A stretch of DNA of 64,000 nt, from the NCBI GenBank assembly GCA_032718475.1, contig JAUCBJ010008313.1, positions 124,001-188,000 of the forward strand. Reading direction: 5' to 3'. A program made the position numbers and the translations under genes. This document shows positions 1-64,000 of the stretch, piece by piece. Under the pieces are notes generated by a model. That model saw nothing but the letters and a program-made list of their open reading frames with translations, searched no databases and was not told where the DNA came from. The DNA comes from Nemertoderma westbladi (lineage: Eukaryota; Animalia; Xenacoelomorpha). Position 1 is the first letter of the stretch, and every line of letters begins with the position of its first letter.

Positions 1-302
1 GAGAAGTCGATATCATCCAGAAATTTATATTGTTCGACCTCGATGATGGTTGGCCGTCTGGCATTGATGTTTATTGACTCTATCACTTGGATGGGGTCGA
101 TGCTCGCCCCATAGTCGCATCCTGGTGCTATTGCTGCGATGGCGCACCGTCCGGTTCTCATCTCCAGGACCTCATCTTTGCTGGAGATGGTTGTTACCGT
201 CATTCTACTCGGCCTCGTTCTCAATCCTATCTCTTCGGCCACCCAATCCTCGATTAATGTGAAGGCAGCTCCACTATCAACCAGCATCAGTGTGGTTACT
301 GA
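1..302 (-). pseudogene. pro: BEL/Pao aspartic protease region
   Basis: Reads ...VVPVRVIGEGN*SVTTLMLVDSGAAFTLI... in the gag frame; LVDSGA catalytic motif after one in-frame stop. Confidence 0.8.
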
Positions 303-1634
303 TCAATTGCCTTCTCCAATTACTCGCACTGGTACTACCCCAAGTAGCACCGTTCCTCTCTTCTTCACCCCTACCGTGCTCGTTACCATCGTTTGGCCTT
401 TCCTTTGACCGAACTTGACCGGCGTCTCCTTGCATTGCCTAGCTCTATGTCCACTCATCACACATCGCGAGCAGATCTCATTTCTCGCCGCATATTCTAC
501 CTGATCTTCCCTGGGTAGTGCTTGCCAGTACCTGCAGTTCATGGTTTGATGAAGCGCATTTGTATGTAGCTGGCATTTGCTCTTTGGGTTGTAGCCCTCC
601 TTATGCAGTGCATTGCGTATCGCAGTTGCATTTGCACCAAAGTCCCTACTATTCTTGTTGTTTGGGTTCGGCCTACTGGGCGTACTAGGGTTATATTTAT
701 TTGTGTTGTTATTATTCCCCTGTCCGTTCCATGGTGTGGTCTTACCTTCGGCTACCTGTGGACTTGCAGTCCCCTGCGTCGCTGCATATGGCAATGATTG
801 CCTGAGCTTTGGTAATGCGTTTGACGTGTTGTGTTCTGGTTTCGGTCTATGGTAATCGGTTCTTGGTCCTTTTCCCAGGCTGTCCTCACTATAGACTGGG
901 TCGGTTATTAGTTCAGCTTCGTAGTTTAAGAAGCTTGACATTTCTTCTAAACCTGGTTCCGCACCCTTCCTATCTCGAGTGGAGAAAGCGATTTTCCTCC
1001 ACTTGTTGCGCAGCCACATCAGTAGTGCCTGCGCTATCGTGGTGATGTTGTTGGACGCGTTGAGTTCGTATGGCGCGTCTAGCGTCTTTAACACGATTAG
1101 CGCCTTCTCGACCTTGTTCGCGAATGTCTTAATGCTAACGGGACTATCCTGTAGGCCACCCGATGTTATGCCTCTCAGGGTTTGCCAGATGATCTTGGCT
1201 GGGTGCACATATTCCCTGTCCAATGCCCGCCATGCCGTCGTGAAGCCACCCTCTATACCCTGGTATTGCCTCACGATGTCGTATGCTGGGCCTCCTGTGT
1301 ATACTTGGAGATATTTTAGGCACTCCGCCTGCGTCAAGTTCTTTGTTAGTATTTCGTTACTATACATGCGCCGAAACTGTAGATATTCTTCTGGCCTACT
1401 CCCATCGAATTTAAATGTTTCCACGGGTGGTAGCTCGATCCTTGTCTTTAGCGCATCGATTAACGTGGCCATTCCCATCGCCTGCACTTCCAATGGGTTC
1501 GATGGATGTTGTATAGTTTCTCCTGTTAGGTGCGGTCCGTCCGTCCTATTTCCTGTCTTCCTCTGGCTTAGGTATATCATTGGGGGTAGCGGCCCCCTCC
1601 ATATTTCTGTGTCGCATGACCTATTTCCATCCAA
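303..1634 (-). CDS. gag: BEL/Pao Gag core (DUF1759-type capsid plus zinc knuckle)
   Basis: ELPPVETFKFDGS..EYLQF, LKYLQVYTGG, WLRNKWRK, CQLH..H...C and CSRCVMSGHRARQC motifs. Confidence 0.9.
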   Translation of the reverse strand: MDGNRSCDTEIWRGPLPPMIYLSQRKTGNRTDGPHLTGETIQHPSNPLEVQAMGMATLIDALKTRIELPPVETFKFDGSRPEEYLQFRRMYSNEILTKNLTQAECLKYLQVYTGGPAYDIVRQYQGIEGGFTTAWRALDREYVHPAKIIWQTLRGITSGGLQDSPVSIKTFANKVEKALIVLKTLDAPYELNASNNITTIAQALLMWLRNKWRKIAFSTRDRKGAEPGLEEMSSFLNYEAELITDPVYSEDSLGKGPRTDYHRPKPEHNTSNALPKLRQSLPYAATQGTASPQVAEGKTTPWNGQGNNNNTNKYNPSTPSRPNPNNKNSRDFGANATAIRNALHKEGYNPKSKCQLHTNALHQTMNCRYWQALPREDQVEYAARNEICSRCVMSGHRARQCKETPVKFGQRKGQTMVTSTVGVKKRGTVLLGVVPVRVIGEGN

Positions 1635-4025
1635 GGGGTTCGTTGTTCTTGCTCCTATTGGGGTATATTGTTGATATTGTGATGGGGGAATGTCACCCTG
1701 TCCCCCCCCCCCCCCCCCCCACCGGTATGTTTGGTACTGGGGTTGATGTTAATATATTGGGGCCCATGCACCTATCCGCAATAATTCCCCTCTCCCCTGG
1801 GTATATGTTATGTCCCTGCATGCTGTAGCCATACTGCTGTGCTGGTACCGGTATAGGCCTATCATCTTCTGGCCTACCTGCCGGTATGTACTCCGCGACT
1901 TCCGGGTTTAATTCCGTCGTCCGCGCTATCCTATCGCCTACATTATTCCTGTCAGCATGGCCTATGGTATGTGCAGTAAGGCCTACAGTATGTCCTACAG
2001 TCTGTATGTGTCGCTCGGGATCGAAGTTTATCCTTCTTGAATAATCCTCCCCGCGGCTACCGTATTCTTGACCAGTAGGTGTATCCCGTCAGAAAGTTTC
2101 TCTTCGACCCCCTCTACTGCTCTCGTCTTCGTACCGGTACATCGTGTACCCCTCTCTCGATGCGTAACGCGTCTCATCAGGTCGCGTCTCTCCGGGACGA
2201 CGGCAATCTCCCGAAGTTCGACCACACCGACACTCTCTTTCCATCTCGACTCCCGACGGCTCGCTGTCCGTCCTCGCTCTCCTATCGTTCGCGGCGACTC
2301 TTCTTCTATTCTCTTCCCTTCTTTTCTTCGTAGTGCAGTATTCCCGCTCGTGAGATCTCTCGTCGACCTCCCGGTTAAACTCCACTGTTCTTCTTCCCTC
2401 TTCCGATCGGGCTCGACGCTCCGTCCGCCCTCTCGCGACGTCAACCTGCCTCTCTCTGTTCGATCGCACGCTGCTGGGGAAACTCGCAATCCCCCTATCA
2501 CTCTCCGTCGCCGGGTGTTGCGGTTTACCTATCTCGGCCCACGCATTATCCGTTGACGCTTCTGGGGCACCCTCTGCCCCCCCCCCCCCCTTTCGCCGCT
2601 AACTCGCTGTTGTGGGGCTCCTGTAGCCCCCCCCCCCCACTCGCCACATCTAACCTCGCTATCTCTCACCCCGCTGCTATATCCCCCTCTAGTCGACACA
2701 TCAACCCTATTGCGGCTGGGTCTATTCACCCCTGCCTCTCCCTCTGCTACTGTGTGGCCTACCAGGCCCTCTACTTCCTGCCTACTAACTACGTGGCCTA
2801 CCAGGCCCACTTCGGGTTGACTCAACCCCGTCGCTTCCTGCCTACTAACTACGTGGCCTACCAGGCCCACCTCGGGTTGACTCAACCCCGCCACCTCTGG
2901 CTCGTTAACTACGCGGTCCATCAGGCTGGCCTCCGGGCCAACACACGCCCGTCGCGTTCACATCAATAGCACCACAGGCACCGTTATTGGTTAAATCAAT
3001 TAAATCCTCCACCCCAGTTAAATTACTTTGTACACCCAAGTTAGAAACGGAATTATTTTGTTCGTTCAAAATAAAGTTGTTCGGATTATTTTGCGCAATT
3101 GCGTTTCTTGAATTATTTTGTAAATTCGAATTCAGATTATTATTTAGATTATTTGAATTATTTTGCGTAACTACATTAATATTAGAATTATTTCCTACAT
3201 TAATATCAGAATCATTCGGATTTAAATTTAAATTACTACTACTAGGTAAGGTATTTCCTGCAATAAAGGTTTGGTTAGGATTATCCAATACGGTACTATT
3301 AATATTAATGACATCTACTATAGCATTATTATTACCCCCCCCCCCCCCCCCCGCCCGTACGGTCACACCAGTTTCGTGTCTCTCGCCCGGTGTCTGTAAG
3401 TGGGGTCTCACTCTCTGATAATTCCAACTGCGCCAGTTCTAGTCGGCGCCACTCCAGTTTGGCTTGATATTGCGTAAGCCTCTCTAGCTGGGCACGCAAA
3501 TCATCCCACACGCGCTTACTCTCTATCTCTCTCTCTCGTATACCTTGCTCGGCCAACTCTGCCACTCTCGCAACCATCCCAAGCCGCCTCGCCTGCTCGC
3601 TCTCCACTCCCATCCCCCGCTCTCTACACTCCTCGGCTCCCTCTCTACACTCCTCGGCTTCCTCTATACTCCCTCGCCAACTCTCCTAACTTCTCTGAAA
3701 ATGCGGTTTCCTCTCTCAATTGTCTCTCTAACTCATTCTGCTCATTCGCCACCATTTCTAATTTATACGCCAGATTTATCTCCCGCACCCTTCTTTCTTC
3801 TCTTCTTTCTTCTTCCCTTCCTTCTTCTTTCCGCGTCGACTCGTCTTTCTCCTTTTCGACTCCCGACTCGTCCTCTCCTTGTAGACGGCCCCCTTTATCT
3901 TGGATCGCCGGATCGTTCGTCGACGGATCCGGCATCGTGGGTTGATACCGTCTCGCCGTGGCCTCGCGGATCGTTAGATCGTCGTCTGGGGTCCGCGGCG
4001 GTGTCGCTTCTCTTTCTTGACTCAT
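1635..4025 (-). pseudogene. Fragmented low-complexity N-terminal part of gag (coiled-coil, Asn-rich, Arg/Glu-rich)
   Basis: Successive minus-strand ORFs 3645-4025, 3332-3613, 2905-3411, 2529-2921 and 2089-2469 between LTR and gag core; several breaks fall at poly-C tracts. Confidence 0.6.
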
Positions 4026-4078
4026 CTTCAGTGTTTCCGTGGCTATCAGCTACAGTTCGGCAGGCCTAAAATTTAGAC

Positions 4079-4639
4079 TGTGACGGGATCCGAGAGGATC
4101 CCGGTTTATCCGGTGTTGCTTATGTACGCGTCAAGGGCCGCACCGTTCGGTGGAAAAGATATAGGAGTTTTGCTTGTTCCGACGTTCTCTAATAATATAG
4201 GATAGATAAATATCTGATAGCACGAAATGAGATAACTGATGTACCGGTAGAATGTACTGAGTAAACTGGTGTGGCGATGACGGTCTAAATTGTCACCGTA
4301 CTACCGTGACTGTAGTGACAGACTGAGATAACTGAACAAATGATCACTGTACAGATAATATATACTGCACGGGTTGGCCTCATTGCATTACCCAGTCGGT
4401 GCCTTCCCCCCATTGGCTAATATCCCTGTTTGACACCCTTTGCCCCCCTCTGAAGTGCTTCCCTTTGCCCTTGCTATTCTCTCTCTGTCAGGGGAGTAAC
4501 CCCTGACCCCTATTGTGCGTATGTTTCTCCTTCCCACTTTGTTGGGGTGACACGAGTGGTTGATTACCCAACCTCGTGGCCCCCAATATTGCTTAACGGC
4601 TTACTTTGTGGGGTGTTAGCGGAATTGAATACGCTAACA
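4079..4639 (-). repeat. 5' LTR of BEL/Pao B (561 bp)
   Basis: Minus strand TGTTAGCG...CCCGTCACA; homologous to the solo LTR at 20617-21151. Confidence 0.9.
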
Positions 4640-4847
4640 GAAAATATCATTGATTCTTGACTTTTCCCTCTATATTATAAATATTTTATGATTATTTTTA
4701 AAATTTTGATCTTTTTAATTATGAAAAAAATCAAATTTTAAATAATCGAAAATTGTAGTAGTATTTGTATATACAGTATATCGGATTTGTTTGTTTGTTT
4801 GTTGTGTATTGAGGTAATTATTTTCAATTTACTTTAAAATTTGGAAA

Positions 4848-5222
4848 ATGGATATTTTAAACGAAAAATGTCCAGTTTGCTATTCTAAGTTATTGCAACA
4901 TCGAGATTATTATAAATGTGAAAATAAACATGCAACTTGTGTGCGATGTATTGTACAATATTCCGAAATGAATAATTATTGTTCTAAAATTTGTCCTATT
5001 TGTCGTGCGCCCATATCTAAGTTAAATATAAAGTTGGCGAGATACAACCCCTATTATTGGAAAGAGCTACGAAATATAACTTATATTTCCGCGGAAAGTA
5101 ATGATCCAGGAGATTTATTTACAATATTGGAGAATATTTTTTATAGAAATGTAGTACGACGGAGTTGCTACTATGATGTTCCTTATTTTTACAACAGCGA
5201 ACATAAAAAATCATTAGCGTGA
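4848..5222 (+). CDS. RING-finger (C3HC4-type) protein, putative E3 ligase
   Basis: CPVC...CENKHATCVRC...CPICR spacing. Confidence 0.75.
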   Translation: MDILNEKCPVCYSKLLQHRDYYKCENKHATCVRCIVQYSEMNNYCSKICPICRAPISKLNIKLARYNPYYWKELRNITYISAESNDPGDLFTILENIFYRNVVRRSCYYDVPYFYNSEHKKSLA

Positions 5223-5513
5223 AATTCCCGGGAAGTGATTTCCAAACCGCTGATGTTACCTATCATTATTTCGCGTATAAAGATGCTTACCATGCTTGAA
5301 ATTACATTGAAAATGAGTCTATATTATAATTGGAAATAGCACCTTTTGTTGCAGCGAGCGTCACATACTGTAGTTGTGTCATATGTTAATTAAATATACA
5401 GCACTCTAATACTGTAGTTGCATCAATTATTGTTATATACATAGTAATGGTGATGGTTTATTGATATTTATATTATATTATATTGTATTGTTGATATATC
5501 TTAATAATAATAA

Positions 5514-6185
5514 ATGGCTGACTTTAATTCAGGTCCATATAATTTAAACTTTCAAATGGGAACGAGTATGATAATTTCTGGCCCATCTGGTTCCGGAAAG
5601 TCAACATTTTGTTAGCAATTTAATTAAACACAAGAATGGTTGTTTCAACGAAGCGAGTATTGTATTGTTACGGGAGCAATCCCCCAACTATTCCTGGTAT
5701 TACTCACCTTTACAAAGGTTTGCCAGAAAATATAGATAGTTTAGTGAATAGTCGAGATTTATTAATTATAGATGATTTATTAACAGAAACTGAGTCCAGT
5801 ACAGCTTTAACTGTATTGTTTACTAAGGTAGCTCATCATTCCAATATATTTATTTGTTTTATAACGCAAAATGTTTTATGGTGGGAAGCATAACCGCACA
5901 AGATCAATTAATAGCCATACATTAGTATTAATGAAAAATCCGCGAGACAGTTTATCGGTTTTAAATTTCGCGAAGCAGATGTTACCAGGGCAGACCAAAT
6001 TTTTAGTAGATTCCTATCAAGATGCAACTATTGAACCATTTTCTCATTTCTTAATTGATTTACGACAGGAAACACCCGAACATTTAAGATTTAGATCGGA
6101 TATATTTCGTAATCATAATTGTTACATTAAAAATTACATTGACTATAAACGTAGCGAAAATAATAATAATAATAATAATAATTAA
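5514..6185 (+). pseudogene. Polinton A32/FtsK-like DNA packaging ATPase
   Basis: ATG 5514; Walker A GPSGSGKST, Walker B LLIIDDL, HHSNIFICFITQN, RSINSHTLVLMKNPRD; stop and frameshifts. Confidence 0.92.
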
Positions 6186-6218
6186 TATTTTGTAACAATT
6201 TTCAATAATGTTGCAACA

Positions 6219-6602
6219 ATGAATAGACTTGTGCAGAAATATCGTAACGAATTGGAAATTCTACGCAGCGCTACCCCTCAACAAAGAACTTATTTTATTA
6301 ACCATACCGCGAGTAACAAATTAATACGACTCCTTGTAAATACCGCATTAAATGTTCTAAAAGGTAACGTACAATTGACCCCTCATTCATTTAGAAATAT
6401 TCGTCATTATAAAAAGGTATTAAAATCACTCAACCACAAAACAAAAAATATATCAAGTTACAGAAAAAAGTTAACCAATCAATCTAGAGGCATACTACCG
6501 TTTCTAATACCCTTACTCGGCATTGGTGCGAAACTCGCCGCGAGTGCTGGTGCCGCCGCCGCTGGAGCGGCTATTGCGAAAAAAATTAACCGCGGACGGT
6601 AA
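6219..6602 (+). CDS. Conserved Polinton small basic protein with C-terminal amphipathic tail
   Basis: ALNVLKGNVQLT...KKVLKSL...QSRGILPFLIPLLG pattern and position after the ATPase. Confidence 0.75.
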   Translation: MNRLVQKYRNELEILRSATPQQRTYFINHTASNKLIRLLVNTALNVLKGNVQLTPHSFRNIRHYKKVLKSLNHKTKNISSYRKKLTNQSRGILPFLIPLLGIGAKLAASAGAAAAGAAIAKKINRGR

Positions 6603-6823
6603 TAATGGTTAAAATGGGAGTAACATTTAGAAAATTATATTTAGTATCGAGTAAACCGTTAGCTACTGATTTAAAACCTCAAGATATACCTAGAGTAAAT
6701 ACTACAAAAAGAAAACCCTTTAAAACATCAACTTCGAAGAAAATAAAAAAATTTCAGCTGATTTTACGGTGATGCCCTTTATAAGAGATTTGAATATACA
6801 TATTACTTGCGGTTGTCGAAAAG

Positions 6824-7465
6824 ATGCCACGCAAGATGAGACCGATTTTAAACCGAAGCTTAGACAAAAAACTGTTAAGAATTTATTTAGATCCTTCATC
6901 GCCTGCGGGTTTTGCAAGTATCGCAAATTTAGCAAAAGCCGCAAACATCAAACCAGCTCAAGCCCAGAAATGGTTGAGCGGGCAAAAGACATACTCCCTT
7001 CAACAATTAGCCTATTATTTTGGAATTACTGAAAATAATCTCGGTGTGAATTTAAATCCAAATTTTAAAATTATTTTGAAGACGAAAAATAACATAAAGG
7101 GTTATTTAATAAAGATTATGGGAAATGAAGAAAAAGCTTACCAGATGGTATTTTTATGTCCTCAACCACCCAATTCTATTCCAGAACCTAAGTCGAACAT
7201 GTACGTGACTACTAATATAATTGAAAATGAATATATTAATGATTTTGGTTTAGCTTTACTTTGTCGCGTGGCGATACCTGATGACGTGAAATATGGTAGT
7301 GTAATAAATAAAGAATTTGCCAAGGATACAATTCATTATATCCCTGTAAAAAAATCATATAAGATAACATACATTCATATTGAAATAACAGACAAAGAAG
7401 GAAAAGATTTGAATTTTGAATACGGCACAACTTCTATTACCTTACACTTTAAAAAAATAAATTAA
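6824..7465 (+). pseudogene. In-frame chimera: Polinton integrase N-terminus fused to penton (minor capsid) C-terminus
   Basis: IYLDPSSPAGFASIANL...KWLSGQKTYSL (integrase start), then LAYYFG...MYVTTNII...YIPV...IHIEITDKEGKDLNFEYGTTSITLHFK (penton end); no DDE core. Confidence 0.8.
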
Positions 7466-7466
7466 A

Positions 7467-7871
7467 ATGGATTCCGATTTATTTCAAAGATACAGTAAAT
7501 CTCAATATGGTGGTGCAGACTCTAATCTTGCTGTTTTTAAAGGTGGTAGAAGTACGAGAGGCTCGACGCAAGTTCCTGTTTTTCGAGGTGGTTCATATAT
7601 TGACCCTTACGGTCAACAAATTGGTGCATTTGGTCCAAATTTAAAACAACGTCGATTTCAACGTTATCGTAGAGGTATGCGGGCAAATCAACACGGGGAA
7701 GGTATATTTACAGACGCTTTATCTACATTGAAAAAATTTGGAAAGCCATTAGCAAAAAAAGTTTTACAAAAAGCTTTACCATTTACCACAAAATTTATGA
7801 GACAACATGTAATACCAAAAGGTAAGCGGGTCTTACATCAGCAGGCTAATAATTTATTAATAAAGCATTAA
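7467..7871 (+). CDS. Polinton virion core / membrane-lytic-type protein
   Basis: YSKSQYGG...VFRGG...QHGEGIF followed by a basic amphipathic helix; lies between penton and major capsid. Confidence 0.7.
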   Translation: MDSDLFQRYSKSQYGGADSNLAVFKGGRSTRGSTQVPVFRGGSYIDPYGQQIGAFGPNLKQRRFQRYRRGMRANQHGEGIFTDALSTLKKFGKPLAKKVLQKALPFTTKFMRQHVIPKGKRVLHQQANNLLIKH

Positions 7872-8028
7872 ATAAAATGAAACCATCAACAAGATCGGTT
7901 GTAGAAAAAGTTTATAGAGATTTAAAGCGACCAACTAAACCAATGTCTATGAACATATATCATCGTCGTAGTAAAAATAGAAAAATAAAAGGCAAACTGA
8001 AACACTGCGAAAAAAGTATTTTTTAATA

Positions 8029-9414
8029 ATATCAATTATTAAGGAATTAGATTTATTTTCTACACAGCCAATACAGACTGAATTTAAAGCAAAGCATTAT
8101 GAAACAATTTACCCGGTATCTAATCTCAGAAGCGAATCTAGGGAAGTCACGTTTCTTGTACCAAGATCCAATGAATTCTATACGAAACTGCAAGATGCGT
8201 TATTAATTACAAAATGTACTGTACAGTGGGATAGACGACTTGAAAACTCGCATATTTATATGTTGAATTACCCTTCTGGGACTATGTGGAGTGGTATTAA
8301 AATAGACCTTAATGAGAAGCAGGTTGAAAATAGCAATAACCATTATTTCTACAAGTCGTACTTATCCAATTTACTATTTACAACATACGAATCTAAAAAT
8401 GGGCTACTGGGGGCAGGCGGCTTTCGTCAGCCTTTATCCGAACACGGAAATGAAATTAATCCCGGCGCGCATCCTATTGGCGATGCCTTTAGTAAACAAA
8501 TGTAATTTGTAAGTGGATTGACGATTGATTTTGATACTGAAAGTAAAATAATACAACCTGGGTATGATTTAAGAATGCATTTTAGAAAAGTATCAAATTC
8601 GTTTATTTTTAAAATCACTCCAAACGCAAATGCTGTGACAAATCTTCGGCTAGAATTAGATGAAGTAAAGATCCTAATCCCTAGAATGGAGGTTAATCCA
8701 GTAATAGAAAGCAGTCACCTAAAAGGTTTAGAGAGTTACGATATTGAATATCAATTTCAAAAAAAGAAAAAGAAGTTACTACATTTACTATTCCCGTTCA
8801 AACCACAAATTACACCCAAACAAACATATTTGATGGTAAAAAACCCAAATTAGTTATTATCGGTTTTATAACAAATAATGCATATTCGGGAGAATTAACT
8901 AATAATCGAAACGTTTGCTTTTTTGGTAATATTATACTATGAAATTCAGGACACTAGCGCTGGTTTTTCTTTTCATTATTTATCTTCGCTTTCCCGCCTC
9001 GAAATCTACTAAGAATTAACTAGTAATCCCTTGAAATTTGAACATTTTAACCTTAGACGAGCTGAACTGATTGTAGACGGTCTTCCAGTAGGTGTTGTAA
9101 TATATGAGCCTAATTTTACAGATGGAACATACATTTTTGAGTATACACAATTAATGAAGAACATTAATACATATATTAACGGTTATGGAGGTAATAATAT
9201 AGACCATGAAACCTACTTAGGTAATTGCCCACTCATATCCTGGGACCAAACTGCCGACGGCTATGCTAGAGATCCTCAGCCATCGATATAAACTAACGGA
9301 CAATTAAAATTAAGATTTGCCGAACCATTGTTTGAGACCATAAATGTAATCGTTTTTAATATTTATGATCAATCATTAAGTTTAAATAGCAGGAAGGAAA
9401 TACATATCAATTAA
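8029..9414 (+). pseudogene. Polinton major capsid protein (double jelly-roll)
   Basis: ELDLFSTQPIQT...IYPVSNL, NNHYFYKSYLSNLL, AYSGELTNNPLKFEHFNL, LKLRFAEPL; stops, frameshift and a 104-bp insert; start codon not intact. Confidence 0.9.
8908..9011. mobile_element. 104-bp retroposition-type insert in the capsid gene
   Basis: Flanked by 17-bp direct repeat AGAATTAACTARTAATC (8891-8907, 9012-9028); removal restores ELTNNPLKFEH. Confidence 0.8.
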
Positions 9415-9416
9415 GT

Positions 9417-9869
9417 ATGTTATCTACAGAGGACCTTGATATGTTTCCAGTGGGTGGTCACTATTTGGGCACGTTTCCATCTAATAAATTACCTAAATTA
9501 GATTATAATAAGCGAAGAGACTATGGGTTAATAGTAAATACCGATAAAGAGCATCTGCCAGGTGTTCATTGGGTGGCTATATATATACGAGATAATGAAG
9601 CTGAATTATTTAATTAGTTTGGACCAAAATATCCAAACAGATGTATTGAAAAATGGCTTGAGAAAAATTCAGCAAGGTGGTGTACTACTCGCAAACAATT
9701 TCAAGACCCTAGAAGGACCACATGCGGGTTATACTGTCTTTATTACTTGGTAAATCGAATTCACACAAACTATCCAATGAGAGTGTTTACAAATAATGTG
9801 GAAATAAATGAAATAATATTATATAAATGGCTTGTTAATTATTATAAAATAAACCAACAAACGTTGTAA
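9417..9869 (+). pseudogene. Adenain-type cysteine maturation protease
   Basis: IVNTD...GVHWVAIY...FN*FG...QFQDPRRTTCGLYCLYYL; one internal stop. Confidence 0.92.
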
Positions 9870-9900
9870 TTAATCATTTAACTTTTGTTTATCAGATAAA

Positions 9901-11492
9901 ATGGATAATATTATTTTTGTCGATTTTCAATATTATAAGATAGACAATAAGGAATATCCGGTAGTATTTAAAGAATTTGCTATATTCGATTCTAATTACA
10001 CCAAAACTAATGTAAAGACGTTTTTAATTAAAGGTCCTCCTGATATTAAGTTATCAGCATTAGATAAAGCCCACGTAAACAATTTACGGGACATGACTTC
10101 ACATTTACCTTGGGATTACGGTGACATTTCGCAAGATGACTTTAAAAAGTACATGCTACTACTACTATGATCGGCATGCTGCATTGCAGCTGCATTTTTA
10201 AGAATGCTGTGCCGGCTTGTCAACAAAATTGCACCACCACAACTCCCTATCACCCATGACATTTGCTAGATCATCCGCATCTTTAAGGCCAGTGTCCTTT
10301 AAGATGCGTCTCAAGAAAGTCATGAGCTGTCCACCATGCTTATTCACTCCATGAGGCTGCCAAAGTACAAGATTATGCACTGGCTGGTCCTCACGGCGAA
10401 AGCAATGTCCTGCAAAGCGGAGGCGATTTTGTTCTAGTGTCAAGCTTGGGAGAACCAATGAGACACCTCCAATGTTATATAGTGTCTGGTTGGAGATGTG
10501 TGCATTGTACTTGACACAATGAACCCGGCGTAGCATTCTTGTGAATGTGCCATCCAGAGATTTGGTGTCCTCAGCAGTTAGAGCCCAGCATGGACTCCCG
10601 TAGAGGAGTACTGGAACTACTGCTGCTCTAAATAATCGGACCTTAAGTTTCCGATTAATTCTCGGTGACTTCCAAATCCTGGAAAGCCTATTCAAGGCTG
10701 CCCATGCCTTTCCCTTACGTATTCGAAGGTCCTCACCTGACTTCCGGATCCATGATCCCAGGTAACAGAAGTCGTCCACATGCTCAAGCATACCATGCTT
10801 TGAGCTTATGCTCATCCGATCAGAGACTTGCTGAGGACTTTCAAAGTTAACTGTCAGAATTTTGGTCTTTCTGGAGTTAATAAAAAGACCAACACTAGAA
10901 GCAGCATGTTCTAATGAGCTGAGGAGCCGTTGGGCTCCCTCTAATGATTCTGATAGTACTCCTAAGTCATCAGCAAAGTCTAGATCAGTTAGGTACTTGG
11001 CAGGATTTCCTCGACTTCTGGAGCCAGTAGGTGGAGTTATCATCACCCCATCATCATTATAATGATCTAAGGACATGCGTAGAACATAGTCAACCACAAT
11101 AATGAACAAGAATGGTGCAAGTGTGTCTCCTTAAAAAGTACATGAAGAGACATTTAAAATATAAAAAAAATATATATGTATTCGGGTTGATGAAGCTGGC
11201 AATATTAATTTCCGAACTTGATGTACTTGCTCCAAAATCAATGGAGAAATTGGAAATATATCAACGGTATTACAACTATTTAACCCCTTGCCCCTTCCAC
11301 GATCAATTTATTACTACAGTAGAAAATAAATGCGCTTACCACTTAAACACAAAGGATAACTGTCTGCGGTACTGCTCCGCAAAACGAGTCGGCGGGTTTG
11401 AATTGAAACGATTATTCGTGAGAAAGCGATTAACTGAGACTGATGATAAACAGAAAGAAATAACTGCGGTGGAAGATGTACTCGTACAGTAG
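9901..11492 (+). pseudogene. Polinton accessory gene, DEDD-exonuclease-like with Cys/His C-terminus, split by an RTE
   Basis: IFVDFQ...VFKEFAI...HLPWDYG...IYVFG..K...CAYH...CS; removing the RTE joins 9901-10155 to 11145-11492 in frame (DFKKYM|KRHLK). Confidence 0.7.
10156..11130 (-). mobile_element. 5'-truncated RTE-clade LINE (copy 1)
   Basis: RT C-terminal half (DLDFADD, FCYLGS, LLYG, RLRFAGH); (TAG)n tail; 14-bp TSD TTAAAAAGTACATG (10142-10155, 11131-11144). Confidence 0.95.
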
Positions 11493-12425
11493 GTTTACTC
11501 TAAGCATGTAATGTGATGGGATAATATAATTGTTTTAATGTCAATAACAATAATAAAAACATTAAAATCTGTTTTTTATATCTCAGTTTGACTAAAAGTG
11601 GGGGTGGGGGTGTAGGTTTACACTCTCAAACACACCGCAACTACCGGTAGCCGACTGTTGTATCTGAGTTTAACTACCAGTAGCTGACTTTACACATACA
11701 GACATATAACAGCAGCGGAATGGCTCCCTTCAGTCCTTCTAGACTGACAGCACCCACAGCGCTTTAGCATTACTTACTAGTAATAAAATTAAATTAACTC
11801 GACATGTGGTTCGTGAATGCGGCATTAGAGTGGCCCTCCTAATAATAGGTCTACTGGTACCGTCGCTGTAGCACTCTTGTAACTGTATACTTGGATACTG
11901 GTAGGGCACGCTGGTTTCTCCGATTTAAGGATTAGGCTATTACACTTGAATGCTTCCAATTTTATGTTTACAACTTTAATTGGTCTAATCTACATTATTA
12001 TTATTGCTGCGGGGGTACCGGTACTACTGTTGCATAGGTAAGCCTATACAGCTATAGTTAACTTTATGCGGCCCCCCTCTTTCGAATGTTGACCCAATAT
12101 GGTTTACGGTTAACCTTTAGAACTCGCGGATAGGCACACCTTCAATCGGTTAGGCATATAGGCCTAATGACTACTCCTCAACTGAAAGCCGGCTAGCTCA
12201 TTGATACAATAGGTGTGGCTAGCAATATATAAAATTCACCGCTCACAAGTTCATTCATTCACTCCATGTTGTAGGCCTATATAAAACATAGTTAGTTTAT
12301 TTATGTATTCGCTTTTTTAATTAGATATAAAATATACAATACAATACAAAAACCTACTGATACCGGTAACACATTAACACTGAACCAAACAGACGTGACT
12401 AATTATATACCTACGAGTCTACTTG

Positions 12426-12776
12426 CTACTGGTGTATTCTTGGATCTGTCGGAAGTAGTAGAGTCGGAGCAGGAGCTACTGATATTTCTTCTTGTTCTTC
12501 CCAGTGCTCACCCCTACTATAATTATCCAGACTTATCTGGTGAGCTTCTCCTGGTTGGACCCGAATGTTTAAATTAAAGTTTTTATTTGTTGACAATGTA
12601 GTTTGTCGACCTTCGCCGCTCGTTTTATTCTTAACCATTATACTAATCTCACCATTGTTATTTTTCAAATGTAATTCTGTTACATTTAATGATGTGAAAA
12701 AGAGTTCTTCCCCATCGAGATCAAATTTTAGTAAACAGTCGCTGCTATCTCTATTTTCAATAAATGAAAACGCCAT
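12426..12776 (-). CDS. Hypothetical Polinton protein
   Basis: ATG-initiated 116-aa ORF in the minus-strand gene block, AT-rich flanks, no motif recognised. Confidence 0.45.
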   Translation of the reverse strand: MAFSFIENRDSSDCLLKFDLDGEELFFTSLNVTELHLKNNNGEISIMVKNKTSGEGRQTTLSTNKNFNLNIRVQPGEAHQISLDNYSRGEHWEEQEEISVAPAPTLLLPTDPRIHQ

Positions 12777-13372
12777 GTTGAATGTTGGATGTTGGTTGAT
12801 TGATTGATTGATTGATTAAATGAAAGATCGCCGGAACTGAAGTTTGGAGGTTAGTTTTTTTTTCAAGTATGAATATAAGTTGGTCTATACCGGTATTTTA
12901 TTTTTTTTATTTACGGTAACAAAATTATACTTGAGATAGAAAAAATTGAGTTTATATATATTTTTGTAGTGGGTCGCAGATGTTTACATTACAAAATTCA
13001 CATAGTTAACAAAATGCCGAACATAAACCTTTCCCATGCGGATTAGCAATATATGCTCTGTTCTTTGTTCTATTCTGAATGTAGGGAAATGCATAGCTGA
13101 TGTTTTAATAATATGTACTGGTATATAGGCTAGTAACAGATAGGAGGGCTTCGACTTTGACTATGAATACCAGTACATAGCCCTAAACTTTTCTCACCGA
13201 GCTTAGCGTTGCCTGCTGCACACACACACACTCGCACACACTCACTCTCATAAGTAACAGATGCGCTACTGTAGCTCACTCGAGAGCTGCGATGCTTAGC
13301 TAGCTAGCTAGCTAGCTACTGTCTCTGGGTATACTATGCATACTTGTGAGTTACAAGCAATCGCTCTACCGA

Positions 13373-13413
<41 letters not shown>

Positions 13414-13564
13414 ATTTCCCCAACTAGTTGTTGATTTAAAAAATATTCATAAATTTCTTCTCCCTCCAATTTAATATATATATATATATATCGGTATATA
13501 TTTTACAGTAAAAAATCTCCACCACCAAACAACAACAATAAATTTCACTCTCTCTAATTATATT

Positions 13565-14134
13565 TTACATCAAAAACCCACCACCAAACAATAATAAATT
13601 ATTAACCAGTTTGTTGAATATAGGATAATATATATGAAATTTAAACAGAGAACACATTAATGTACATTTACCAGTGTAGAAGCAGCAAACAACAACAATA
13701 TTATTTATTCTGACTTTACAGTTATTGAATATTTCGGGGTCGTATGAAATTTCTAGTTTAACATTATCAAATATAACATAAAACCCGATATTGTTTATAA
13801 GTAACCTATAGATTACGGTGTCGATACTAAAAATATAAGTACACAAATTGATAGATTTAAAAATCAAATTAATGTTTGTTTTTTCGAATATATGCTTTTT
13901 CACTTTATTAAAATTATATTTTCTACTGAGAATTGTTATTCGTCCATTTGTAAACATTAATATGGTTGCACCAAATACCTTATATATAAACTGATTAGGT
14001 TTGAGTACAATTTTACCTGTCAATTTATTTTTTAATTCTTTTAAATTAAGTCCATAACTGATCTGCTTACAACTTATATTTTTATTTACTATTTGATAAT
14101 TCATCATCAACATCATCGCCTTTTGGTTCTTCAT
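13565..14134 (-). CDS. Divergent TATA-binding-protein-like protein
   Basis: Two TBP half-repeats: QIVNKNISC...ATILMFTNGRITIL and INLCTYIF...SYDPEIF...VVCCFYTGKCTL; likely start M at 14104 overlaps the polB end. Confidence 0.75.
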   Translation of the reverse strand: MKNQKAMMLMMNYQIVNKNISCKQISYGLNLKELKNKLTGKIVLKPNQFIYKVFGATILMFTNGRITILSRKYNFNKVKKHIFEKTNINLIFKSINLCTYIFSIDTVIYRLLINNIGFYVIFDNVKLEISYDPEIFNNCKVRINNIVVVCCFYTGKCTLMCSLFKFHIYYPIFNKLVNNLLLFGGGFLM

Positions 14135-17100
14135 AAATTGGTATATTTGATATTTTTATAGGTTTTTTGAGGTTTGTTTTATAGTGCCCCCAAGGAAGTG
14201 ATTGATTTTTATTAACCCAATAAAGTTTATCATCAAAGCTACTGAGTGCAAATTTATTTTGCTTTAAGGTATAAAAACGATGTAATTTAGATTGAAATCT
14301 GTGTATGTTTTTTTTTTATTTCTTCATTTGAGTTATATGCTTTTAAATATTCTTCATGTGTAATATTCGTTTCCACAACAGCTCTTGTAATACCTTTTGC
14401 TCTACAAATATTTTTGTTATTCCATTCCAAAATTGAATATAATTTTGGTCTTAAAAATACAGCTTGTTTAATTTCACGTGAGGCTAGTTCATCTTTACAG
14501 TAATAAAGTCTAGATTTATTTTTATTACTATAAAGCGGGTGATCCTTAGGGTAATTGGATGTATCTAAAATATTATTTTTAATTAATGCTTTTAAAAAAT
14601 TATTCTGCGATGTATTATATGTAACAACCTATTAATGAGTCTGTATCTGATGCAGCAATTTCAATACGGCAGTTTAATTCTTTCTCAATAGGTAGCAATT
14701 TATCGTAGTACAGCTCATACATATCCAGTTTAGCCGAATCCAACACTGTGCTACCAATAAATATAGGCTTATCGAGAGTTACAGTGTCTTTCACTAATAA
14801 ATGTCCCGATAATGTATTATTGTATATTATAAATTGTTCATGATTAATACGATTCACCAATTGGTCACATTTATCATTGCTATTTGCGATATGAAAGTTA
14901 CATCGATCCCGTATCTTTTCTATTGACTTACCAAATAAAGAGTTATTAAGCAACTTTGCGACAGCTGTTTCAATGTAACTTTTTGCTAGTAGCCTTTGAT
15001 TAATATTAAAATCTATGTAATTTTTAAATACAAATTCTTGTTGAAAAGAATATAATTTATGTAGTTTAGTAACAATTAATCCATGTTTTATATAAAATTT
15101 TAACAGTTTCAAATGTAAATGATAAAATTCTTTATCAAATTGCGTCAGCAAGAGTTTTGGTGTAGGCATCTTATATTTACTGGAGGTACCTCTTTGGATC
15201 GATAAGTTATTAAATTGTTCCCTCATATAAGGTGAAAGCATTGATTCATTTATACTTAAATGCTCTGGGGCTAACGGTAATTGTAATGTTTGATCGTGAA
15301 TAGCTTTGGGGTAATTTAAATCACATATTAAAAAATATCCAGTAGATCCGTCATTGTCTAAATCTACCAAGTAATTAGTTTTTCTGGAATTGCATTCTCT
15401 AAATGTTTAATACTTACTTCTTTGAATTGTGAGGTGGGTAGTCTTTTACTTAAATTCCCAGAATATAAAGAGTTGAAATCAATATTAAAAATATGGCATT
15501 CTTCCTTAAAGTAGAATCATATGTACTTGTTTCGGGTATATTTGATTCTATATAATGCTTTCGACAAAATGAAACACCACCCCTAATTGATTTTTCAAAA
15601 TCTCTATATGTCTGATAATCCTTTATTAATTCTATTTTACATTTATTATATTTTAGTGCGCAATCATAGGTAAATGACGCAATACTACAGTAAAAAACCA
15701 CTTCTAAATCGTAATTTTGTTTACAAACATTCCTAAAATTCTCAAATATATCAGCAAGCAAACAAACATCGAGTTTTAAATAGGCTAAAAGATAATCTTT
15801 GAGATTCACACAGACGAATTCTACCCATGATAATCCCGCAAACCTATAATCTTCAATTGTGCATGTTTTTTGACTTAAGTTACTAAAAAAATTATTTATA
15901 GATGGTAAACCAGTATCATTAAATTTATTTATATCTGTCAAGTACTCGTATGGAAATACTCCTTTCTGATTAATTGTTGAGTTATTCAAGTTTGGATAAA
16001 AATATTTCATTTCTTGTAGAGTAATAGGTAAAATTGAGCTTATATCATGACTCGCTACATCCTTTGTTACTAAATTACTTAAAGAAAAGCTTAAAAATTG
16101 ATATGTGTCTAAGACACGTAACTCAATTTTTTTAGAAGTGTTTTTAATTGGGATAAATGCACTCAGTGAAATATATCGTTCTGTATTTCTCGGTTATAAC
16201 CTTTATATCCCAATCCGTGTATTTCTTATCTCTAAATCCGGTTTGTAATATACAATGTATATCATAATTATTGGAATTGTGCCCGCAAAGTTCATACAGG
16301 TATCGTTTCAATGATAAACTTCGGTTACAACTATTACAGGCTGCCGCAATATATTTACCTGTAATATGTGAATGATGTCTGTTTTTCCCTACATTATTAT
16401 TTAAAGTAGCATTACAATAGAAACAAAATTTTGCCTGTTCAAAATTTACAAAATCAATATTAGTAAATAACATAGTTTTATGAGTGTATATTTCTGACCA
16501 ACAACATAATTCAGTTAAATCAGTATATAATGAATCTAAGAAATCTTGAATACAATTATTATTATTTGACTTTACAAATGTTTTCAAATGACATTTTGGA
16601 GGATCAATTAATTCACTATTGGGAACAATTAAATAACTCACAGCACACGGTATATGCTCCTGTACAAATTGATTATTAACTGAAGGTTGTAAGATACATT
16701 CTATATCAAAGTAGGTGACAAACAATGGGGATAAGGTTCTATAAAAATTTGTAAAACTAATGTGTGTTCTTTTTTTATTAGGTAGTTTCTCTCGTTGACT
16801 TCTTCCTTGGTAGCAGACGAGACGGTGTCGATGAAGAACTTCCGCTCGAAAAAAGTGTCCCAAACACCTTTCACAATATTTCCTATTGTGGATATGAAGA
16901 GCTCTCGTATTCAGCAATCGATTCAAGTTAGTTATGCAAACATAATGATTCAGTTTAGGTACATTGTTATTTTTTACTACAAGTAATATATTTAATAACT
17001 CTTTATCAGGTGTAATTTTACTAAACGGTGGTTGTCTTAATATACATACGGGGGTGCGTTTGTTGTCGTTATTCAAACATAGTAAATTAATTATATATTT

Positions 17101-17403
17101 AGAATTTTGTTTTTCAAAAAGTTTAATCGCTAACTGCCACTCTGTTGGATAATCATTTTTCCCGTTGTCAAAAATGAAATGACTCATATAATTTTTGTAC
17201 GACGAAGTATGGTTTTTGTTGTTTTTCACTTTGCTAGCAAATTTTGCGGTTATAATAGCCCATTTGAAACAGTCATTATCAACCGTTTGTATATTTATTG
17301 TACATTTTTTAGCTGATAGAGCCTTAGGTAATTCCATATATCCATGCCCCTTATATAGTAACGACCTACACTTAGATTCAGCTAATTTAATTTCAACCCT
17401 TAA

Positions 17404-18960
17404 CCCTATTAAACCCGGGGTGGGGGGGTCAATATGACCCCCCCCGTGGTTTTTTTATTATAATTCTGAAACAAAAGCAGTTGGGAATCTGAAATTTTAG
17501 GACTTTTCCTAAAAATCTATTGTCTTTCTAGTAGTGAAAACCGTTTTCAAAAATATTGGGTACTTTTCGAGTTATAGCACCATTTTTTAACCGTACTTTT
17601 GGCACTTTTTTTGAGACGTTTTTTGAAAATTACATTTCATTAAATATGAATTGTAACATCTCTATTTTTGATTTACACCGGTTTTTTGGTGTTAGAAATT
17701 TGATGGAATTCATATAAATTGATTTAGAAATTTCAAACTTGTTTTTTTTGGTGGGTGCCAAATTTTGGTGCCAGCACCAAATTTTGAAATAAGTCAATTT
17801 TGTAAATTGATCGTTTGAAACTTGTTTTCTACGCAATTGGGGTTTTTTGGGTTTCTGGATTCGATGAAATATATACGAGTTGCACCAAACGTATCAAACT
17901 AGTATTTTTCGGTGCTGTGTGCAAATTTTGGTGCTAGCACGAAATTTTGAAAATCCAGTCAATAGATAAAATTGCTTGTGACAATTTATTTCTTGCGTTT
18001 TAGAGGTTTATGGCTGTTCTGAATTCAATGGAAAATATAATTATCGAACTAGACATCTCAAACTTGTATTTTTCGGATGTGGGTGCAAAATGTGGTGCTA
18101 GCACCAAATTTTGAAAACCATCAAATATATCAATTGATTGTGTCACCTTGTTTCTTGCGTTATACGGGTTTGTGATGGTTCTGAATTCAATGGAATCAGT
18201 AAAAATTTCATAAGAGTTCTCAAACTTGTATTTTTCGCTGGTGGGTGAAAATTGTTGTGCCAGCACCAAATTTTGGAAAATATGCAAATTGATAAGTAGA
18301 TAGTATCACCTTGTATCTTGCGTTATACGGGTTTATGAGGGTCCTGAATCCGATGGAATCAATAAAAACAGCACTGGACATCGCAAACTTGTACTTTTTG
18401 GTGATGGGTACGAAATTTGGTGCTAGCACCAAAATTTGCCAAATTACGCCGAAAAATACAAGTAGCAACGATCTGGCATATTAGAAATGTATTCCATTGG
18501 AATCAGCGCCCTCGAAAACCTGAAAATGTGAGTTTATAGCATCGTATAAGTGAATTAAAAATTTTGTGTTCTAACTGAAAAGTGCTGGTTACTTGTTTTT
18601 TTCATTTTTTTCCTACGCAGAGAGGACTAAACAGCCATTTATAGTAATCATATCATTTTTTAATATTTTCCAATGTATTTTGCACCCCAGAAAACCTGTA
18701 TTGAAAAATAATTAGCCGAAAATGTAACTTTCAAATTTGGTGAAAATTGTGCACTACTTGTAATTTTGGTGCTGCAATATAACCACCCCAGTACATTTTT
18801 TCGAAAATTTTTTTTTTCGGTCGGATCCAGACAAGTGATACCTACGTACAAACAAAAAATAGGACGTTTTCGTAAATATTTGTAGATTTTAGAGGGGGGG
18901 GGTCAATATGACCCCCCCCCCGGTATTTGTACAACATTTTATAGCCCGGTACTAATAGGG
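17404..18960. mobile_element. Non-autonomous piggyBac-like element with internal ~163-bp tandem array (copy 1)
   Basis: TTAA|CCCTATTA...TAATAGGG|TTAA; subterminal GGGGTCAATATGACCCC palindromes; inverted copy at 40147-41716. Confidence 0.9.
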
Positions 18961-18964
18961 TTAA

Positions 18965-20125
18965 GGGGGGGGGTAGCGCATTTTCTGACCAAAAAGTCGA
19001 ATTTTTGAAACATATCCTATCTGATGCAGAATTTCATGCTGAATCTAAATATGGAAACCGTTTTCCTATGTCTTGCTTACTTTTCGAGATATCTGGGATA
19101 GAAGAGACTGGCTCCGATATATCGCGATATTGGTAAGGCGATAAAGTTTGGGGTTTGCATTCAATTTCTGCAAATTTCTGTGCTCAGTGGTGCTAATTGG
19201 ATGTCTCCACGAGAAAGAGCACAAAATTTTAATTGAGAAGGTATTTTTTTATGATTATTGGACCTACTGATCAGTTTATAAGACAACTTCATGTCTACAG
19301 AATGAAGACGGGACTTGAATAAGCGACTCTGCGGTCTTTGCGGGATTATACGGAATAGACTTATCGGTCATCGGAGATCTTCAAAATGTATAATCTCCAG
19401 TTCTAGTGGTCGTACGGAGTTCGTTTAGGGCTCATTCGAAAGCTCTTTTCTCAGAGACCAAAGTTACCATTTGGTTTGGCAAACTCTTGAAAGCTGCCGG
19501 AGCAATCATAACTTGAACAAAATTTGCAAGGCATATTTTACCAAAATTCATGTTATGTTGCTTTAGAACCATTTTGTCTTAAATCAAATGGTAACTTTGT
19601 TCTCTAAGAAAAGAGCTTTCGAATGAGCCTAAAACGAACTTCGTACGACCACTAGAACTGGAGATTATACATTTTGAAGATCTCCGATGACCGATAAGTC
19701 TATTCCGTGTAATCCCGCAAAGACCGCAGAGTCGCTTATTTGAGTCCCGTCTTCATTCCGGAGACTTGAAGTTGTCTTATAAACTGATCAGTAGGTCCAA
19801 TAATCATAAAAAAATACTTTCTAAAAAATTAATAAAAAAAAAATATTTAAAATTTTGTGCTCTTTCTCGTGGAGACATCCAATTGGCACCAATGGGCACA
19901 GAAATTTGCAGAAATTGAATGCAAACCCCAAACTTCATCGCCTTACCGATATCGCGATATATCAGAGCCAGTATCTTCTATGCCAGATATCTCGAAAAAT
20001 AAGCAAGATATGGGAAAACGGTTTCCATATTTGGATTCAGCATGAAATTCTGCATCAGATAGGATATGTTTCAAAAATTCGTCTTTTTGGTCAGAAAATG
20101 CGCTACCCCCCCCCCCCCCCCCCCC
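18965..20125. mobile_element. Non-autonomous foldback DNA transposon, Kolobok-like
   Basis: TTAA TSD, G-run termini (GGGG..TAGCGCA / TGCGCTA..CCCC), ~510-bp inverted arms around a ~110-bp spacer. Confidence 0.85.
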
Positions 20126-20616
20126 TTAATAAAGATTTAACGCGCCATCCTGAGCCACGTGTGTTAAAGATGGCTATTTTTTGTAATATATTTTCCACCA
20201 CATACTCAAACCATGTGTCAAAACTTTGTGATGAATCTACAGTATTAATAGTACCACCGGAAGAATTAAAATAAAAGGTTTCCAATTGCTCGTCTTCTGA
20301 AAAATGTGATCTGTACATTAATACATTTAGACCTAACCACAGTCTAAGAACATTCATTTCTTTCAATCTATCTAATATTAACTGAAGAATATTACCTCGA
20401 ATTTGCGTTAATGCTGTTTCTACATCGGGATAATCTCTAGAAGTTGGGAGGTCGTGGACATAAATTTCAAGACGATTATCGTGAGCTTCTTGTTCCCGCG
20501 TAAAAATTGTTGCGCATGTACCAAGAGCCACCCTTAAGTTTTTTCTTGATAATATATTTTTATGTTGGGGAGATTTACGCTTTCTTGTGTAATAACATTT
20601 CAAGTGACTGTCGTGT

Positions 20617-21151
20617 TGTGACGGGATCCAGGAAGGATCCCGATTTATCCGGTTGTTTAATTCACTCGACCCCGCCGTGTGTATGAAAGGTAAAAGGGAA
20701 TCCGTGTCGTTCGTTGTATATAATAACTGATATAGATATAGGGTATATAGATAATGTTGTCGTATACAGAAGGCGGGATACGGTAATTAAAGTCCCGGTC
20801 CTTCCCTAGCTAAACTAACTAACCTAAACTAGCACCAATATTACACTGAGATAACTGGACTGATATGATTACTGCCAAGTGGCTATATTGCACGGTTGGC
20901 CTTGTTACTCTACCTAACCGATGCCTTTCCCCCCTCTGATTGGTTGATACCCTTGTTGGCGCCCTTTGGAGTGTTCCCGTTCACTCCACCTGTTCTCTCT
21001 GGGTTAGGGGTTTGGCCCCTGACCCTCATTGTGTGTTTCCTTCCCATTTTGTTGGGGTGGCACGAGTTGGTTGATTACCCAATCTCGTGGCTCCCAATAT
21101 TGCTTATCGGCTTAACTTTATGGGGTGTTAGCGGGATTGAATAAGCTAACA
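20617..21151 (-). mobile_element. BEL/Pao solo LTR related to the element B LTR
   Basis: TG...CA, 5-bp TSD CGTGT on both sides; removal restores ENYLRH|DSHLKCYY in polB. Confidence 0.95.
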
Positions 21152-21594
21152 CGTGTCTTAAATAATTCTCATATGTATACTCTTTATTACAGGTAGAACA
21201 AGTCAATTGATAGGTACGGAACTCCATTTCTTTACAACCAGTAGTTGATTCATGTCGTTTACAAATTTCTCTGCATGAAGTCACGACATGACACTTAAAA
21301 CAAGAATAACCTTCAAAATGTGACCGTAGGTGGCGTAAATAATTATGTCTAGTTACATTCATATGACAGAATGAACAACATTTTGTTATTTTATCCATGT
21401 TAAAGTTTGTTTAGATTAATAATAATAATAATAATAATATATCACCAAAGATTAAAATAAAATGAAATGAAATGAAATGAAATGTTATTGACTATATCTA
21501 AACATTTATATGCTAGCGAGTGAAATAATTTTAAATCAATCACCAATCGCTTATGGGTATTGGAAACCTCAAAGAGTTTAACTTATGATCAGGT

Positions 21595-22653
21595 TTACAT
21601 TTTAGAATAATAATCTGGTTTCCATGGAGAATTAGTAACTGGATCTACTGGAACTAGGTTACAGGCAACTTTCTTTGCAGGTGATGCGTTGGTAAATTTA
21701 CTCGATGATCTTGGCTTCCGAGGTAATATTTCAGGAAAGACCTGTTGCGGTTGAGAGCAACTCTCTTCAACATCCGGATTAGGTGATGGGATCTCTACGA
21801 ATGCTTTAGGTTTATCCAAAAGGACAAAACCATCTACATTGGCTTCAGTAAGAGAAACACCATCCATAGCCTCTTTGAGAAAACTAATATGGGCTTTATC
21901 CTTCAAGTAATGCAACTCAATAGAATTTCCACCTGCTCCTACTTCAGTAGAATTATCGGTGTTGGTGATAATAATTTTTTTATTATTGGTTTTAATCATT
22001 TTGAGACGGTCTGATAATTGAATGATATTTTTATCAAAAAGATGCTTGTCTGTTTCATCGATTTGGGTGTCCCACTCTCGCAACAAAACGGTTAGTTCCT
22101 GATTTGACAAATTGAAACCCGTATAATAGTTAAAACCAACACTATCAGCGTATCTGAGGCTGATTTTCCATAAGCCAACATAGTTGGTTCCTTTAAAAGC
22201 TGTTACAAATCCAATAAACTCTGGATTTGATAATTCAATGTAGAATTGATCGCTAATAATCTCTAGCGGTGGAGAGAGAAATTGCAATAATTTCCCTCTG
22301 TATTGAATTAGAACTTCAGTAAAAGCTTTGTTGAGAACTTTACATTTGCCTTGTTTCTGAACGTAAACATCACCCGACGTGGGGTTGATAGAAATATTCA
22401 AATTTCCTTGCACAAAACGAAGAGCAGCATATATCCTACCTGGTATAATTGCTGGTCTGGATTGATGTTGGTTGTTGTTGGTTGTTTCTAGAATGTCTAG
22501 CAAATAGCGGGTATCTTGATGGGAAAAACAAATTAATTCGTTGTCCTCCTGAGATTCCACAATAAAATACTTGTTGTGAACGACGGTACAAGTATATTTA
22601 TTGTAAGTAAATTTCCAGCTATTTGTTGCTCCAGTTTTTTGCGTTAAGGCCAT
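21595..22653 (-). CDS. Polinton 352-aa protein with PC4/Sub1-like segment (candidate ssDNA-binding protein)
   Basis: Intact ATG ORF upstream of polB; FVTAFKGTNYVGLWK...TGFNLSNQELTVL resembles the PC4 pattern V.V..FKG..YVDIR...KGI.L...QW..L. Confidence 0.55.
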   Translation of the reverse strand: MALTQKTGATNSWKFTYNKYTCTVVHNKYFIVESQEDNELICFSHQDTRYLLDILETTNNNQHQSRPAIIPGRIYAALRFVQGNLNISINPTSGDVYVQKQGKCKVLNKAFTEVLIQYRGKLLQFLSPPLEIISDQFYIELSNPEFIGFVTAFKGTNYVGLWKISLRYADSVGFNYYTGFNLSNQELTVLLREWDTQIDETDKHLFDKNIIQLSDRLKMIKTNNKKIIITNTDNSTEVGAGGNSIELHYLKDKAHISFLKEAMDGVSLTEANVDGFVLLDKPKAFVEIPSPNPDVEESCSQPQQVFPEILPRKPRSSSKFTNASPAKKVACNLVPVDPVTNSPWKPDYYSKM

Positions 22654-22707
22654 AATAATAATAAATACGAAAAATATTATAAGTGATAAGTTTTAAACCG
22701 TATCGCT

Positions 22708-23004
22708 GTAATAAATTGACACCATAGTTCTCACTCTAAAGTTGTGATGGTCGGAAAACAACACCTGAGAAAAATGATACTGATTCCGACATTGGGTATC
22801 GATCAAAAAACGAAAATTGAGCAAGACACTTAGCCCGATTTTCGTTTTTTGATGGATACCCAATGTCGGAATCAGTATCATTTTATGAGGTGTTGTTTTC
22901 CGACCAACGAATATACAACGAGTAAGATAATGAAGAAATTATTAAGGAAATAACACAATTTCAGAGTGAGAACAAAAAAATTAGATATGGTATCAATATA
23001 TTAC
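22708..23004. repeat. Long inverted repeat / hairpin
   Basis: Inner arms 22748-22822 and 22833-22906 nearly perfect; outer arms 22708-22746 and 22955-23004. Confidence 0.9.
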
Positions 23005-23379
23005 CATGAAGATTACAAGTGATGAATTTTAATAAAAACATTCAGTTATATATAATTTCTGGATATGTGATGTGGCATAATCAACGTTGAAGAGATGGGA
23101 TGTGGCATAATCAACGACGAATAAGAAAAGAGATGGGATGCAATGTGGATGAATGGTTGGTTGGTTGGTTGCGTGGATAGGAAATACGCGAACGAATATG
23201 AATCATTGGGTTGTGCGTAATAATAATCAATAATCAATAATTATAATAAAAACGCGCAGTATAATGTTAGTAGTAGGCTTTCAATATGCCGCAGATGCTG
23301 AGGGTTAGGTTAGGTTGAGTAATAACTATGGAAATGTGAGAACGTGTACGTGACGCGTAGCGGAATTTCATGTATCATA

Positions 23380-23989
23380 CTGGTTGGTTGGTTGGTTGGT
23401 TAGTTTGGTGACAGCAGCTGAGTAGCTCTAGCGGTGGGTAAATCGTTGAGTTGGCAATCGATATAATATAATAGCTCGGTGTGGCGTGGTATATGCATGG
23501 TGTGCGTAGATGGCCACGTCGTCCGTGACTGGCTCTATCATCGTTGTCATCATATACAGTATGTGGTAGCGTTGGGGAAAAGGGGAGTAACCGGAGGGCT
23601 AGGCAAGCAAGCATCGCTGTTGGTTGGTTGGTTGGTAGGTAACAGCAGTCGAGTAGCGATGGGATGGGTATGTGGGGGCTAGCCATGCATCGTGAGGTTA
23701 GGCTACGCGAAGATGAATATGCAACCATTGGTTGATGCAACGACGCGAATCAATTCTGACGGGTTGTAACAGCTGTCGAGTAAGGCGGGCATCGCGAGGT
23801 TAGGCTACGCGTAGGTGAATATCGCTGATTGGTTGATGGCAACGACGCGAATCAATACTGATGGTGACAGATGGTCATTAAACACCGTAATTTAGCTACG
23901 GAATTTGGCATTTTGAATAGTCCTCCGAGATATAGCCCATAGCCCAAGCTAGGGTGGACTATGGTGAGGAACCCTCATCCTCTACTACT
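23380..23989. repeat. Polinton right terminal (TIR) region with subterminal repeats
   Basis: (GGTT)n tracts, ~75-bp direct repeat (~23687-23760 and ~23789-23862), terminal ACTACT (5'-AGTAGT on the minus strand). Confidence 0.7.
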
Positions 23990-26587
23990 GATATGGGGCA
24001 CAAGGTTCGCGACATCCTGAAGGGATCCGGGTTAAACCTGACCAAGTTCCAATCCAGCTCTGAGGAGTTTATGAAAGCCATAGAGGACAAGAGGCCAGAG
24101 TCGACCATGGATAACCCCACAACAGCCAAGGGACAGGACATGGTGAACAAAAGAGTAGAGTCTCAGCAGAAGGCACTAGGGATCGTGTGGAACCGGGAGA
24201 CAGACGAGTTCAAGTATCAGCTGAGCCAGGAGGGCGCGGACATCCACACAAAGAGGGGCTATGTATCGTACATAGCAAGGATATACGATCCCCTAGGCCT
24301 AGCATCCCCACTGTTAGTCACAGGGAAACAGATACTTAAGAAAGTTTATAAGCTAAAGGACGAATGGGATACAGAGGTCCCGGAAGAATTCAGGAAGCAG
24401 TGGAGTAAGTGGACGGAGAGTTTAGAACAGATGGGGACGTACAGCATGCCACGCGTGTATTTCCCGGATGGGGACATGGTGGATCTGGATCTACACATGT
24501 TCTCCGATGCGTCATTGGAAGCATACGTAGCGGCACTCTACCTAGTACAATGAGAGGGGGCTCATAAGCCCAGACTTGCATTCAGCAAAGCAAAGTCGAC
24601 GCCGCCAGATTTAGCATCGGTCCCGAAACTCGAGTTGACAGCCGCAAGATTAGGAGTAAGGGCCACAGCCTACTTGATGGACACTATTCCCAACATAGTG
24701 GAAACACACTACTGGACGGACTCCATTGTAGTGCTTGGTTGGCTACATAATGAGAAGATGAGATACCCTATATTCATCGCAAATAGGGTGGACGAAATAA
24801 GGGCGACGACTGAGTTGGAAAGGTGGCACTACTGCCCAACGGACGAGAACCCAGCAGACTTGTTATCGAGGGGCGTGGCACGCCACACTTTCTTAAAGAA
24901 GGAAGTATTGTGGCAGCACGGGCCACAGTTCCTGAACGATAGGACGGCCTGGCCACCAATGAAGAAGGTGGACCCGGGTTCGGAGGAAGTACCACCAGAG
25001 GAAGAGGGAGAAGACTCAGAAGGTGAAGAGATATATAGTCAGATGGCGAGGGAGATCAAGGAGGTGCAACCAAAATCAGAAGAACCATGCGATAACCCGA
25101 CGGATAAACTCCTCAGCTACAGCTCAAGCTGGTACAACACCAAGAAGCTGGTAGTGTACTGGAGGGCCTTCGGGGATTTCCTCAAGGGAGTTGGCAAGAA
25201 TGCCAAGAGGAAACCAAACATCGATCTGGAGGGAGCGGCCAAGGCCGTGATTCGGTATGAACAGAGAAAGAACTACAGCGACGAAGTGGGGCGCATCAGA
25301 AAACAACAACATCTTCGTCGGGACAGTGAGCTCATCACGCTGTCGCTACAACTCAATGATGACAGGATCCTAGTAATGAACTCTAGGGTGTTGAACAGCA
25401 ACAGTATTGTCATCCCACCAAAGCCCATCATCATCCCTAATGGAACGCTGATAGTCCACCAGATTATCTGGGACTCCCATAAGTCGATATTGCACGGGGG
25501 CACCAACCAGACCCTCACGGAGATACGGAGGACCTTCTGGATCACGCAGCTAAGAAAGAAGGTGAAGGCGGTAGTGGGGCAGTGCCAGACCTGCCGACGG
25601 ACGAGAAAGGAGCGGGCCTTACAGGAGATGGCGCCATTACCGGCCAGCAGGGTGAGACAGCATGATCCGCCATTCACGCACTGCGGTGTAGATATGTTTG
25701 GGGCGATAAAAATCAGGGTGATGCGGCACACGGAGAAGCGCTGCGGCATCATCTTTGTATGTAACAACACGAGGGCGGTAGGGATATAACTCGCCCAAGA
25801 CGCAACCGCATCGGCATTCATCAATGCCCTAGAGAGATTCAGAGACCACAAAGGTGGGACGATCGCAGTGATCTACTCCGATAATGGAACCAACTTTGTG
25901 GGCGTGGAGAACGAGCTGGTGGAGGCCTTGGACATCCTGGAAGGAGAGGAAGTCAGGGCAGCCATGAGGAGACGACAGGTGAAATGGGAGAGGAGGACGC
26001 CGTATGCTCCGCATGCTTTAGGATGCGTCGAGAGACTCGTGGGTAGTTCCAAGCATCTGATGACGAAGTTTATGAACACCCACATGGTGACAGAAGATGT
26101 ACTAAGGACGTTGCTAGCTAAGTGAGAGGGTATCATTAATAGCAGACCGCTATACCCAGAAAATGAGGACCCAGAATCACTAGATGTGCTGACACCCAGT
26201 CACTTTCTAATGGAGAGGCCGGCGACCATCGACATACGGGGTGTAGACCCAGATGACATACACTCCCGACAGAGTTGGAAAGTAGCTAAGGCGATAAGCG
26301 CAGAGTACTGGCGGGGGTGGGTCGAGGAATACCTACCCACGCTACATAGGAGGAGCAAGTGGAGAAATACCACTAGAGAGTTAAAGAAGGGTGATTTGGT
26401 GATCGTCACGGACGACACCATCATCAACAATCAGTGGAGGCTAGCAAGAGTAGTAGACACTTACTCCGACGAGGACGGAAGAGTCCGATTGGTGAAAGTG
26501 CGGATAGGGGGTAAGATAGGAGCGAAAGACAGGAAGACCTACAAGAGGGCTGTAGGTAAATGTTGCCTGCAAGAAGGGGCACCATAG
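23990..26587 (+). pseudogene. pol: BEL/Pao pol C-terminal half (RT end, RNase H, integrase)
   Basis: YDPLG, HMFSDAS, PKLEL, WTDS, NPAD, H..GG...CQTC, GVDMFG, YSDNGTNF, NSRPL, LTPSHFL, EYLPTL; in-frame stops. Confidence 0.95.
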
Positions 26588-26739
26588 AGTTTAGTCGTCC
26601 AAGTATTGGACTGAGGGGGGTGTGATTGAGGGTGAGACGCCCTTCCCACACAAAATATAAAAAAATAAAAAATAAATAATAAAATAATAAAATAATAGAA
26701 AGAGAGTAAGAGAAAGGTAAGTAATAGTACATAGTAAGT

Positions 26740-28411
26740 ACGTAGTAAGTAAGTAGGCAGATAGAAGTTAGTTAGAGAGTTAGTAAGAGTAGTAAGAGGG
26801 TACATAGTACCGTTAGTTAGAGGGTTAGTAGTAAGAGGGTATGCGTAGTACCATTAGTAGAAGAGTTAGTAAGAGGGTACGTAGTACCGTTAGTAGAGGA
26901 GTTAGTAAGTACGTAGTACCGTTAGTTAGAGAGTTAGTAAGAGTAGTAAGAGTGTTTAAAGCTCATCTATCCCATCATAGTAGACATGTACCGAACAACA
27001 AGAGTCCCACAAGACAGTGCCAGTTCCCAAGAAGGGCAACCTAACACTCTATGGTTCTTTTCGGGGAATCTCATTGATCTCGATTGCTGCAAAGCTATAC
27101 AATAGGATTCTATTAAATCGCATCAGGGATCCCATTTAGAGACTGCTCCGTGGAATTCAGAATGGGTTCCGTAAAGGTCGTGGGACCATGGAGCCCATTT
27201 TGGCACTTAGAAGGATAATTGAAGAATTATCAAAAAAGAAACACAGGCATCTGGCTGTTATCTTTGTTGACTTCTTCAAGGCCTTTGATTCAGTCTCCCG
27301 CTCACGTATGTTCAGCATACTTTCATTATATGGGATTCCTGATGAAATTATTGCAGCAATCAGATCAGTATACGATGGTTCGACAACATTTGTGTCTACT
27401 GTTGACGGTGACACAGAACCATTTGAAGTGTTATGGGGCGTCCTCCAAGGAGACACACTTGCACCATTCTTGTTCATTATTGTGGTTGACTATGTTCTAC
27501 GCATGTCCTTAGATCATTATAATGATGATGGGGTGATGATAACTCCACCTACTGGCTCCAGAATTCGAGGAAATCCTGCCAAGTACCTAACTGATCTAGA
27601 CTTTGCTGATGACTTAGGAGTACTCTCAGAATCATTAGAGGGAGCCCAACGGCTCCTCAGCTCATTAGAACATGCTGCTTCTAGTGTTAGTCTTTTTATT
27701 AACTCCAGAAAGACCAAAATTCTGACAGTTAACTTTGAAAGTCCTCAGCAAGTCTCTGATCGGATGAGCATAAGCTCAAAGGATGGTATGCTTGAGCATG
27801 TGGACGACTTCTGTTACCTGGGATCATGGATCCGGAAGTCAGGTGAGGACCTTCGAATACGTAAGGGAAAGGCATGGGCAGCCTTGAATAGGCTTTCCAG
27901 GATTTGGAAGTCACCGAGAATTAATCGGAAACTTAAGGTCCGATTATTTAGAGCAGCAGTAGTTCCAGTACTCCTCTACGGGAGTCCATGCTGGGCTCTA
28001 ACTGCTGAGGACACCAAATCTCTGGATGGCACGTTCACAAGAATGCTACGCCGGGTTCATTGTGTCAAGTACAATGCACACATCTCCAACCAGACACTAT
28101 ATAACATTGGATGTGTCTCATTGGTTCCCCCAAGCTTGACACTAGAACAAAATCGCCTCCGCTTTGCAGGACATTGCTTTCGCCGTGAGGACCAGCCAGT
28201 GCATAATCTTGTACTTTGGCACCCTCATGGAGTGAATAAGCATGGTGGACAGCCCATGACTTTCTTGAGACGCATCTTAAAGGACACTGGCCTTAAAGAT
28301 GCAGATGATCTAGCAAATGTCATGGGTGATAGGGAGTTGTGGCAGTGCAATTTTGTTGACAAGCCGGCACAGCATTCTTAAAAATGCTGCTGCAATGCAG
28401 CATGCCGATCC

Positions 28412-28443
<32 letters not shown>

Positions 28444-28910
28444 AGAGTAGTAAGAGGGTACGTAGTACCGTTAGTTAGAGAGTTAGTAAGAGTAGTAAGA
28501 GGGTACGTAGTACCGTAGTAGAGGAGTTAGTAAGAGTAGTAAGAGGGTACGTAGTACCATTAGTTAGAGGGTTAGTAAGAGTAGTAAGAGGGTACGTGCA
28601 GTACCGTTAGGAGAGTTAGTAGTAAGAGGGTACGTAGTACCGTTAGTTAGAGAGTTAGTGAGAGTAGTAAGAGGGTACGTAGTACCGTTAGGAGAGTTAG
28701 TAGTAAGAGGGTACGTGTAGTACCGTTAGTAGAAGAGTTAGTAAGAGGGTACGTGTAGTACCGTTAGAGGAGTTAGTTAGTGTGCTAGTAAGAGTTAGTA
28801 GTAAGAGGGTATGTAGTATCGTTAGTAAGAGTTAGTAAGAGTTATGAGAAGTTAGTTAGAATGTTAGTAAGAGTTAGTATAGTAAGAGAGTTAGTAGAGT
28901 TAGTAGTGAG
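26740..28910 (+). repeat. Purine-rich ~35-45-bp minisatellite in the pol-ORF3 spacer (interrupted by RTE copy 2)
   Basis: Repeated AGTAAGAGGGTACGTAGTACCGTTAGTTAGAGAGTT on both sides of the RTE. Confidence 0.9.
26953..28438 (+). mobile_element. 5'-truncated RTE-clade LINE (copy 2; RT ORF 27188-28381)
   Basis: PKKG..FRGISL, QNGFR, FVDFFKAFDS, GVLQGD, FADD; (TAG)n tail; TSD ~TAGTAAGAGTAGTAAGAG. Confidence 0.95.
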
Positions 28911-29326
28911 AAGTGAGAGGGGGGCACGTGGGTACAGCAGGACAGATCGTGTAGGCCACACGGGACATACTACTGTACTGCACACCCCATAGAGTAGGTC
29001 AGAATAGGGATTATTAAAAATAAATAATCCATTATAAATATTAATAGCACAGTTGCAGAATTAAAATTAATAAAGAAAATCAAAATTCAACAAATTATAG
29101 TAAAAGAAGGCAAGAAATTCTAGAATATAATAAAAGTAATTAAATTTAGGGAATTTAGGAAATTTGGTACTATTAGGGAGTAAAATAGGAAAATCCAGCA
29201 ATAACCTAGTGTTCAGAGAGAGATAGGCCATTATCGGACCATACAGACCATCCTAACTACATAACTGACTTATATTGAGCCTTGGTAAGGCACCACCTTA
29301 TAGGTGAGCGATCGGGAGCGTTCGAA

Positions 29327-32300
29327 ATGGCGGAGAAACTTGTTAGAAAGAGAAAGGCGGATATGGGAGGAAAGGAAATACTAGTAGACTTCACCGAGAG
29401 GCATCCAGAGGAGAAGACGAGGGGATACTACGAGCGGTTGGAGAAGGGTCACAAAGCGCGAGCGCTACAGGACCATTTCAGGGAGGTGCACGAGAGGCGG
29501 CTGGTCGGGACCTATGGGATGCCGTCGCTAGACAATGCGATCTTCGAGCATTTCCACTACGTGGTAAAGGGAGACGAGGCGAAGTTCGGGATACCGAAGT
29601 ATCCGAGGGAACCACCGAAAAAGGACTGGAAGAGGTTCGTAATACGTAAGGGAAAGGCATGGGCAGCCTTGAATAGGCTTTCCAGGATTTGGAAGTCACC
29701 GAGAATTAATCGGAAACTTAAGGTCCGGGTATTTAGAGCAGCAGTAGTTCCAGTACTCCTCTATGGGAGTCCATGCTGGGCTATAAATGCTGAGGACACC
29801 AAATCTCTGGATGGCGCATTCACAAGAATGCTACGCCGGGTTCATTGTGTCTAGTTCAATGCACACATCTCCAACCAGACACTATATAACATTGGAGGTG
29901 TCTCATTGGTTCCCCCAAGCTTGACACTAGAACAAAATCGCCTCCGCTTTGCAGGACATTGCTTTCGCCGTGAGGACCAGCCAGTGCATAATCTTGTACT
30001 TTGGCAGCCTCATGGAGTGAATAAGCATGGTGGACAGCCCATGACTTTCTTGAGACGCATCTTAAAGGACACTGGCCTTGAAGATGCGGATGATCTGGCA
30101 AATGTCATGGGTGATAGGGAGTTATGGCGGTGCAATTTTGTCAAGAAGCCGGCACAGCATTCTTAAAAATGCAGCTGCAATGCAGCATGCCGATCCTAGT
30201 AGTAGGAAGAGGTTTGTAGAGTCCGTCAGCAGGGGAGGATACATGGTCCTAGATGACGAAGGGACCGTGGAAGACAAGGAGGGTTCGAGAAGAGGGTCGG
30301 CGGGGTCGGCCAGAACCATACTTCTGCATTTTGCCGCGCCAAATGGGGACATGTTCCTGTTCAATCTGGGAACGTATGGGAAGAAGAACGGGCCGAAGTT
30401 AAACCGGTTGCCAAGGGTGGTGCCGAATGTAGTAAGAGAGAAGTCGACGATAAAGGTGGGATCGGCGATCCGCGACGATGCGGAGAGGATCATCGGTCCG
30501 GAGACCCCCAACCTCCTGGATACGCAAACGGTCTACATGGCTATGACAGGGCCAGCCGGATTTGGACTAGTAGAGAACACGGGCCATTGTGGAGCGGTGG
30601 CGATGGGCCAGCTAATGGGGCTCGTATGCCACAAGCCAATGGACTGGGGTAAATTCAGGGAGGAGTACGGAGCGGAGTTGGCGAACTCGCTGAAGTGGGG
30701 AGCGAGGCCGGGGAAACAAGAGGTGTATCCATTCCGGAGAGGAGCGATAAAGATATATCAGAAGCGATATATCCTGCAGGAGGATTGGATAATGATAGGT
30801 TTATTAAACCTATTCATGGCCGTGGTTATCGAAAGAGAGCCAACGGCGTTTCTGCTATCGGGATCACCCCTGAACTACAGAAGAGCCTTCAGAGTGGCTT
30901 TTGAGAGTCTGGTAGACCACCCGGGGCTGAAGGGCGAGTCGGTATACTACAACTGCCGATATCTAGTAGACAGGGAGGTGGATACACCATATCAGAGGTG
31001 GGAGAAGCTAGAGGCGGATAGACAAGAGGATAAGTGATTGGAAGAAATGGCTAGATGAGAGAGGAGGGAGGCAGATGAAAGAGAGGCGGAAGCTAGAGGA
31101 GAGGGCTATGGGTTCGAGGCCCAGGCCTTGGATGATTTACAATGGACATCAGGGAGCTCGGGCAAGTCTCTAGGGTGAGAGTTGGGGTGGACGGAAGGAT
31201 CGCCGAAACAGTCGACATCGGGATTACAGGCGACACCCATACCAGCGGGCGCCGAGGGCGATTTCATGAAGAGAAGGCCAGGGGAACTGGAAGGATGGAG
31301 AGTCACGGGCGAGAGCCAAGGTGGGAAGGGACACAGTGGATCTACCGGGATACCGGGTTTGGAGCCACTCCCAGCAGAGGACGAGGATGACGACGAGTTC
31401 GGAGAGATGCCGCCCATCGGGAGAATCGACCACTCGGACACGGACTGGGTTGGCGGGAGATTGGTGACGGCCAGCGGGGCGAGGGCCTTCTGGGATAGAC
31501 ACGGCAAGCGGGCCTGGGTGCATGAGGAGCCAGCAATGGATTTCGCGGGGAGCACCATCAGCTTGGGCGAGCAACCAGGAACGGCACCATAGGTAGTATT
31601 CAGAGAGACGATGCCCAGGCGAGACGAGGAGATAGACATGGACAGGGACGTTAACGTCCAGAAGTTTGCTTACCAGCGACTCCATAGACCGAGGAGATTG
31701 CTTGGGGCGAAGGACGACTTGGGGCGGGACGCATTGGTACTCGGCTGCGATTACTGCGGGAGGCTTACTCACCAGGAAAGGAGCTGCTTGTACCGATTCC
31801 AGAAGGGGACAAGTTGCCTCTACTGCTGCGAGTCGAGTCATAGGATGGGGGCATGTCCACAGTTGCACAACCGATGTTCTAAGTGCAACTTCCGGGGGCA
31901 CTACGGACGCCAGTGTGACTGGATGGACGACGAGGAGAAGTTTAAGATCTTCGAGGAGTTTGCCGATGTCCACGTCATGATGCAGCAGTGGATGAAGGCC
32001 CAGGAATTCCGGTGGGGTTTCTTTAATATTAACCAGGAGGCCCATCTGGAAATCATCAAACGGAGGCTTCCGTTTACTTATCAAGAAGTATCAACGGCAG
32101 CATCGTATGCGGGAGTGATGCATACACAGAGATATTTAGACAGATGGACGCCACAGAACCGGGGAGAGTTCAGAGATTTCCTGGCGGAGCATGTGCCGCG
32201 GGCCATGAAGGTGATCCTATGGGATGATACTAGGGGGAAGCAGCAGGGGCATTCGGAGGGGCCACCTGCGAAGCGATACCGGGAGCTAATAACACCAGCG

Positions 32301-32465
32301 CCCAAGGAGTCGACGACGGGAATCAGTAGGGAAGTAACGGCAAGGATGAGGAACCTTAAGGAGGACAAGAACAAGGGAGCGGCGACGACCAGGAAGCGAC
32401 CGAGACAGGACGATGACAGAGGGAAGGAACTTAGATGGTTCCCAAAGACAGGAGGAGCGAACTAG
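29327..32465 (+). pseudogene. ORF3 of BEL/Pao A: DEDDy 3'-5' exonuclease plus three CCHC knuckles (~853 aa reconstructed)
   Basis: Single frame after RTE removal; MVLDDEG, LLHFA, LPRVV..IKVGSAIRDD, LLDTQ, QKRYILQED; CDYC..H..C, CLYC..H..CP, CSKC..GH..C; four nonsense codons seen. Confidence 0.85.
29642..30204 (+). mobile_element. 5'-truncated RTE-clade LINE (copy 3)
   Basis: Near-identical to the 3' ends of copies 1 and 2; TSD GGAAGAGGTTYGTA (29628-29641, 30205-30218). Confidence 0.95.
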
Positions 32466-32481
32466 AACTTGGAGGGGGAGA

Positions 32482-33480
32482 TGTGGGGATGCCTGGAAGG
32501 CACCACATGCAAAGTAATACGAACTCCTAAGTGCAAATTTAATTAAAAGTGCAATTAGTATGTACGTATGTAATAATCATTAGAATATAATCATATAACC
32601 AATATAATCAAAGTAAGTACTATAGTCATGTAACCTTTTTCCAACTAGCTACTGGGACTGGGGGCCAATCGACTATGACAGGAGGACGGGAGACTAGAAC
32701 GTAGCACTACACACTTGACACTTCTTAAGTGCGATGGCACGGAAGGGGAGGGTGAGTCTCGTCAGGAGTGAATGGGCTAAAGTGAGTAAGAGTTGAGTAT
32801 AGAACGCAGGGGAGATAGCGAGAGGTGGTGTTGAGGCGCGTGGAGAGAATACGGGTGCGATTCAAATGTGGGGGGGGGGGGGAGTAAGAAGCAGAATGAG
32901 GGATGAAGAGGTCCGAGAGTAGATAAGAGTTAGAGTGAAAGTGGAGAGAAGTTAGAGTCAGTTAGAGTGGAGTGGAGATAAAAATTGTGTGAGAGGTGTC
33001 CACAATTGTCTCGAACCGAGACGCCAGATGTCTTGATTCAACATAGGTTGGAGTTGCAACAAGAGGGGGTAGTAATATCATACCCAGAGGGAGCGGCCTG
33101 GAAAGCCGACTCAAAATAAAAGAACTCCACCCCATACCCGATAGTAGATCGGGAGACCGGGAGAGCATCCGCTAGGTAATAAGGCCACAGTACCGTAAGG
33201 GTGATTAGATATATTATCAGTATATTGACATACCAGTTTTAGTTTACTCAGTCACTCAGTGCAGACCGGTGACATTTCGCACCGTCACCGTCACCATCAG
33301 TACACATTATATTATATTATCAGTTATACTACCAATTTATATTCTGTCAACTGTGTTATCATATATTATCCGTTTATTCAATCTATAACAATATCAGAGG
33401 GATAACAACAAACTATCTTTCTCAATTACACGGTGACGCGTAACTTAATAAACCGGTCGGGATCCCCTGATCCCGTCACA
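32482..33480 (+). repeat. 3' LTR of BEL/Pao A (~1 kb)
   Basis: Follows the PPT; TGTGGGG...AATAAA...GATCCCGTCACA, with the same end as the B-type LTRs. Confidence 0.85.
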
Positions 33481-34457
33481 CAGTGAGAGACTTAAAGATA
33501 TTGAGAAGGGATTTTCTGCCCAGATAGATAATATAGCTGATCTCATTGGTAGTCTGCGCAGGCCTGACGACAATGGGAGGCCTCATGTTTCCAGACCGAC
33601 AGTGACACGTCCGGTACCGGTACGGGTACCAGTTGGGACAGGCGGGCCCATTACAGCCAGATCGGCCGTCTGCTGTTCCTATTATTGGCGGCGCCAATGA
33701 GTCTGAGGTTTCGGTGCTCCTAAGTTACCCTCCAATGCTAGGTCGATCATCCCAGGTGGTGCCTAATGTTGGCCCAACTAATTCATCGAACGCGGCAACT
33801 GTTAATTCGGGATACACCAGAAAGAACTATGTGGCTGCAGTGTGCGGGCAGCAGCCCGCACATGGTCGGCCGAGTCACATGGCAAACCATACCGGTATTT
33901 CTAATTACTGGTTTCTGCTGGTAACGCCTACGCAATCCCCTCGGGTGTTGAGCGATAGGAGGAGTGTTAAGAGGACAAGGCATAATTCGCCTAACTTGGC
34001 TCCAAGGGATACCGGTAATGTCTTTAGTGGCTCTGGGTATACGGAAGTTGTGAATAAACCGAGGCGTTGTAATCGGGAGTTTATTGTTGGAACCAAAAAG
34101 AGTCCCGTTGGTGGAGCGGCGGATGACGACCAGTCTTCTTCCAAAAAGACAGGCTTGCGTGCGGCACCAGCGGATGTATTTGTGTTTCGGTTATCGCCCG
34201 ATACAACCGCTCAGGACATCGTGGATTGCCTTGAGACACAGGGAGTTCAGATCCCTCTATCATATGTAAAGAGAATTTCGCACCCAGATGCCAACTCTGC
34301 AAGCTTTCGGGTATCGGTTACGGCTAAGAGTGTGGAGAAAGCTCTTTCGTCGGAGACATGGCCCTCTGGTGTTTGCATACGCAAATGGGTACATAACAGG
34401 AGCATCAACACAACTGGTCGTTTTAATGGCGGGCAGTCACGTAACGTAATCGAGTAG
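33481..34457 (+). pseudogene. LINE ORF1, 5' part cut off by the BEL A LTR
   Basis: RRM-type C-terminus DVFVFRLSPDTT..DI...SFRVSV...WPSGVCIRKW (ORF 33633-34457). Confidence 0.8.
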
Positions 34458-34629
34458 ACCTAATGCAAACTATTTTACTCAACGCATGAATGATTAGTAT
34501 AGAACATCAAATTTTTTTTTTCTCTACAAACTTTATAAAGGAAGATTTTCCTTTATATATTTTCTATCCATAACTTTATTTATATATTATTATTATATAA
34601 TAGTACCGATCGTTAACAGTATTTCATCA

Positions 34630-36940
34630 ATGTGTTCTAATCCGAATTTAACCATTATATCCTACAATTCGACCGGTTTTGGGTTGGATAAGATTGGTTT
34701 GATTTGATGTGTTTGATTTGATTTGATTGATTCTCTTGTAAATAGTGCAGATATTGTTTGCTTACAGGAACATTTTCTTTTGGAGTCATGTTGTAATAAT
34801 AAGCTAAAGCAGTTTTTTCCTGATTGCCATTTCAGCGCAGTACCAGCCACTTACTTAAATGGTGAGGGCAATAGTAGAGGTAGGCCCAGTGGGGGATTGT
34901 ATTTTATATGGAAGAAATCAATTAGTAAATACGTATCCGTGGTTACAAACGGTTCTAGTAATTCTAGACTGCAGGCGATTGAACTAAAAATTAAATTTCC
35001 TCAGTCTGAGTCTTGTTTATTGTTGTTAAACTTGTATTTCCCGGTGGATGAGCGTATATCTACTTTGGCATCTGATGAGTTACCTTTGTTACTAAATAGT
35101 ATTGAGTCACTTATTTCTAATTCTAGCTGTGCAAATGTACTGCTTGGTGGTGATTTAAATTATGATTTTAGTCGGAACAACATTCATGTAAATCTAATTA
35201 AAGAGTTTATTGAATCTAAATTGTTTAACGTGCTGTGGGATATACAACCGATCGATTATACATTATGTCTCATGCCAATGGTGTTTTTTATAAATCTACG
35301 TTAGACCATTTTATTCTTAGCGACCGGTTGTCTCAGGGAAATTTTGAATCAGATGTAATTCATTTGGGTAACAACCTTTCATGGCATTCTCCTACTTATT
35401 TTAAAATACCTATTAGTGCATTGGACTTGACTGTGCAAAACACATCGAAACCAATTCGATTTAATTTTGGTAGAGCTTCTGATGAGCAACGGTCTCAATT
35501 TAGTAATGATTTAAATTTATTGTTAGAAAACTGCAATTTACCGTATGGAATAGTAAATTGTACTGATGTTAATTGTAATTTACCTGAACATCGTATGGGT
35601 TTAGAAAAATTCGCTTTGAATATATTGGACGCGGTTGACTCAGCAGCACACTGCCTCCCTAAGTCAGGGGGTCCGGAAAGTGAGACCCCAATAAGAACTG
35701 AAATTATCCCTGGATGGAATAGTCAAGTTAAGCCCTTTAAAGATGAAGCCATATTTTGGCACTCAGTGTGGTGTGCTGCGGAGAGACCAAATTCCTCACA
35801 AAGTAACCTATTTTTCATGAGACAGAGTAACCGGGCTCAATATAAATATGCAGTACGACGTGTTAAACGTAATATTGAAACATTGATAAGAGATAGGCTA
35901 TTAAATGCGCCCCTTTCTGGTAATATAAATATTTTTCATGAGATTAGAAAAATGCGAGGTTCATCTGTCGTGCAAAGTACTTCAATCGAAGGGATTCACA
36001 GGAAATTGCTAATAAATTTGCTGATATTTATAAAGTATTATATAACCAAGAGCCTAATTCAGGTAGTGTCAATGATATAAATAGTAAATTAAATGAGTGT
36101 ATAGCAAATTTTTAATATTGATAGTTTTGAGCCAGTTACCATGGAAACCATACACACTGCTTTGCAGCATTTAAAGAGTGGTAAAAGTGACGTCATATAC
36201 GGATTTGATTCAGGCTGTTTGATTTATGGCGGACCTGCATTAGAAACATTAATAGCAAAACTGTTCAATGCATTTCTGGTACACGGTGTTATTTCGAAAT
36301 GTTCTTTGTCAATATCCATGGTACCTATTGTGAAAAACAATTTAGGAGATATTACAGCTATTACTAATTATAGGGCCATCGCAATAGCGTCATTGTTACT
36401 TAAAGTATTTGAGTGGGTGCTGCTGATATCTGAGGGAGAAAAACTGGATTTAGACCACTTGCAGTTTGGTTTCCGTGAGAAATCGAGCACAGTAATGTGC
36501 TCGTGGACAGCAACGGAGGTCATTAATGGAATATATGGTCATATGGTCATGAGGTCATATGGAATAACGTTTTGTCATTTGATTTTTCTATTACTAATGG
36601 AGTTAGGCAAGGGTCGGTTATTTCACCGGTCCTGTTCTGTGTTGTTTTAAATGTGCTGATTTCACGGCTCAGACAGGCAAAAATAGGTTGTTATATTGGT
36701 GCACAGTTTTATGGTTGTCCGTCCTTTGCGGACGATATGTTTCTATTGTGCCCGTCCGTAATTGGCCTACAATACATGATTAATATTTGCAAAGATTTTT
36801 GTAAAGAGTATAAATTACAGATTAGTACTGATATTGATCCGAAAAAAAGTAAAACTAAATGTATCCCGTTCCAGAACACATGGGAGCCGCCTAGTGTGAA
36901 TATTTCAGTAAATAACGTTACACTACCATGGGTTGAGAAA
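34630..36940 (+). pseudogene. LINE ORF2 (APE + RT), Proto2/RTEX-like, frameshifted, internally deleted and 3'-truncated
   Basis: SYNSTG, CLQEH, GRPSGG, GDLN, LDHF, IPGWN..FWH..W, NYRAIA, QFGF, GVRQG, FADD; the D..KAFD segment is missing near 36530; clade call tentative. Confidence 0.85.
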
Positions 36941-36944
36941 GGGC

Positions 36945-38688
36945 TACCCTTTAATTTCGATAATGAACTTTCTAATTCATCGTTTCGTTTATTTTTTGTT
37001 TAAGCAGTAGTAAGGACAGCTTGAAAAGTAGATAATTATATTATATTTTATTTATACTTAAACGTCAAGCTACTAATAGTAAAAAACCGAACCGGTAGGT
37101 ATGTACAACAAGTAAATAATAATCGACTGGAGACCCAGACATGCACGTAATAGTGATCAGCTGACTGCAGACAGGTGATCGGTAGGTTTCGCCCCAATAC
37201 AGCGGGCTTTCTCAGGATGCTCAAGCTAGCAGGACGACAGTAGAGTGAAGTTCCCAAAGGAGGAGAACAGGCAAAGTGTGATGGGGCTGATACATACTAA
37301 CTAACCACTGGGAAGCAGCACCACAAACTTACGCCAATCACGTTTCTGCTTGTTGATAACTGGCTGGCGCGTGCGAATATAGTACATTTCAAGCTTTTGC
37401 AGAATAGGCTGCAATGGGTGCCTAGCAATAACTTTGAAATGTTTAAAAAGCTCGCGCCAGTCAGTCAGCCAACGTGTATTGGGCTCGCCGTGGTGCGTCA
37501 TGATGTGGTTGTACACAGTTTTGCCCTGCTCACTCCCGTCATTGGCTGTACCGTCCTGGTGTTGTCTAACGCTTTCAAACAGGTGTTGGATAGTGTGTCC
37601 AACATATTCCCCCTTACAAGAGGGGCAGGAGAAAAAATAAACGACGTTAGAAACAAGGATATCAGGGACAGGATGTTTTAATGATGGGAGCGACTGGCGC
37701 AGTTTGGAGGTTGTAAAAAACAAACCTAACTGGCCGTGTGCAAGACGTGGGTATGAGACCACGCAACCTTCGAACAAGGAGGTCGGTTGCCCGGCCACGG
37801 TACTCAAACTTACAGATAATGGCCCTGGAACTCTCAGCCGGCATGTTCTCATCAAGGTTAATGACCTCAGAGAGAACCACCGCTGGCACTTCAGTCCCTG
37901 TGTCACTGCCTGTGCGCCCCCTAGCGGCTTGTACCGCAGTGAGCTCATGTAGGACCATCGCATCCGTATATTGGTTATTGTGAAGAATAGACTTCGCTTC
38001 CCCAATAGCAGTATTGAGTTGGGAACCATCCCCACCCTTACTGACGTTAAATATACGATGGAACATTCCACGAACCACACCGAGTTTGTATGACTCAGGG
38101 GGGCACGCAGTAGCATTCAGGACGAGCCCAGTATCTGTAGGCTTGCGGTACCACGCAGTTGAAAGTGCGCGACTCATATGTGTCACAACCATATCGAGAA
38201 AGGACAAGCGACCCTGTTCCTCCAACTCAAGGGTAAACTTGAGATTCGGATGGAGGTCGTTGACCTCCCTCAACTTTTCAGTGGGGTCGTTACTTCCAAC
38301 ACTGAACACGTCATCGACGTACCTCGTACTGAGCTTGGTCCCCACAGTGATCTGCTCGTCAAACCGTGAGAGAAAGACGTTGACGAGTATGGGACCCAAA
38401 GGGGACCCCATAGGGACACCATCTTTCTGACAGACGTAGTTGCCATGGTGATCTAGGAAAACAACATCCTTGGTAGCCAACAGCATCAGACAAATAAATT
38501 GGTCCTTGCTGATTGGCTGGGTGTCAGGATGTTGCTCATACAGTAGATCAGCAGAGAGCTGCACCGCCTCCCTTAGTGGGATGTTAGTGAATAAACTCAC
38601 AACGTCCAGTGCGTAGAGACGGTCCGTGGGTTCTACATCCAGTTCAGCGAGAAGACTGGCAGCAGCCCCAGCACTGTTAGTCGATATC
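36945..38688 (-). mobile_element. Penelope-like element, 3' part (RT plus GIY-YIG endonuclease)
   Basis: LDVVSLFTNIP, GVPMGSPLGP, RYVDD, LSFLD, WYRKPT; NVVYFFSCPSCKGEYVGHT...H...LE..YI..IN; frameshift near 37710; left boundary approximate. Confidence 0.92.
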
Positions 38689-39852
38689 TGTAAAAGCTTT
38701 TGCGGAATTAGCCGGTTATTTTCCCCGCAAAGTACTCTGTAGTTGGTTTAACAGGCATAAAAAGCCGTATCCTTACTGTACTGGTGTTTTAGTGGACATA
38801 AAAAGCCATTTCTTCTGTATGTGTACTTTAGCGGACATAATTAGCAATTCTATGTCGCAATACGCTAAATCCTCTTGAAACAGTGTAGTTACTATGACGA
38901 CAGCTAACAGCTGATCTGTACACGTGTAGCTTTTTCCTTGTTCTCTGGTGTTTCTTTGTTTGGTCAACCAATCAGAGCGATTCTCTTGCTTTTTGTACAG
39001 AAACCTCCGGGAAATCGCGCAATGCATTACGGGTCAATGTTTACCTTTTTTCCTGAGCCCAGAAGACCGGCTTTGGAATCTCTGTGTTTTCAGGCTTTAG
39101 CCCAACATTAGTAGGCTTAATTATAGAACGTATATCTGTTATCTAATCAAACATACCATAACATATCATAACAATTCATACCTTAACATTTTTACTGCTA
39201 TTTACTGTCGGTTATTCATTATATCAGTTGATGGAATATTATTATATTTGGAATATCGATAAATAATTACAAAACCCTCAATCTTCTTGATATACTGAAG
39301 GTAAGAGAGACCGGTTACATATAACGATTGCGACTTACATTAAAGTGGTTTTGAAGTGAATCTAATGCTATTTCATAGGCACTACATGTATCGGTTGTTG
39401 TTCTCTTTATATGTGACTAAAATTAGTGAAGGTCGGCAGATCGGTGTGCAGCATTGTGCAGTAGTGTGTATGATAGTGACTGATAACAAAGCATCTCCTA
39501 AAGAATGCGCTATATACGTGAATCCATAGCCATCCCGTTGTGTCTAGTTTAAGTCATAACTCTGTTTACATATTTAGAGCACCACGTCCTAAAGGAACTG
39601 TTAATATTTCCCGAAAGTGAATAATATTTGTCAGAGATTATATATTACGATCAGTCGAATAATACAGTAGGCCTACACCGCAATAAGGTTAGGCTTCCGA
39701 ATATCCAGTCTCCCGGGTATATCCAGCGGGTGAATGGTCGCGTATAGACTGGCTTTGGCTAATGTAGTGTATCAAATACTCGTCATAGGCTAAAGTCAAT
39801 TTATTATCTAGAAGACATCCAAATTTGGCAGGTTAAACTGCTAAATGTCTGA
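38689..39852 (+). repeat. 5' LTR of BEL/Pao C (lacks the last 11 bp)
   Basis: About 98% identical by eye to 61443-62615; similarity stops after GTCTGA. Confidence 0.92.
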
Positions 39853-40146
39853 TCAATAACAGATATATACGTACAATCAGAAAATATAGTTGTCTATTGT
39901 TCTGGTAAGAACAATAACAGATATTGATTTCAGATTGCAGTGTAGGCAATAAAATGCAGTTTAATATTGTTCTGGTAAGAACAATAACAGATATTGCTTC
40001 TTTATTGCAACGTAGGCAATAAAGCTGAAGTACCGGTCAACCGGTACCCAGTAGGCCTGACTACCTAACCACCTGGACTGGTACTTACAGCAGTACAGGT
40101 ACAGCAGTATTATTCGATTGTGATATTGTATACCGGTAGGCCTTAA

Positions 40147-41716
40147 CCCTATTAGTACCGGGCTATAAAATGTTGTACAAATACCGGGAGGGGGTCATAT
40201 TGACCCCCCCCCCCCCCCCTCTAAAATCTACAAATATTTACGAAAACGTCTGATTTTTTGTTTGTACGTAGGTATCCGACCGGATCGGTATCTGGATCCG
40301 ACCGAAAAAAAAAATTTTCGAAAAAATGTACTGGGGTGGTTATATTGCAGCACCAAAATTACAAGTAGTGCACAATTTTCACAAAATTTGAAAGTTACAT
40401 TTTCGGCTATTTATTTTTCAATACAGGTTTTCTGGGGTGCAAAATACATTTGGAAAATATTTAAAAATGATATGATCACTATAAATGGTTGTTTAGTCCT
40501 CTCTGCGTAGGAAAAAAATGAAAAAATCAAGTAACCAGCACTTTTCAGTTAGAACACAAAATTTTTAATTCACTTATACGATGCTATAAATTCACATTTT
40601 CAGGTTTTCGAGGGCGCTGATTCTAATGGAATACATTTCTAATATGCCAGATCATTGCTACTTGTATTTTTCGGCGTAATTTTCAAATTTTGGTGCTAGC
40701 ACCAAATTTCGTACTCATCACCAAAAAGTACAAGTTTGCGATGTCCAGTGCTGTTTTTATTGATTCCATCGGATTCAGGACCCTCATAAACCCGTATAAC
40801 GCAAGAAACAAGGTGATACTATCTACTTATCAATTTGCATATTTTCCAAAATTTGGTGCTGGCACAACAATTTTCACCCACCGGCGAAAAATACAAGTTT
40901 GAGAACTCTTATGAAATTTTTACTGATTTCATTGAATTCAGAACCATCACAAACCCGTATAACGCAAGAAACAAGGTGACACAATCAATTGATATATTTG
41001 ATGGTTTTCAAAATTTGGTGCTAGCATCACATTTTGCACCCACATCCGAAAAATACAAGTTTGAGATGTCTAGTTCGATAATTATATTTTCCATTGAATT
41101 CAGAACAGCCATAAACCTCTTAAAACGCAAGAAATAAATTGTCACAAGCAATTTTGTATATTGAATGGATTTTCAAAATTTCGTGCTGGCACCAAAATTT
41201 GCACACAGCACCGAAAAATACAAGTTTGATACGCTTGGTGCAACTCGTATATATTTCATCGAATCCAGAACCCCAAAAAACCCCAATTGCGTAAAAAACA
41301 AGTTTCAAACAATCAATTTACAAAATTGACTTATTTCAAAATTTGGTGCTGGCACCAAAATTTGGCACCCATCGAAAAAAACAAGTTTGAAATTTCTAAA
41401 TCAATTTATTTGAATTCCATCCAATTTCTAACACCAAAAAACCGGTGTAAATCAAAAATAGAGATGTTACAATTCATATTTAATGAAATGTAATTTTCAA
41501 AAAACGTCTCAAAAAAAGTGCCAAAAGTAGGGTTAAAAAATGGTGCTATAACTCGAAAAGTACCCAATATTTTTGAAAACGGTTTTCACTACCATGAAGA
41601 CAATAGATTTTTAGGAAAAGTCATAAAATTTCAGATTCCCAACTGCGTTTGTTTCAGAATTATAATAAAAAAACCACGGGATGGGTCATATTGACCCCCC
41701 CCCGGGTTTAATAGGG
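40147..41716. mobile_element. Non-autonomous piggyBac-like element (copy 2, inverted relative to copy 1)
   Basis: TTAA|CCCTATTA...TAATAGGG|TTAA; reverse complement of 17404-18960. Confidence 0.92.
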
Positions 41717-41837
41717 TTAATATTTAATCAGGGACGGCCGCCCTGGTTTTTTATTGAGATTTTACTTATTTCTGTCAGTTTTATTTATTTGTAGGTTAAT
41801 ATTGAGCAGAAGACGTGTAAGCCTGCTCAGATTGTAC

Positions 41838-42417
41838 AGATAATTTGTAGGCTGGACTGTTGTCTGACTGTCGTTAAGTCTGAAGGGACTGTATTGTGTG
41901 TAGAGCGTATGTCCGAAAAAGTACTAGTTAGGAAAGTAGGGGCTTCCAGTGCTGTGAGGTAAACCCCCTCGAAATAATAAGTCGTACTACTCGGTTAGAA
42001 CGCATACTAACTAACCATTTCGGAGTCTGCATATACTGTAGTGTATTTAGGCTTGATAGTAGTCTGCCAGCGTTTGGTCTGTACTTTGTTTGTGTAGTCT
42101 GTACGGGTAGCGTAATATTTCTTATTTAGATAATTTGTAGGCTGCATTGTTGTCTGGCTGTTGTTAGGTCTGAAGAGATTGCGGTGTGTGTAGAGTGTAT
42201 GTCCGATAAAGTGCCAGTTGGGAATGTAGGGGCTTCCAGTGCTGTGAGGTAAACCCCCTCGAAAGAATAAGTCGTACTACTCGGTTAGAACGCATACTAA
42301 CTAACCATTTCGGAGTCTGCATATACCGTAGTTTGTTTGGGTTTGATAGTAGTCTGTCAGTATTTGGTCTGCATTTTGTTTGAGTAGTCTGTGCGCGTAG
42401 CGTAATATTTATTATTC
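41838..42417 (+). repeat. Tandem duplication, two diverged 290-bp units
   Basis: AGATAATTTGTAGGCTG starts at 41838 and 42128; shared core GGCTTCCAGTGCTGTGAGG... Confidence 0.85.
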
Positions 42418-43277
42418 AGAGTTTATGCGATTATTCGCAACATTCATATCGCCAAGTTTATTCCTACAGTAATTGTGCTTGTTGTACATACCGTTATAGT
42501 TAAATTAACCCCTGTACTACATCAGGGCTGCTTGGCATAGGTAAAGACTGGTGATTTTGTGCCCCGGTCACTCCAGCAGATACCGTGGTTCTTTTAGCTG
42601 TACAAGTATTTCTAACTGCTGATTATTTGTTGTATAAGTACTTGTACCTAATTTAGGGTTTAGTGTACAGTGCTTTCCGAAGGTAATTAGTGTGTAGGCA
42701 GAATATTTGTGTTGTAAAGTGGTTAATAGGCACGTTGGTTCTGGTAAACCGCGGTAATTAACTTCTAGGTAGGAACACTCCGTGATACATAACGTAGTAC
42801 TTATAGCGATACGGCTATAAGTCGTCAGACGGTGGTATTTTTCCTATCTGGACAACGCAATATATTTACTACTACTTGTTATTTTCAAATACCGTAGTAT
42901 CCTGTCCGTTTGTAATAACCAGATATACTAACCCCTTGTTAGGCTGGTTTGTAGACTTCTTGTAAAATTACCCTAAAAATTCGTACGTGTAATTTTTTGT
43001 GTTTATTTAGAGATTGTAATCTCACCCCGAATTGTACGTAATTTGTAGTAATAAGTAACTTAGGTAAATTAGAATTATTTGTTTTAGTGTCCAACAAGTA
43101 GCACTTCACTAAGAGCGCACAGCTTCTGTGTAGTGACTCCTTCCCAGAAATAATAACATTTATTTCAAATATTGACAAAACCCATTATAGGGGTATATAT
43201 ATTATAAATCAACTCAAACTGATCTATAAAATAGTAGGCCTGTCATACAACAATTAGGTCTAAATATCAGTATCAAC

Positions 43278-46200
43278 ATGTACCAATTACGCCAGTATCT
43301 AGTCAATAATCCAAACGAACTAAAATTTATTCATATTAACGCTTTAAGTCACGTGAAACACTACAATGATATTAAAGACCTTCTTCAAACTGACCCCAAA
43401 ATAACGACTAACACAATAATCAGTATATCGGAAACTTGGTTGAAACGCCACATAGCATCAAAATCAATACAATTATCAGGTTACAACATTGAAAGGCAGG
43501 ATAGGAGAAAGAAGAAAGGGGGAGGTGTCTTATTTTACATACCTAGTGGCATTAAATACAATACAAGGGGGGATATTAAATTAGGGAACAATAGCACTAC
43601 AACGAATAATAATAAAAGCAATACAAGCAATTATAAGAAAGAAAATAAAAAATATGACTCATTGTGGATCAATATAGGCGATACTCTAGTAGGTGTATTC
43701 TACATACCACCACATGCTAATAATATTTGGGATGACCTGACCGAGGAAATGGAGAATGCTACCAATGCATCTCAAAATGTCCTTCTAATGGGTGATTTCA
43801 ATGTTAATATTCAATCCACATATGACCCCCAATCAAAAAATAACTCTGCATATTATAAAAACAAGCAATTCCTGGAAATACTAACGACATACAACTTACA
43901 AATCCTAAATACCGAGCACCCCACTAGATATAAAGCAAAAACCAGCTCTCTTATAGACATGTTCATAACCACCTCAAATAATACAGATAACTATATTGAA
44001 TGCAATACATTTCCGGCTGACTTTTCCGATCACGAATTTATAGTACTGAAATCCAAACAAGTAATTTCACAACCACCACAAAACACGAAACCAGTATATT
44101 CTACAGTTAAATTCCGCGATCTATCACATTTCAATGAATCTGATTTTCTTAATGAAATTAGTAAAATTGACTGGACGAATAATTATTTTACAAGCAATGT
44201 AGATTACGTTTATGACAACTTCGAAAATAAATTAAATGAAATATATGATAAGCATGCACCAATTAAAACTAAATGCATACGATCTAGCAATAATATCAAA
44301 AGCAACTTGCACAACATATCACTATGGTGGAACTCAGAACTATCATCCCTAAATATTGAAAAACAGCAAAAATTAATCAGGTGGAGACATTCAAAAAGTG
44401 AAAGTGACTTTGCAGACTATAAAACAATTCGAAATAAATTTAACTCACTAAATAAAAACCTAAAGAATAAATATATAAAATCAAAACTAAATGATGCAAC
44501 TGCAATAAAAGACAAATGGGCAATATTAAATAAAATCACTAATAATAATAAAAAAACCGAGCAAACTATATCGTCCTTAATTAATCACGCAACAGGCTCT
44601 ATTATTTATAACATATTACCAATGGCGAACCTACTTAATGACACATATCTAAATCTGGGTAACTTTCAAAGCACTGGCTATATAAAAAGACATTGTACTG
44701 TTCACTCTAGTTTCAGCTTTAAGAACGTAACCGAATTAGAAATATTTGAAATAATATCTAAAATAAACACAAATAAACCAACTGGTCCGTCAATATTAAG
44801 TCCAAAATTAATAAAACTAATTGCACCGTATATTACCATACCACTAACTCACATCACAAACTTATGCCTAACGTCAAGCACTTTTCCTTCTCGGCTAAAA
44901 TCAACCTTTATTACTCCTGTATTCAAAAAAGGGTCTCGAGATGAACCATCTAATTATAGACCTATTTCTGTCACATCAACATTCGAAAAAATAATTGAAA
45001 CAGTCATATATCACCAAATTACAAAATATCTACACAACAATAAAATACTACAAAGTAAGCAATTTGGTTTCAGAAAAGGGTATTCTACAGCAGACGCCGT
45101 TTTATTTGCAACCGAGTCTTGGAAACGCGAACTTAACGAAAAAAAATATATTGCTATTGGAGTACTAGATCTCTCTAAAGCTTTCAACTCCCTCCAGCAC
45201 GACATTCTCCTAGATAAATTAATAGAAATTGGATTCCAATCGAATGCTGTTGCACTTATTAAAAGTTATCTTCTCGACCGCCCGCAAGCTGTAAAATTAA
45301 GCAAAATGTTCTCAGACTGGAAAATTTGCAATAGGGGTATACCACAGGGCACCAAACTTGGACCATTATTGTTTTTAATATATGTCAATGACTTTGCAAA
45401 TCAAATAAATTTGGAAACAATCCAATATGCCGATGACACTCTTATATATTGCTCGCACCCAAATGCACATACTGCAGTAAAACAACTAAACAATCAAATC
45501 ACATATATTAGCCAGCTATTCGCAACACTAGGTATGAAATTAAACTCAAATAAAACAGAACTTCTTGTTATATCCCCATTAAAGAGAACAGACGAATTAA
45601 ATAATCTACATCTTGTGCTTAATAATGACATAATTAAACAATCAACCACAATTAAATATTTAGGCATCATCATAGATAACAGATTATCATGGAAGGACCA
45701 AATAAAAACTACTACATCTAAAATGGCAGCGGCCACATCCACAATACGCCAAATAAAAGGACAATTGCCAATCTCTACGAAATTAATGTTATACAAAGCT
45801 CTAGTCATGCCGTACCATAACTACTGTAGTATCTTAACAGCGACATATAATAATACTCACGGATATAAGGAACTACTGTACAAAATGGATAAGATTCAAA
45901 ATTACGCACTTAGGCTAATCTATAACAAAAAAATACGAGAAACTTCAGGAACAGAACTAAGACAATTAGCTAGGATCCCGCACCTTAACGCACTGAGAGA
46001 ATACCACGCAATACAATATTTCTATAAATACATGTTCAACATTATCCCAGCATTTAAATCATTAAAACTCCCGTTCATCAATCAAATATCACTATCTAAT
46101 AGGCAAATAAATCCACGAACTAAAAAAATAAAAGTTCCAAAAACAACAAACAGATTTGGTCACAACTCTTTTATTGTCACATGCATAAAATCATGGAACA

Positions 46201-46301
46201 ATTTACCTAATAACATTCGTAAATTTGCACTCAATAATAATTTTTTATCACTATTGGAAAATTACTACATAACACAATATGAAAGAAAAGCAGTAACATA
46301 A
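43278..46301 (+). CDS. Intact APE-RT ORF of an L2/CR1-group LINE (1007 aa)
   Basis: SETWL, GGGV, GDFN, SDH, NYRPIS, QFGFR, DLSKAF, GIPQG..LGPLLF, YADD, KYLG, SF...WNNLP. Confidence 0.95.
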   Translation: MYQLRQYLVNNPNELKFIHINALSHVKHYNDIKDLLQTDPKITTNTIISISETWLKRHIASKSIQLSGYNIERQDRRKKKGGGVLFYIPSGIKYNTRGDIKLGNNSTTTNNNKSNTSNYKKENKKYDSLWINIGDTLVGVFYIPPHANNIWDDLTEEMENATNASQNVLLMGDFNVNIQSTYDPQSKNNSAYYKNKQFLEILTTYNLQILNTEHPTRYKAKTSSLIDMFITTSNNTDNYIECNTFPADFSDHEFIVLKSKQVISQPPQNTKPVYSTVKFRDLSHFNESDFLNEISKIDWTNNYFTSNVDYVYDNFENKLNEIYDKHAPIKTKCIRSSNNIKSNLHNISLWWNSELSSLNIEKQQKLIRWRHSKSESDFADYKTIRNKFNSLNKNLKNKYIKSKLNDATAIKDKWAILNKITNNNKKTEQTISSLINHATGSIIYNILPMANLLNDTYLNLGNFQSTGYIKRHCTVHSSFSFKNVTELEIFEIISKINTNKPTGPSILSPKLIKLIAPYITIPLTHITNLCLTSSTFPSRLKSTFITPVFKKGSRDEPSNYRPISVTSTFEKIIETVIYHQITKYLHNNKILQSKQFGFRKGYSTADAVLFATESWKRELNEKKYIAIGVLDLSKAFNSLQHDILLDKLIEIGFQSNAVALIKSYLLDRPQAVKLSKMFSDWKICNRGIPQGTKLGPLLFLIYVNDFANQINLETIQYADDTLIYCSHPNAHTAVKQLNNQITYISQLFATLGMKLNSNKTELLVISPLKRTDELNNLHLVLNNDIIKQSTTIKYLGIIIDNRLSWKDQIKTTTSKMAAATSTIRQIKGQLPISTKLMLYKALVMPYHNYCSILTATYNNTHGYKELLYKMDKIQNYALRLIYNKKIRETSGTELRQLARIPHLNALREYHAIQYFYKYMFNIIPAFKSLKLPFINQISLSNRQINPRTKKIKVPKTTNRFGHNSFIVTCIKSWNNLPNNIRKFALNNNFLSLLENYYITQYERKAVT

Positions 46302-46881
46302 TCACTTAACTATACATTATTATAAAAGTCAGGCTATAAAAGAAGGGAAGGGGGGGGGGTGGGGTGGGGGGGGGGGGGGGCAAGTATGTAAGGTGCTTGT
46401 AATTTTTCGTGTTATTTTATCTATACTGTGTATTGATATTTAAGTATGGAGTACGTGGATATTGGTTTTATTTATGCATGGTATGTGTGGGGTGTGCGGA
46501 AGTGCATGTTTATGCATGGGATGGGCTTGATAATACGGGTTGATAATGCGATAGTACGTTAATAGTTTATGTATGGCTGAGCCTGGCCCATGCACGTAGT
46601 TTTATTTAACCATACACCATACAACTTTAGTTAACTAAGTACGGTTGTAATGTGTACAGTAAATATCTTATTCTATTGTTTAGTGTCGTATTATTTATTA
46701 TTTACAAATTATATTGTGTCAACACGTACATAGAAGATGGACCAAGTCCATCCAGCCCGCTGACTTTGACCTTTTAAACTATCAGTTTAATGTGTAACTT
46801 CGGTGCCATTTCACTGCCTTTAGTCCAGCATGCTGGCTAAAGTTTTAAGGTTAATATATAATTGAATTGAAATTGAATTGA
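43278..46881 (+). mobile_element. L2/CR1-group LINE inserted in the 5' UTR of BEL C (5' boundary unresolved)
   Basis: ORF plus 3' UTR ending in an (ATTGA)n tail at ~46860-46881. Confidence 0.85.
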
Positions 46882-47361
46882 TTGGACTACTGCTTAAATA
46901 ACGGTAATAAGGTAAGGTAAAGTAACCAAGTAACCCCTAAAATTCAGAAATTCAATTATTCTAAAATAATTGACATACCGGTATTTATGATAGGCTTATT
47001 ATATTTATTTCTATAAATTTAGGCTGAAATTATACCGGTATTCTGTAATTAATTCTAGTCCATAATTATACTTATATATACTATAAGTGTAAGCTGTATA
47101 CCGGTATTCACAATAGGCTTATTATATATTGCTATATATTTGCGCTGAAATTACATACCGGTATTCTGTGACAAATCTAGTCTGTAATAATACTTATATA
47201 TATATTATAAGCATACCGGTATTCTAATATATTATATATATATATCACGTTACACTGAGTAACAATATCGGTAATTAATTACTAGGCTAACAGTTGATAC
47301 TGAATAACTAGACTTGATTTAACTGTAATACCTCAGTAGGCATCCAACTGTACAAACAAAC

Positions 47362-50300
47362 ATGTCTGATACAAAGCAAAACCTGTCAGACAGTCTCTTA
47401 GATACAACCATCTGTGACCCAGATAGGAGTGTGGAACGTGTGAGACCGAAGTTCAACTCACCTCCTACTGTAAGAAAGATCATCCCTCCAGTAGTAGTAT
47501 TAGATCCTAGGCTGGTCCAACACCGTAGGTCTATCATAGGCACTCGAGCTCAGGTCAAGCGGGACCAAGAAGCAGCGGAACAGCAACAACCCGCGAGCCG
47601 AGAACTTATTTCTCAGCGGACCGACAGCTCCAGTAGTGCGGATACTGTAGAGCTGACACCCGAGTGCGGAGCAAAGATGGCAGATGCGGTTTATTCGGAT
47701 CCCCTTCTCATCCTTCCTGCAGCCGTACTCACTAGGGTATTGATTGCGGTGGAGGAACACCAGATTGATTGGGCGAGAAGTAAGCGATCGACCAAGGATA
47801 GTTATGCGGGATATACAAGGGAAGAACTGAAGTCTATTGTCGAGTCGCAATGGAACTTCCCCGGACCCGGACTCCCATTTGACTTATCGGAAGCTGCCTG
47901 GGAAGACATACACAGGATGGGAGTGACAAAAGAAACCAGCGATCCAGCTGTGTGGAAGAGGTCAGCAGCAGGATACGTACAGGTATTCTTCAGCTCTATG
48001 GAGCGATTAAAGGAACAACTGTTTCGACAACCCCAAGGACCTCAAGAGCAGGGAGAGCTGCTTTATCAAGTTAGAGAAAGAATTCTACGAATCAGGCTAA
48101 TCTTATCGGCCTTTGAGGAGGCTTCTAAAAGAAGACAAGACACGTCGTTGCAAGTTGCCATAAAGACTTGGTTTCAGCGGGTGAGTCTCCAAGTTCAAGG
48201 AACTGCCCAGTGGAAATCTCAGCTGGCTGAGCGCTCAACCCACGGAGAATCAACAGACGCTACATTTTCCCAAGTGGAAAGTGAAGCGACGGCAGAGAAA
48301 CCGCATAAGAGGGATGCTATTGACATCTATCTGTCGGACTATCAACGTTTTGTAGGAGATGAAGAGTTGAGGAGAAGGCTAGATGGACTTAGTCCTAACA
48401 GTGAAGGAGCCAAGCTTGTGTTGGACGCAATCGATGCGGATATGATAGCTGCGAACCAAGCTAAATTTGATGAAAGCAGCCGCATCGCTAAGGTCCAAGA
48501 AGAACAAGTAAAGAAAAAACGTATAGAAGACAGAAAGATAGCAGCAGCGGCAATGGCAGTGGCAGAAGCGGAAAGAAAGGCGGCAGAGGCAGCGGCAGAG
48601 GCGGCAGCGGCAGAGGCAAAAGCGGCAGCGGCAGAGGCGGCAGCGGCAGAGGCAAAAGCGGCAGCGGCAGAAGCGGAAAGAAAGATAGCAGTGGCGGAAG
48701 CAGAACGAAGAGCATCTGAAGAGACCGCCCAACTAGAATTGGAAAATCTGCAAGAGAAGCAAGACTACATAGATAAACAGAGAACAGCTACTCAGTGGCA
48801 GCTGATGAATCGATCCACCCCCAAGAGACAGGGTTTTACATCATCGGATGAAGGTGATACAACCGACCCTGAAGGCGGAGGAAATCGATCTCGTCTCAGC
48901 AGACGCAGAAGAATGTCCCACCGTCAGAAATTGCCTGATTTGCCCCCTGCTGTTCGAAAGCAACTAGCTAGAACAGACTTAGGTAGTACAGAACCCACAG
49001 ACCAAATTATTAAAATAGAAAGACTCCCTACTATAGTAGATGAGCCTGAAATAATTAGGCCTGTTCTCGAAACCACCCCTTCAGTAATAGAGACACCTGT
49101 ACTCCCAGAACCTACCTCTAAATTCCCTTTGCATAGCACTAAGCTACCTGTGCCCAACAGAACAGCCCATGAGACAGTTCCTGTTCTGGACTCCGGGCAA
49201 AATATCAATGATTTGTCGCCCGTTGTTCCCCATCCACTCGCTACAACGTTGGCGGCTCCCGCTTCGGCGGTCGAGTGGGTGGATGAGAGACGGCGGGGGA
49301 TGGATCTCCTGCTCGGGCAGATGCAGGAGACTGTTAAGCAGTTCAAGGGCACTGTAAGGGAAAGTAGGTTAGAGTTGCAAGAAGTGCAGCAAAGTATCGC
49401 GTTAGAACGCGATAAATTAGTAAACACACAAAAGGGTATACCACCACCCCCTGTAACAATGTGTCAACCTGTTAGGTCTGAAGTATTTCATGCGCAAGGT
49501 GTGGAGCCTACACGCATCTATACTGCTAGCGAAGTGGAAACTCCTATAGTAAACCCTATTAAGGGTAATTATAAACCTGTTGACAATGATATCCCATATA
49601 GACTTGATAATAATCCGAGAAATTTATAAACCGATAACTCGATATTAAATAACACGATGGCCCAAGAAAGTTTTACGCGTCAAATGGCTAGAACCGAAGC
49701 CCGTCAAGCGGTAAAGGTGGGAGAGATTGTCAAGTTCAATGGAGATGAGATGAAATGGTTACCTTTTAATGAATATTACAAAGATAACATACAGAACTCT
49801 GTGCTATCTAATGGAGAGAAACTTAGATTCCTCATCGAGTGCTTGGAAGGATCTCCCAAGTTAATGGCGTTAAAGTTTATTGGACATCCAGATGGATTAA
49901 GACAAGTTTGGGATACACTAAACATCAGGTATGGTAATAGGACTAACATAGCTAGGTATTTATATGCGAAATTAATGACGCCCCGAAAGTTTCTTAGCAG
50001 CGGGATTATAGAGTTTTCCGACGAGATTCAGGAGATCTGTAGACAACTAGATAGGTTAGGTAAGTCTCATGAATACCAGAATTCTATGGTTGTAGGAGCC
50101 TTAGCATCTACTTTGCCCAAGGGTGGAGTAGGTACACGCTGGGACAAGAAAGTGTTATATATGATGGAACAACAACAAAGAGATCCTACCATGGCTGATC
50201 TCATGTCATTTTTAGATGGAGAGGTAAAATTACAGCTCCTAAAGCAGTCCAGAGAGAAGACACCAGAAAATAAGGTAAGTGAGAAACCCGTTTCTAGGAG

Positions 50301-50793
50301 AAAGGTAATACCAGTGTGTTATACAGACGACGGCGGAAGCCAGGCTTCTCAAGAGGAAGACAGCGGGAAAGACACTGAAAGATCTTACTATGACAACAAA
50401 ACGCCTAAAGAACAGGTAAGTAAATTCAAGTCTCGAACCAATGACAGGAGAGAACAGGTAAGAAAAACTCCTTCTACGTCTCGTAAGAGAATTCAGTTAA
50501 GAAAGCCCGAAGAAAGAACGAGTGTGCACAATGTTACTCAAAATAAGGTAAGTAACATTAAACCGAAATGTGCGATATGTGACGGGACCCACCGTTTGAA
50601 TGTGTGCGACGAATTCCTAAAGAAATCATTAATGGATAGACGGGAAGTCATGTGGGATAAGCGGTTGTGTTATAATTGCCTCAGACAAGGACACCAACGG
50701 CGAACCTGTTACTCCGACGCAAGGTGTGCAAAGTGCGGTGCGAAACATCATATCTTGTTGCACACTGAATTCGAGCGAAATTCAGTGATGTGA
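47362..50793 (+). pseudogene. gag: BEL/Pao C gag (long N-terminus with Ala/Glu repeat; DUF1759 core; three knuckles)
   Basis: KFNGD...KLRFLIECLEG...RYG; CAICDGTH..C, CYNCLRQGH..C, CAKCGAKHHILLH; split at 49629/49657. Confidence 0.92.
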
Positions 50794-53700
50794 ACGACAC
50801 TGACCAAAGTTCTGAGATGGAAGGATTCTATACGGACGAATTCTCCGACGAAGACGAATCCTGTTACATGATAAATACCGCAGTGTATCGAGCACTTACG
50901 TATGAAAAGGACACCGACAGCGAGCTCACCCTAACTACTTCTGACCGACAACCATCTTGGAAAGCACCAACTTCCAATGTAGGAATCCGAGAATTTCCAG
51001 TAGTGCAGTTAAGGGTCCACGGACCTAAAAGGAGTTATATAGTGAACGCCCTCCTTGACTCCGGTAGCACAGGAACATTCATCGACAAAGAACTAGCCGA
51101 AGACATCTTTGCTGGACAACCCAAGTTCCAAACTAAGCTAAACATGTCAGGAATTATGCAGGTTTGGAAATCTACCGTAATAGCGGATTATTATGTAGGC
51201 GCGTTGTCCACCCCCCAGGATGAACTAGGAGAACACAGCATAAGGTCAGTAAAAATGGTAGTGATAAAGAACTTCGCTACCAGTGGAACCAAGTGGAACC
51301 TTATAACTGGGATGAGGATGATTTCACCCAGCAGCTTGAAATACCTAGATTCAACACCGAATACCCTGGAGTGCAAATACTCATCGGTCAAAATGCGCAT
51401 GAAGCGCTCGAGACATTGGAGAAACGGCCTGCTCAACCGCAACCACTACAAGCTTATGCGGGAAGAACTAGAGTGGGTTGGTACTTTACTGGCCCTTCCC
51501 GTAGAACTCTCATGGAAAGATTACCGAAAGATCAGGTATATCAAGTAAGAGAATGGGAAGTGTAGAGCAGTGAGTTAGACGATCCAACTGAGGGAACTCC
51601 ATACTCCTCAGATAACGACGATATCCACAAACTCTTCGACGAGGAGAATACAATTGATCTCCTTACGGAAAACGAGACTTGGCAAAACCAAGTGAACCTA
51701 TGTCAGCTCATTCGTCCATCAGAACGAGTTGACTATAACGACGAACTGAATGACTTCATTGAACGTTATAATGCAAAAACTCGGGATGAACACGCCGTAC
51801 GATTCTTTACTCAAGAGGCTGTAGAGCCCAATTCCTACGATAAGGCCCTATCGGTAGAAGAAGAAAGAGCCAAGCAGATCCAAGAGACAACTACACGTTT
51901 TCTTAAAGATCAAGGTAGATATGAAATCGGTCTACCTTTCCGAAAGCGAGAACCAAAGTTCATAAACAACAGACCCTTGGCGGAGAAAAGAATTGCTCAA
52001 CTACATCGACGCCTTACGGCAAATTCTTCAGCTAAAGAAATGTATCAAATGCAGTTGAAGAAATTTATTAACAAAGGATATGCGGAGCGAGTACCGGAAG
52101 AAACACCTATAACTGAGAGAACGTATTATTTAACACATCATTACTTTCCCAAACCCGGTAAACCTCATGAGGTACGAGTAGTGTTTGACTGCTCCGCCCT
52201 TTACATGGGTCAATCCCTTAATTCCGAGTTGTTACCAGGACCCAACTTACTCCAATCCTTGTTGGGAATACTCTTAAGATTACGACAATATTCAATCGCT
52301 TTCGCCTCCGATATAGAAGGTATGTTCTTACAAGTCAAGGCGCTGGATAGGGATCGAGATAGCCTACGATTTCTGTGGTGGCCTGAAGGAGACCTCAACC
52401 AGAAACTGGTGGAATATTGGATGACCATCCAGACTTTTGGGATAATCTCGAGCCCTTTAAACGCCTGTTCAGTGGTGCGCACCTCTGCGGATGACAACCG
52501 GGAAGCCTTCTCTAAAGAGGTGATCGACAACATCAAACGGGATATATACATGGACGACAATCTAAAGTCCCTTCCATCAGTCGAAGAAGCCATTGATGTC
52601 GCTAAAGGAACGGTAGAGTGCTTAAAAAGAGGTGGATTTCGATTAACTAAATTCACCAGCAACTCCCGTGAGTTTCTGGAGTCGATCCCGGTAGAAGATC
52701 GAGGAGCGAAAGACCTAGATCTAATCAAAGATGATCTTCCAGAAACCAAGACACTTGGTTTGAAATGGGACACAGAGAGAGATATCCTGTTTTTCCAGCT
52801 AAAACAGCGAGATAATCCAGTTCGGACTAAACGGATTTGTTTAAGTATCCTGAGCACTTATTTCGATCCATTGGGATTTATTAGCCCAGTTATATTGATT
52901 GCTCGGTGTTTAGTACAACAAATGTGGCTTGAAAACCACTCATGGGACGATCCACTTAAGGGAGAATTATTAAAGAAGTGGATGAAATGGGAAGATTCTC
53001 TACCAGCCATAGAGAACTTTATAATTTCCCGTTCATATTTTGGTCATGTTCTCCCTACGTATTCCTATCAACTCCATGTGTTTGGAGACGCCAGCGATAT
53101 GGGAATAGGTATAGTAGCCTACCTGAGAGTGGAAACTCCGGATGGAATCAAAGTCGCCTTGGTTACCTCTAAGGCATTGATAAACAACAAGTTGAAAGTT
53201 CCTAAAAGCCTAGTTCTAGTTCTAGTTCTAGTTCTAGTTCCTAGTTCTTAAAAGCGGCTCTATACGCTACAGCCATCGGCCGGAATGTAACAGAACAGAT
53301 CGATTATCCATTGGAGAAAACTGTCTATTGGACCGATGCTTTACTCGTGTTGGAGTATATAACCAATGAAGTCTGTCAGTTCAGCGTCTTCGTTACCAAC
53401 AGAGTAGCCATTATACTTAGTCGCACGAAGATGGATCAATGGAGACATTGCCCCGGAACGATCAATCCAGCAGACATCGCCTCCAGGGGAGCAACTCCAC
53501 AAGAACTGGTAGATACTCCAGACTGGTTAGGTGGACCCGACTTCCTCTACAAAGAAGAAGAAGAATGGCCTCCTCATCTTACTACAGCTGAGATTAGACA
53601 GGCCAAGGGAGCGGAGAAAGTCAAACCTAAAACTCGGGCGAGTAAATCGAAGTTATTTAAACCTATGGTAGATCTGTCTGTACTACACACTTCCGGAGAC

Positions 53701-55467
53701 GACGCTTTGGATCCGAAACCTACATCCATAAATAAGTCTGTTGTGGAAATCCGTGAGAAGGATTGGAAATCTGGAATACCAGACGTCTCGCAAGGACTCT
53801 CACCTCTCCTGCAGAGAGCGATACATCACTACAGTTCCTGGAATCGGCTCTGTAAGGCCGTTACATATTTAAAACGATGTTTTCATCATCACTACTCCGG
53901 GACGAAGACCAATAGTGATACCGCTCCGCTGACATCGGTGCAGGTCCATGTTGTTAAAGATCTTCCTAAATATAAGATATCCGACAGGTTTCTGAAGGAG
54001 AAGATCAGTTATCAGGAGCATGAAGAAACCAATAAGCAGATGCTGAGACTCCTGCAATGCTATGAGGATTCCGATAAGTATTTCCTGTTGTTGAGAAATC
54101 CACAGATGCGCTTAAGGGATCGTTTCTCTAGCACAATGATAGATGGGTTGATACGTGTTGGAGGAAGATTAACGAATGCTCCATTATCCTTTGACACTAA
54201 GTTTCCCATACTCATTAGAAATCTTGAGATACAAGTCAAGATGATTGTAGATGTTCACAGCAAACTTTATCATGCTGGTAGAGAACGAGTTCTTAGCGAA
54301 ATTCGAACTCGCTATTATTTTTATAAACCCCGTAGAGCTCTGAACCAAGTTCTTAGGAACTGCATACCCTGTAGGAAAGCATTCAGTAGGCCTTTAACAC
54401 AGCGAGAGGCAGAATTACCTAGGGAACGAGTAAGCTTCTATGAACCACCCTTTACTAATACCGGTGTAGATTTATTTGGCCCTATTGAAGTATATCGTGC
54501 TAGGACTATAGTCAAGAGATGGTGTGTCATCTTTGTTTGTATGACTTGTAGAGCTATCCATCTCGATATGGTGAACGATTTATCTACCAACAGCTTCCTA
54601 TTAAGCTTACGACGACAGATCGCTCGCTTTGGAACTAGTAACACGATGAGATCTGATAAGGGAACAAACTTCATTGGTGCCAACAATGAAATCAAAGCTT
54701 ACGTCAAAGATTGGAACCAAAGACAGGTGGACGATCAGCTAAGGGTAACAGCGTCTAGCTGGACCTTCAACGCCGCCGACGCCCCTTGGTGGGGAGGAAG
54801 TTGGGAGAGATTAATCAGGAGCGTGAAGACCGCATTTCACTTTATAGTGCCGTGCCGCGCGTATCTCACCGACGAACTTTTGCGGACGTTAATGGAGGAA
54901 ATCGCCGCCTATCTCAACGAGAGACCGCTTATGCCAGTCTCATCGAGTCCCGATTCCCTGGAAGCGCTAACACCCGCGCACTTCCTACTGAAGAAACCTG
55001 TAGCCATGCTCCCACAATCGGAAATCACAGACGGAGACGAATACTGCCGGCAAACTTGGCAACTCATGCAGTTGTTATCCCGTCGTTTCGCTGACCATTT
55101 CGAAAAACACTATCTGCCCACGCTACAACTTCGAACGAAGTGGTTTGCGCAGCAAGAAAACGTCAGCGCTGGAGACATGGTCCTTATTGTGGATTCAGAT
55201 CTTCCACGTAAGCGGTGGCAGACAGGTCGTATCATCGAGACTCACATCTCGGATGACGGTTTGGTGCGATCGGTAGAACTCGTCGTCATGCGACGTAACT
55301 TCAAGAAACCGGGAATTGTCTTCGAGACACAGCAGCTCAATCGCCCAGTTGGTCGTTTATGTTTACTGGAAAGAGACAGAGAACTCTCCGGAAACTATGG
55401 AAGACAAGATACTCTTCCCACGACCACCTCCCTAATCCAACAAACATCTAGGGACTCCCCAGCTTAG
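50790..55467 (+). pseudogene. pol: BEL/Pao C pol (protease, RT, RNase H, integrase)
   Basis: LLDSGS, RVVFDCS, GPNL, DIEGMF, YMDD, FDPLG, FGDAS, WTD, NPAD, GVDLFGP, SDKGTNF, GGSWERLI; several frameshifts. Confidence 0.95.
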
Positions 55468-57101
55468 TAGCGTATGGAGTGGGTGTGTGACCATATTATT
55501 TTATATTCTTATTATTTTATATTTATGTATGTATTATTATGTAATTTTATTATAATCGTTTTCTTTAATTTTATTTAGTAGAATGTTATTTTAGCGATTA
55601 TTTAGTAGATTAGTGCAATATATATTCGCGTTTATTACTTAATTACTTATATATTATATATTTAGTGCGACGGCGAGAAATAATTCTTTTTCTCTTTCCT
55701 TACTGTCCGTATTATATTACAAATAGTAACTACAGTAAGATGAAATCTCCTACTTATTAAAGTACAATAAAGCTCCTACTATATTCAAGTATTATTGGTA
55801 AGTAGAGTATTAGGAATGCAAAATTCAGATCCTCGTGTCTCGGCTAAACCAAGCTCTGGGTAGACCTTGGAAACGACTTGCCTCTTCTCACTGACATTGC
55901 TTCGTGCGATATTGCTCTCATACCGTATCTTAAATAATACATATAGTAGCGTGATGTCCCTTTAACAGTAGCGTACAACGCAAAAATAAATCTGTTAAAC
56001 CCTTTGACCATCTGTAATTCTAGTCGATTAAGATATCGCGGCACCCACCGATATACTTGAAAGACAAAATTCTAGAATCAGTGGTTAACGTCCCCAGACA
56101 AGTTCTGGAATAAACTGGTGCCCATCCTAAATGTTAATTATTAATATTTATAAAATCTGTCAAATTTCAGATCCTTTAAAATTCTAGTCGATTAAGATAT
56201 CGTAGCACTTACCGATACTCTTAAAAATGACAAATTTCCTAGAATCAAGGATCCCAGTCCCCAGATATGTTCTGGAATAAAATTGTGTCTATTTAATATT
56301 AAATAATAAAATTTACGGGAATAAATTTAAATTCATGTTTTAATGAATTTAATAGATTGTCATTTTTATACAATTTATAACATTCCCAAAATTCCTTTAA
56401 TTAATAGATCATGGGAGCGGAGATTCACTCTATTAAGTGTATTAGTGTGCGAGAATCTCCAATATATAGTCAATAGCCGATAAAATTCATAAAGTCATGT
56501 ATAGAGAGGATATTGACCATTAAAGAATTACTATTAAATAGCATCCCAGATCTGTATGCATGAGAATTACCCTAATTCTACCGCTAGCTTTCCATAATGT
56601 CACCATGGCAACAACCACGCTAGAATTAGAAGTAAGTTAAAAGAACAATAGAAAGCTTGCCCCATTGAATAGCATAGGGAATAAATAGCGCACTGCTAGT
56701 ATCCAAGGATACATAATAATAAAGTGACATTCTGGAAGGCACTTGACTAACGGACAAATGGCCCGAATGTGTACAATTTGTGACAGTTGTGTGGAATTTG
56801 TGCGTTTATAGGTGAATGTTACTGCTAAAGTGTGTTTACAGTAGCGTGTCGCAATTGTGAAAGTAGCCCTAACTCTCCAGAAAGAACCTGAAGTACATCT
56901 AAGCCTTTGGGACGGACAGTGGAGTGACTTGTGCCGGTTATCGTTGTCGTTGTGTAGCTACATCGTTGGCGAAAGCACAGCGATGACGGTACATCGGCGC
57001 TGAGGATCTTGCACTGTCCGGGGGCAAAGAGGGGTAGGCAGCGACGCCCGCTAGCCTAAAATATAAACTCATTATAATATTGATAAACTCATATAGCAGA
57101 T

Positions 57102-60100
57102 ATGACTGAGTTGATAGAAGATGATCTTGGTATCAGGGAGCGATATACTCTACCTTTACAAGCGTTTGTCGATAGCTTGATACGCGGCGACGCTGGTCCA
57201 ACTACTACGGAGGATGATGGTCGTTATATCGAACCGCCAATGTCCCAGGAGCAACTTACGCGTGAATTGGATTATAGAAAGTTCACCGCTCGCTATACGC
57301 ATCGTAATGGTACGTATATGGACTTCTTAACTACTGGCCATCCTATCGATTTACACGATACGGACGATGTAGACACCGAAAGGGAAATGGTTTTATTTAA
57401 ATATCATACCCAGCGGAGTCGGAACGATAAACCGAGAATAGAACACGAGAATTCTATTCGAAACCGACTCGAAAGAGAAGACGTTGAAGAGCCGGATAAA
57501 CGCAGCGACTTCAACGATTATCTGGAATTTCTGAGAGAAACATATCTCAATATTGCCAGTCAACAAAATCTAGAAACTCGATATCCTCAAGGTATACATC
57601 ATGATCCTATGATAGAACTCAAACGACTCTATTTCACTATGATGTATCTTACCGCCGATCGACCGCTACCTGTCGTCCCAGATAGCTTCGAACAGATGGA
57701 GGAATATTGTAAAACTGGAGAACGATCACCCGCGTTTCCCCTGCAGGACGTGCGTCTTTGGTATTACTGCGACGAATGCCCTAGACCCAATCAGCAAACG
57801 GAAAGACATAAACATCCGCGGAGACGTTGCGCTAAACACAGTTTTACACGATATACTTATGGGAGTTTCGAGCGAAACCTGTTCGACGTATCACCTACGG
57901 TCGCTCGGCTCAAACGATCCTTGAATAAACCAATGATCAGAGTTCCGGAATACTCGGTCAGACCTCCTCATTCCTCAGTTAGACCTCAGACTCTTGATCC
58001 TAATAGTATCACGGATCCTCCCGAACTGTACTCACTGTTCAAAGATCTAGTGTTACCCAAACAGTTGATCGGTGGCACTCCGGTAGTGGGCTCACTAGAT
58101 ATTCGCCAACCCTACCTAGCCGGATTAGGACGCGGTCATCTAATATCGCCGTTTAACCCGTACAACCGTCCCGGCTTCACCCCGATACAACCCGTTACGG
58201 AAGTCGAAGAGAGCGTCGTACGAAACGGGTTAGACGCTATTCGGCAGAAAATCGGAAAGGGAACTTACGATTGTTTGGAGAAACGTAAATTGCAGCAACA
58301 AGTCCAAGCGGTGAAAGAATTAGCTTTACCCCAGTTCGATAGAGAAATACAGAATCTCGAGGAGGACATCGAATGTGGACGAACCTACTCTTTACAAGAG
58401 TTCCTAGATGAGCGTTTACAACAACAAGCGGAGGAAAATCAGCTCGAGGAGAGACATATAGAACTAGATGAGAGAGAAGAAGCAGCTTTAGCCCAGCCAG
58501 AAGCTCAAATTCTTATAACCGATCTCTATTCTAAAACCATTATCCATCCTTCGATGGTTCCTCATTTCGGAGACAAACTCTTCGCCACAGCACAGCCTCA
58601 ACCGGTTGATATCAACCTAAGATCTCGAGATCTTATCGCTGACGCTCCCATGTTGCAACGTCCGCCCATCGAAGCCGCTCGTGTCGATGGTATACTCGTT
58701 GAACCTCCGGACAATAGAGCGGATCTTGTCCATCGTATGGTACACGATGTTAACATACACGCTAGACCTTTACCGAACTCGTTTTATGGGATCAAAGATC
58801 ACCCTTATTACGTCAATCTAACGCAATATTACATGGTAAAACTGGAAGATCCTACACATAGTCTGAGGTTTCTACCACTAATAAATCCTCTCAATCTTGT
58901 CGAACTCAAACAACTGCAGAAACATCTGGATCAGTTAGTTAAAGTAAACTCATTTCGAAAACCATATAATGTTTCCAGAATAGAGAAAGAAACAATACCT
59001 CCGTATAATCTTGATGGATTCATCAAAACTCGATTAGTACACTGGAATCTCGATGTGTTATTCGAGGAGGAAAGGATACAACGATATGGAGATGTAGAAA
59101 CATATACTACACAATATTTAAAGTATAGAGATCTACCTAATGCTAGCGAATGCGCTACCTTGTGGCATCCAGTGGGAATGACTCTCGAAAACGCCACTAA
59201 AGAGTGGAATGAGACTCTTAACGTTATCGAGATGTATGGAGTTGTCACTTACGATAACGAAGGTAGCGTTCCGGTTGGAGAACTGGGAACTACGCGAATG
59301 ATACACATACGAGGACTCACTGGTTTTACCCACGTATTTACTCGAGCGTGTTCCGATGTGATTGATTATTCTTTTGAGACTCTTACTGAGACACAAAAGA
59401 AACTCTGACATGGACAATTCGAACTCGCGCAGCGTTATGTCACCGACACCGAGAGCAAACCGGCCATGGGTATCGATGGATCGATGTTACCCCAGCCCGT
59501 GCTCGAAATGTTGTTTAACGAAAGAATCCTTAAAATCGGCTCAGCTGTTTATGGAGATCTACAAAACGACTTTCGGAACATGGAGAACATTCCATACCCT
59601 TTCGTTGATACTCAGCTGATTGCTCCCTGGGCAGAAGGCCGAGGTTTCTTCCGCACTATGTATGCCAATACACCCAGCAGCATTACTAAAGTACAACGAA
59701 CCTCCATCGGACATCTTGCCTTTCAAGAATACGGATGGAATTTCAAGGTTGGAAATCCTATCAATTACCAACAAGTATATGGAGATCATTATTCTCGTTT
59801 ATACTTTGATGGACCATTGACCGCACCTGGCGCCGTGTATAGCTTTATGAGTGTTCCACTTTACTTTACTTTGTCCCTCCTTAGCTATATACACGATCTT
59901 TGAAAAGGCCGCACTTTCCGGTTGGCTAGCCGATGTGTGCAGTCGTACCATACGCGCCCATCCCTTAATACTTGGAACCAAACTCGCCAAGCTAGATGAA
60001 CACAATAAATTCATCCGCTTCGAATGTTTCAGGCACTTTCTGACTCCGTTCCGTAACGTTGATAGTCAGTTCAAGGACCGCGCTCTGACCAAACTCAGCC

Positions 60101-61173
60101 TAAGAGACTCAGCTGCGGAGAAGCTAAACAGCGCGGGATTTGCCCTTTTCCAGGACGTTTGTATACAGAACTTACATTCATCTGTTATACAAAGACCCCG
60201 AATACCCACGGGTTATTCTGTCGTGGAAGTTCAGACAGTGGGTCCGCTTGCGGAGACAGCCGCATCTACCTCAGCTATGCAATTGGAAGACGAACCAATA
60301 TGCTTAGAATCTGAGGCGATTCAGCCTACAGCGCCCCGGAGCAGCGATAACGACTATGTCTTAGAGTGGTATCAAGGTCCACAATGTCTCACCGCATACG
60401 ATTATCGACACGCCAACTATGTTTCTCAAAAACGTTGTCGATTATGCGCATCGAGAGACCATTTCACCCCTATGGACTCAGACGTACCCTGCTCCTATTT
60501 CCACGAACAACCGATGATAGAGATCTATTGTGCGTATTGCAGACTTAATAACTCGCACATTTTTGCAGTCTGCCCCCAATTTATGACTCAATGCCACCAC
60601 TGTCAACTTAAAGGACATGCCAGTTTTAATTGCCCTTTTAATCGCGATTAAGAAAGCGTAGATGAGATGATTACCCTGTGCTACATCCGAGCTTGGGAAG
60701 CGAACGCGGATTTACATTGTGAGTCCCGCCATCGCTATTACCCTGGACGCGCTTACGAGGGAGTTTACGCGTTCCATCCTTTTCTATTCGCGTCTGTTGA
60801 ACAAAAAACACGCACACCGAGTTACGAACTAATGAAGCGTGTTGGTGAGTGTATTTCCACCAAATTTGTTCGAAAATATCTCAGGAACGTCAATCCTAAC
60901 GATATTACTTCATACCATTTGATCAATTTCATCCGTCAAGACCCTGAGTATGGAGATTTATTTATCAACTCGCACCCTGAGTTACAGGAAGTATCTCGAT
61001 GGCCCTACGAATATCGAGCCCGAGAACGCGAGCTGGAAAGAACCATTAAACCGAGGAAGTTTCTCACCACTCACGGTCCACCTACCGCTATTGTCCAGAC
61101 GACCCGTCAAGGACCCGTAGGAGCTGCTGTCCTAAGACGCGCCCTAAAGGCTGTTAGACCTCGCTCCACTTAA
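57102..61173 (+). pseudogene. ORF3 of BEL/Pao C: ~700-aa unknown N-terminus, DEDDy exonuclease, three CCHC knuckles (~1350 aa)
   Basis: VTYDNEG, LPQPVLEMLFNERILKIGSAVYGD, FVDTQ, SYIHD; CRLC..H..C, CAYC..H..CP, CHHC..GH..C; in-frame stops at 59408 and 60651, one frameshift near 59897. Confidence 0.85.
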
Positions 61174-61442
61174 GTTGATATTGATCAACCAGGTACCTCG
61201 ACCGGCGGATACACCGATCGTAATCCTAAACCTTCTGATGCAATTGTATTGCACCCTTCACCCAGGAGTTACAGCCCTCCTAGTAAAGTGGCTCGCCCCA
61301 AAGAGAAAAGGACTCTTGCTAGCCTCAAAAAACTGCGTAAATGCCGTCCGCGTAAGAAAGACTAACTGTTTAGAGTATTTTTATATTTTAGAAACTGTGA
61401 TTTTTATATTTTATAGACTTAAATCCCATTTTCTGGGAGCGG

Positions 61443-62615
61443 TGTAAAAGCTTTTGCGGAATTAGCCGGTTATTTTCCCCGCAAAGTACTCTGTAGTTGG
61501 TTTAACGGGCATAAAAAGCCATATCCTTACTGTACTGGTGTTTTAGTGGACATAAAAAGCCATTTCTTCTGTATGTGTACTTTAGCGGACATAATTAGCA
61601 ATTCTATGTCACAATACGCTAAATCCTCTTGAAACAGTGTAGTTACTATGACGACAGCTAACAGCTGATCTGTACATGTGTAGCTTTTTCCTTGTTCTCT
61701 GGTGTTTGTTTGTTCGGTCAACCAATCAGAGCGATTCTCTTGCTTTTTGTACAGAAACCTCCGGGAAATCGCGCAATGCATTATGGGTCAATGTTTACCT
61801 TTTTTCCTGAGCCCAGAAGACCGGCTTTGGAATCTCTGTGTTTTCAGGCTTTAGCCCAACATTAGTAGGCTTAATTATAGAACGTATATCTGTTATCTAA
61901 TCAAACATACCATAACATATCATAACAATTCCTACCTTAACATTTTTACTGCTATTTACTGTCGGTAATTCATTATATCAGTTGATGGAATATTATTATA
62001 TTTGGAATATCGATAAATAATTACAAAACCCTCAATCTTCTTGATATACTGAAGGTAAGAGAGACTGGTTACATATAACGATTGCGACTTACATTAAAGT
62101 GGTTTTGAAGTGAATCTAATGCTATTTCATAGGCACTACAAGTATCGGTTGTTGTTCTCTTTATATGTGACTAAAATTAGTGAAGGTCGGCAGATCGGTG
62201 TGCAGCATTGTGCAGTAGTGTGTATGATTGTGACTGATAACAAAGCATCTCCTAAAGAATGCGCTATATACGTGAATCCACAGCCATCCCGTTGTGTCTA
62301 GTTTAAGTCATAACTCTGTTTACATATTTAGAGCGCCACTTCCTAAAGGAACTGTTAATATTTCCCGAAAGTGAATAATATTTGTCAGAGATTATATATT
62401 ACGATCAGTCGAATAATACAGTAGGCCTACACCGCAATAAGGTTAGGCTTCCGAATCCAGTCTCCCGGGTATATCCAGCGGGTGAATGGTCGCGCATAGA
62501 CTGGCTTCGGCTAATGTAGTATATCAAATACTCGTCATAGGCTAAAGTCGATTTATTATCTAGAAGACATCCAAATTTGGCAGGTTAAACTGCTAAAGGT
62601 CTGAAAGCGCGAACA
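61443..62615 (+). repeat. 3' LTR of BEL/Pao C (1173 bp)
   Basis: After PPT-like GGGAGCGG; TGTAAAAG...GCGAACA, then TSD. Confidence 0.95.
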
Positions 62616-62620
62616 ATATC

Positions 62621-62725
62621 TTTCCTTCGGGCATCACGTCCAACATATCTCTGAGGAACTCAGCGATAGGATGGTAAATGCTGCCGGGCATGGAGGTTAT
62701 TGGACGTAGGGGGACACCAGCCTTG
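62621..62725 (-). mobile_element. Penelope-like element, 5' remnant (RT N-terminal motifs)
   Basis: Minus strand reads KAGVPLRPITSMPGSIYHPIAEFLRDMLDVMPEGK, in frame with the RT left of 38689. Confidence 0.9.
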
Positions 62726-64000
62726 CAGGGACAATGAGGGAGATGGAGGATGAAGGAGCAGAGGAGCAGCTTAAGAGGCTGCTGAAGCAGGACTTCGAAG
62801 GATTAAAGGAGGCCGGGGTCGGAACCTCGGTAGAGGATAAACAAGCGATAGAAAGTGTAAAGGAGTTGATGAAGTGCGAAGAGGGACGGTACACCATAGG
62901 GATGGTGTGGAAACAACCTATGCTACCGTTGCCAGATAACAAAGCGATGGTACTCATGAGGCTTCGCAAGCTGAAGCAGACACTCAGACAGAGCCCCGAG
63001 AAGGATGAGTACATCCACAAGACAATTAAGACATACGTCGAGAAGGGATGGGCCGTGGAGTTACCGGGCGACGAACCAAACATGGACAGAACCTACTATC
63101 TGCCACTGCACGTGGCTTTAGACCCAAAGAAGGGTAAACTGCGGATGGTGGTCGACGCGTCGGCCAAAACGAATGGCAAGAGCCTAAACGACTATCTGCT
63201 TGAGGGCCCCAACATCTATAACTCGGGGATAGAGGTCCTTTTGAGATTCAGAAATGGGAGGCACGCCTTCACGTGTGACATTGAAGGCATGTTCAACCAA
63301 GTCCGTGTGACGGAAAAGGACAGCGACAGTCAGCGCTTCCTATGGTACAACAGTGACGAAGAACCATCTGCGATACCGATGTACAAAATGGTGGTGCAAA
63401 ACATGGGGGCCAAGTCATCCTCATTTACAATGACTATGGCTGTGAGAGATACGGTAGAGGGCAAAGAAGGAGAGTATAGTGCGAAGGCGATCGACATGAT
63501 TCGACATGGTTTCTATGTAGACGATGGGATGGGATGGGATCTGGAAACACGGTTGAAGAAATACTGGAGATAGGGCGCGAGGTTCGCGACATCCTAAAAG
63601 GATCCAGTTTCAACCTGAATAAGTTGCAGTCCAGCTCTGTGGAATTCGTGAAGGCCATAGAAGACAAACACCCAGAGTCGACCATGGACAACCCCACAAC
63701 AGCAAAGGGGCAGGATATGGCGAACAAGAGAGTGGAGTCTCAGCAGAAGGCGCTAGGGATCGTGTGGAACCATGAGACGGACGAATTGGAGTATCAACTG
63801 AGCCAAGAGGGTGCAGACATCCACACTAAGCGGGGCTATGTATCATACATGGCGGGTATCATACGCAAGGATATACGATCCCCTAGGCCTAGCATCCCCA
63901 TTGTTAGTCACGGGGAAACAGATACTAAAGAAAGTATACAAGTTAAAGGATGAGTGGGATACAGAGGTCCCGGAAGAAATAAGTAAACAGTGGAATAAGT
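62726..64000 (+). pseudogene. pol: BEL/Pao pol fragment D (RT), family close to element A; runs off the right edge
   Basis: YYLPLH, KLRMVVDAS, GPN, DIEGMF, FYVDD; ~63570-64000 is highly similar to ~23990-24410. Confidence 0.93.

Follow-up and report, generated by a model that had tools for sequence, protein, structure and literature searches.

A TATA-binding protein homologue carried by one clade of animal Polintons and its possible role as a late-promoter factor

A decayed Polinton of Nemertoderma westbladi carries what sequence and modelled fold identify as an intact two-repeat homologue of the TATA-binding protein (TBP), encoded on the reverse strand at 13565 to 14134 of the window, the 64,000-nucleotide stretch of contig JAUCBJ010008313.1 that was analyzed. 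Few known proteins are as conserved as TBP, and the question that its presence here addresses is the timing of capsid genes in Polintons, which carry no RNA polymerase. By sequence comparison, the gene was inherited within one polB clade of Polintons, with no capture from a host, and in TBP-bearing relatives nonstandard boxes precede the virion genes, one box per TBP subclade. Because particle-building genes of these relatives lie behind lineage-specific TATA-like boxes, the TBP is likely the element's own late-gene switch, and we lean toward the view that the window protein acts as an element-borne promoter recognition factor for particle-building genes.

13565 to 14134, reverse strand: TBP-like gene, intact (Pfam PF00352, HHalign, fold model and fold searches, selection among sister copies)

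The original prediction described an intact ORF of about 180 amino acids that likely starts at 14104 and overlaps the end of polB, and these points hold, as do both of the half-repeats it quoted, which are found in the translation. From its first ATG the ORF (14134 to 13565) encodes 189 amino acids, and from the ATG at 14104 it encodes 179, within a stop-free run of 196 codons; none of 1,000 shuffles reached 179, the shuffle maximum being 126. ATGs at 14134, 14116, 14113, 14107, and 14104 are candidate starts, and the likely start is 14107 or 14104, where homology begins. The C-terminal polB frame stops at 14082, so the ATG at 14104 overlaps polB by 23 nucleotides, and since this last frame matches the C termini of related polymerases (tblastn), the overlap is real. 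The arrangement is specific to the window's lineage, the TBP gene being more distant from polB in the 13 relatives and on the opposite strand in two of them. GC content is 24.9% in the TBP-like ORF versus 29.0% in polB.

Several lines of comparison bear out the predicted TBP fold. Taken alone, the window protein passes the curated cutoff of PF00352 (24.1 bits versus 22.9, E = 3.3e-5, in two stretches), which makes it a member of that family, and it reaches 88.8% in HHalign against a profile of 12 TBPs, archaeal-like and eukaryote-like, from viral contigs. The profile of the Polinton family matches a cell-like TBP profile at 99.5% (HHalign, E = 8e-23) and the TBPs of the PDB at E = 7e-29. A model of the window protein built with 117 sequences, and thus steered by the alignment of TBP-like homologues, is predicted to be a two-repeat AlphaFold saddle (pLDDT 83); the single-sequence fold was uninformative (pLDDT 33). 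Foldseek with this model gave E = 5e-7, and among the matches listed at an E of 0.001 or less all were TBPs. In a further structural comparison (VIA), 162 to 166 residues aligned with TBPs at Z up to 13.4 and an rmsd of 4.2 to 4.9, and the best non-TBP fold had a Z of 7.8. When the single window sequence was searched against 5,278 ORFs with phmmer, the nine best nonself matches were all Polinton TBP-like ORFs. Single-sequence searches of large libraries returned 0 of 103 candidates, 0 among 1.84 billion representatives, and none in IMG/VR, and no TBP turned up among PDB sequences even with E allowed as high as 1. When IMG/VR was scanned with the family alignment, 24 matches came out, of which none was confirmed because confirmation relied on the divergent window protein.

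The ORF is also present in sister copies, as had been anticipated, and among them it is under purifying selection. Counts were made on 40 of 45 differences, taking rows picked by support and changes singly, with neighbors within one codon left uncombined. The 38 differences outside the polB overlap comprise 20 silent changes, 18 residue changes, and no stops, against a silent expectation of 19 to 26%, and third codon positions account for 23 of the 38 (P = 5e-4). Listed indels are single-base insertions only, all within the last six codons.

The surrounding element spans about 4.8 to 23 kb of the window. Its plus strand encodes a RING ORF, an ATPase, an integrase-penton fusion, a core-like ORF, a capsid protein, and a protease, and its minus strand encodes polB and the TBP. 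All of the Polinton/adintovirus set (protein-primed polB, ATPase, capsid proteins, protease, and integrase) was detected, mostly broken or partial; nearly all hallmark genes are broken, and the TBP gene is intact.

4848 to 5222, forward strand: RING-finger ORF near the element's left end (several RING matches below cutoff)
5514 to 6185, forward strand: packaging ATPase, frameshifted (tblastn with relatives' ATPases, E = 3e-26; Walker A visible)
6219 to 6602, forward strand: intact ORF, presumably PZ-like (no Pfam match)
6824 to 7465, forward strand: integrase N terminus (up to 7012) fused to a penton C terminus (penton-like from 6998), with an internal deletion (tblastn)
7467 to 7871, forward strand: intact basic ORF, core-protein-like by resemblance
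8030 to 9411, forward strand: major capsid protein, several breaks (tblastn, E = 7e-30)
9411 to 9869, forward strand: cysteine protease, stop-interrupted (tblastn, E = 4e-17; weak PF00770)
9901 to 11492, forward strand: nuclease-like ORF, labeled by resemblance, split by a reverse transcriptase (RT) retroelement piece at 10156-11132
14082 to 17421, reverse strand: main body of protein-primed polB (PF03175 and EndoVII-like matches below cutoff; 91 polB homologues; tblastn frames)
20103 to 21398, reverse strand: probable N-terminal part of polB, zinc fingers followed by a GSGW-containing region (ORFs, weak C2H2 matches)
21595 to 22653, reverse strand: intact 352-aa ORF upstream of polB (no Pfam or PDB match)

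Frameshifts interrupt polB near 14310, 14620, 15410-15450, and 16190, and an insertion at 17422-20114 separates its body from the N-terminal part, which we assign to polB partly by motif; a loose contig end at 17403 continues with letters resembling those near 20131. A repeat breaks up the N-terminal part in turn (20845-21151), and its second copy, 76% identical, lies at the element's left edge (4322-4639). Inverted arms of about 1.5 kb, possibly PiggyBac-like, lie at 17422-18966 and 40141-41701 and contain internal 163-nt repeats, and a smaller inverted pair at 18965-20114 represents further transposon ends inserted in polB. Within the window, no inverted pair brackets the element as terminal repeats would, and its ends abut other repeats. 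A near-perfect hairpin of 160 nt lies at 22748-22906, just upstream of the last ORF and near the probable right end. That last ORF (21595-22653) had seemed by eye to contain motifs that we presumed to be PC4-like, a label that drew no support from Pfam or PDB sequences. The converging gene blocks are separated by about 2 kb (11500-13560) that is gene-poor and contains microsatellites; it includes a 116-aa ORF at 12426-12776 on the reverse strand and has a contig depth far below that of its neighbors, which is no guide to gene ranking. No RNA polymerase subunit was seen in the element. The element family is high-copy, with 5,582, 1,863, and 154 contig pieces on 12000-17450 in three DNA runs from three studies, one of which may be the window's own source, and the polB-TBP junction is covered by a contig of 650 nt that comes from another study.

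As direct searches with the single sequence came back empty, relatives were sought through polB. TBP-like ORFs were present at 13 of 110 polB-related loci (E = 8e-19 to 2.5e-8), and a profile of these 13 retrieved 116 further proteins, seen without genomic context, of which 112 match PF00352. Of the 110 loci, 102 entered a quick polB tree (8 were left out as their match was too short). The window groups there with all 13 TBP-bearing loci in a single clade (SH-aLRT 93) and is its deepest branch. Where at least 3 kb follows polB, a TBP was found at 9 of 10 loci inside this clade and at 0 of 24 outside it, counts made on partial loci in which more divergent TBPs may have been overlooked. A TBP tree of 39 rows, in which the only eukaryote-like TBPs were two and animal TBPs were absent, places the window protein inside the Polinton group (100/98). 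Its pairing with subclade A (97/98) is less sure, since its branch is very long (3.18) and its composition odd. TBP subclades A and B track polB subclades, and both the TBP and the polB of the window group with TBP-bearing Polintons, which we define here as the Polinton TBP clade. A polB-linked TBP is therefore not a one-off gene, and the nesting within this clade, together with the contig across the polB-TBP junction, upholds the earlier assignment of the gene to the element.

In clade B (L107:2105-3467, L102:7095-8399, L109, L113, L114, L134, and L120), the TBP gene overlaps an upstream ORF in another frame by hundreds of bases, and the space between polB and TBP contains one or two small ORFs that drew no Pfam match. 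At L020:869-2566 and L045:2584-4281, a 566-aa viral-contig protein joins an N-terminal TBP-like repeat to a long unexplained extension.

An unbiased k-mer count upstream of the relatives' genes yielded two boxes, the same loci serving for both discovery and counting. In six clade A loci, YATAAAC stands before 26 of 51 genes, against 2.4 expected, and it stands before none of the 55 clade B genes. TTAAGC occurs upstream of 17 of the 55 genes in the seven clade B loci, against 1.6 expected, and upstream of 2 of the 51 in clade A; L114 and L120 have no box in the counted window. Several loci are near relatives, and in a nonredundant subset the counts are 23 of 45 genes in clade A and 9 of 38 in clade B. 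Neither box is enriched at 50 loci without a detected TBP, loci with fewer than four ORFs being excluded (YATAAAC, 7 of 400 genes; TTAAGC, 5 of 400). At those 50 loci the ordinary TATAWAW precedes 117 of 400 genes (55 expected, an excess due partly to AT bias); it is not enriched in clade A or clade B. By rough motif-based labels, 19 of 20 genes for virion, packaging, and integrase proteins in clade A lie behind a box, and 10 of 22 in clade B. A box was found before 0 of 6 TBP genes in clade A and 0 of 5 in clade B (0 of 11 together) and before 1 of 9 polB genes. Most boxes lie 33 to 58 nt ahead of the ATG.

These patterns are consistent with a one-protein late-promoter factor working on host RNA polymerase II, an analogue of the herpesvirus late system. 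The TBP would be made early, as the lack of a box before TBP genes suggests, and would bind a variant TATA-like box about 30 to 60 nt upstream of the ATPase, integrase, penton, and capsid start codons. It would bend DNA with three of the usual four phenylalanines and bring in host TFIIB and polymerase II through its retained acidic second stirrup. A wider reading is plausible, although we hold it more tentatively: that one animal Polinton clade has a minimal private transcription code, in which a mini-TBP and a variant TATA box changed together (YATAAAC or TTAAGC), and that the window element is a third deep lineage with its own box.

Positions were related to yeast TBP by numbers that we presume to be equivalent. 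The first asparagine, three phenylalanines, and an acidic second stirrup are retained across the family, and the first stirrup is shortened. Proline takes the place of the first DNA-bending phenylalanine in the window protein and in 112 of 116 relatives. The second stirrup reads D-x-E in the window protein and E-x-E in relatives, each of its two acidic positions being E in 112 of 116, and is predicted to preserve the TFIIB contact. Cellular TBP has four phenylalanines, and its acidic residues, including E188 of yeast, contact TFIIB, according to excerpts of PMC12529657. Compared with the cellular TBPs of PF00352 (yeast, human, and archaeal structures), the window model has the same two-repeat saddle across its full length (Z = 13.4), but at 16 to 19% identity and an rmsd of 4 to 5 Å, with a shortened first stirrup, the first phenylalanine and second asparagine replaced, and no N-terminal tail.

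Evidence from the window's own element is less favorable, and the lack of a firm box there is the main gap in the case, although the box of a third lineage could well differ from the other two. Seven motifs were sought in three distance windows before the eight virion-side starts, some of them uncertain in this decayed copy: YATAAAC was found at 1 of 8, TTAAGC at 0 of 8, and TATAWAW at 0 of 8 (1.8 expected). TAAGA precedes 3 of 8 starts (P = 0.026, uncorrected, for one of seven motifs with inconsistent spacing) and lies within 140 nt of 4. In an unbiased 7-mer search, 34 of 60 random sets scored at least as well as the element's own starts. GCGAAAA, present before three starts, failed multiple testing.

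6780 to 6786, forward strand: weak candidate box TATAAGA, 44 nt before the integrase start (not significant in the unbiased search)
7358: second weak candidate box, 109 nt before the core gene

The original prediction of a late-promoter factor thus finds its support in the boxes before the relatives' virion genes; before the element's own capsid-side genes, apart from the weak TAAGA signal, the proposed motif search came out at chance.

One account of this result, which we consider unlikely, is that the TBP of the window's lineage lost promoter specificity and took another role, such as binding the AT-rich DNA of the element in replication or packaging, with a promoter role only in clades A and B. 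It would explain why neither box is enriched in the window element, why five residues that are 95 to 100% invariant across the family are missing on a branch of length 3.18 (one of the five losses is not common to sister copies, and the remaining four have no listed variant), and why the gene is nonetheless under purifying selection. Against it, the window protein retains the first asparagine, three phenylalanines, both G-K/R turns, and the acidic stirrup, and with just eight testable starts in a decayed copy a box could be overlooked, the ordinary TATAWAW being likewise missing from all eight.

The decoy that had been offered as an alternative, a protein that sequesters host TFIIB, NC2, or Mot1 or acts as a competitor of host TBP and so damps host transcription, now appears improbable. 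A TBP fold that retains its acidic stirrup while its first phenylalanine has become proline would suit such a role, but a decoy leaves unexplained why subclade-specific boxes stand before virion genes and not before TBP.

Equally doubtful is the idea that some host factor, or a different protein of the element, reads the relatives' boxes, or that these are signals for 3' ends, with the link to TBP reflecting shared ancestry only. TBP clade, polB clade, and box follow one tree, so that just two independent TBP-box pairings are available, and a large share of the boxes (12 of 29 and 10 of 17) fall close to where the preceding gene ends. However, in clade A a box occurs at 10 of 26 isolated starts (100 nt) versus 6 of 26 isolated ends (210 nt), and distances cluster before the ATG; in clade B the same test is weak (3 of 16 versus 2 of 20). 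An origin of the ORF as a piece of host TBP, or as an open frame by chance, might be suggested by the lack of direct single-sequence homologues in large libraries but is refuted by the shuffles, the selection, the nesting in the Polinton TBP clade, and the junction-spanning contig of another study.

A promoter recognition factor encoded by the element would have partial parallels in known viruses. Many giant viruses encode their own RNA polymerase. The TBP-like proteins of giant viruses and mirusviruses, seen as BFVD matches and in excerpts of PMC10132985, resemble the window protein in placing a TBP fold in a eukaryotic DNA virus but belong to far larger viruses and share 10 to 18% identity with it. 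A functional parallel is KSHV ORF24, the vTBP of the beta- and gammaherpesviruses, which in excerpts of PMC12529657 is described as a viral TBP that uses a variant TATA box (TATTWAA) before late structural genes on host polymerase II; for Polintons, the corresponding box is seen in relatives. ORF24 is large, belongs to a complex of six members, has four phenylalanines, and lacks the acidic TFIIB residues of the stirrup, whereas the Polinton protein is a bare core of about 175 amino acids with three phenylalanines and the stirrup. In keeping with this, the window protein (179 to 189 aa) consists of the TBP core and lacks the polymerase II-binding and C-terminal domains of the herpesvirus vTBPs (ORF24, BcRF1, and UL87). 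Among midsize linear double-stranded DNA viruses, MELD viruses with an adintovirus-like PolB, the polB type of the window element, carry a TBP label in the Fig. 5 legend of Starrett et al. 2021 (PMC8502044); the excerpted text gives this as a legend label only, with no clade, box, or mechanism, unlike the present analysis, and one supplement of that paper contains no TBP or TATA text. Apart from that legend, a literature search that took in neither subscription papers, figures, nor some supplements found no paper on a Polinton TBP clade or box. New here are the link of TBP to a polB clade and a second box.

If the wider reading is true, these elements would have the smallest known viral early-to-late switch on host polymerase II and would offer a set of TBPs whose DNA specificity has been altered in nature. 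The combination of a TBP throughout the clade and a separate box in each subclade is directly testable with protein and short DNA, and natural variants that possibly read other boxes with three phenylalanines could inform how TATA specificity is rewired. The boxes also mark candidate virion genes by promoter, and a staged program would support the view that Polintons behave as viruses. The window copy adds a branch that is deep, strongly eroded, and yet under selection, but other members would suit such experiments better.

Beyond the element, the window contains other mobile sequences. An endonuclease-RT ORF at 43278-46301 is apparently intact, and a Pao/BEL-type gene set at 47362-59408 is largely intact, with long ORFs at 47362 and 57102 that have no Pfam matches.

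Follow-up and report, generated by a model that had tools for sequence, protein, structure and literature searches.

Two BEL/Pao elements and their third open reading frame

The DNA analysed here (the window) is a 64,000-nt stretch of Nemertoderma westbladi contig JAUCBJ010008313.1, and all coordinates are positions within it. Two LTR retrotransposons, elements A and C, lie on its plus strand, and both were assigned to BEL/Pao because Peptidase_A17 and DUF5641 were found by Pfam in each. Element C has a complete gag-PR-RT-RH-IN order between its LTRs. Its 5' LTR (38689-39852, the portion common to the 3' LTR) is followed by the gag region (47329-50793), pol in pieces that encode a protease, the RT/RNase H and an integrase (50769-55467), a third open reading frame (ORF3), a PPT (61435-61442) and the 3' LTR (61443-62604, the limit of the match to the 5' LTR). 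The LTR pair is 98.1% identical, with 20 substitutions in 1164 nt. DUF1759 (Pfam) and Cys-His motifs were located in 49630-50793, and the upstream ORF at 47329-49629, which is in the same frame, probably represents the N-terminal part of Gag.

Only the 3' half of element A is present, its gag, the rest of its 5' half and its 5' LTR being missing from the window. A 5'-truncated pol remnant with in-frame stops (23936-26587; Peptidase_A17, Integrase_H2C2, DUF5641) covers the end of RT/RNase H and the integrase. It is followed by a spacer of degenerate tandem repeats (26768-28911) that is split by a LINE insertion (RT ORF at 27140-28381), by ORF3, and by the PPT (32471-32481) and the start of the 3' LTR (TG at 32482; feature 32471-32520). 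A second pol fragment of family A occupies 62710-64000 and shares 84% identity with 23986-24410 across 439 nt.

In both elements ORF3 is a separate sense-strand frame with the integrase on one side and the PPT and the TG start of the LTR on the other, as had been noted previously. The intervals 29327-32465 and 57102-61173, given in the preliminary description as elements A and C themselves, turned out to be the coordinates of the ORF3s. The two families are strongly diverged: identity between A and C is 31% in pol (191/620) and 36% in RT (84/232), and self-BLASTN returned no DNA match between the LTRs or between the ORF3s. The view that the LTRs are dissimilar and that pol is related at the protein level was thus borne out.

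ORF3 of element A starts with an ATG and a 105-aa piece without recognised domain (29327-29641). It is interrupted by a LINE 3' fragment (29642-30204; 96% identity with the LINE at 27852-28420) flanked by a 14-bp target duplication (29628-29641 and 30205-30218, 13 of 14 positions identical). There follow the predicted exonuclease domain (30207-30860), a linker in the same frame (31035-31592), a zinc knuckle region (31746-31916) and a tail with an E-x-x-A-D-x-H motif (31917-32465). The window copy is broken by the LINE fragment and by four in-frame stops, all in the linker. In element C, an N-terminal region of about 700 aa without recognised domain (57102-59189) has no counterpart in A; it precedes the predicted exonuclease domain (59190-59960), the knuckles (60436-60633) and the tail (60634-61173). 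This copy is likewise interrupted: its frame breaks near 59860, and one stop lies in the exonuclease and another in the tail.

In LTR retrotransposons, whatever occupies the env slot is mostly interpreted as an envelope gene or goes unannotated. An envelope identity was rejected for ORF3, which has no strong hydrophobic segment (19-residue maxima of 1.59, 1.38 and 1.33) and no match to an env family. Expression as a frameshift fusion to pol was also rejected because the spacers are long (1.6 kb in C, 2.7 kb in A) and because all three frames are closed in the 1.6-kb C spacer and in the 407 nt tested 5' of the A ATG.

Predicted exonuclease domain and zinc knuckles

The domain preceding the knuckles very probably adopts a DEDDy-type fold that retains D, E, D and Y but has Glu at the position of the fourth Asp. 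In A, the Exo I D-x-E (30252-30260) corresponds to D16 and E18, which, together with Q185 and Y188, are invariant over 25 aligned rows, A included. The D-N-E of C (59253-59261) is aligned with Exo I of A in a two-row alignment but is placed elsewhere by the multiple alignment. The Exo II Asp is present in both families (30477-30479 in A, 59556-59558 in C). At Exo III the canonical Y-x3-D was not found; a Y-x3-E is clear in A (30768-30782), and a putative one may be read in C across the frame break (59890-59904). This exchange of Asp for Glu had not been pointed out in the preliminary description. Judged by these residues, the domain would be a DEDDy-derived variant with the motif DEDE rather than a canonical member.

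Several profile-level results point to this assignment. In a language-model search of the ESM Atlas with the A exonuclease, clusters bearing PF01612 accounted for 25 of 30 matches (score 0.93); in the two of these clusters that were listed, PF01612 was present in 41% and 51% of the members, with 171 and 163 shared features. Giant-virus exonucleases head the Atlas and BFVD lists, which was not read as pointing to a donor. The RNase D profile TIGR01388 matched the C exonuclease weakly (E 0.013). A home-made profile of 29 DEDDy sequences gave 8.4 bits for A and 15.7 bits for C, values reached by none of 1000 shuffles, and ranked the two ORF3 segments first and second among 283 segments of the window, the margin of A being thin (E 0.028 versus 0.11 for the next segment). 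When A and C were combined as a pair, the match to the DEDDy profile had a probability of 82.7, compared to a maximum of 1.45 among 200 column shuffles.

The relationship is, however, a very distant one. Pfam and PHROGs contained no DEDDy match for the ORF3 exonuclease, and the hit to DNA_pol_A_exo1 or WRN_exo that had been anticipated was not obtained at E≤1. A previous profile, which was redundant and built from 20 rows of mostly WRN-like type, gave no significant score for ORF3, and a PDB sequence search with the A exonuclease returned one irrelevant match (E 0.95). With reference profiles composed of bacterial and viral rows only, WRN-like and RNase D scores were 6.1 versus 17.7 bits for C and 4.5 versus 1.5 bits for A. 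An unguided single-sequence fold reached a pLDDT of 37, and two structure searches with that model were uninformative. A model guided by an alignment reached a pLDDT of 73.8, with a best structural match of Z 14.4, rmsd 2.6 and 160 residues aligned; since the guiding alignment was itself one of DEDDy sequences, this match is circular. The Atlas feature match bears on the RNase H-like DnaQ fold independently of the guided model.

The knuckle region is significantly similar between A and C (E 1e-6; z 10.6, reached in 0 of 3000 shuffles). The triple CCHC cluster proposed for both was found in A, with three canonical CX2CX4HX4C motifs; in C, two CCHC motifs (CX2CX5HX4C and CX2CX4HX4C) are preceded by a degenerate first one (CX2CX4HX9C). 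The ORF3 knuckles scored 87 against each other, compared to 47-48 against the knuckles of C Gag. In the ESM Atlas the best score for the knuckle ORF of A was 0.88, with recognition below threshold. All the motifs quoted earlier for A and C, among them LLDTQ/FVDTQ, VYPF/VYSF, the CCHC strings and FEEFADVH/WEANADLH, were found in place. The proposed fusion of a DEDDy domain to CCHC knuckles is supported by the Atlas, the RNase D and DEDDy profiles and the knuckle motifs; that both lie in one chain is suggested by reading through the broken copies.

It is very improbable that the ORF3s of A and C do not derive from one ancestral gene, or that the domain is not of DEDDy type, so that independent captures or chance motifs merely share generic knuckles. 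Such an origin would fit the lack of significant pairwise similarity between the exonucleases (BLASTP E 0.74; shuffle p 0.06-0.69), where the expected A-versus-C alignment failed while it held for the knuckles. It would also fit the borderline tail, which without the knuckles gave p 0.02-0.43 and a 72-residue gap-free register that is not significant alone, the very different N-terminal regions, and the lack of homologues in four large searches. Three length-limited protein searches gave no match; all ten matches among 1.84 billion representative proteins were TPR-repeat artefacts. No ORF3 match was found by tblastn against plasmids or in viral contigs, and the single locus in metagenome contigs was rejected, as it lies in a bacterial gene and its match of 22 residues is attributable to chance. 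However, the A and C domains each independently top the DEDDy profile, and D-x-E-G, K-x-G-S-A, D-T-Q, V-Y-x-F, the knuckle spacing and E-x-x-A-D-x-H occur in the same order in both. In C, moreover, selection excludes a junk reading (see below). As ORF3 was missed by Pfam and by searches over billions of proteins, similar genes have probably been overlooked.

Recurrence of ORF3 and purifying selection in family C

The ORF3 frames are far more open than expected by chance: four stops were counted in 752 codons of A (34.6 expected), and one each in 933 and 440 codons of C (51.7 and 20.7 expected). For the A linker taken alone, openness was not significant (four stops versus 7.2 expected, p 0.14). 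In agreement with the idea that ORF3 is a regular part of both families, it is multi-copy and covered throughout in other contigs. The A sequence was covered in every bin in four of four runs (three samples), and the C sequence in 30 of 30 bins. The ratio of summed contig depth between A ORF3 and pol was 0.68-0.88 in X1-X3, that is, of the same order, depth not being a copy number. Nearly all other copies of family C lack the two stops seen in its window copy, and the first of the four A linker stops is absent from most other contigs.

Variants of C ORF3 were classified in 37 rows, taken from the 40 rows listed out of 360. Among those common to several copies, 22 of 27 were synonymous versus 34% under neutrality (p 6e-7, pN/pS ~0.12), which indicates purifying selection on C ORF3. 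Only one of ten copy-private variants was synonymous (shared versus private, Fisher p 1e-4). The earlier suggestion of a selected accessory gene thus holds for family C. Within the same listed rows, a single one of the 27 shared variants falls in the exonuclease domain, so that the signal of selection comes mostly from the linker, the knuckles and the tail. In rotifers, the sequenced env and GDSL ORF3s showed mostly neutral intragenomic variation (PMC5408684), and direct evidence of purifying selection on an ORF3 of the present kind was not obtained in that study.

The location of this evidence, mostly outside the exonuclease, would suit an RNA-binding adaptor with weak or no catalytic activity, comparable to EXD1 or Egalitarian, which would deliver element RNA to germ cells or tie up silencing factors without cutting. 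The Glu at the fourth catalytic position points in the same direction, and two DEDD derivatives that have lost activity, EXD1 and Maelstrom, still bind RNA (PMC5408684). The guided, and hence circular, model matched EXD1 (Z 12.1, rmsd 3.5, 165 aligned) and Egalitarian (Z 12.5, rmsd 3.5, 177 aligned) about as well as active enzymes. Pseudo-nucleases usually lose their catalytic residues, whereas both families here have retained the D-x-E, the Exo II Asp, the Tyr and, in fourth place, an acidic residue, although the A and C domains cannot be aligned pairwise. We consider the adaptor distinctly unlikely. As the acidic residues persist where little else aligns, ORF3 is probably an active, metal-dependent nuclease.

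Candidate functions and related systems

We tentatively propose, as a possible rather than a probable role, that ORF3 acts as an accessory DEDDy-type 3'-5' exoribonuclease with knuckles that trims host silencing RNAs and thereby shields the element. The observed basis is a separate sense ORF between integrase and PPT in many copies of both families, kept by purifying selection in C. The protein might be translated from a separate message, which would probably be spliced. Its knuckles would grip single-stranded RNA and feed the 3' end to the active site, by analogy with trypanosome RNase D, and the substrate, the most conjectural step, could be piRNA, siRNA or their precursors. The narrower proposal, that an old BEL/Pao lineage encodes an enzymatic suppressor of piRNA silencing whose knuckle-fed DEDE exonuclease destroys or mis-trims the targeting small RNAs, is rather doubtful. 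If it were true, it would help to explain the abundance of both families in the host, and a retrotransposon-encoded nuclease would target germline defence. In rotifers no clear link was seen between ORF3 and copy number (Rodriguez et al., PMC5408684).

The best model for cooperation between exonuclease and knuckles may be Trypanosoma brucei RNase D (TbRND, PDB 7C42), in which a DEDD exonuclease is followed by tandem CCHC fingers. In the available part of the report (PMC7797062) this arrangement is called very unusual, RNA binding and cleavage are much stronger with the CCHC domain, and the D230A exchange leaves only trace activity, a point of caution in view of the Glu at Exo III of ORF3. TbRND matched the guided, circular model with Z 13.6, rmsd 3.0 and 179 residues aligned. 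As described there, it is a cellular enzyme of the mitochondrion that has four fingers, a linker of 28 residues and a complete DEDD motif; ORF3, by contrast, is mobile and combines three knuckles with a linker some 180-300 residues long. Similarity between the ORF3 knuckles and the TbRND fingers was not significant (E 0.8).

The same fold and residue evidence would also suit an active nuclease that processes nucleic acids of the element itself inside the particle, trimming the tRNA primer, short 3' tails of element RNA or, ahead of integration, cDNA 3' ends. Nucleocapsid is brought to genomic RNA by CCHC knuckles, and those of ORF3 could recruit the protein in a similar way. For the rotifer ORF3s, processing of element RNA 3' ends was the function proposed first (PMC5408684). 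According to the accessible parts of the respective reports, TbRND trims U-rich 3' ends via its knuckles (PMC7797062) and the DEDDy domain of Dada DNA transposons was proposed to process 3' ends (PMC3706591). However, BEL/Pao elements are usually gag-pol elements of 4.2-10 kb, few of which have a third gene (as far as described in the available text of PMC3118150), so that no core step seems to require ORF3; further, the ORF3 knuckles are nearer to each other than to those of C Gag. Maturation of the element's own nucleic acids thus appears unlikely, and silencing RNAs are retained as the preferred substrate.

Proofreading fits least of the three functions first proposed (silencing suppressor, primer or cDNA 3'-end trimmer, proofreader), as the gene is separate from pol and its knuckles are of RNA-binding type. 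A subunit acting in trans to remove mismatched bases during reverse transcription could draw on the DEDDy domains used by family A polymerases and on the polymerase exonucleases among the fold matches of the guided model. Yet no polymerase-linking domain was seen in ORF3, the knuckles point to single-stranded RNA, and the best matches of that model are stand-alone nucleases, which makes proofreading most improbable.

A DEDDy ORF3 in rotifer LTR elements had been correctly named as precedent. In the bdelloid Juno and Vesta elements, the env slot 3' of pol is occupied by a gene for a DEDDy-type exonuclease, without transmembrane segment and with one catalytic Asp replaced by Glu; it is shared with Terminons (PMC5408684). 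The motif there is DEED instead of DEDE, the carriers belong to LTR lineages other than BEL/Pao, and no CCHC knuckles are described in the ORF3s, all five 'knuckle' passages of the paper concerning gag or pol. We found no literature report of a DEDDy ORF3 in BEL/Pao, to which the present elements extend such enzymatic cargo, with a fused, predicted RNA-binding module added.

Env-bearing BEL/Pao elements (Drosophila roo and mosquito elements) have a third gene in the same slot, but in the parts of the sources available it is a membrane glycoprotein, chuvirus-like in mosquito elements (PMC13524379, PMC3118150). Dada DNA transposons also encode a DEDDy exonuclease with a C-terminal CCHC in the same protein; in the accessible portion of the report this domain is inserted in a DDE transposase and retains all of DEDD, and DNA ends are its proposed substrate (PMC3706591).

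Mut-7/Nibbler, EXD1, WRN, EXD2 and Egalitarian share the predicted fold family of ORF3 by reference profile and guided model, and roles within this group in small-RNA pathways suggest a functional analogy. To our knowledge none of the five has such a knuckle cluster. The profile scores did not show a closer affinity of ORF3 to these proteins than to RNase D.

Two divergent BEL/Pao families in a transposon nest

Transposons of several kinds are nested in the window: BEL/Pao pieces, LINEs, one Penelope-like reverse transcriptase (RT) and one Polinton-like block. BEL/Pao elements have been described as metazoan (PMC3118150), and their presence here points to an animal host. Element C has LTRs (5' from 38689; 3' at 61443-62604) which are 98.1% identical over 1164 nt and differ by 13 transitions and 7 transversions. 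Its internal domains are gag (DUF1759), protease, RT/RNase H (Peptidase_A17) and integrase (DUF5641), followed by a 1.6-kb spacer without an open frame in any frame, the additional sense frame ORF3 (57102-61173) and the PPT. Only the 3' half of element A lies in the window, with pol from 23936, a repeat-rich spacer containing a LINE, ORF3 (29327-32465), the PPT and an LTR start at 32482; a further A pol fragment is located at 62710. No DNA similarity was found between A and C, and protein identity was 31% in pol and 36% in RT. Given their Pao-type domains, they represent two divergent BEL/Pao families, as proposed in the preliminary description.

Predicted domains of ORF3

The DEDDy-type exonuclease claimed for ORF3 was hardly visible to standard tools: the expected Pfam match was not obtained at E≤1, pairwise alignment of the A and C exonucleases was not significant, and large protein database searches yielded no homologue. 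Nevertheless, four lines of evidence concur: (i) in the ESM Atlas, A grouped with PF01612-bearing clusters (25 of 30 matches, score 0.93; 4-10 of 100 shuffles attain 0.9); (ii) C matched only two NCBIfam models, both for RNase D and both at residues 798-843 (E 0.013 and 0.093); (iii) a DEDDy profile built from 29 non-redundant domains of bacteria and viruses, out of 49 fetched, scored A with 8.4 and C with 15.7 bits, values reached by none of 1000 shuffles, and placed the two ORF3 segments at ranks one and two of 283 segments from the window (E 6e-5 and 0.028; 0.11 for the one after), while the A-C pair, aligned unguided, matched it with a probability of 82.7 (0.34 when reversed; maximum over 200 column shuffles, 1.45); (iv) across an alignment of 25 rows, D16, E18, Q185 and Y188 of A occupy invariant columns, D91 and W164 nearly invariant ones, and E192 the fourth-Asp column. 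Folding of A on this alignment reached a pLDDT of 73.8, with matches to DEDDy folds at up to Z 14.4, which indicates compatibility only because the input alignment imposes the fold. Judged from sequence, assignment to the DEDDy type appears fairly secure. Profile scores did not single out one DEDDy subfamily: C was matched better by an RNase D profile than by a WRN-like one (17.7 versus 6.1 bits), and A slightly better by the WRN-like one (4.5 versus 1.5 bits).

C-terminal of the exonuclease, the triple CCHC array described for both elements holds for A (three CX2CX4HX4C knuckles) but not for C, where two are accompanied by a degenerate one. The knuckle regions of A and C aligned with a z of 10.6, and their score against each other was 87 compared to 47-48 for either against the C Gag knuckles. 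Further downstream both share the motif E-x-x-A-D-x-H, and the tails keep a 72-residue gap-free register which is not significant. That the two ORF3s are non-homologous, as the pairwise exonuclease comparison might suggest, is very unlikely. An env identity was rejected since neither ORF3 contains a strong hydrophobic segment.

About 700 open codons ahead of the C exonuclease (57102-59189) match no known family and lack a counterpart in the 105-residue N-terminus of A; they include a Cys/His cluster near residues 223-247. Upstream of both start codons (29250-29326 and 57030-57101), AG dinucleotides and a branch-point-like sequence were seen by eye; these AGs may serve as acceptor sites in the splicing of a subgenomic message.

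ORF3 in other copies and its possible role

The reading frames are genuine, though broken in the window copies. ORF3 of A is interrupted by a LINE fragment flanked by a 14-bp target duplication and has four in-frame stops in 752 codons (34.6 expected); that of C has one stop in 933 codons (51.7 expected), another in 440 codons (20.7 expected) and one frame break. Other copies were examined through contigs from four of six public DNA runs (three samples). In all four, contigs span every bin across the A and C stretches, in line with the claim that ORF3 recurs beyond the window. The ratio of ORF3 to pol depth for A was 0.68-0.88 in three public runs (X1-X3), these being summed depths rather than copy numbers, from runs picked by matching this same stretch. 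In every one of the four runs, both stops of the C window copy differ from >99% of the depth. Few contigs cross the frame break (main row: 2, 6, 7 and 1), and these depart from the window copy in length at that point; most contigs are too short for computing a share of copies. The first stop of A, alone among its stops in the 40 of 1670 variants listed, does not occur in 14, 20 and 17 contigs, which make up 93-100% of depth, and the A linker by itself was not significantly open (p 0.14). For C there is thus good support for exonuclease, linker and knuckles forming one protein, and we infer the same for A.

The proposed selection on ORF3 was demonstrated for C, where it is purifying. Forty of 360 variants were listed over 59150-61200, of which 37 were classified and three set aside (two stops, one at the frame break). 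Variants segregating among copies were synonymous in 22 of 27 cases, where neutrality predicts 34% for transitions (p 6e-7), with a pN/pS of about 0.12. Differences private to the window copy were synonymous in only 1 of 10 cases (Fisher p 1e-4), the pattern expected of a copy decaying since its insertion. The exonuclease domain holds only one of the 27 shared variants among those listed; for A, the two clearly shared variants listed are both third-position. ORF3 is a real, selected accessory gene.

The closest characterised architecture is Trypanosoma brucei RNase D, an exonuclease whose four CCHC fingers hold the RNA upstream of its 3' end and strongly stimulate cleavage (PMC7797062). On this model, the most probable identity of ORF3 is a 3'-5' exoribonuclease whose knuckles would feed it the RNA 3' end; host silencing RNAs would be the substrate, which is a guess. 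Because a third gene is unusual in BEL/Pao elements, a role in host conflict is likelier than a core replication step. Since, in addition, related folds work in small-RNA pathways (PMC5408684), action on host silencing RNAs is the reading we tentatively favour. The usual lack of a third gene likewise makes processing of the element's own nucleic-acid ends doubtful; a non-cutting adaptor is somewhat less probable still, and proofreading highly improbable.

For Juno and Vesta of rotifers, and for Terminons, DEDDy ORF3s with a DEED motif have been reported (PMC5408684; restated in PMC6431247 and PMC6338049), which bears out the rotifer precedent named in the preliminary description; Dada transposases also contain a DEDDy domain (PMC3706591). 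In the parts of PMC3118150 and PMC13524379 covered, env is the sole third BEL/Pao gene mentioned, and 'exonuclease' does not occur in their main text (supplements, which may hold relevant elements, aside). No BEL/Pao exonuclease ORF3 was found in the literature covered (most subscription papers and Repbase aside).

Other features of the window

The minus strand carries a third gag of BEL/Pao type at 303-4049 (DUF1759, E 9.5e-9), the 3' half of which lies beyond the window. One young LINE is present three times (10156-11132, 27140-28423, 29642-30204; 96-99% identical, TAG-repeat ends), two copies being inserted inside element A. The C 5' LTR starts within the frame of a Penelope-like RT (RVT_1; 37301-38747, minus strand), which is followed by a possible GIY-YIG piece recognised by eye. 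The stretch between the 5' LTR match and gag of C (39853-47328) is unusually long; it contains tandem duplications of 70 and 290 bp as well as a 1023-codon ORF of an L2/CR1-like LINE (43230-46301), and no primer-binding site was recognised. A 1.6-kb element with internal 163-bp repeats occurs twice in opposite orientation (17400-18966 and 40141-41720; 96% identical), one copy just downstream of the C 5' LTR. The degraded Polinton/Maverick-like block (4818-22692) contains a RING-finger ORF (4818-5222), a TBP-like ORF (13565-14155; E 3.6e-5) and minus-strand ORFs (14615-17454) which, without a Pfam match at E 0.01, resemble by eye fragments of a protein-primed DNA polymerase B.
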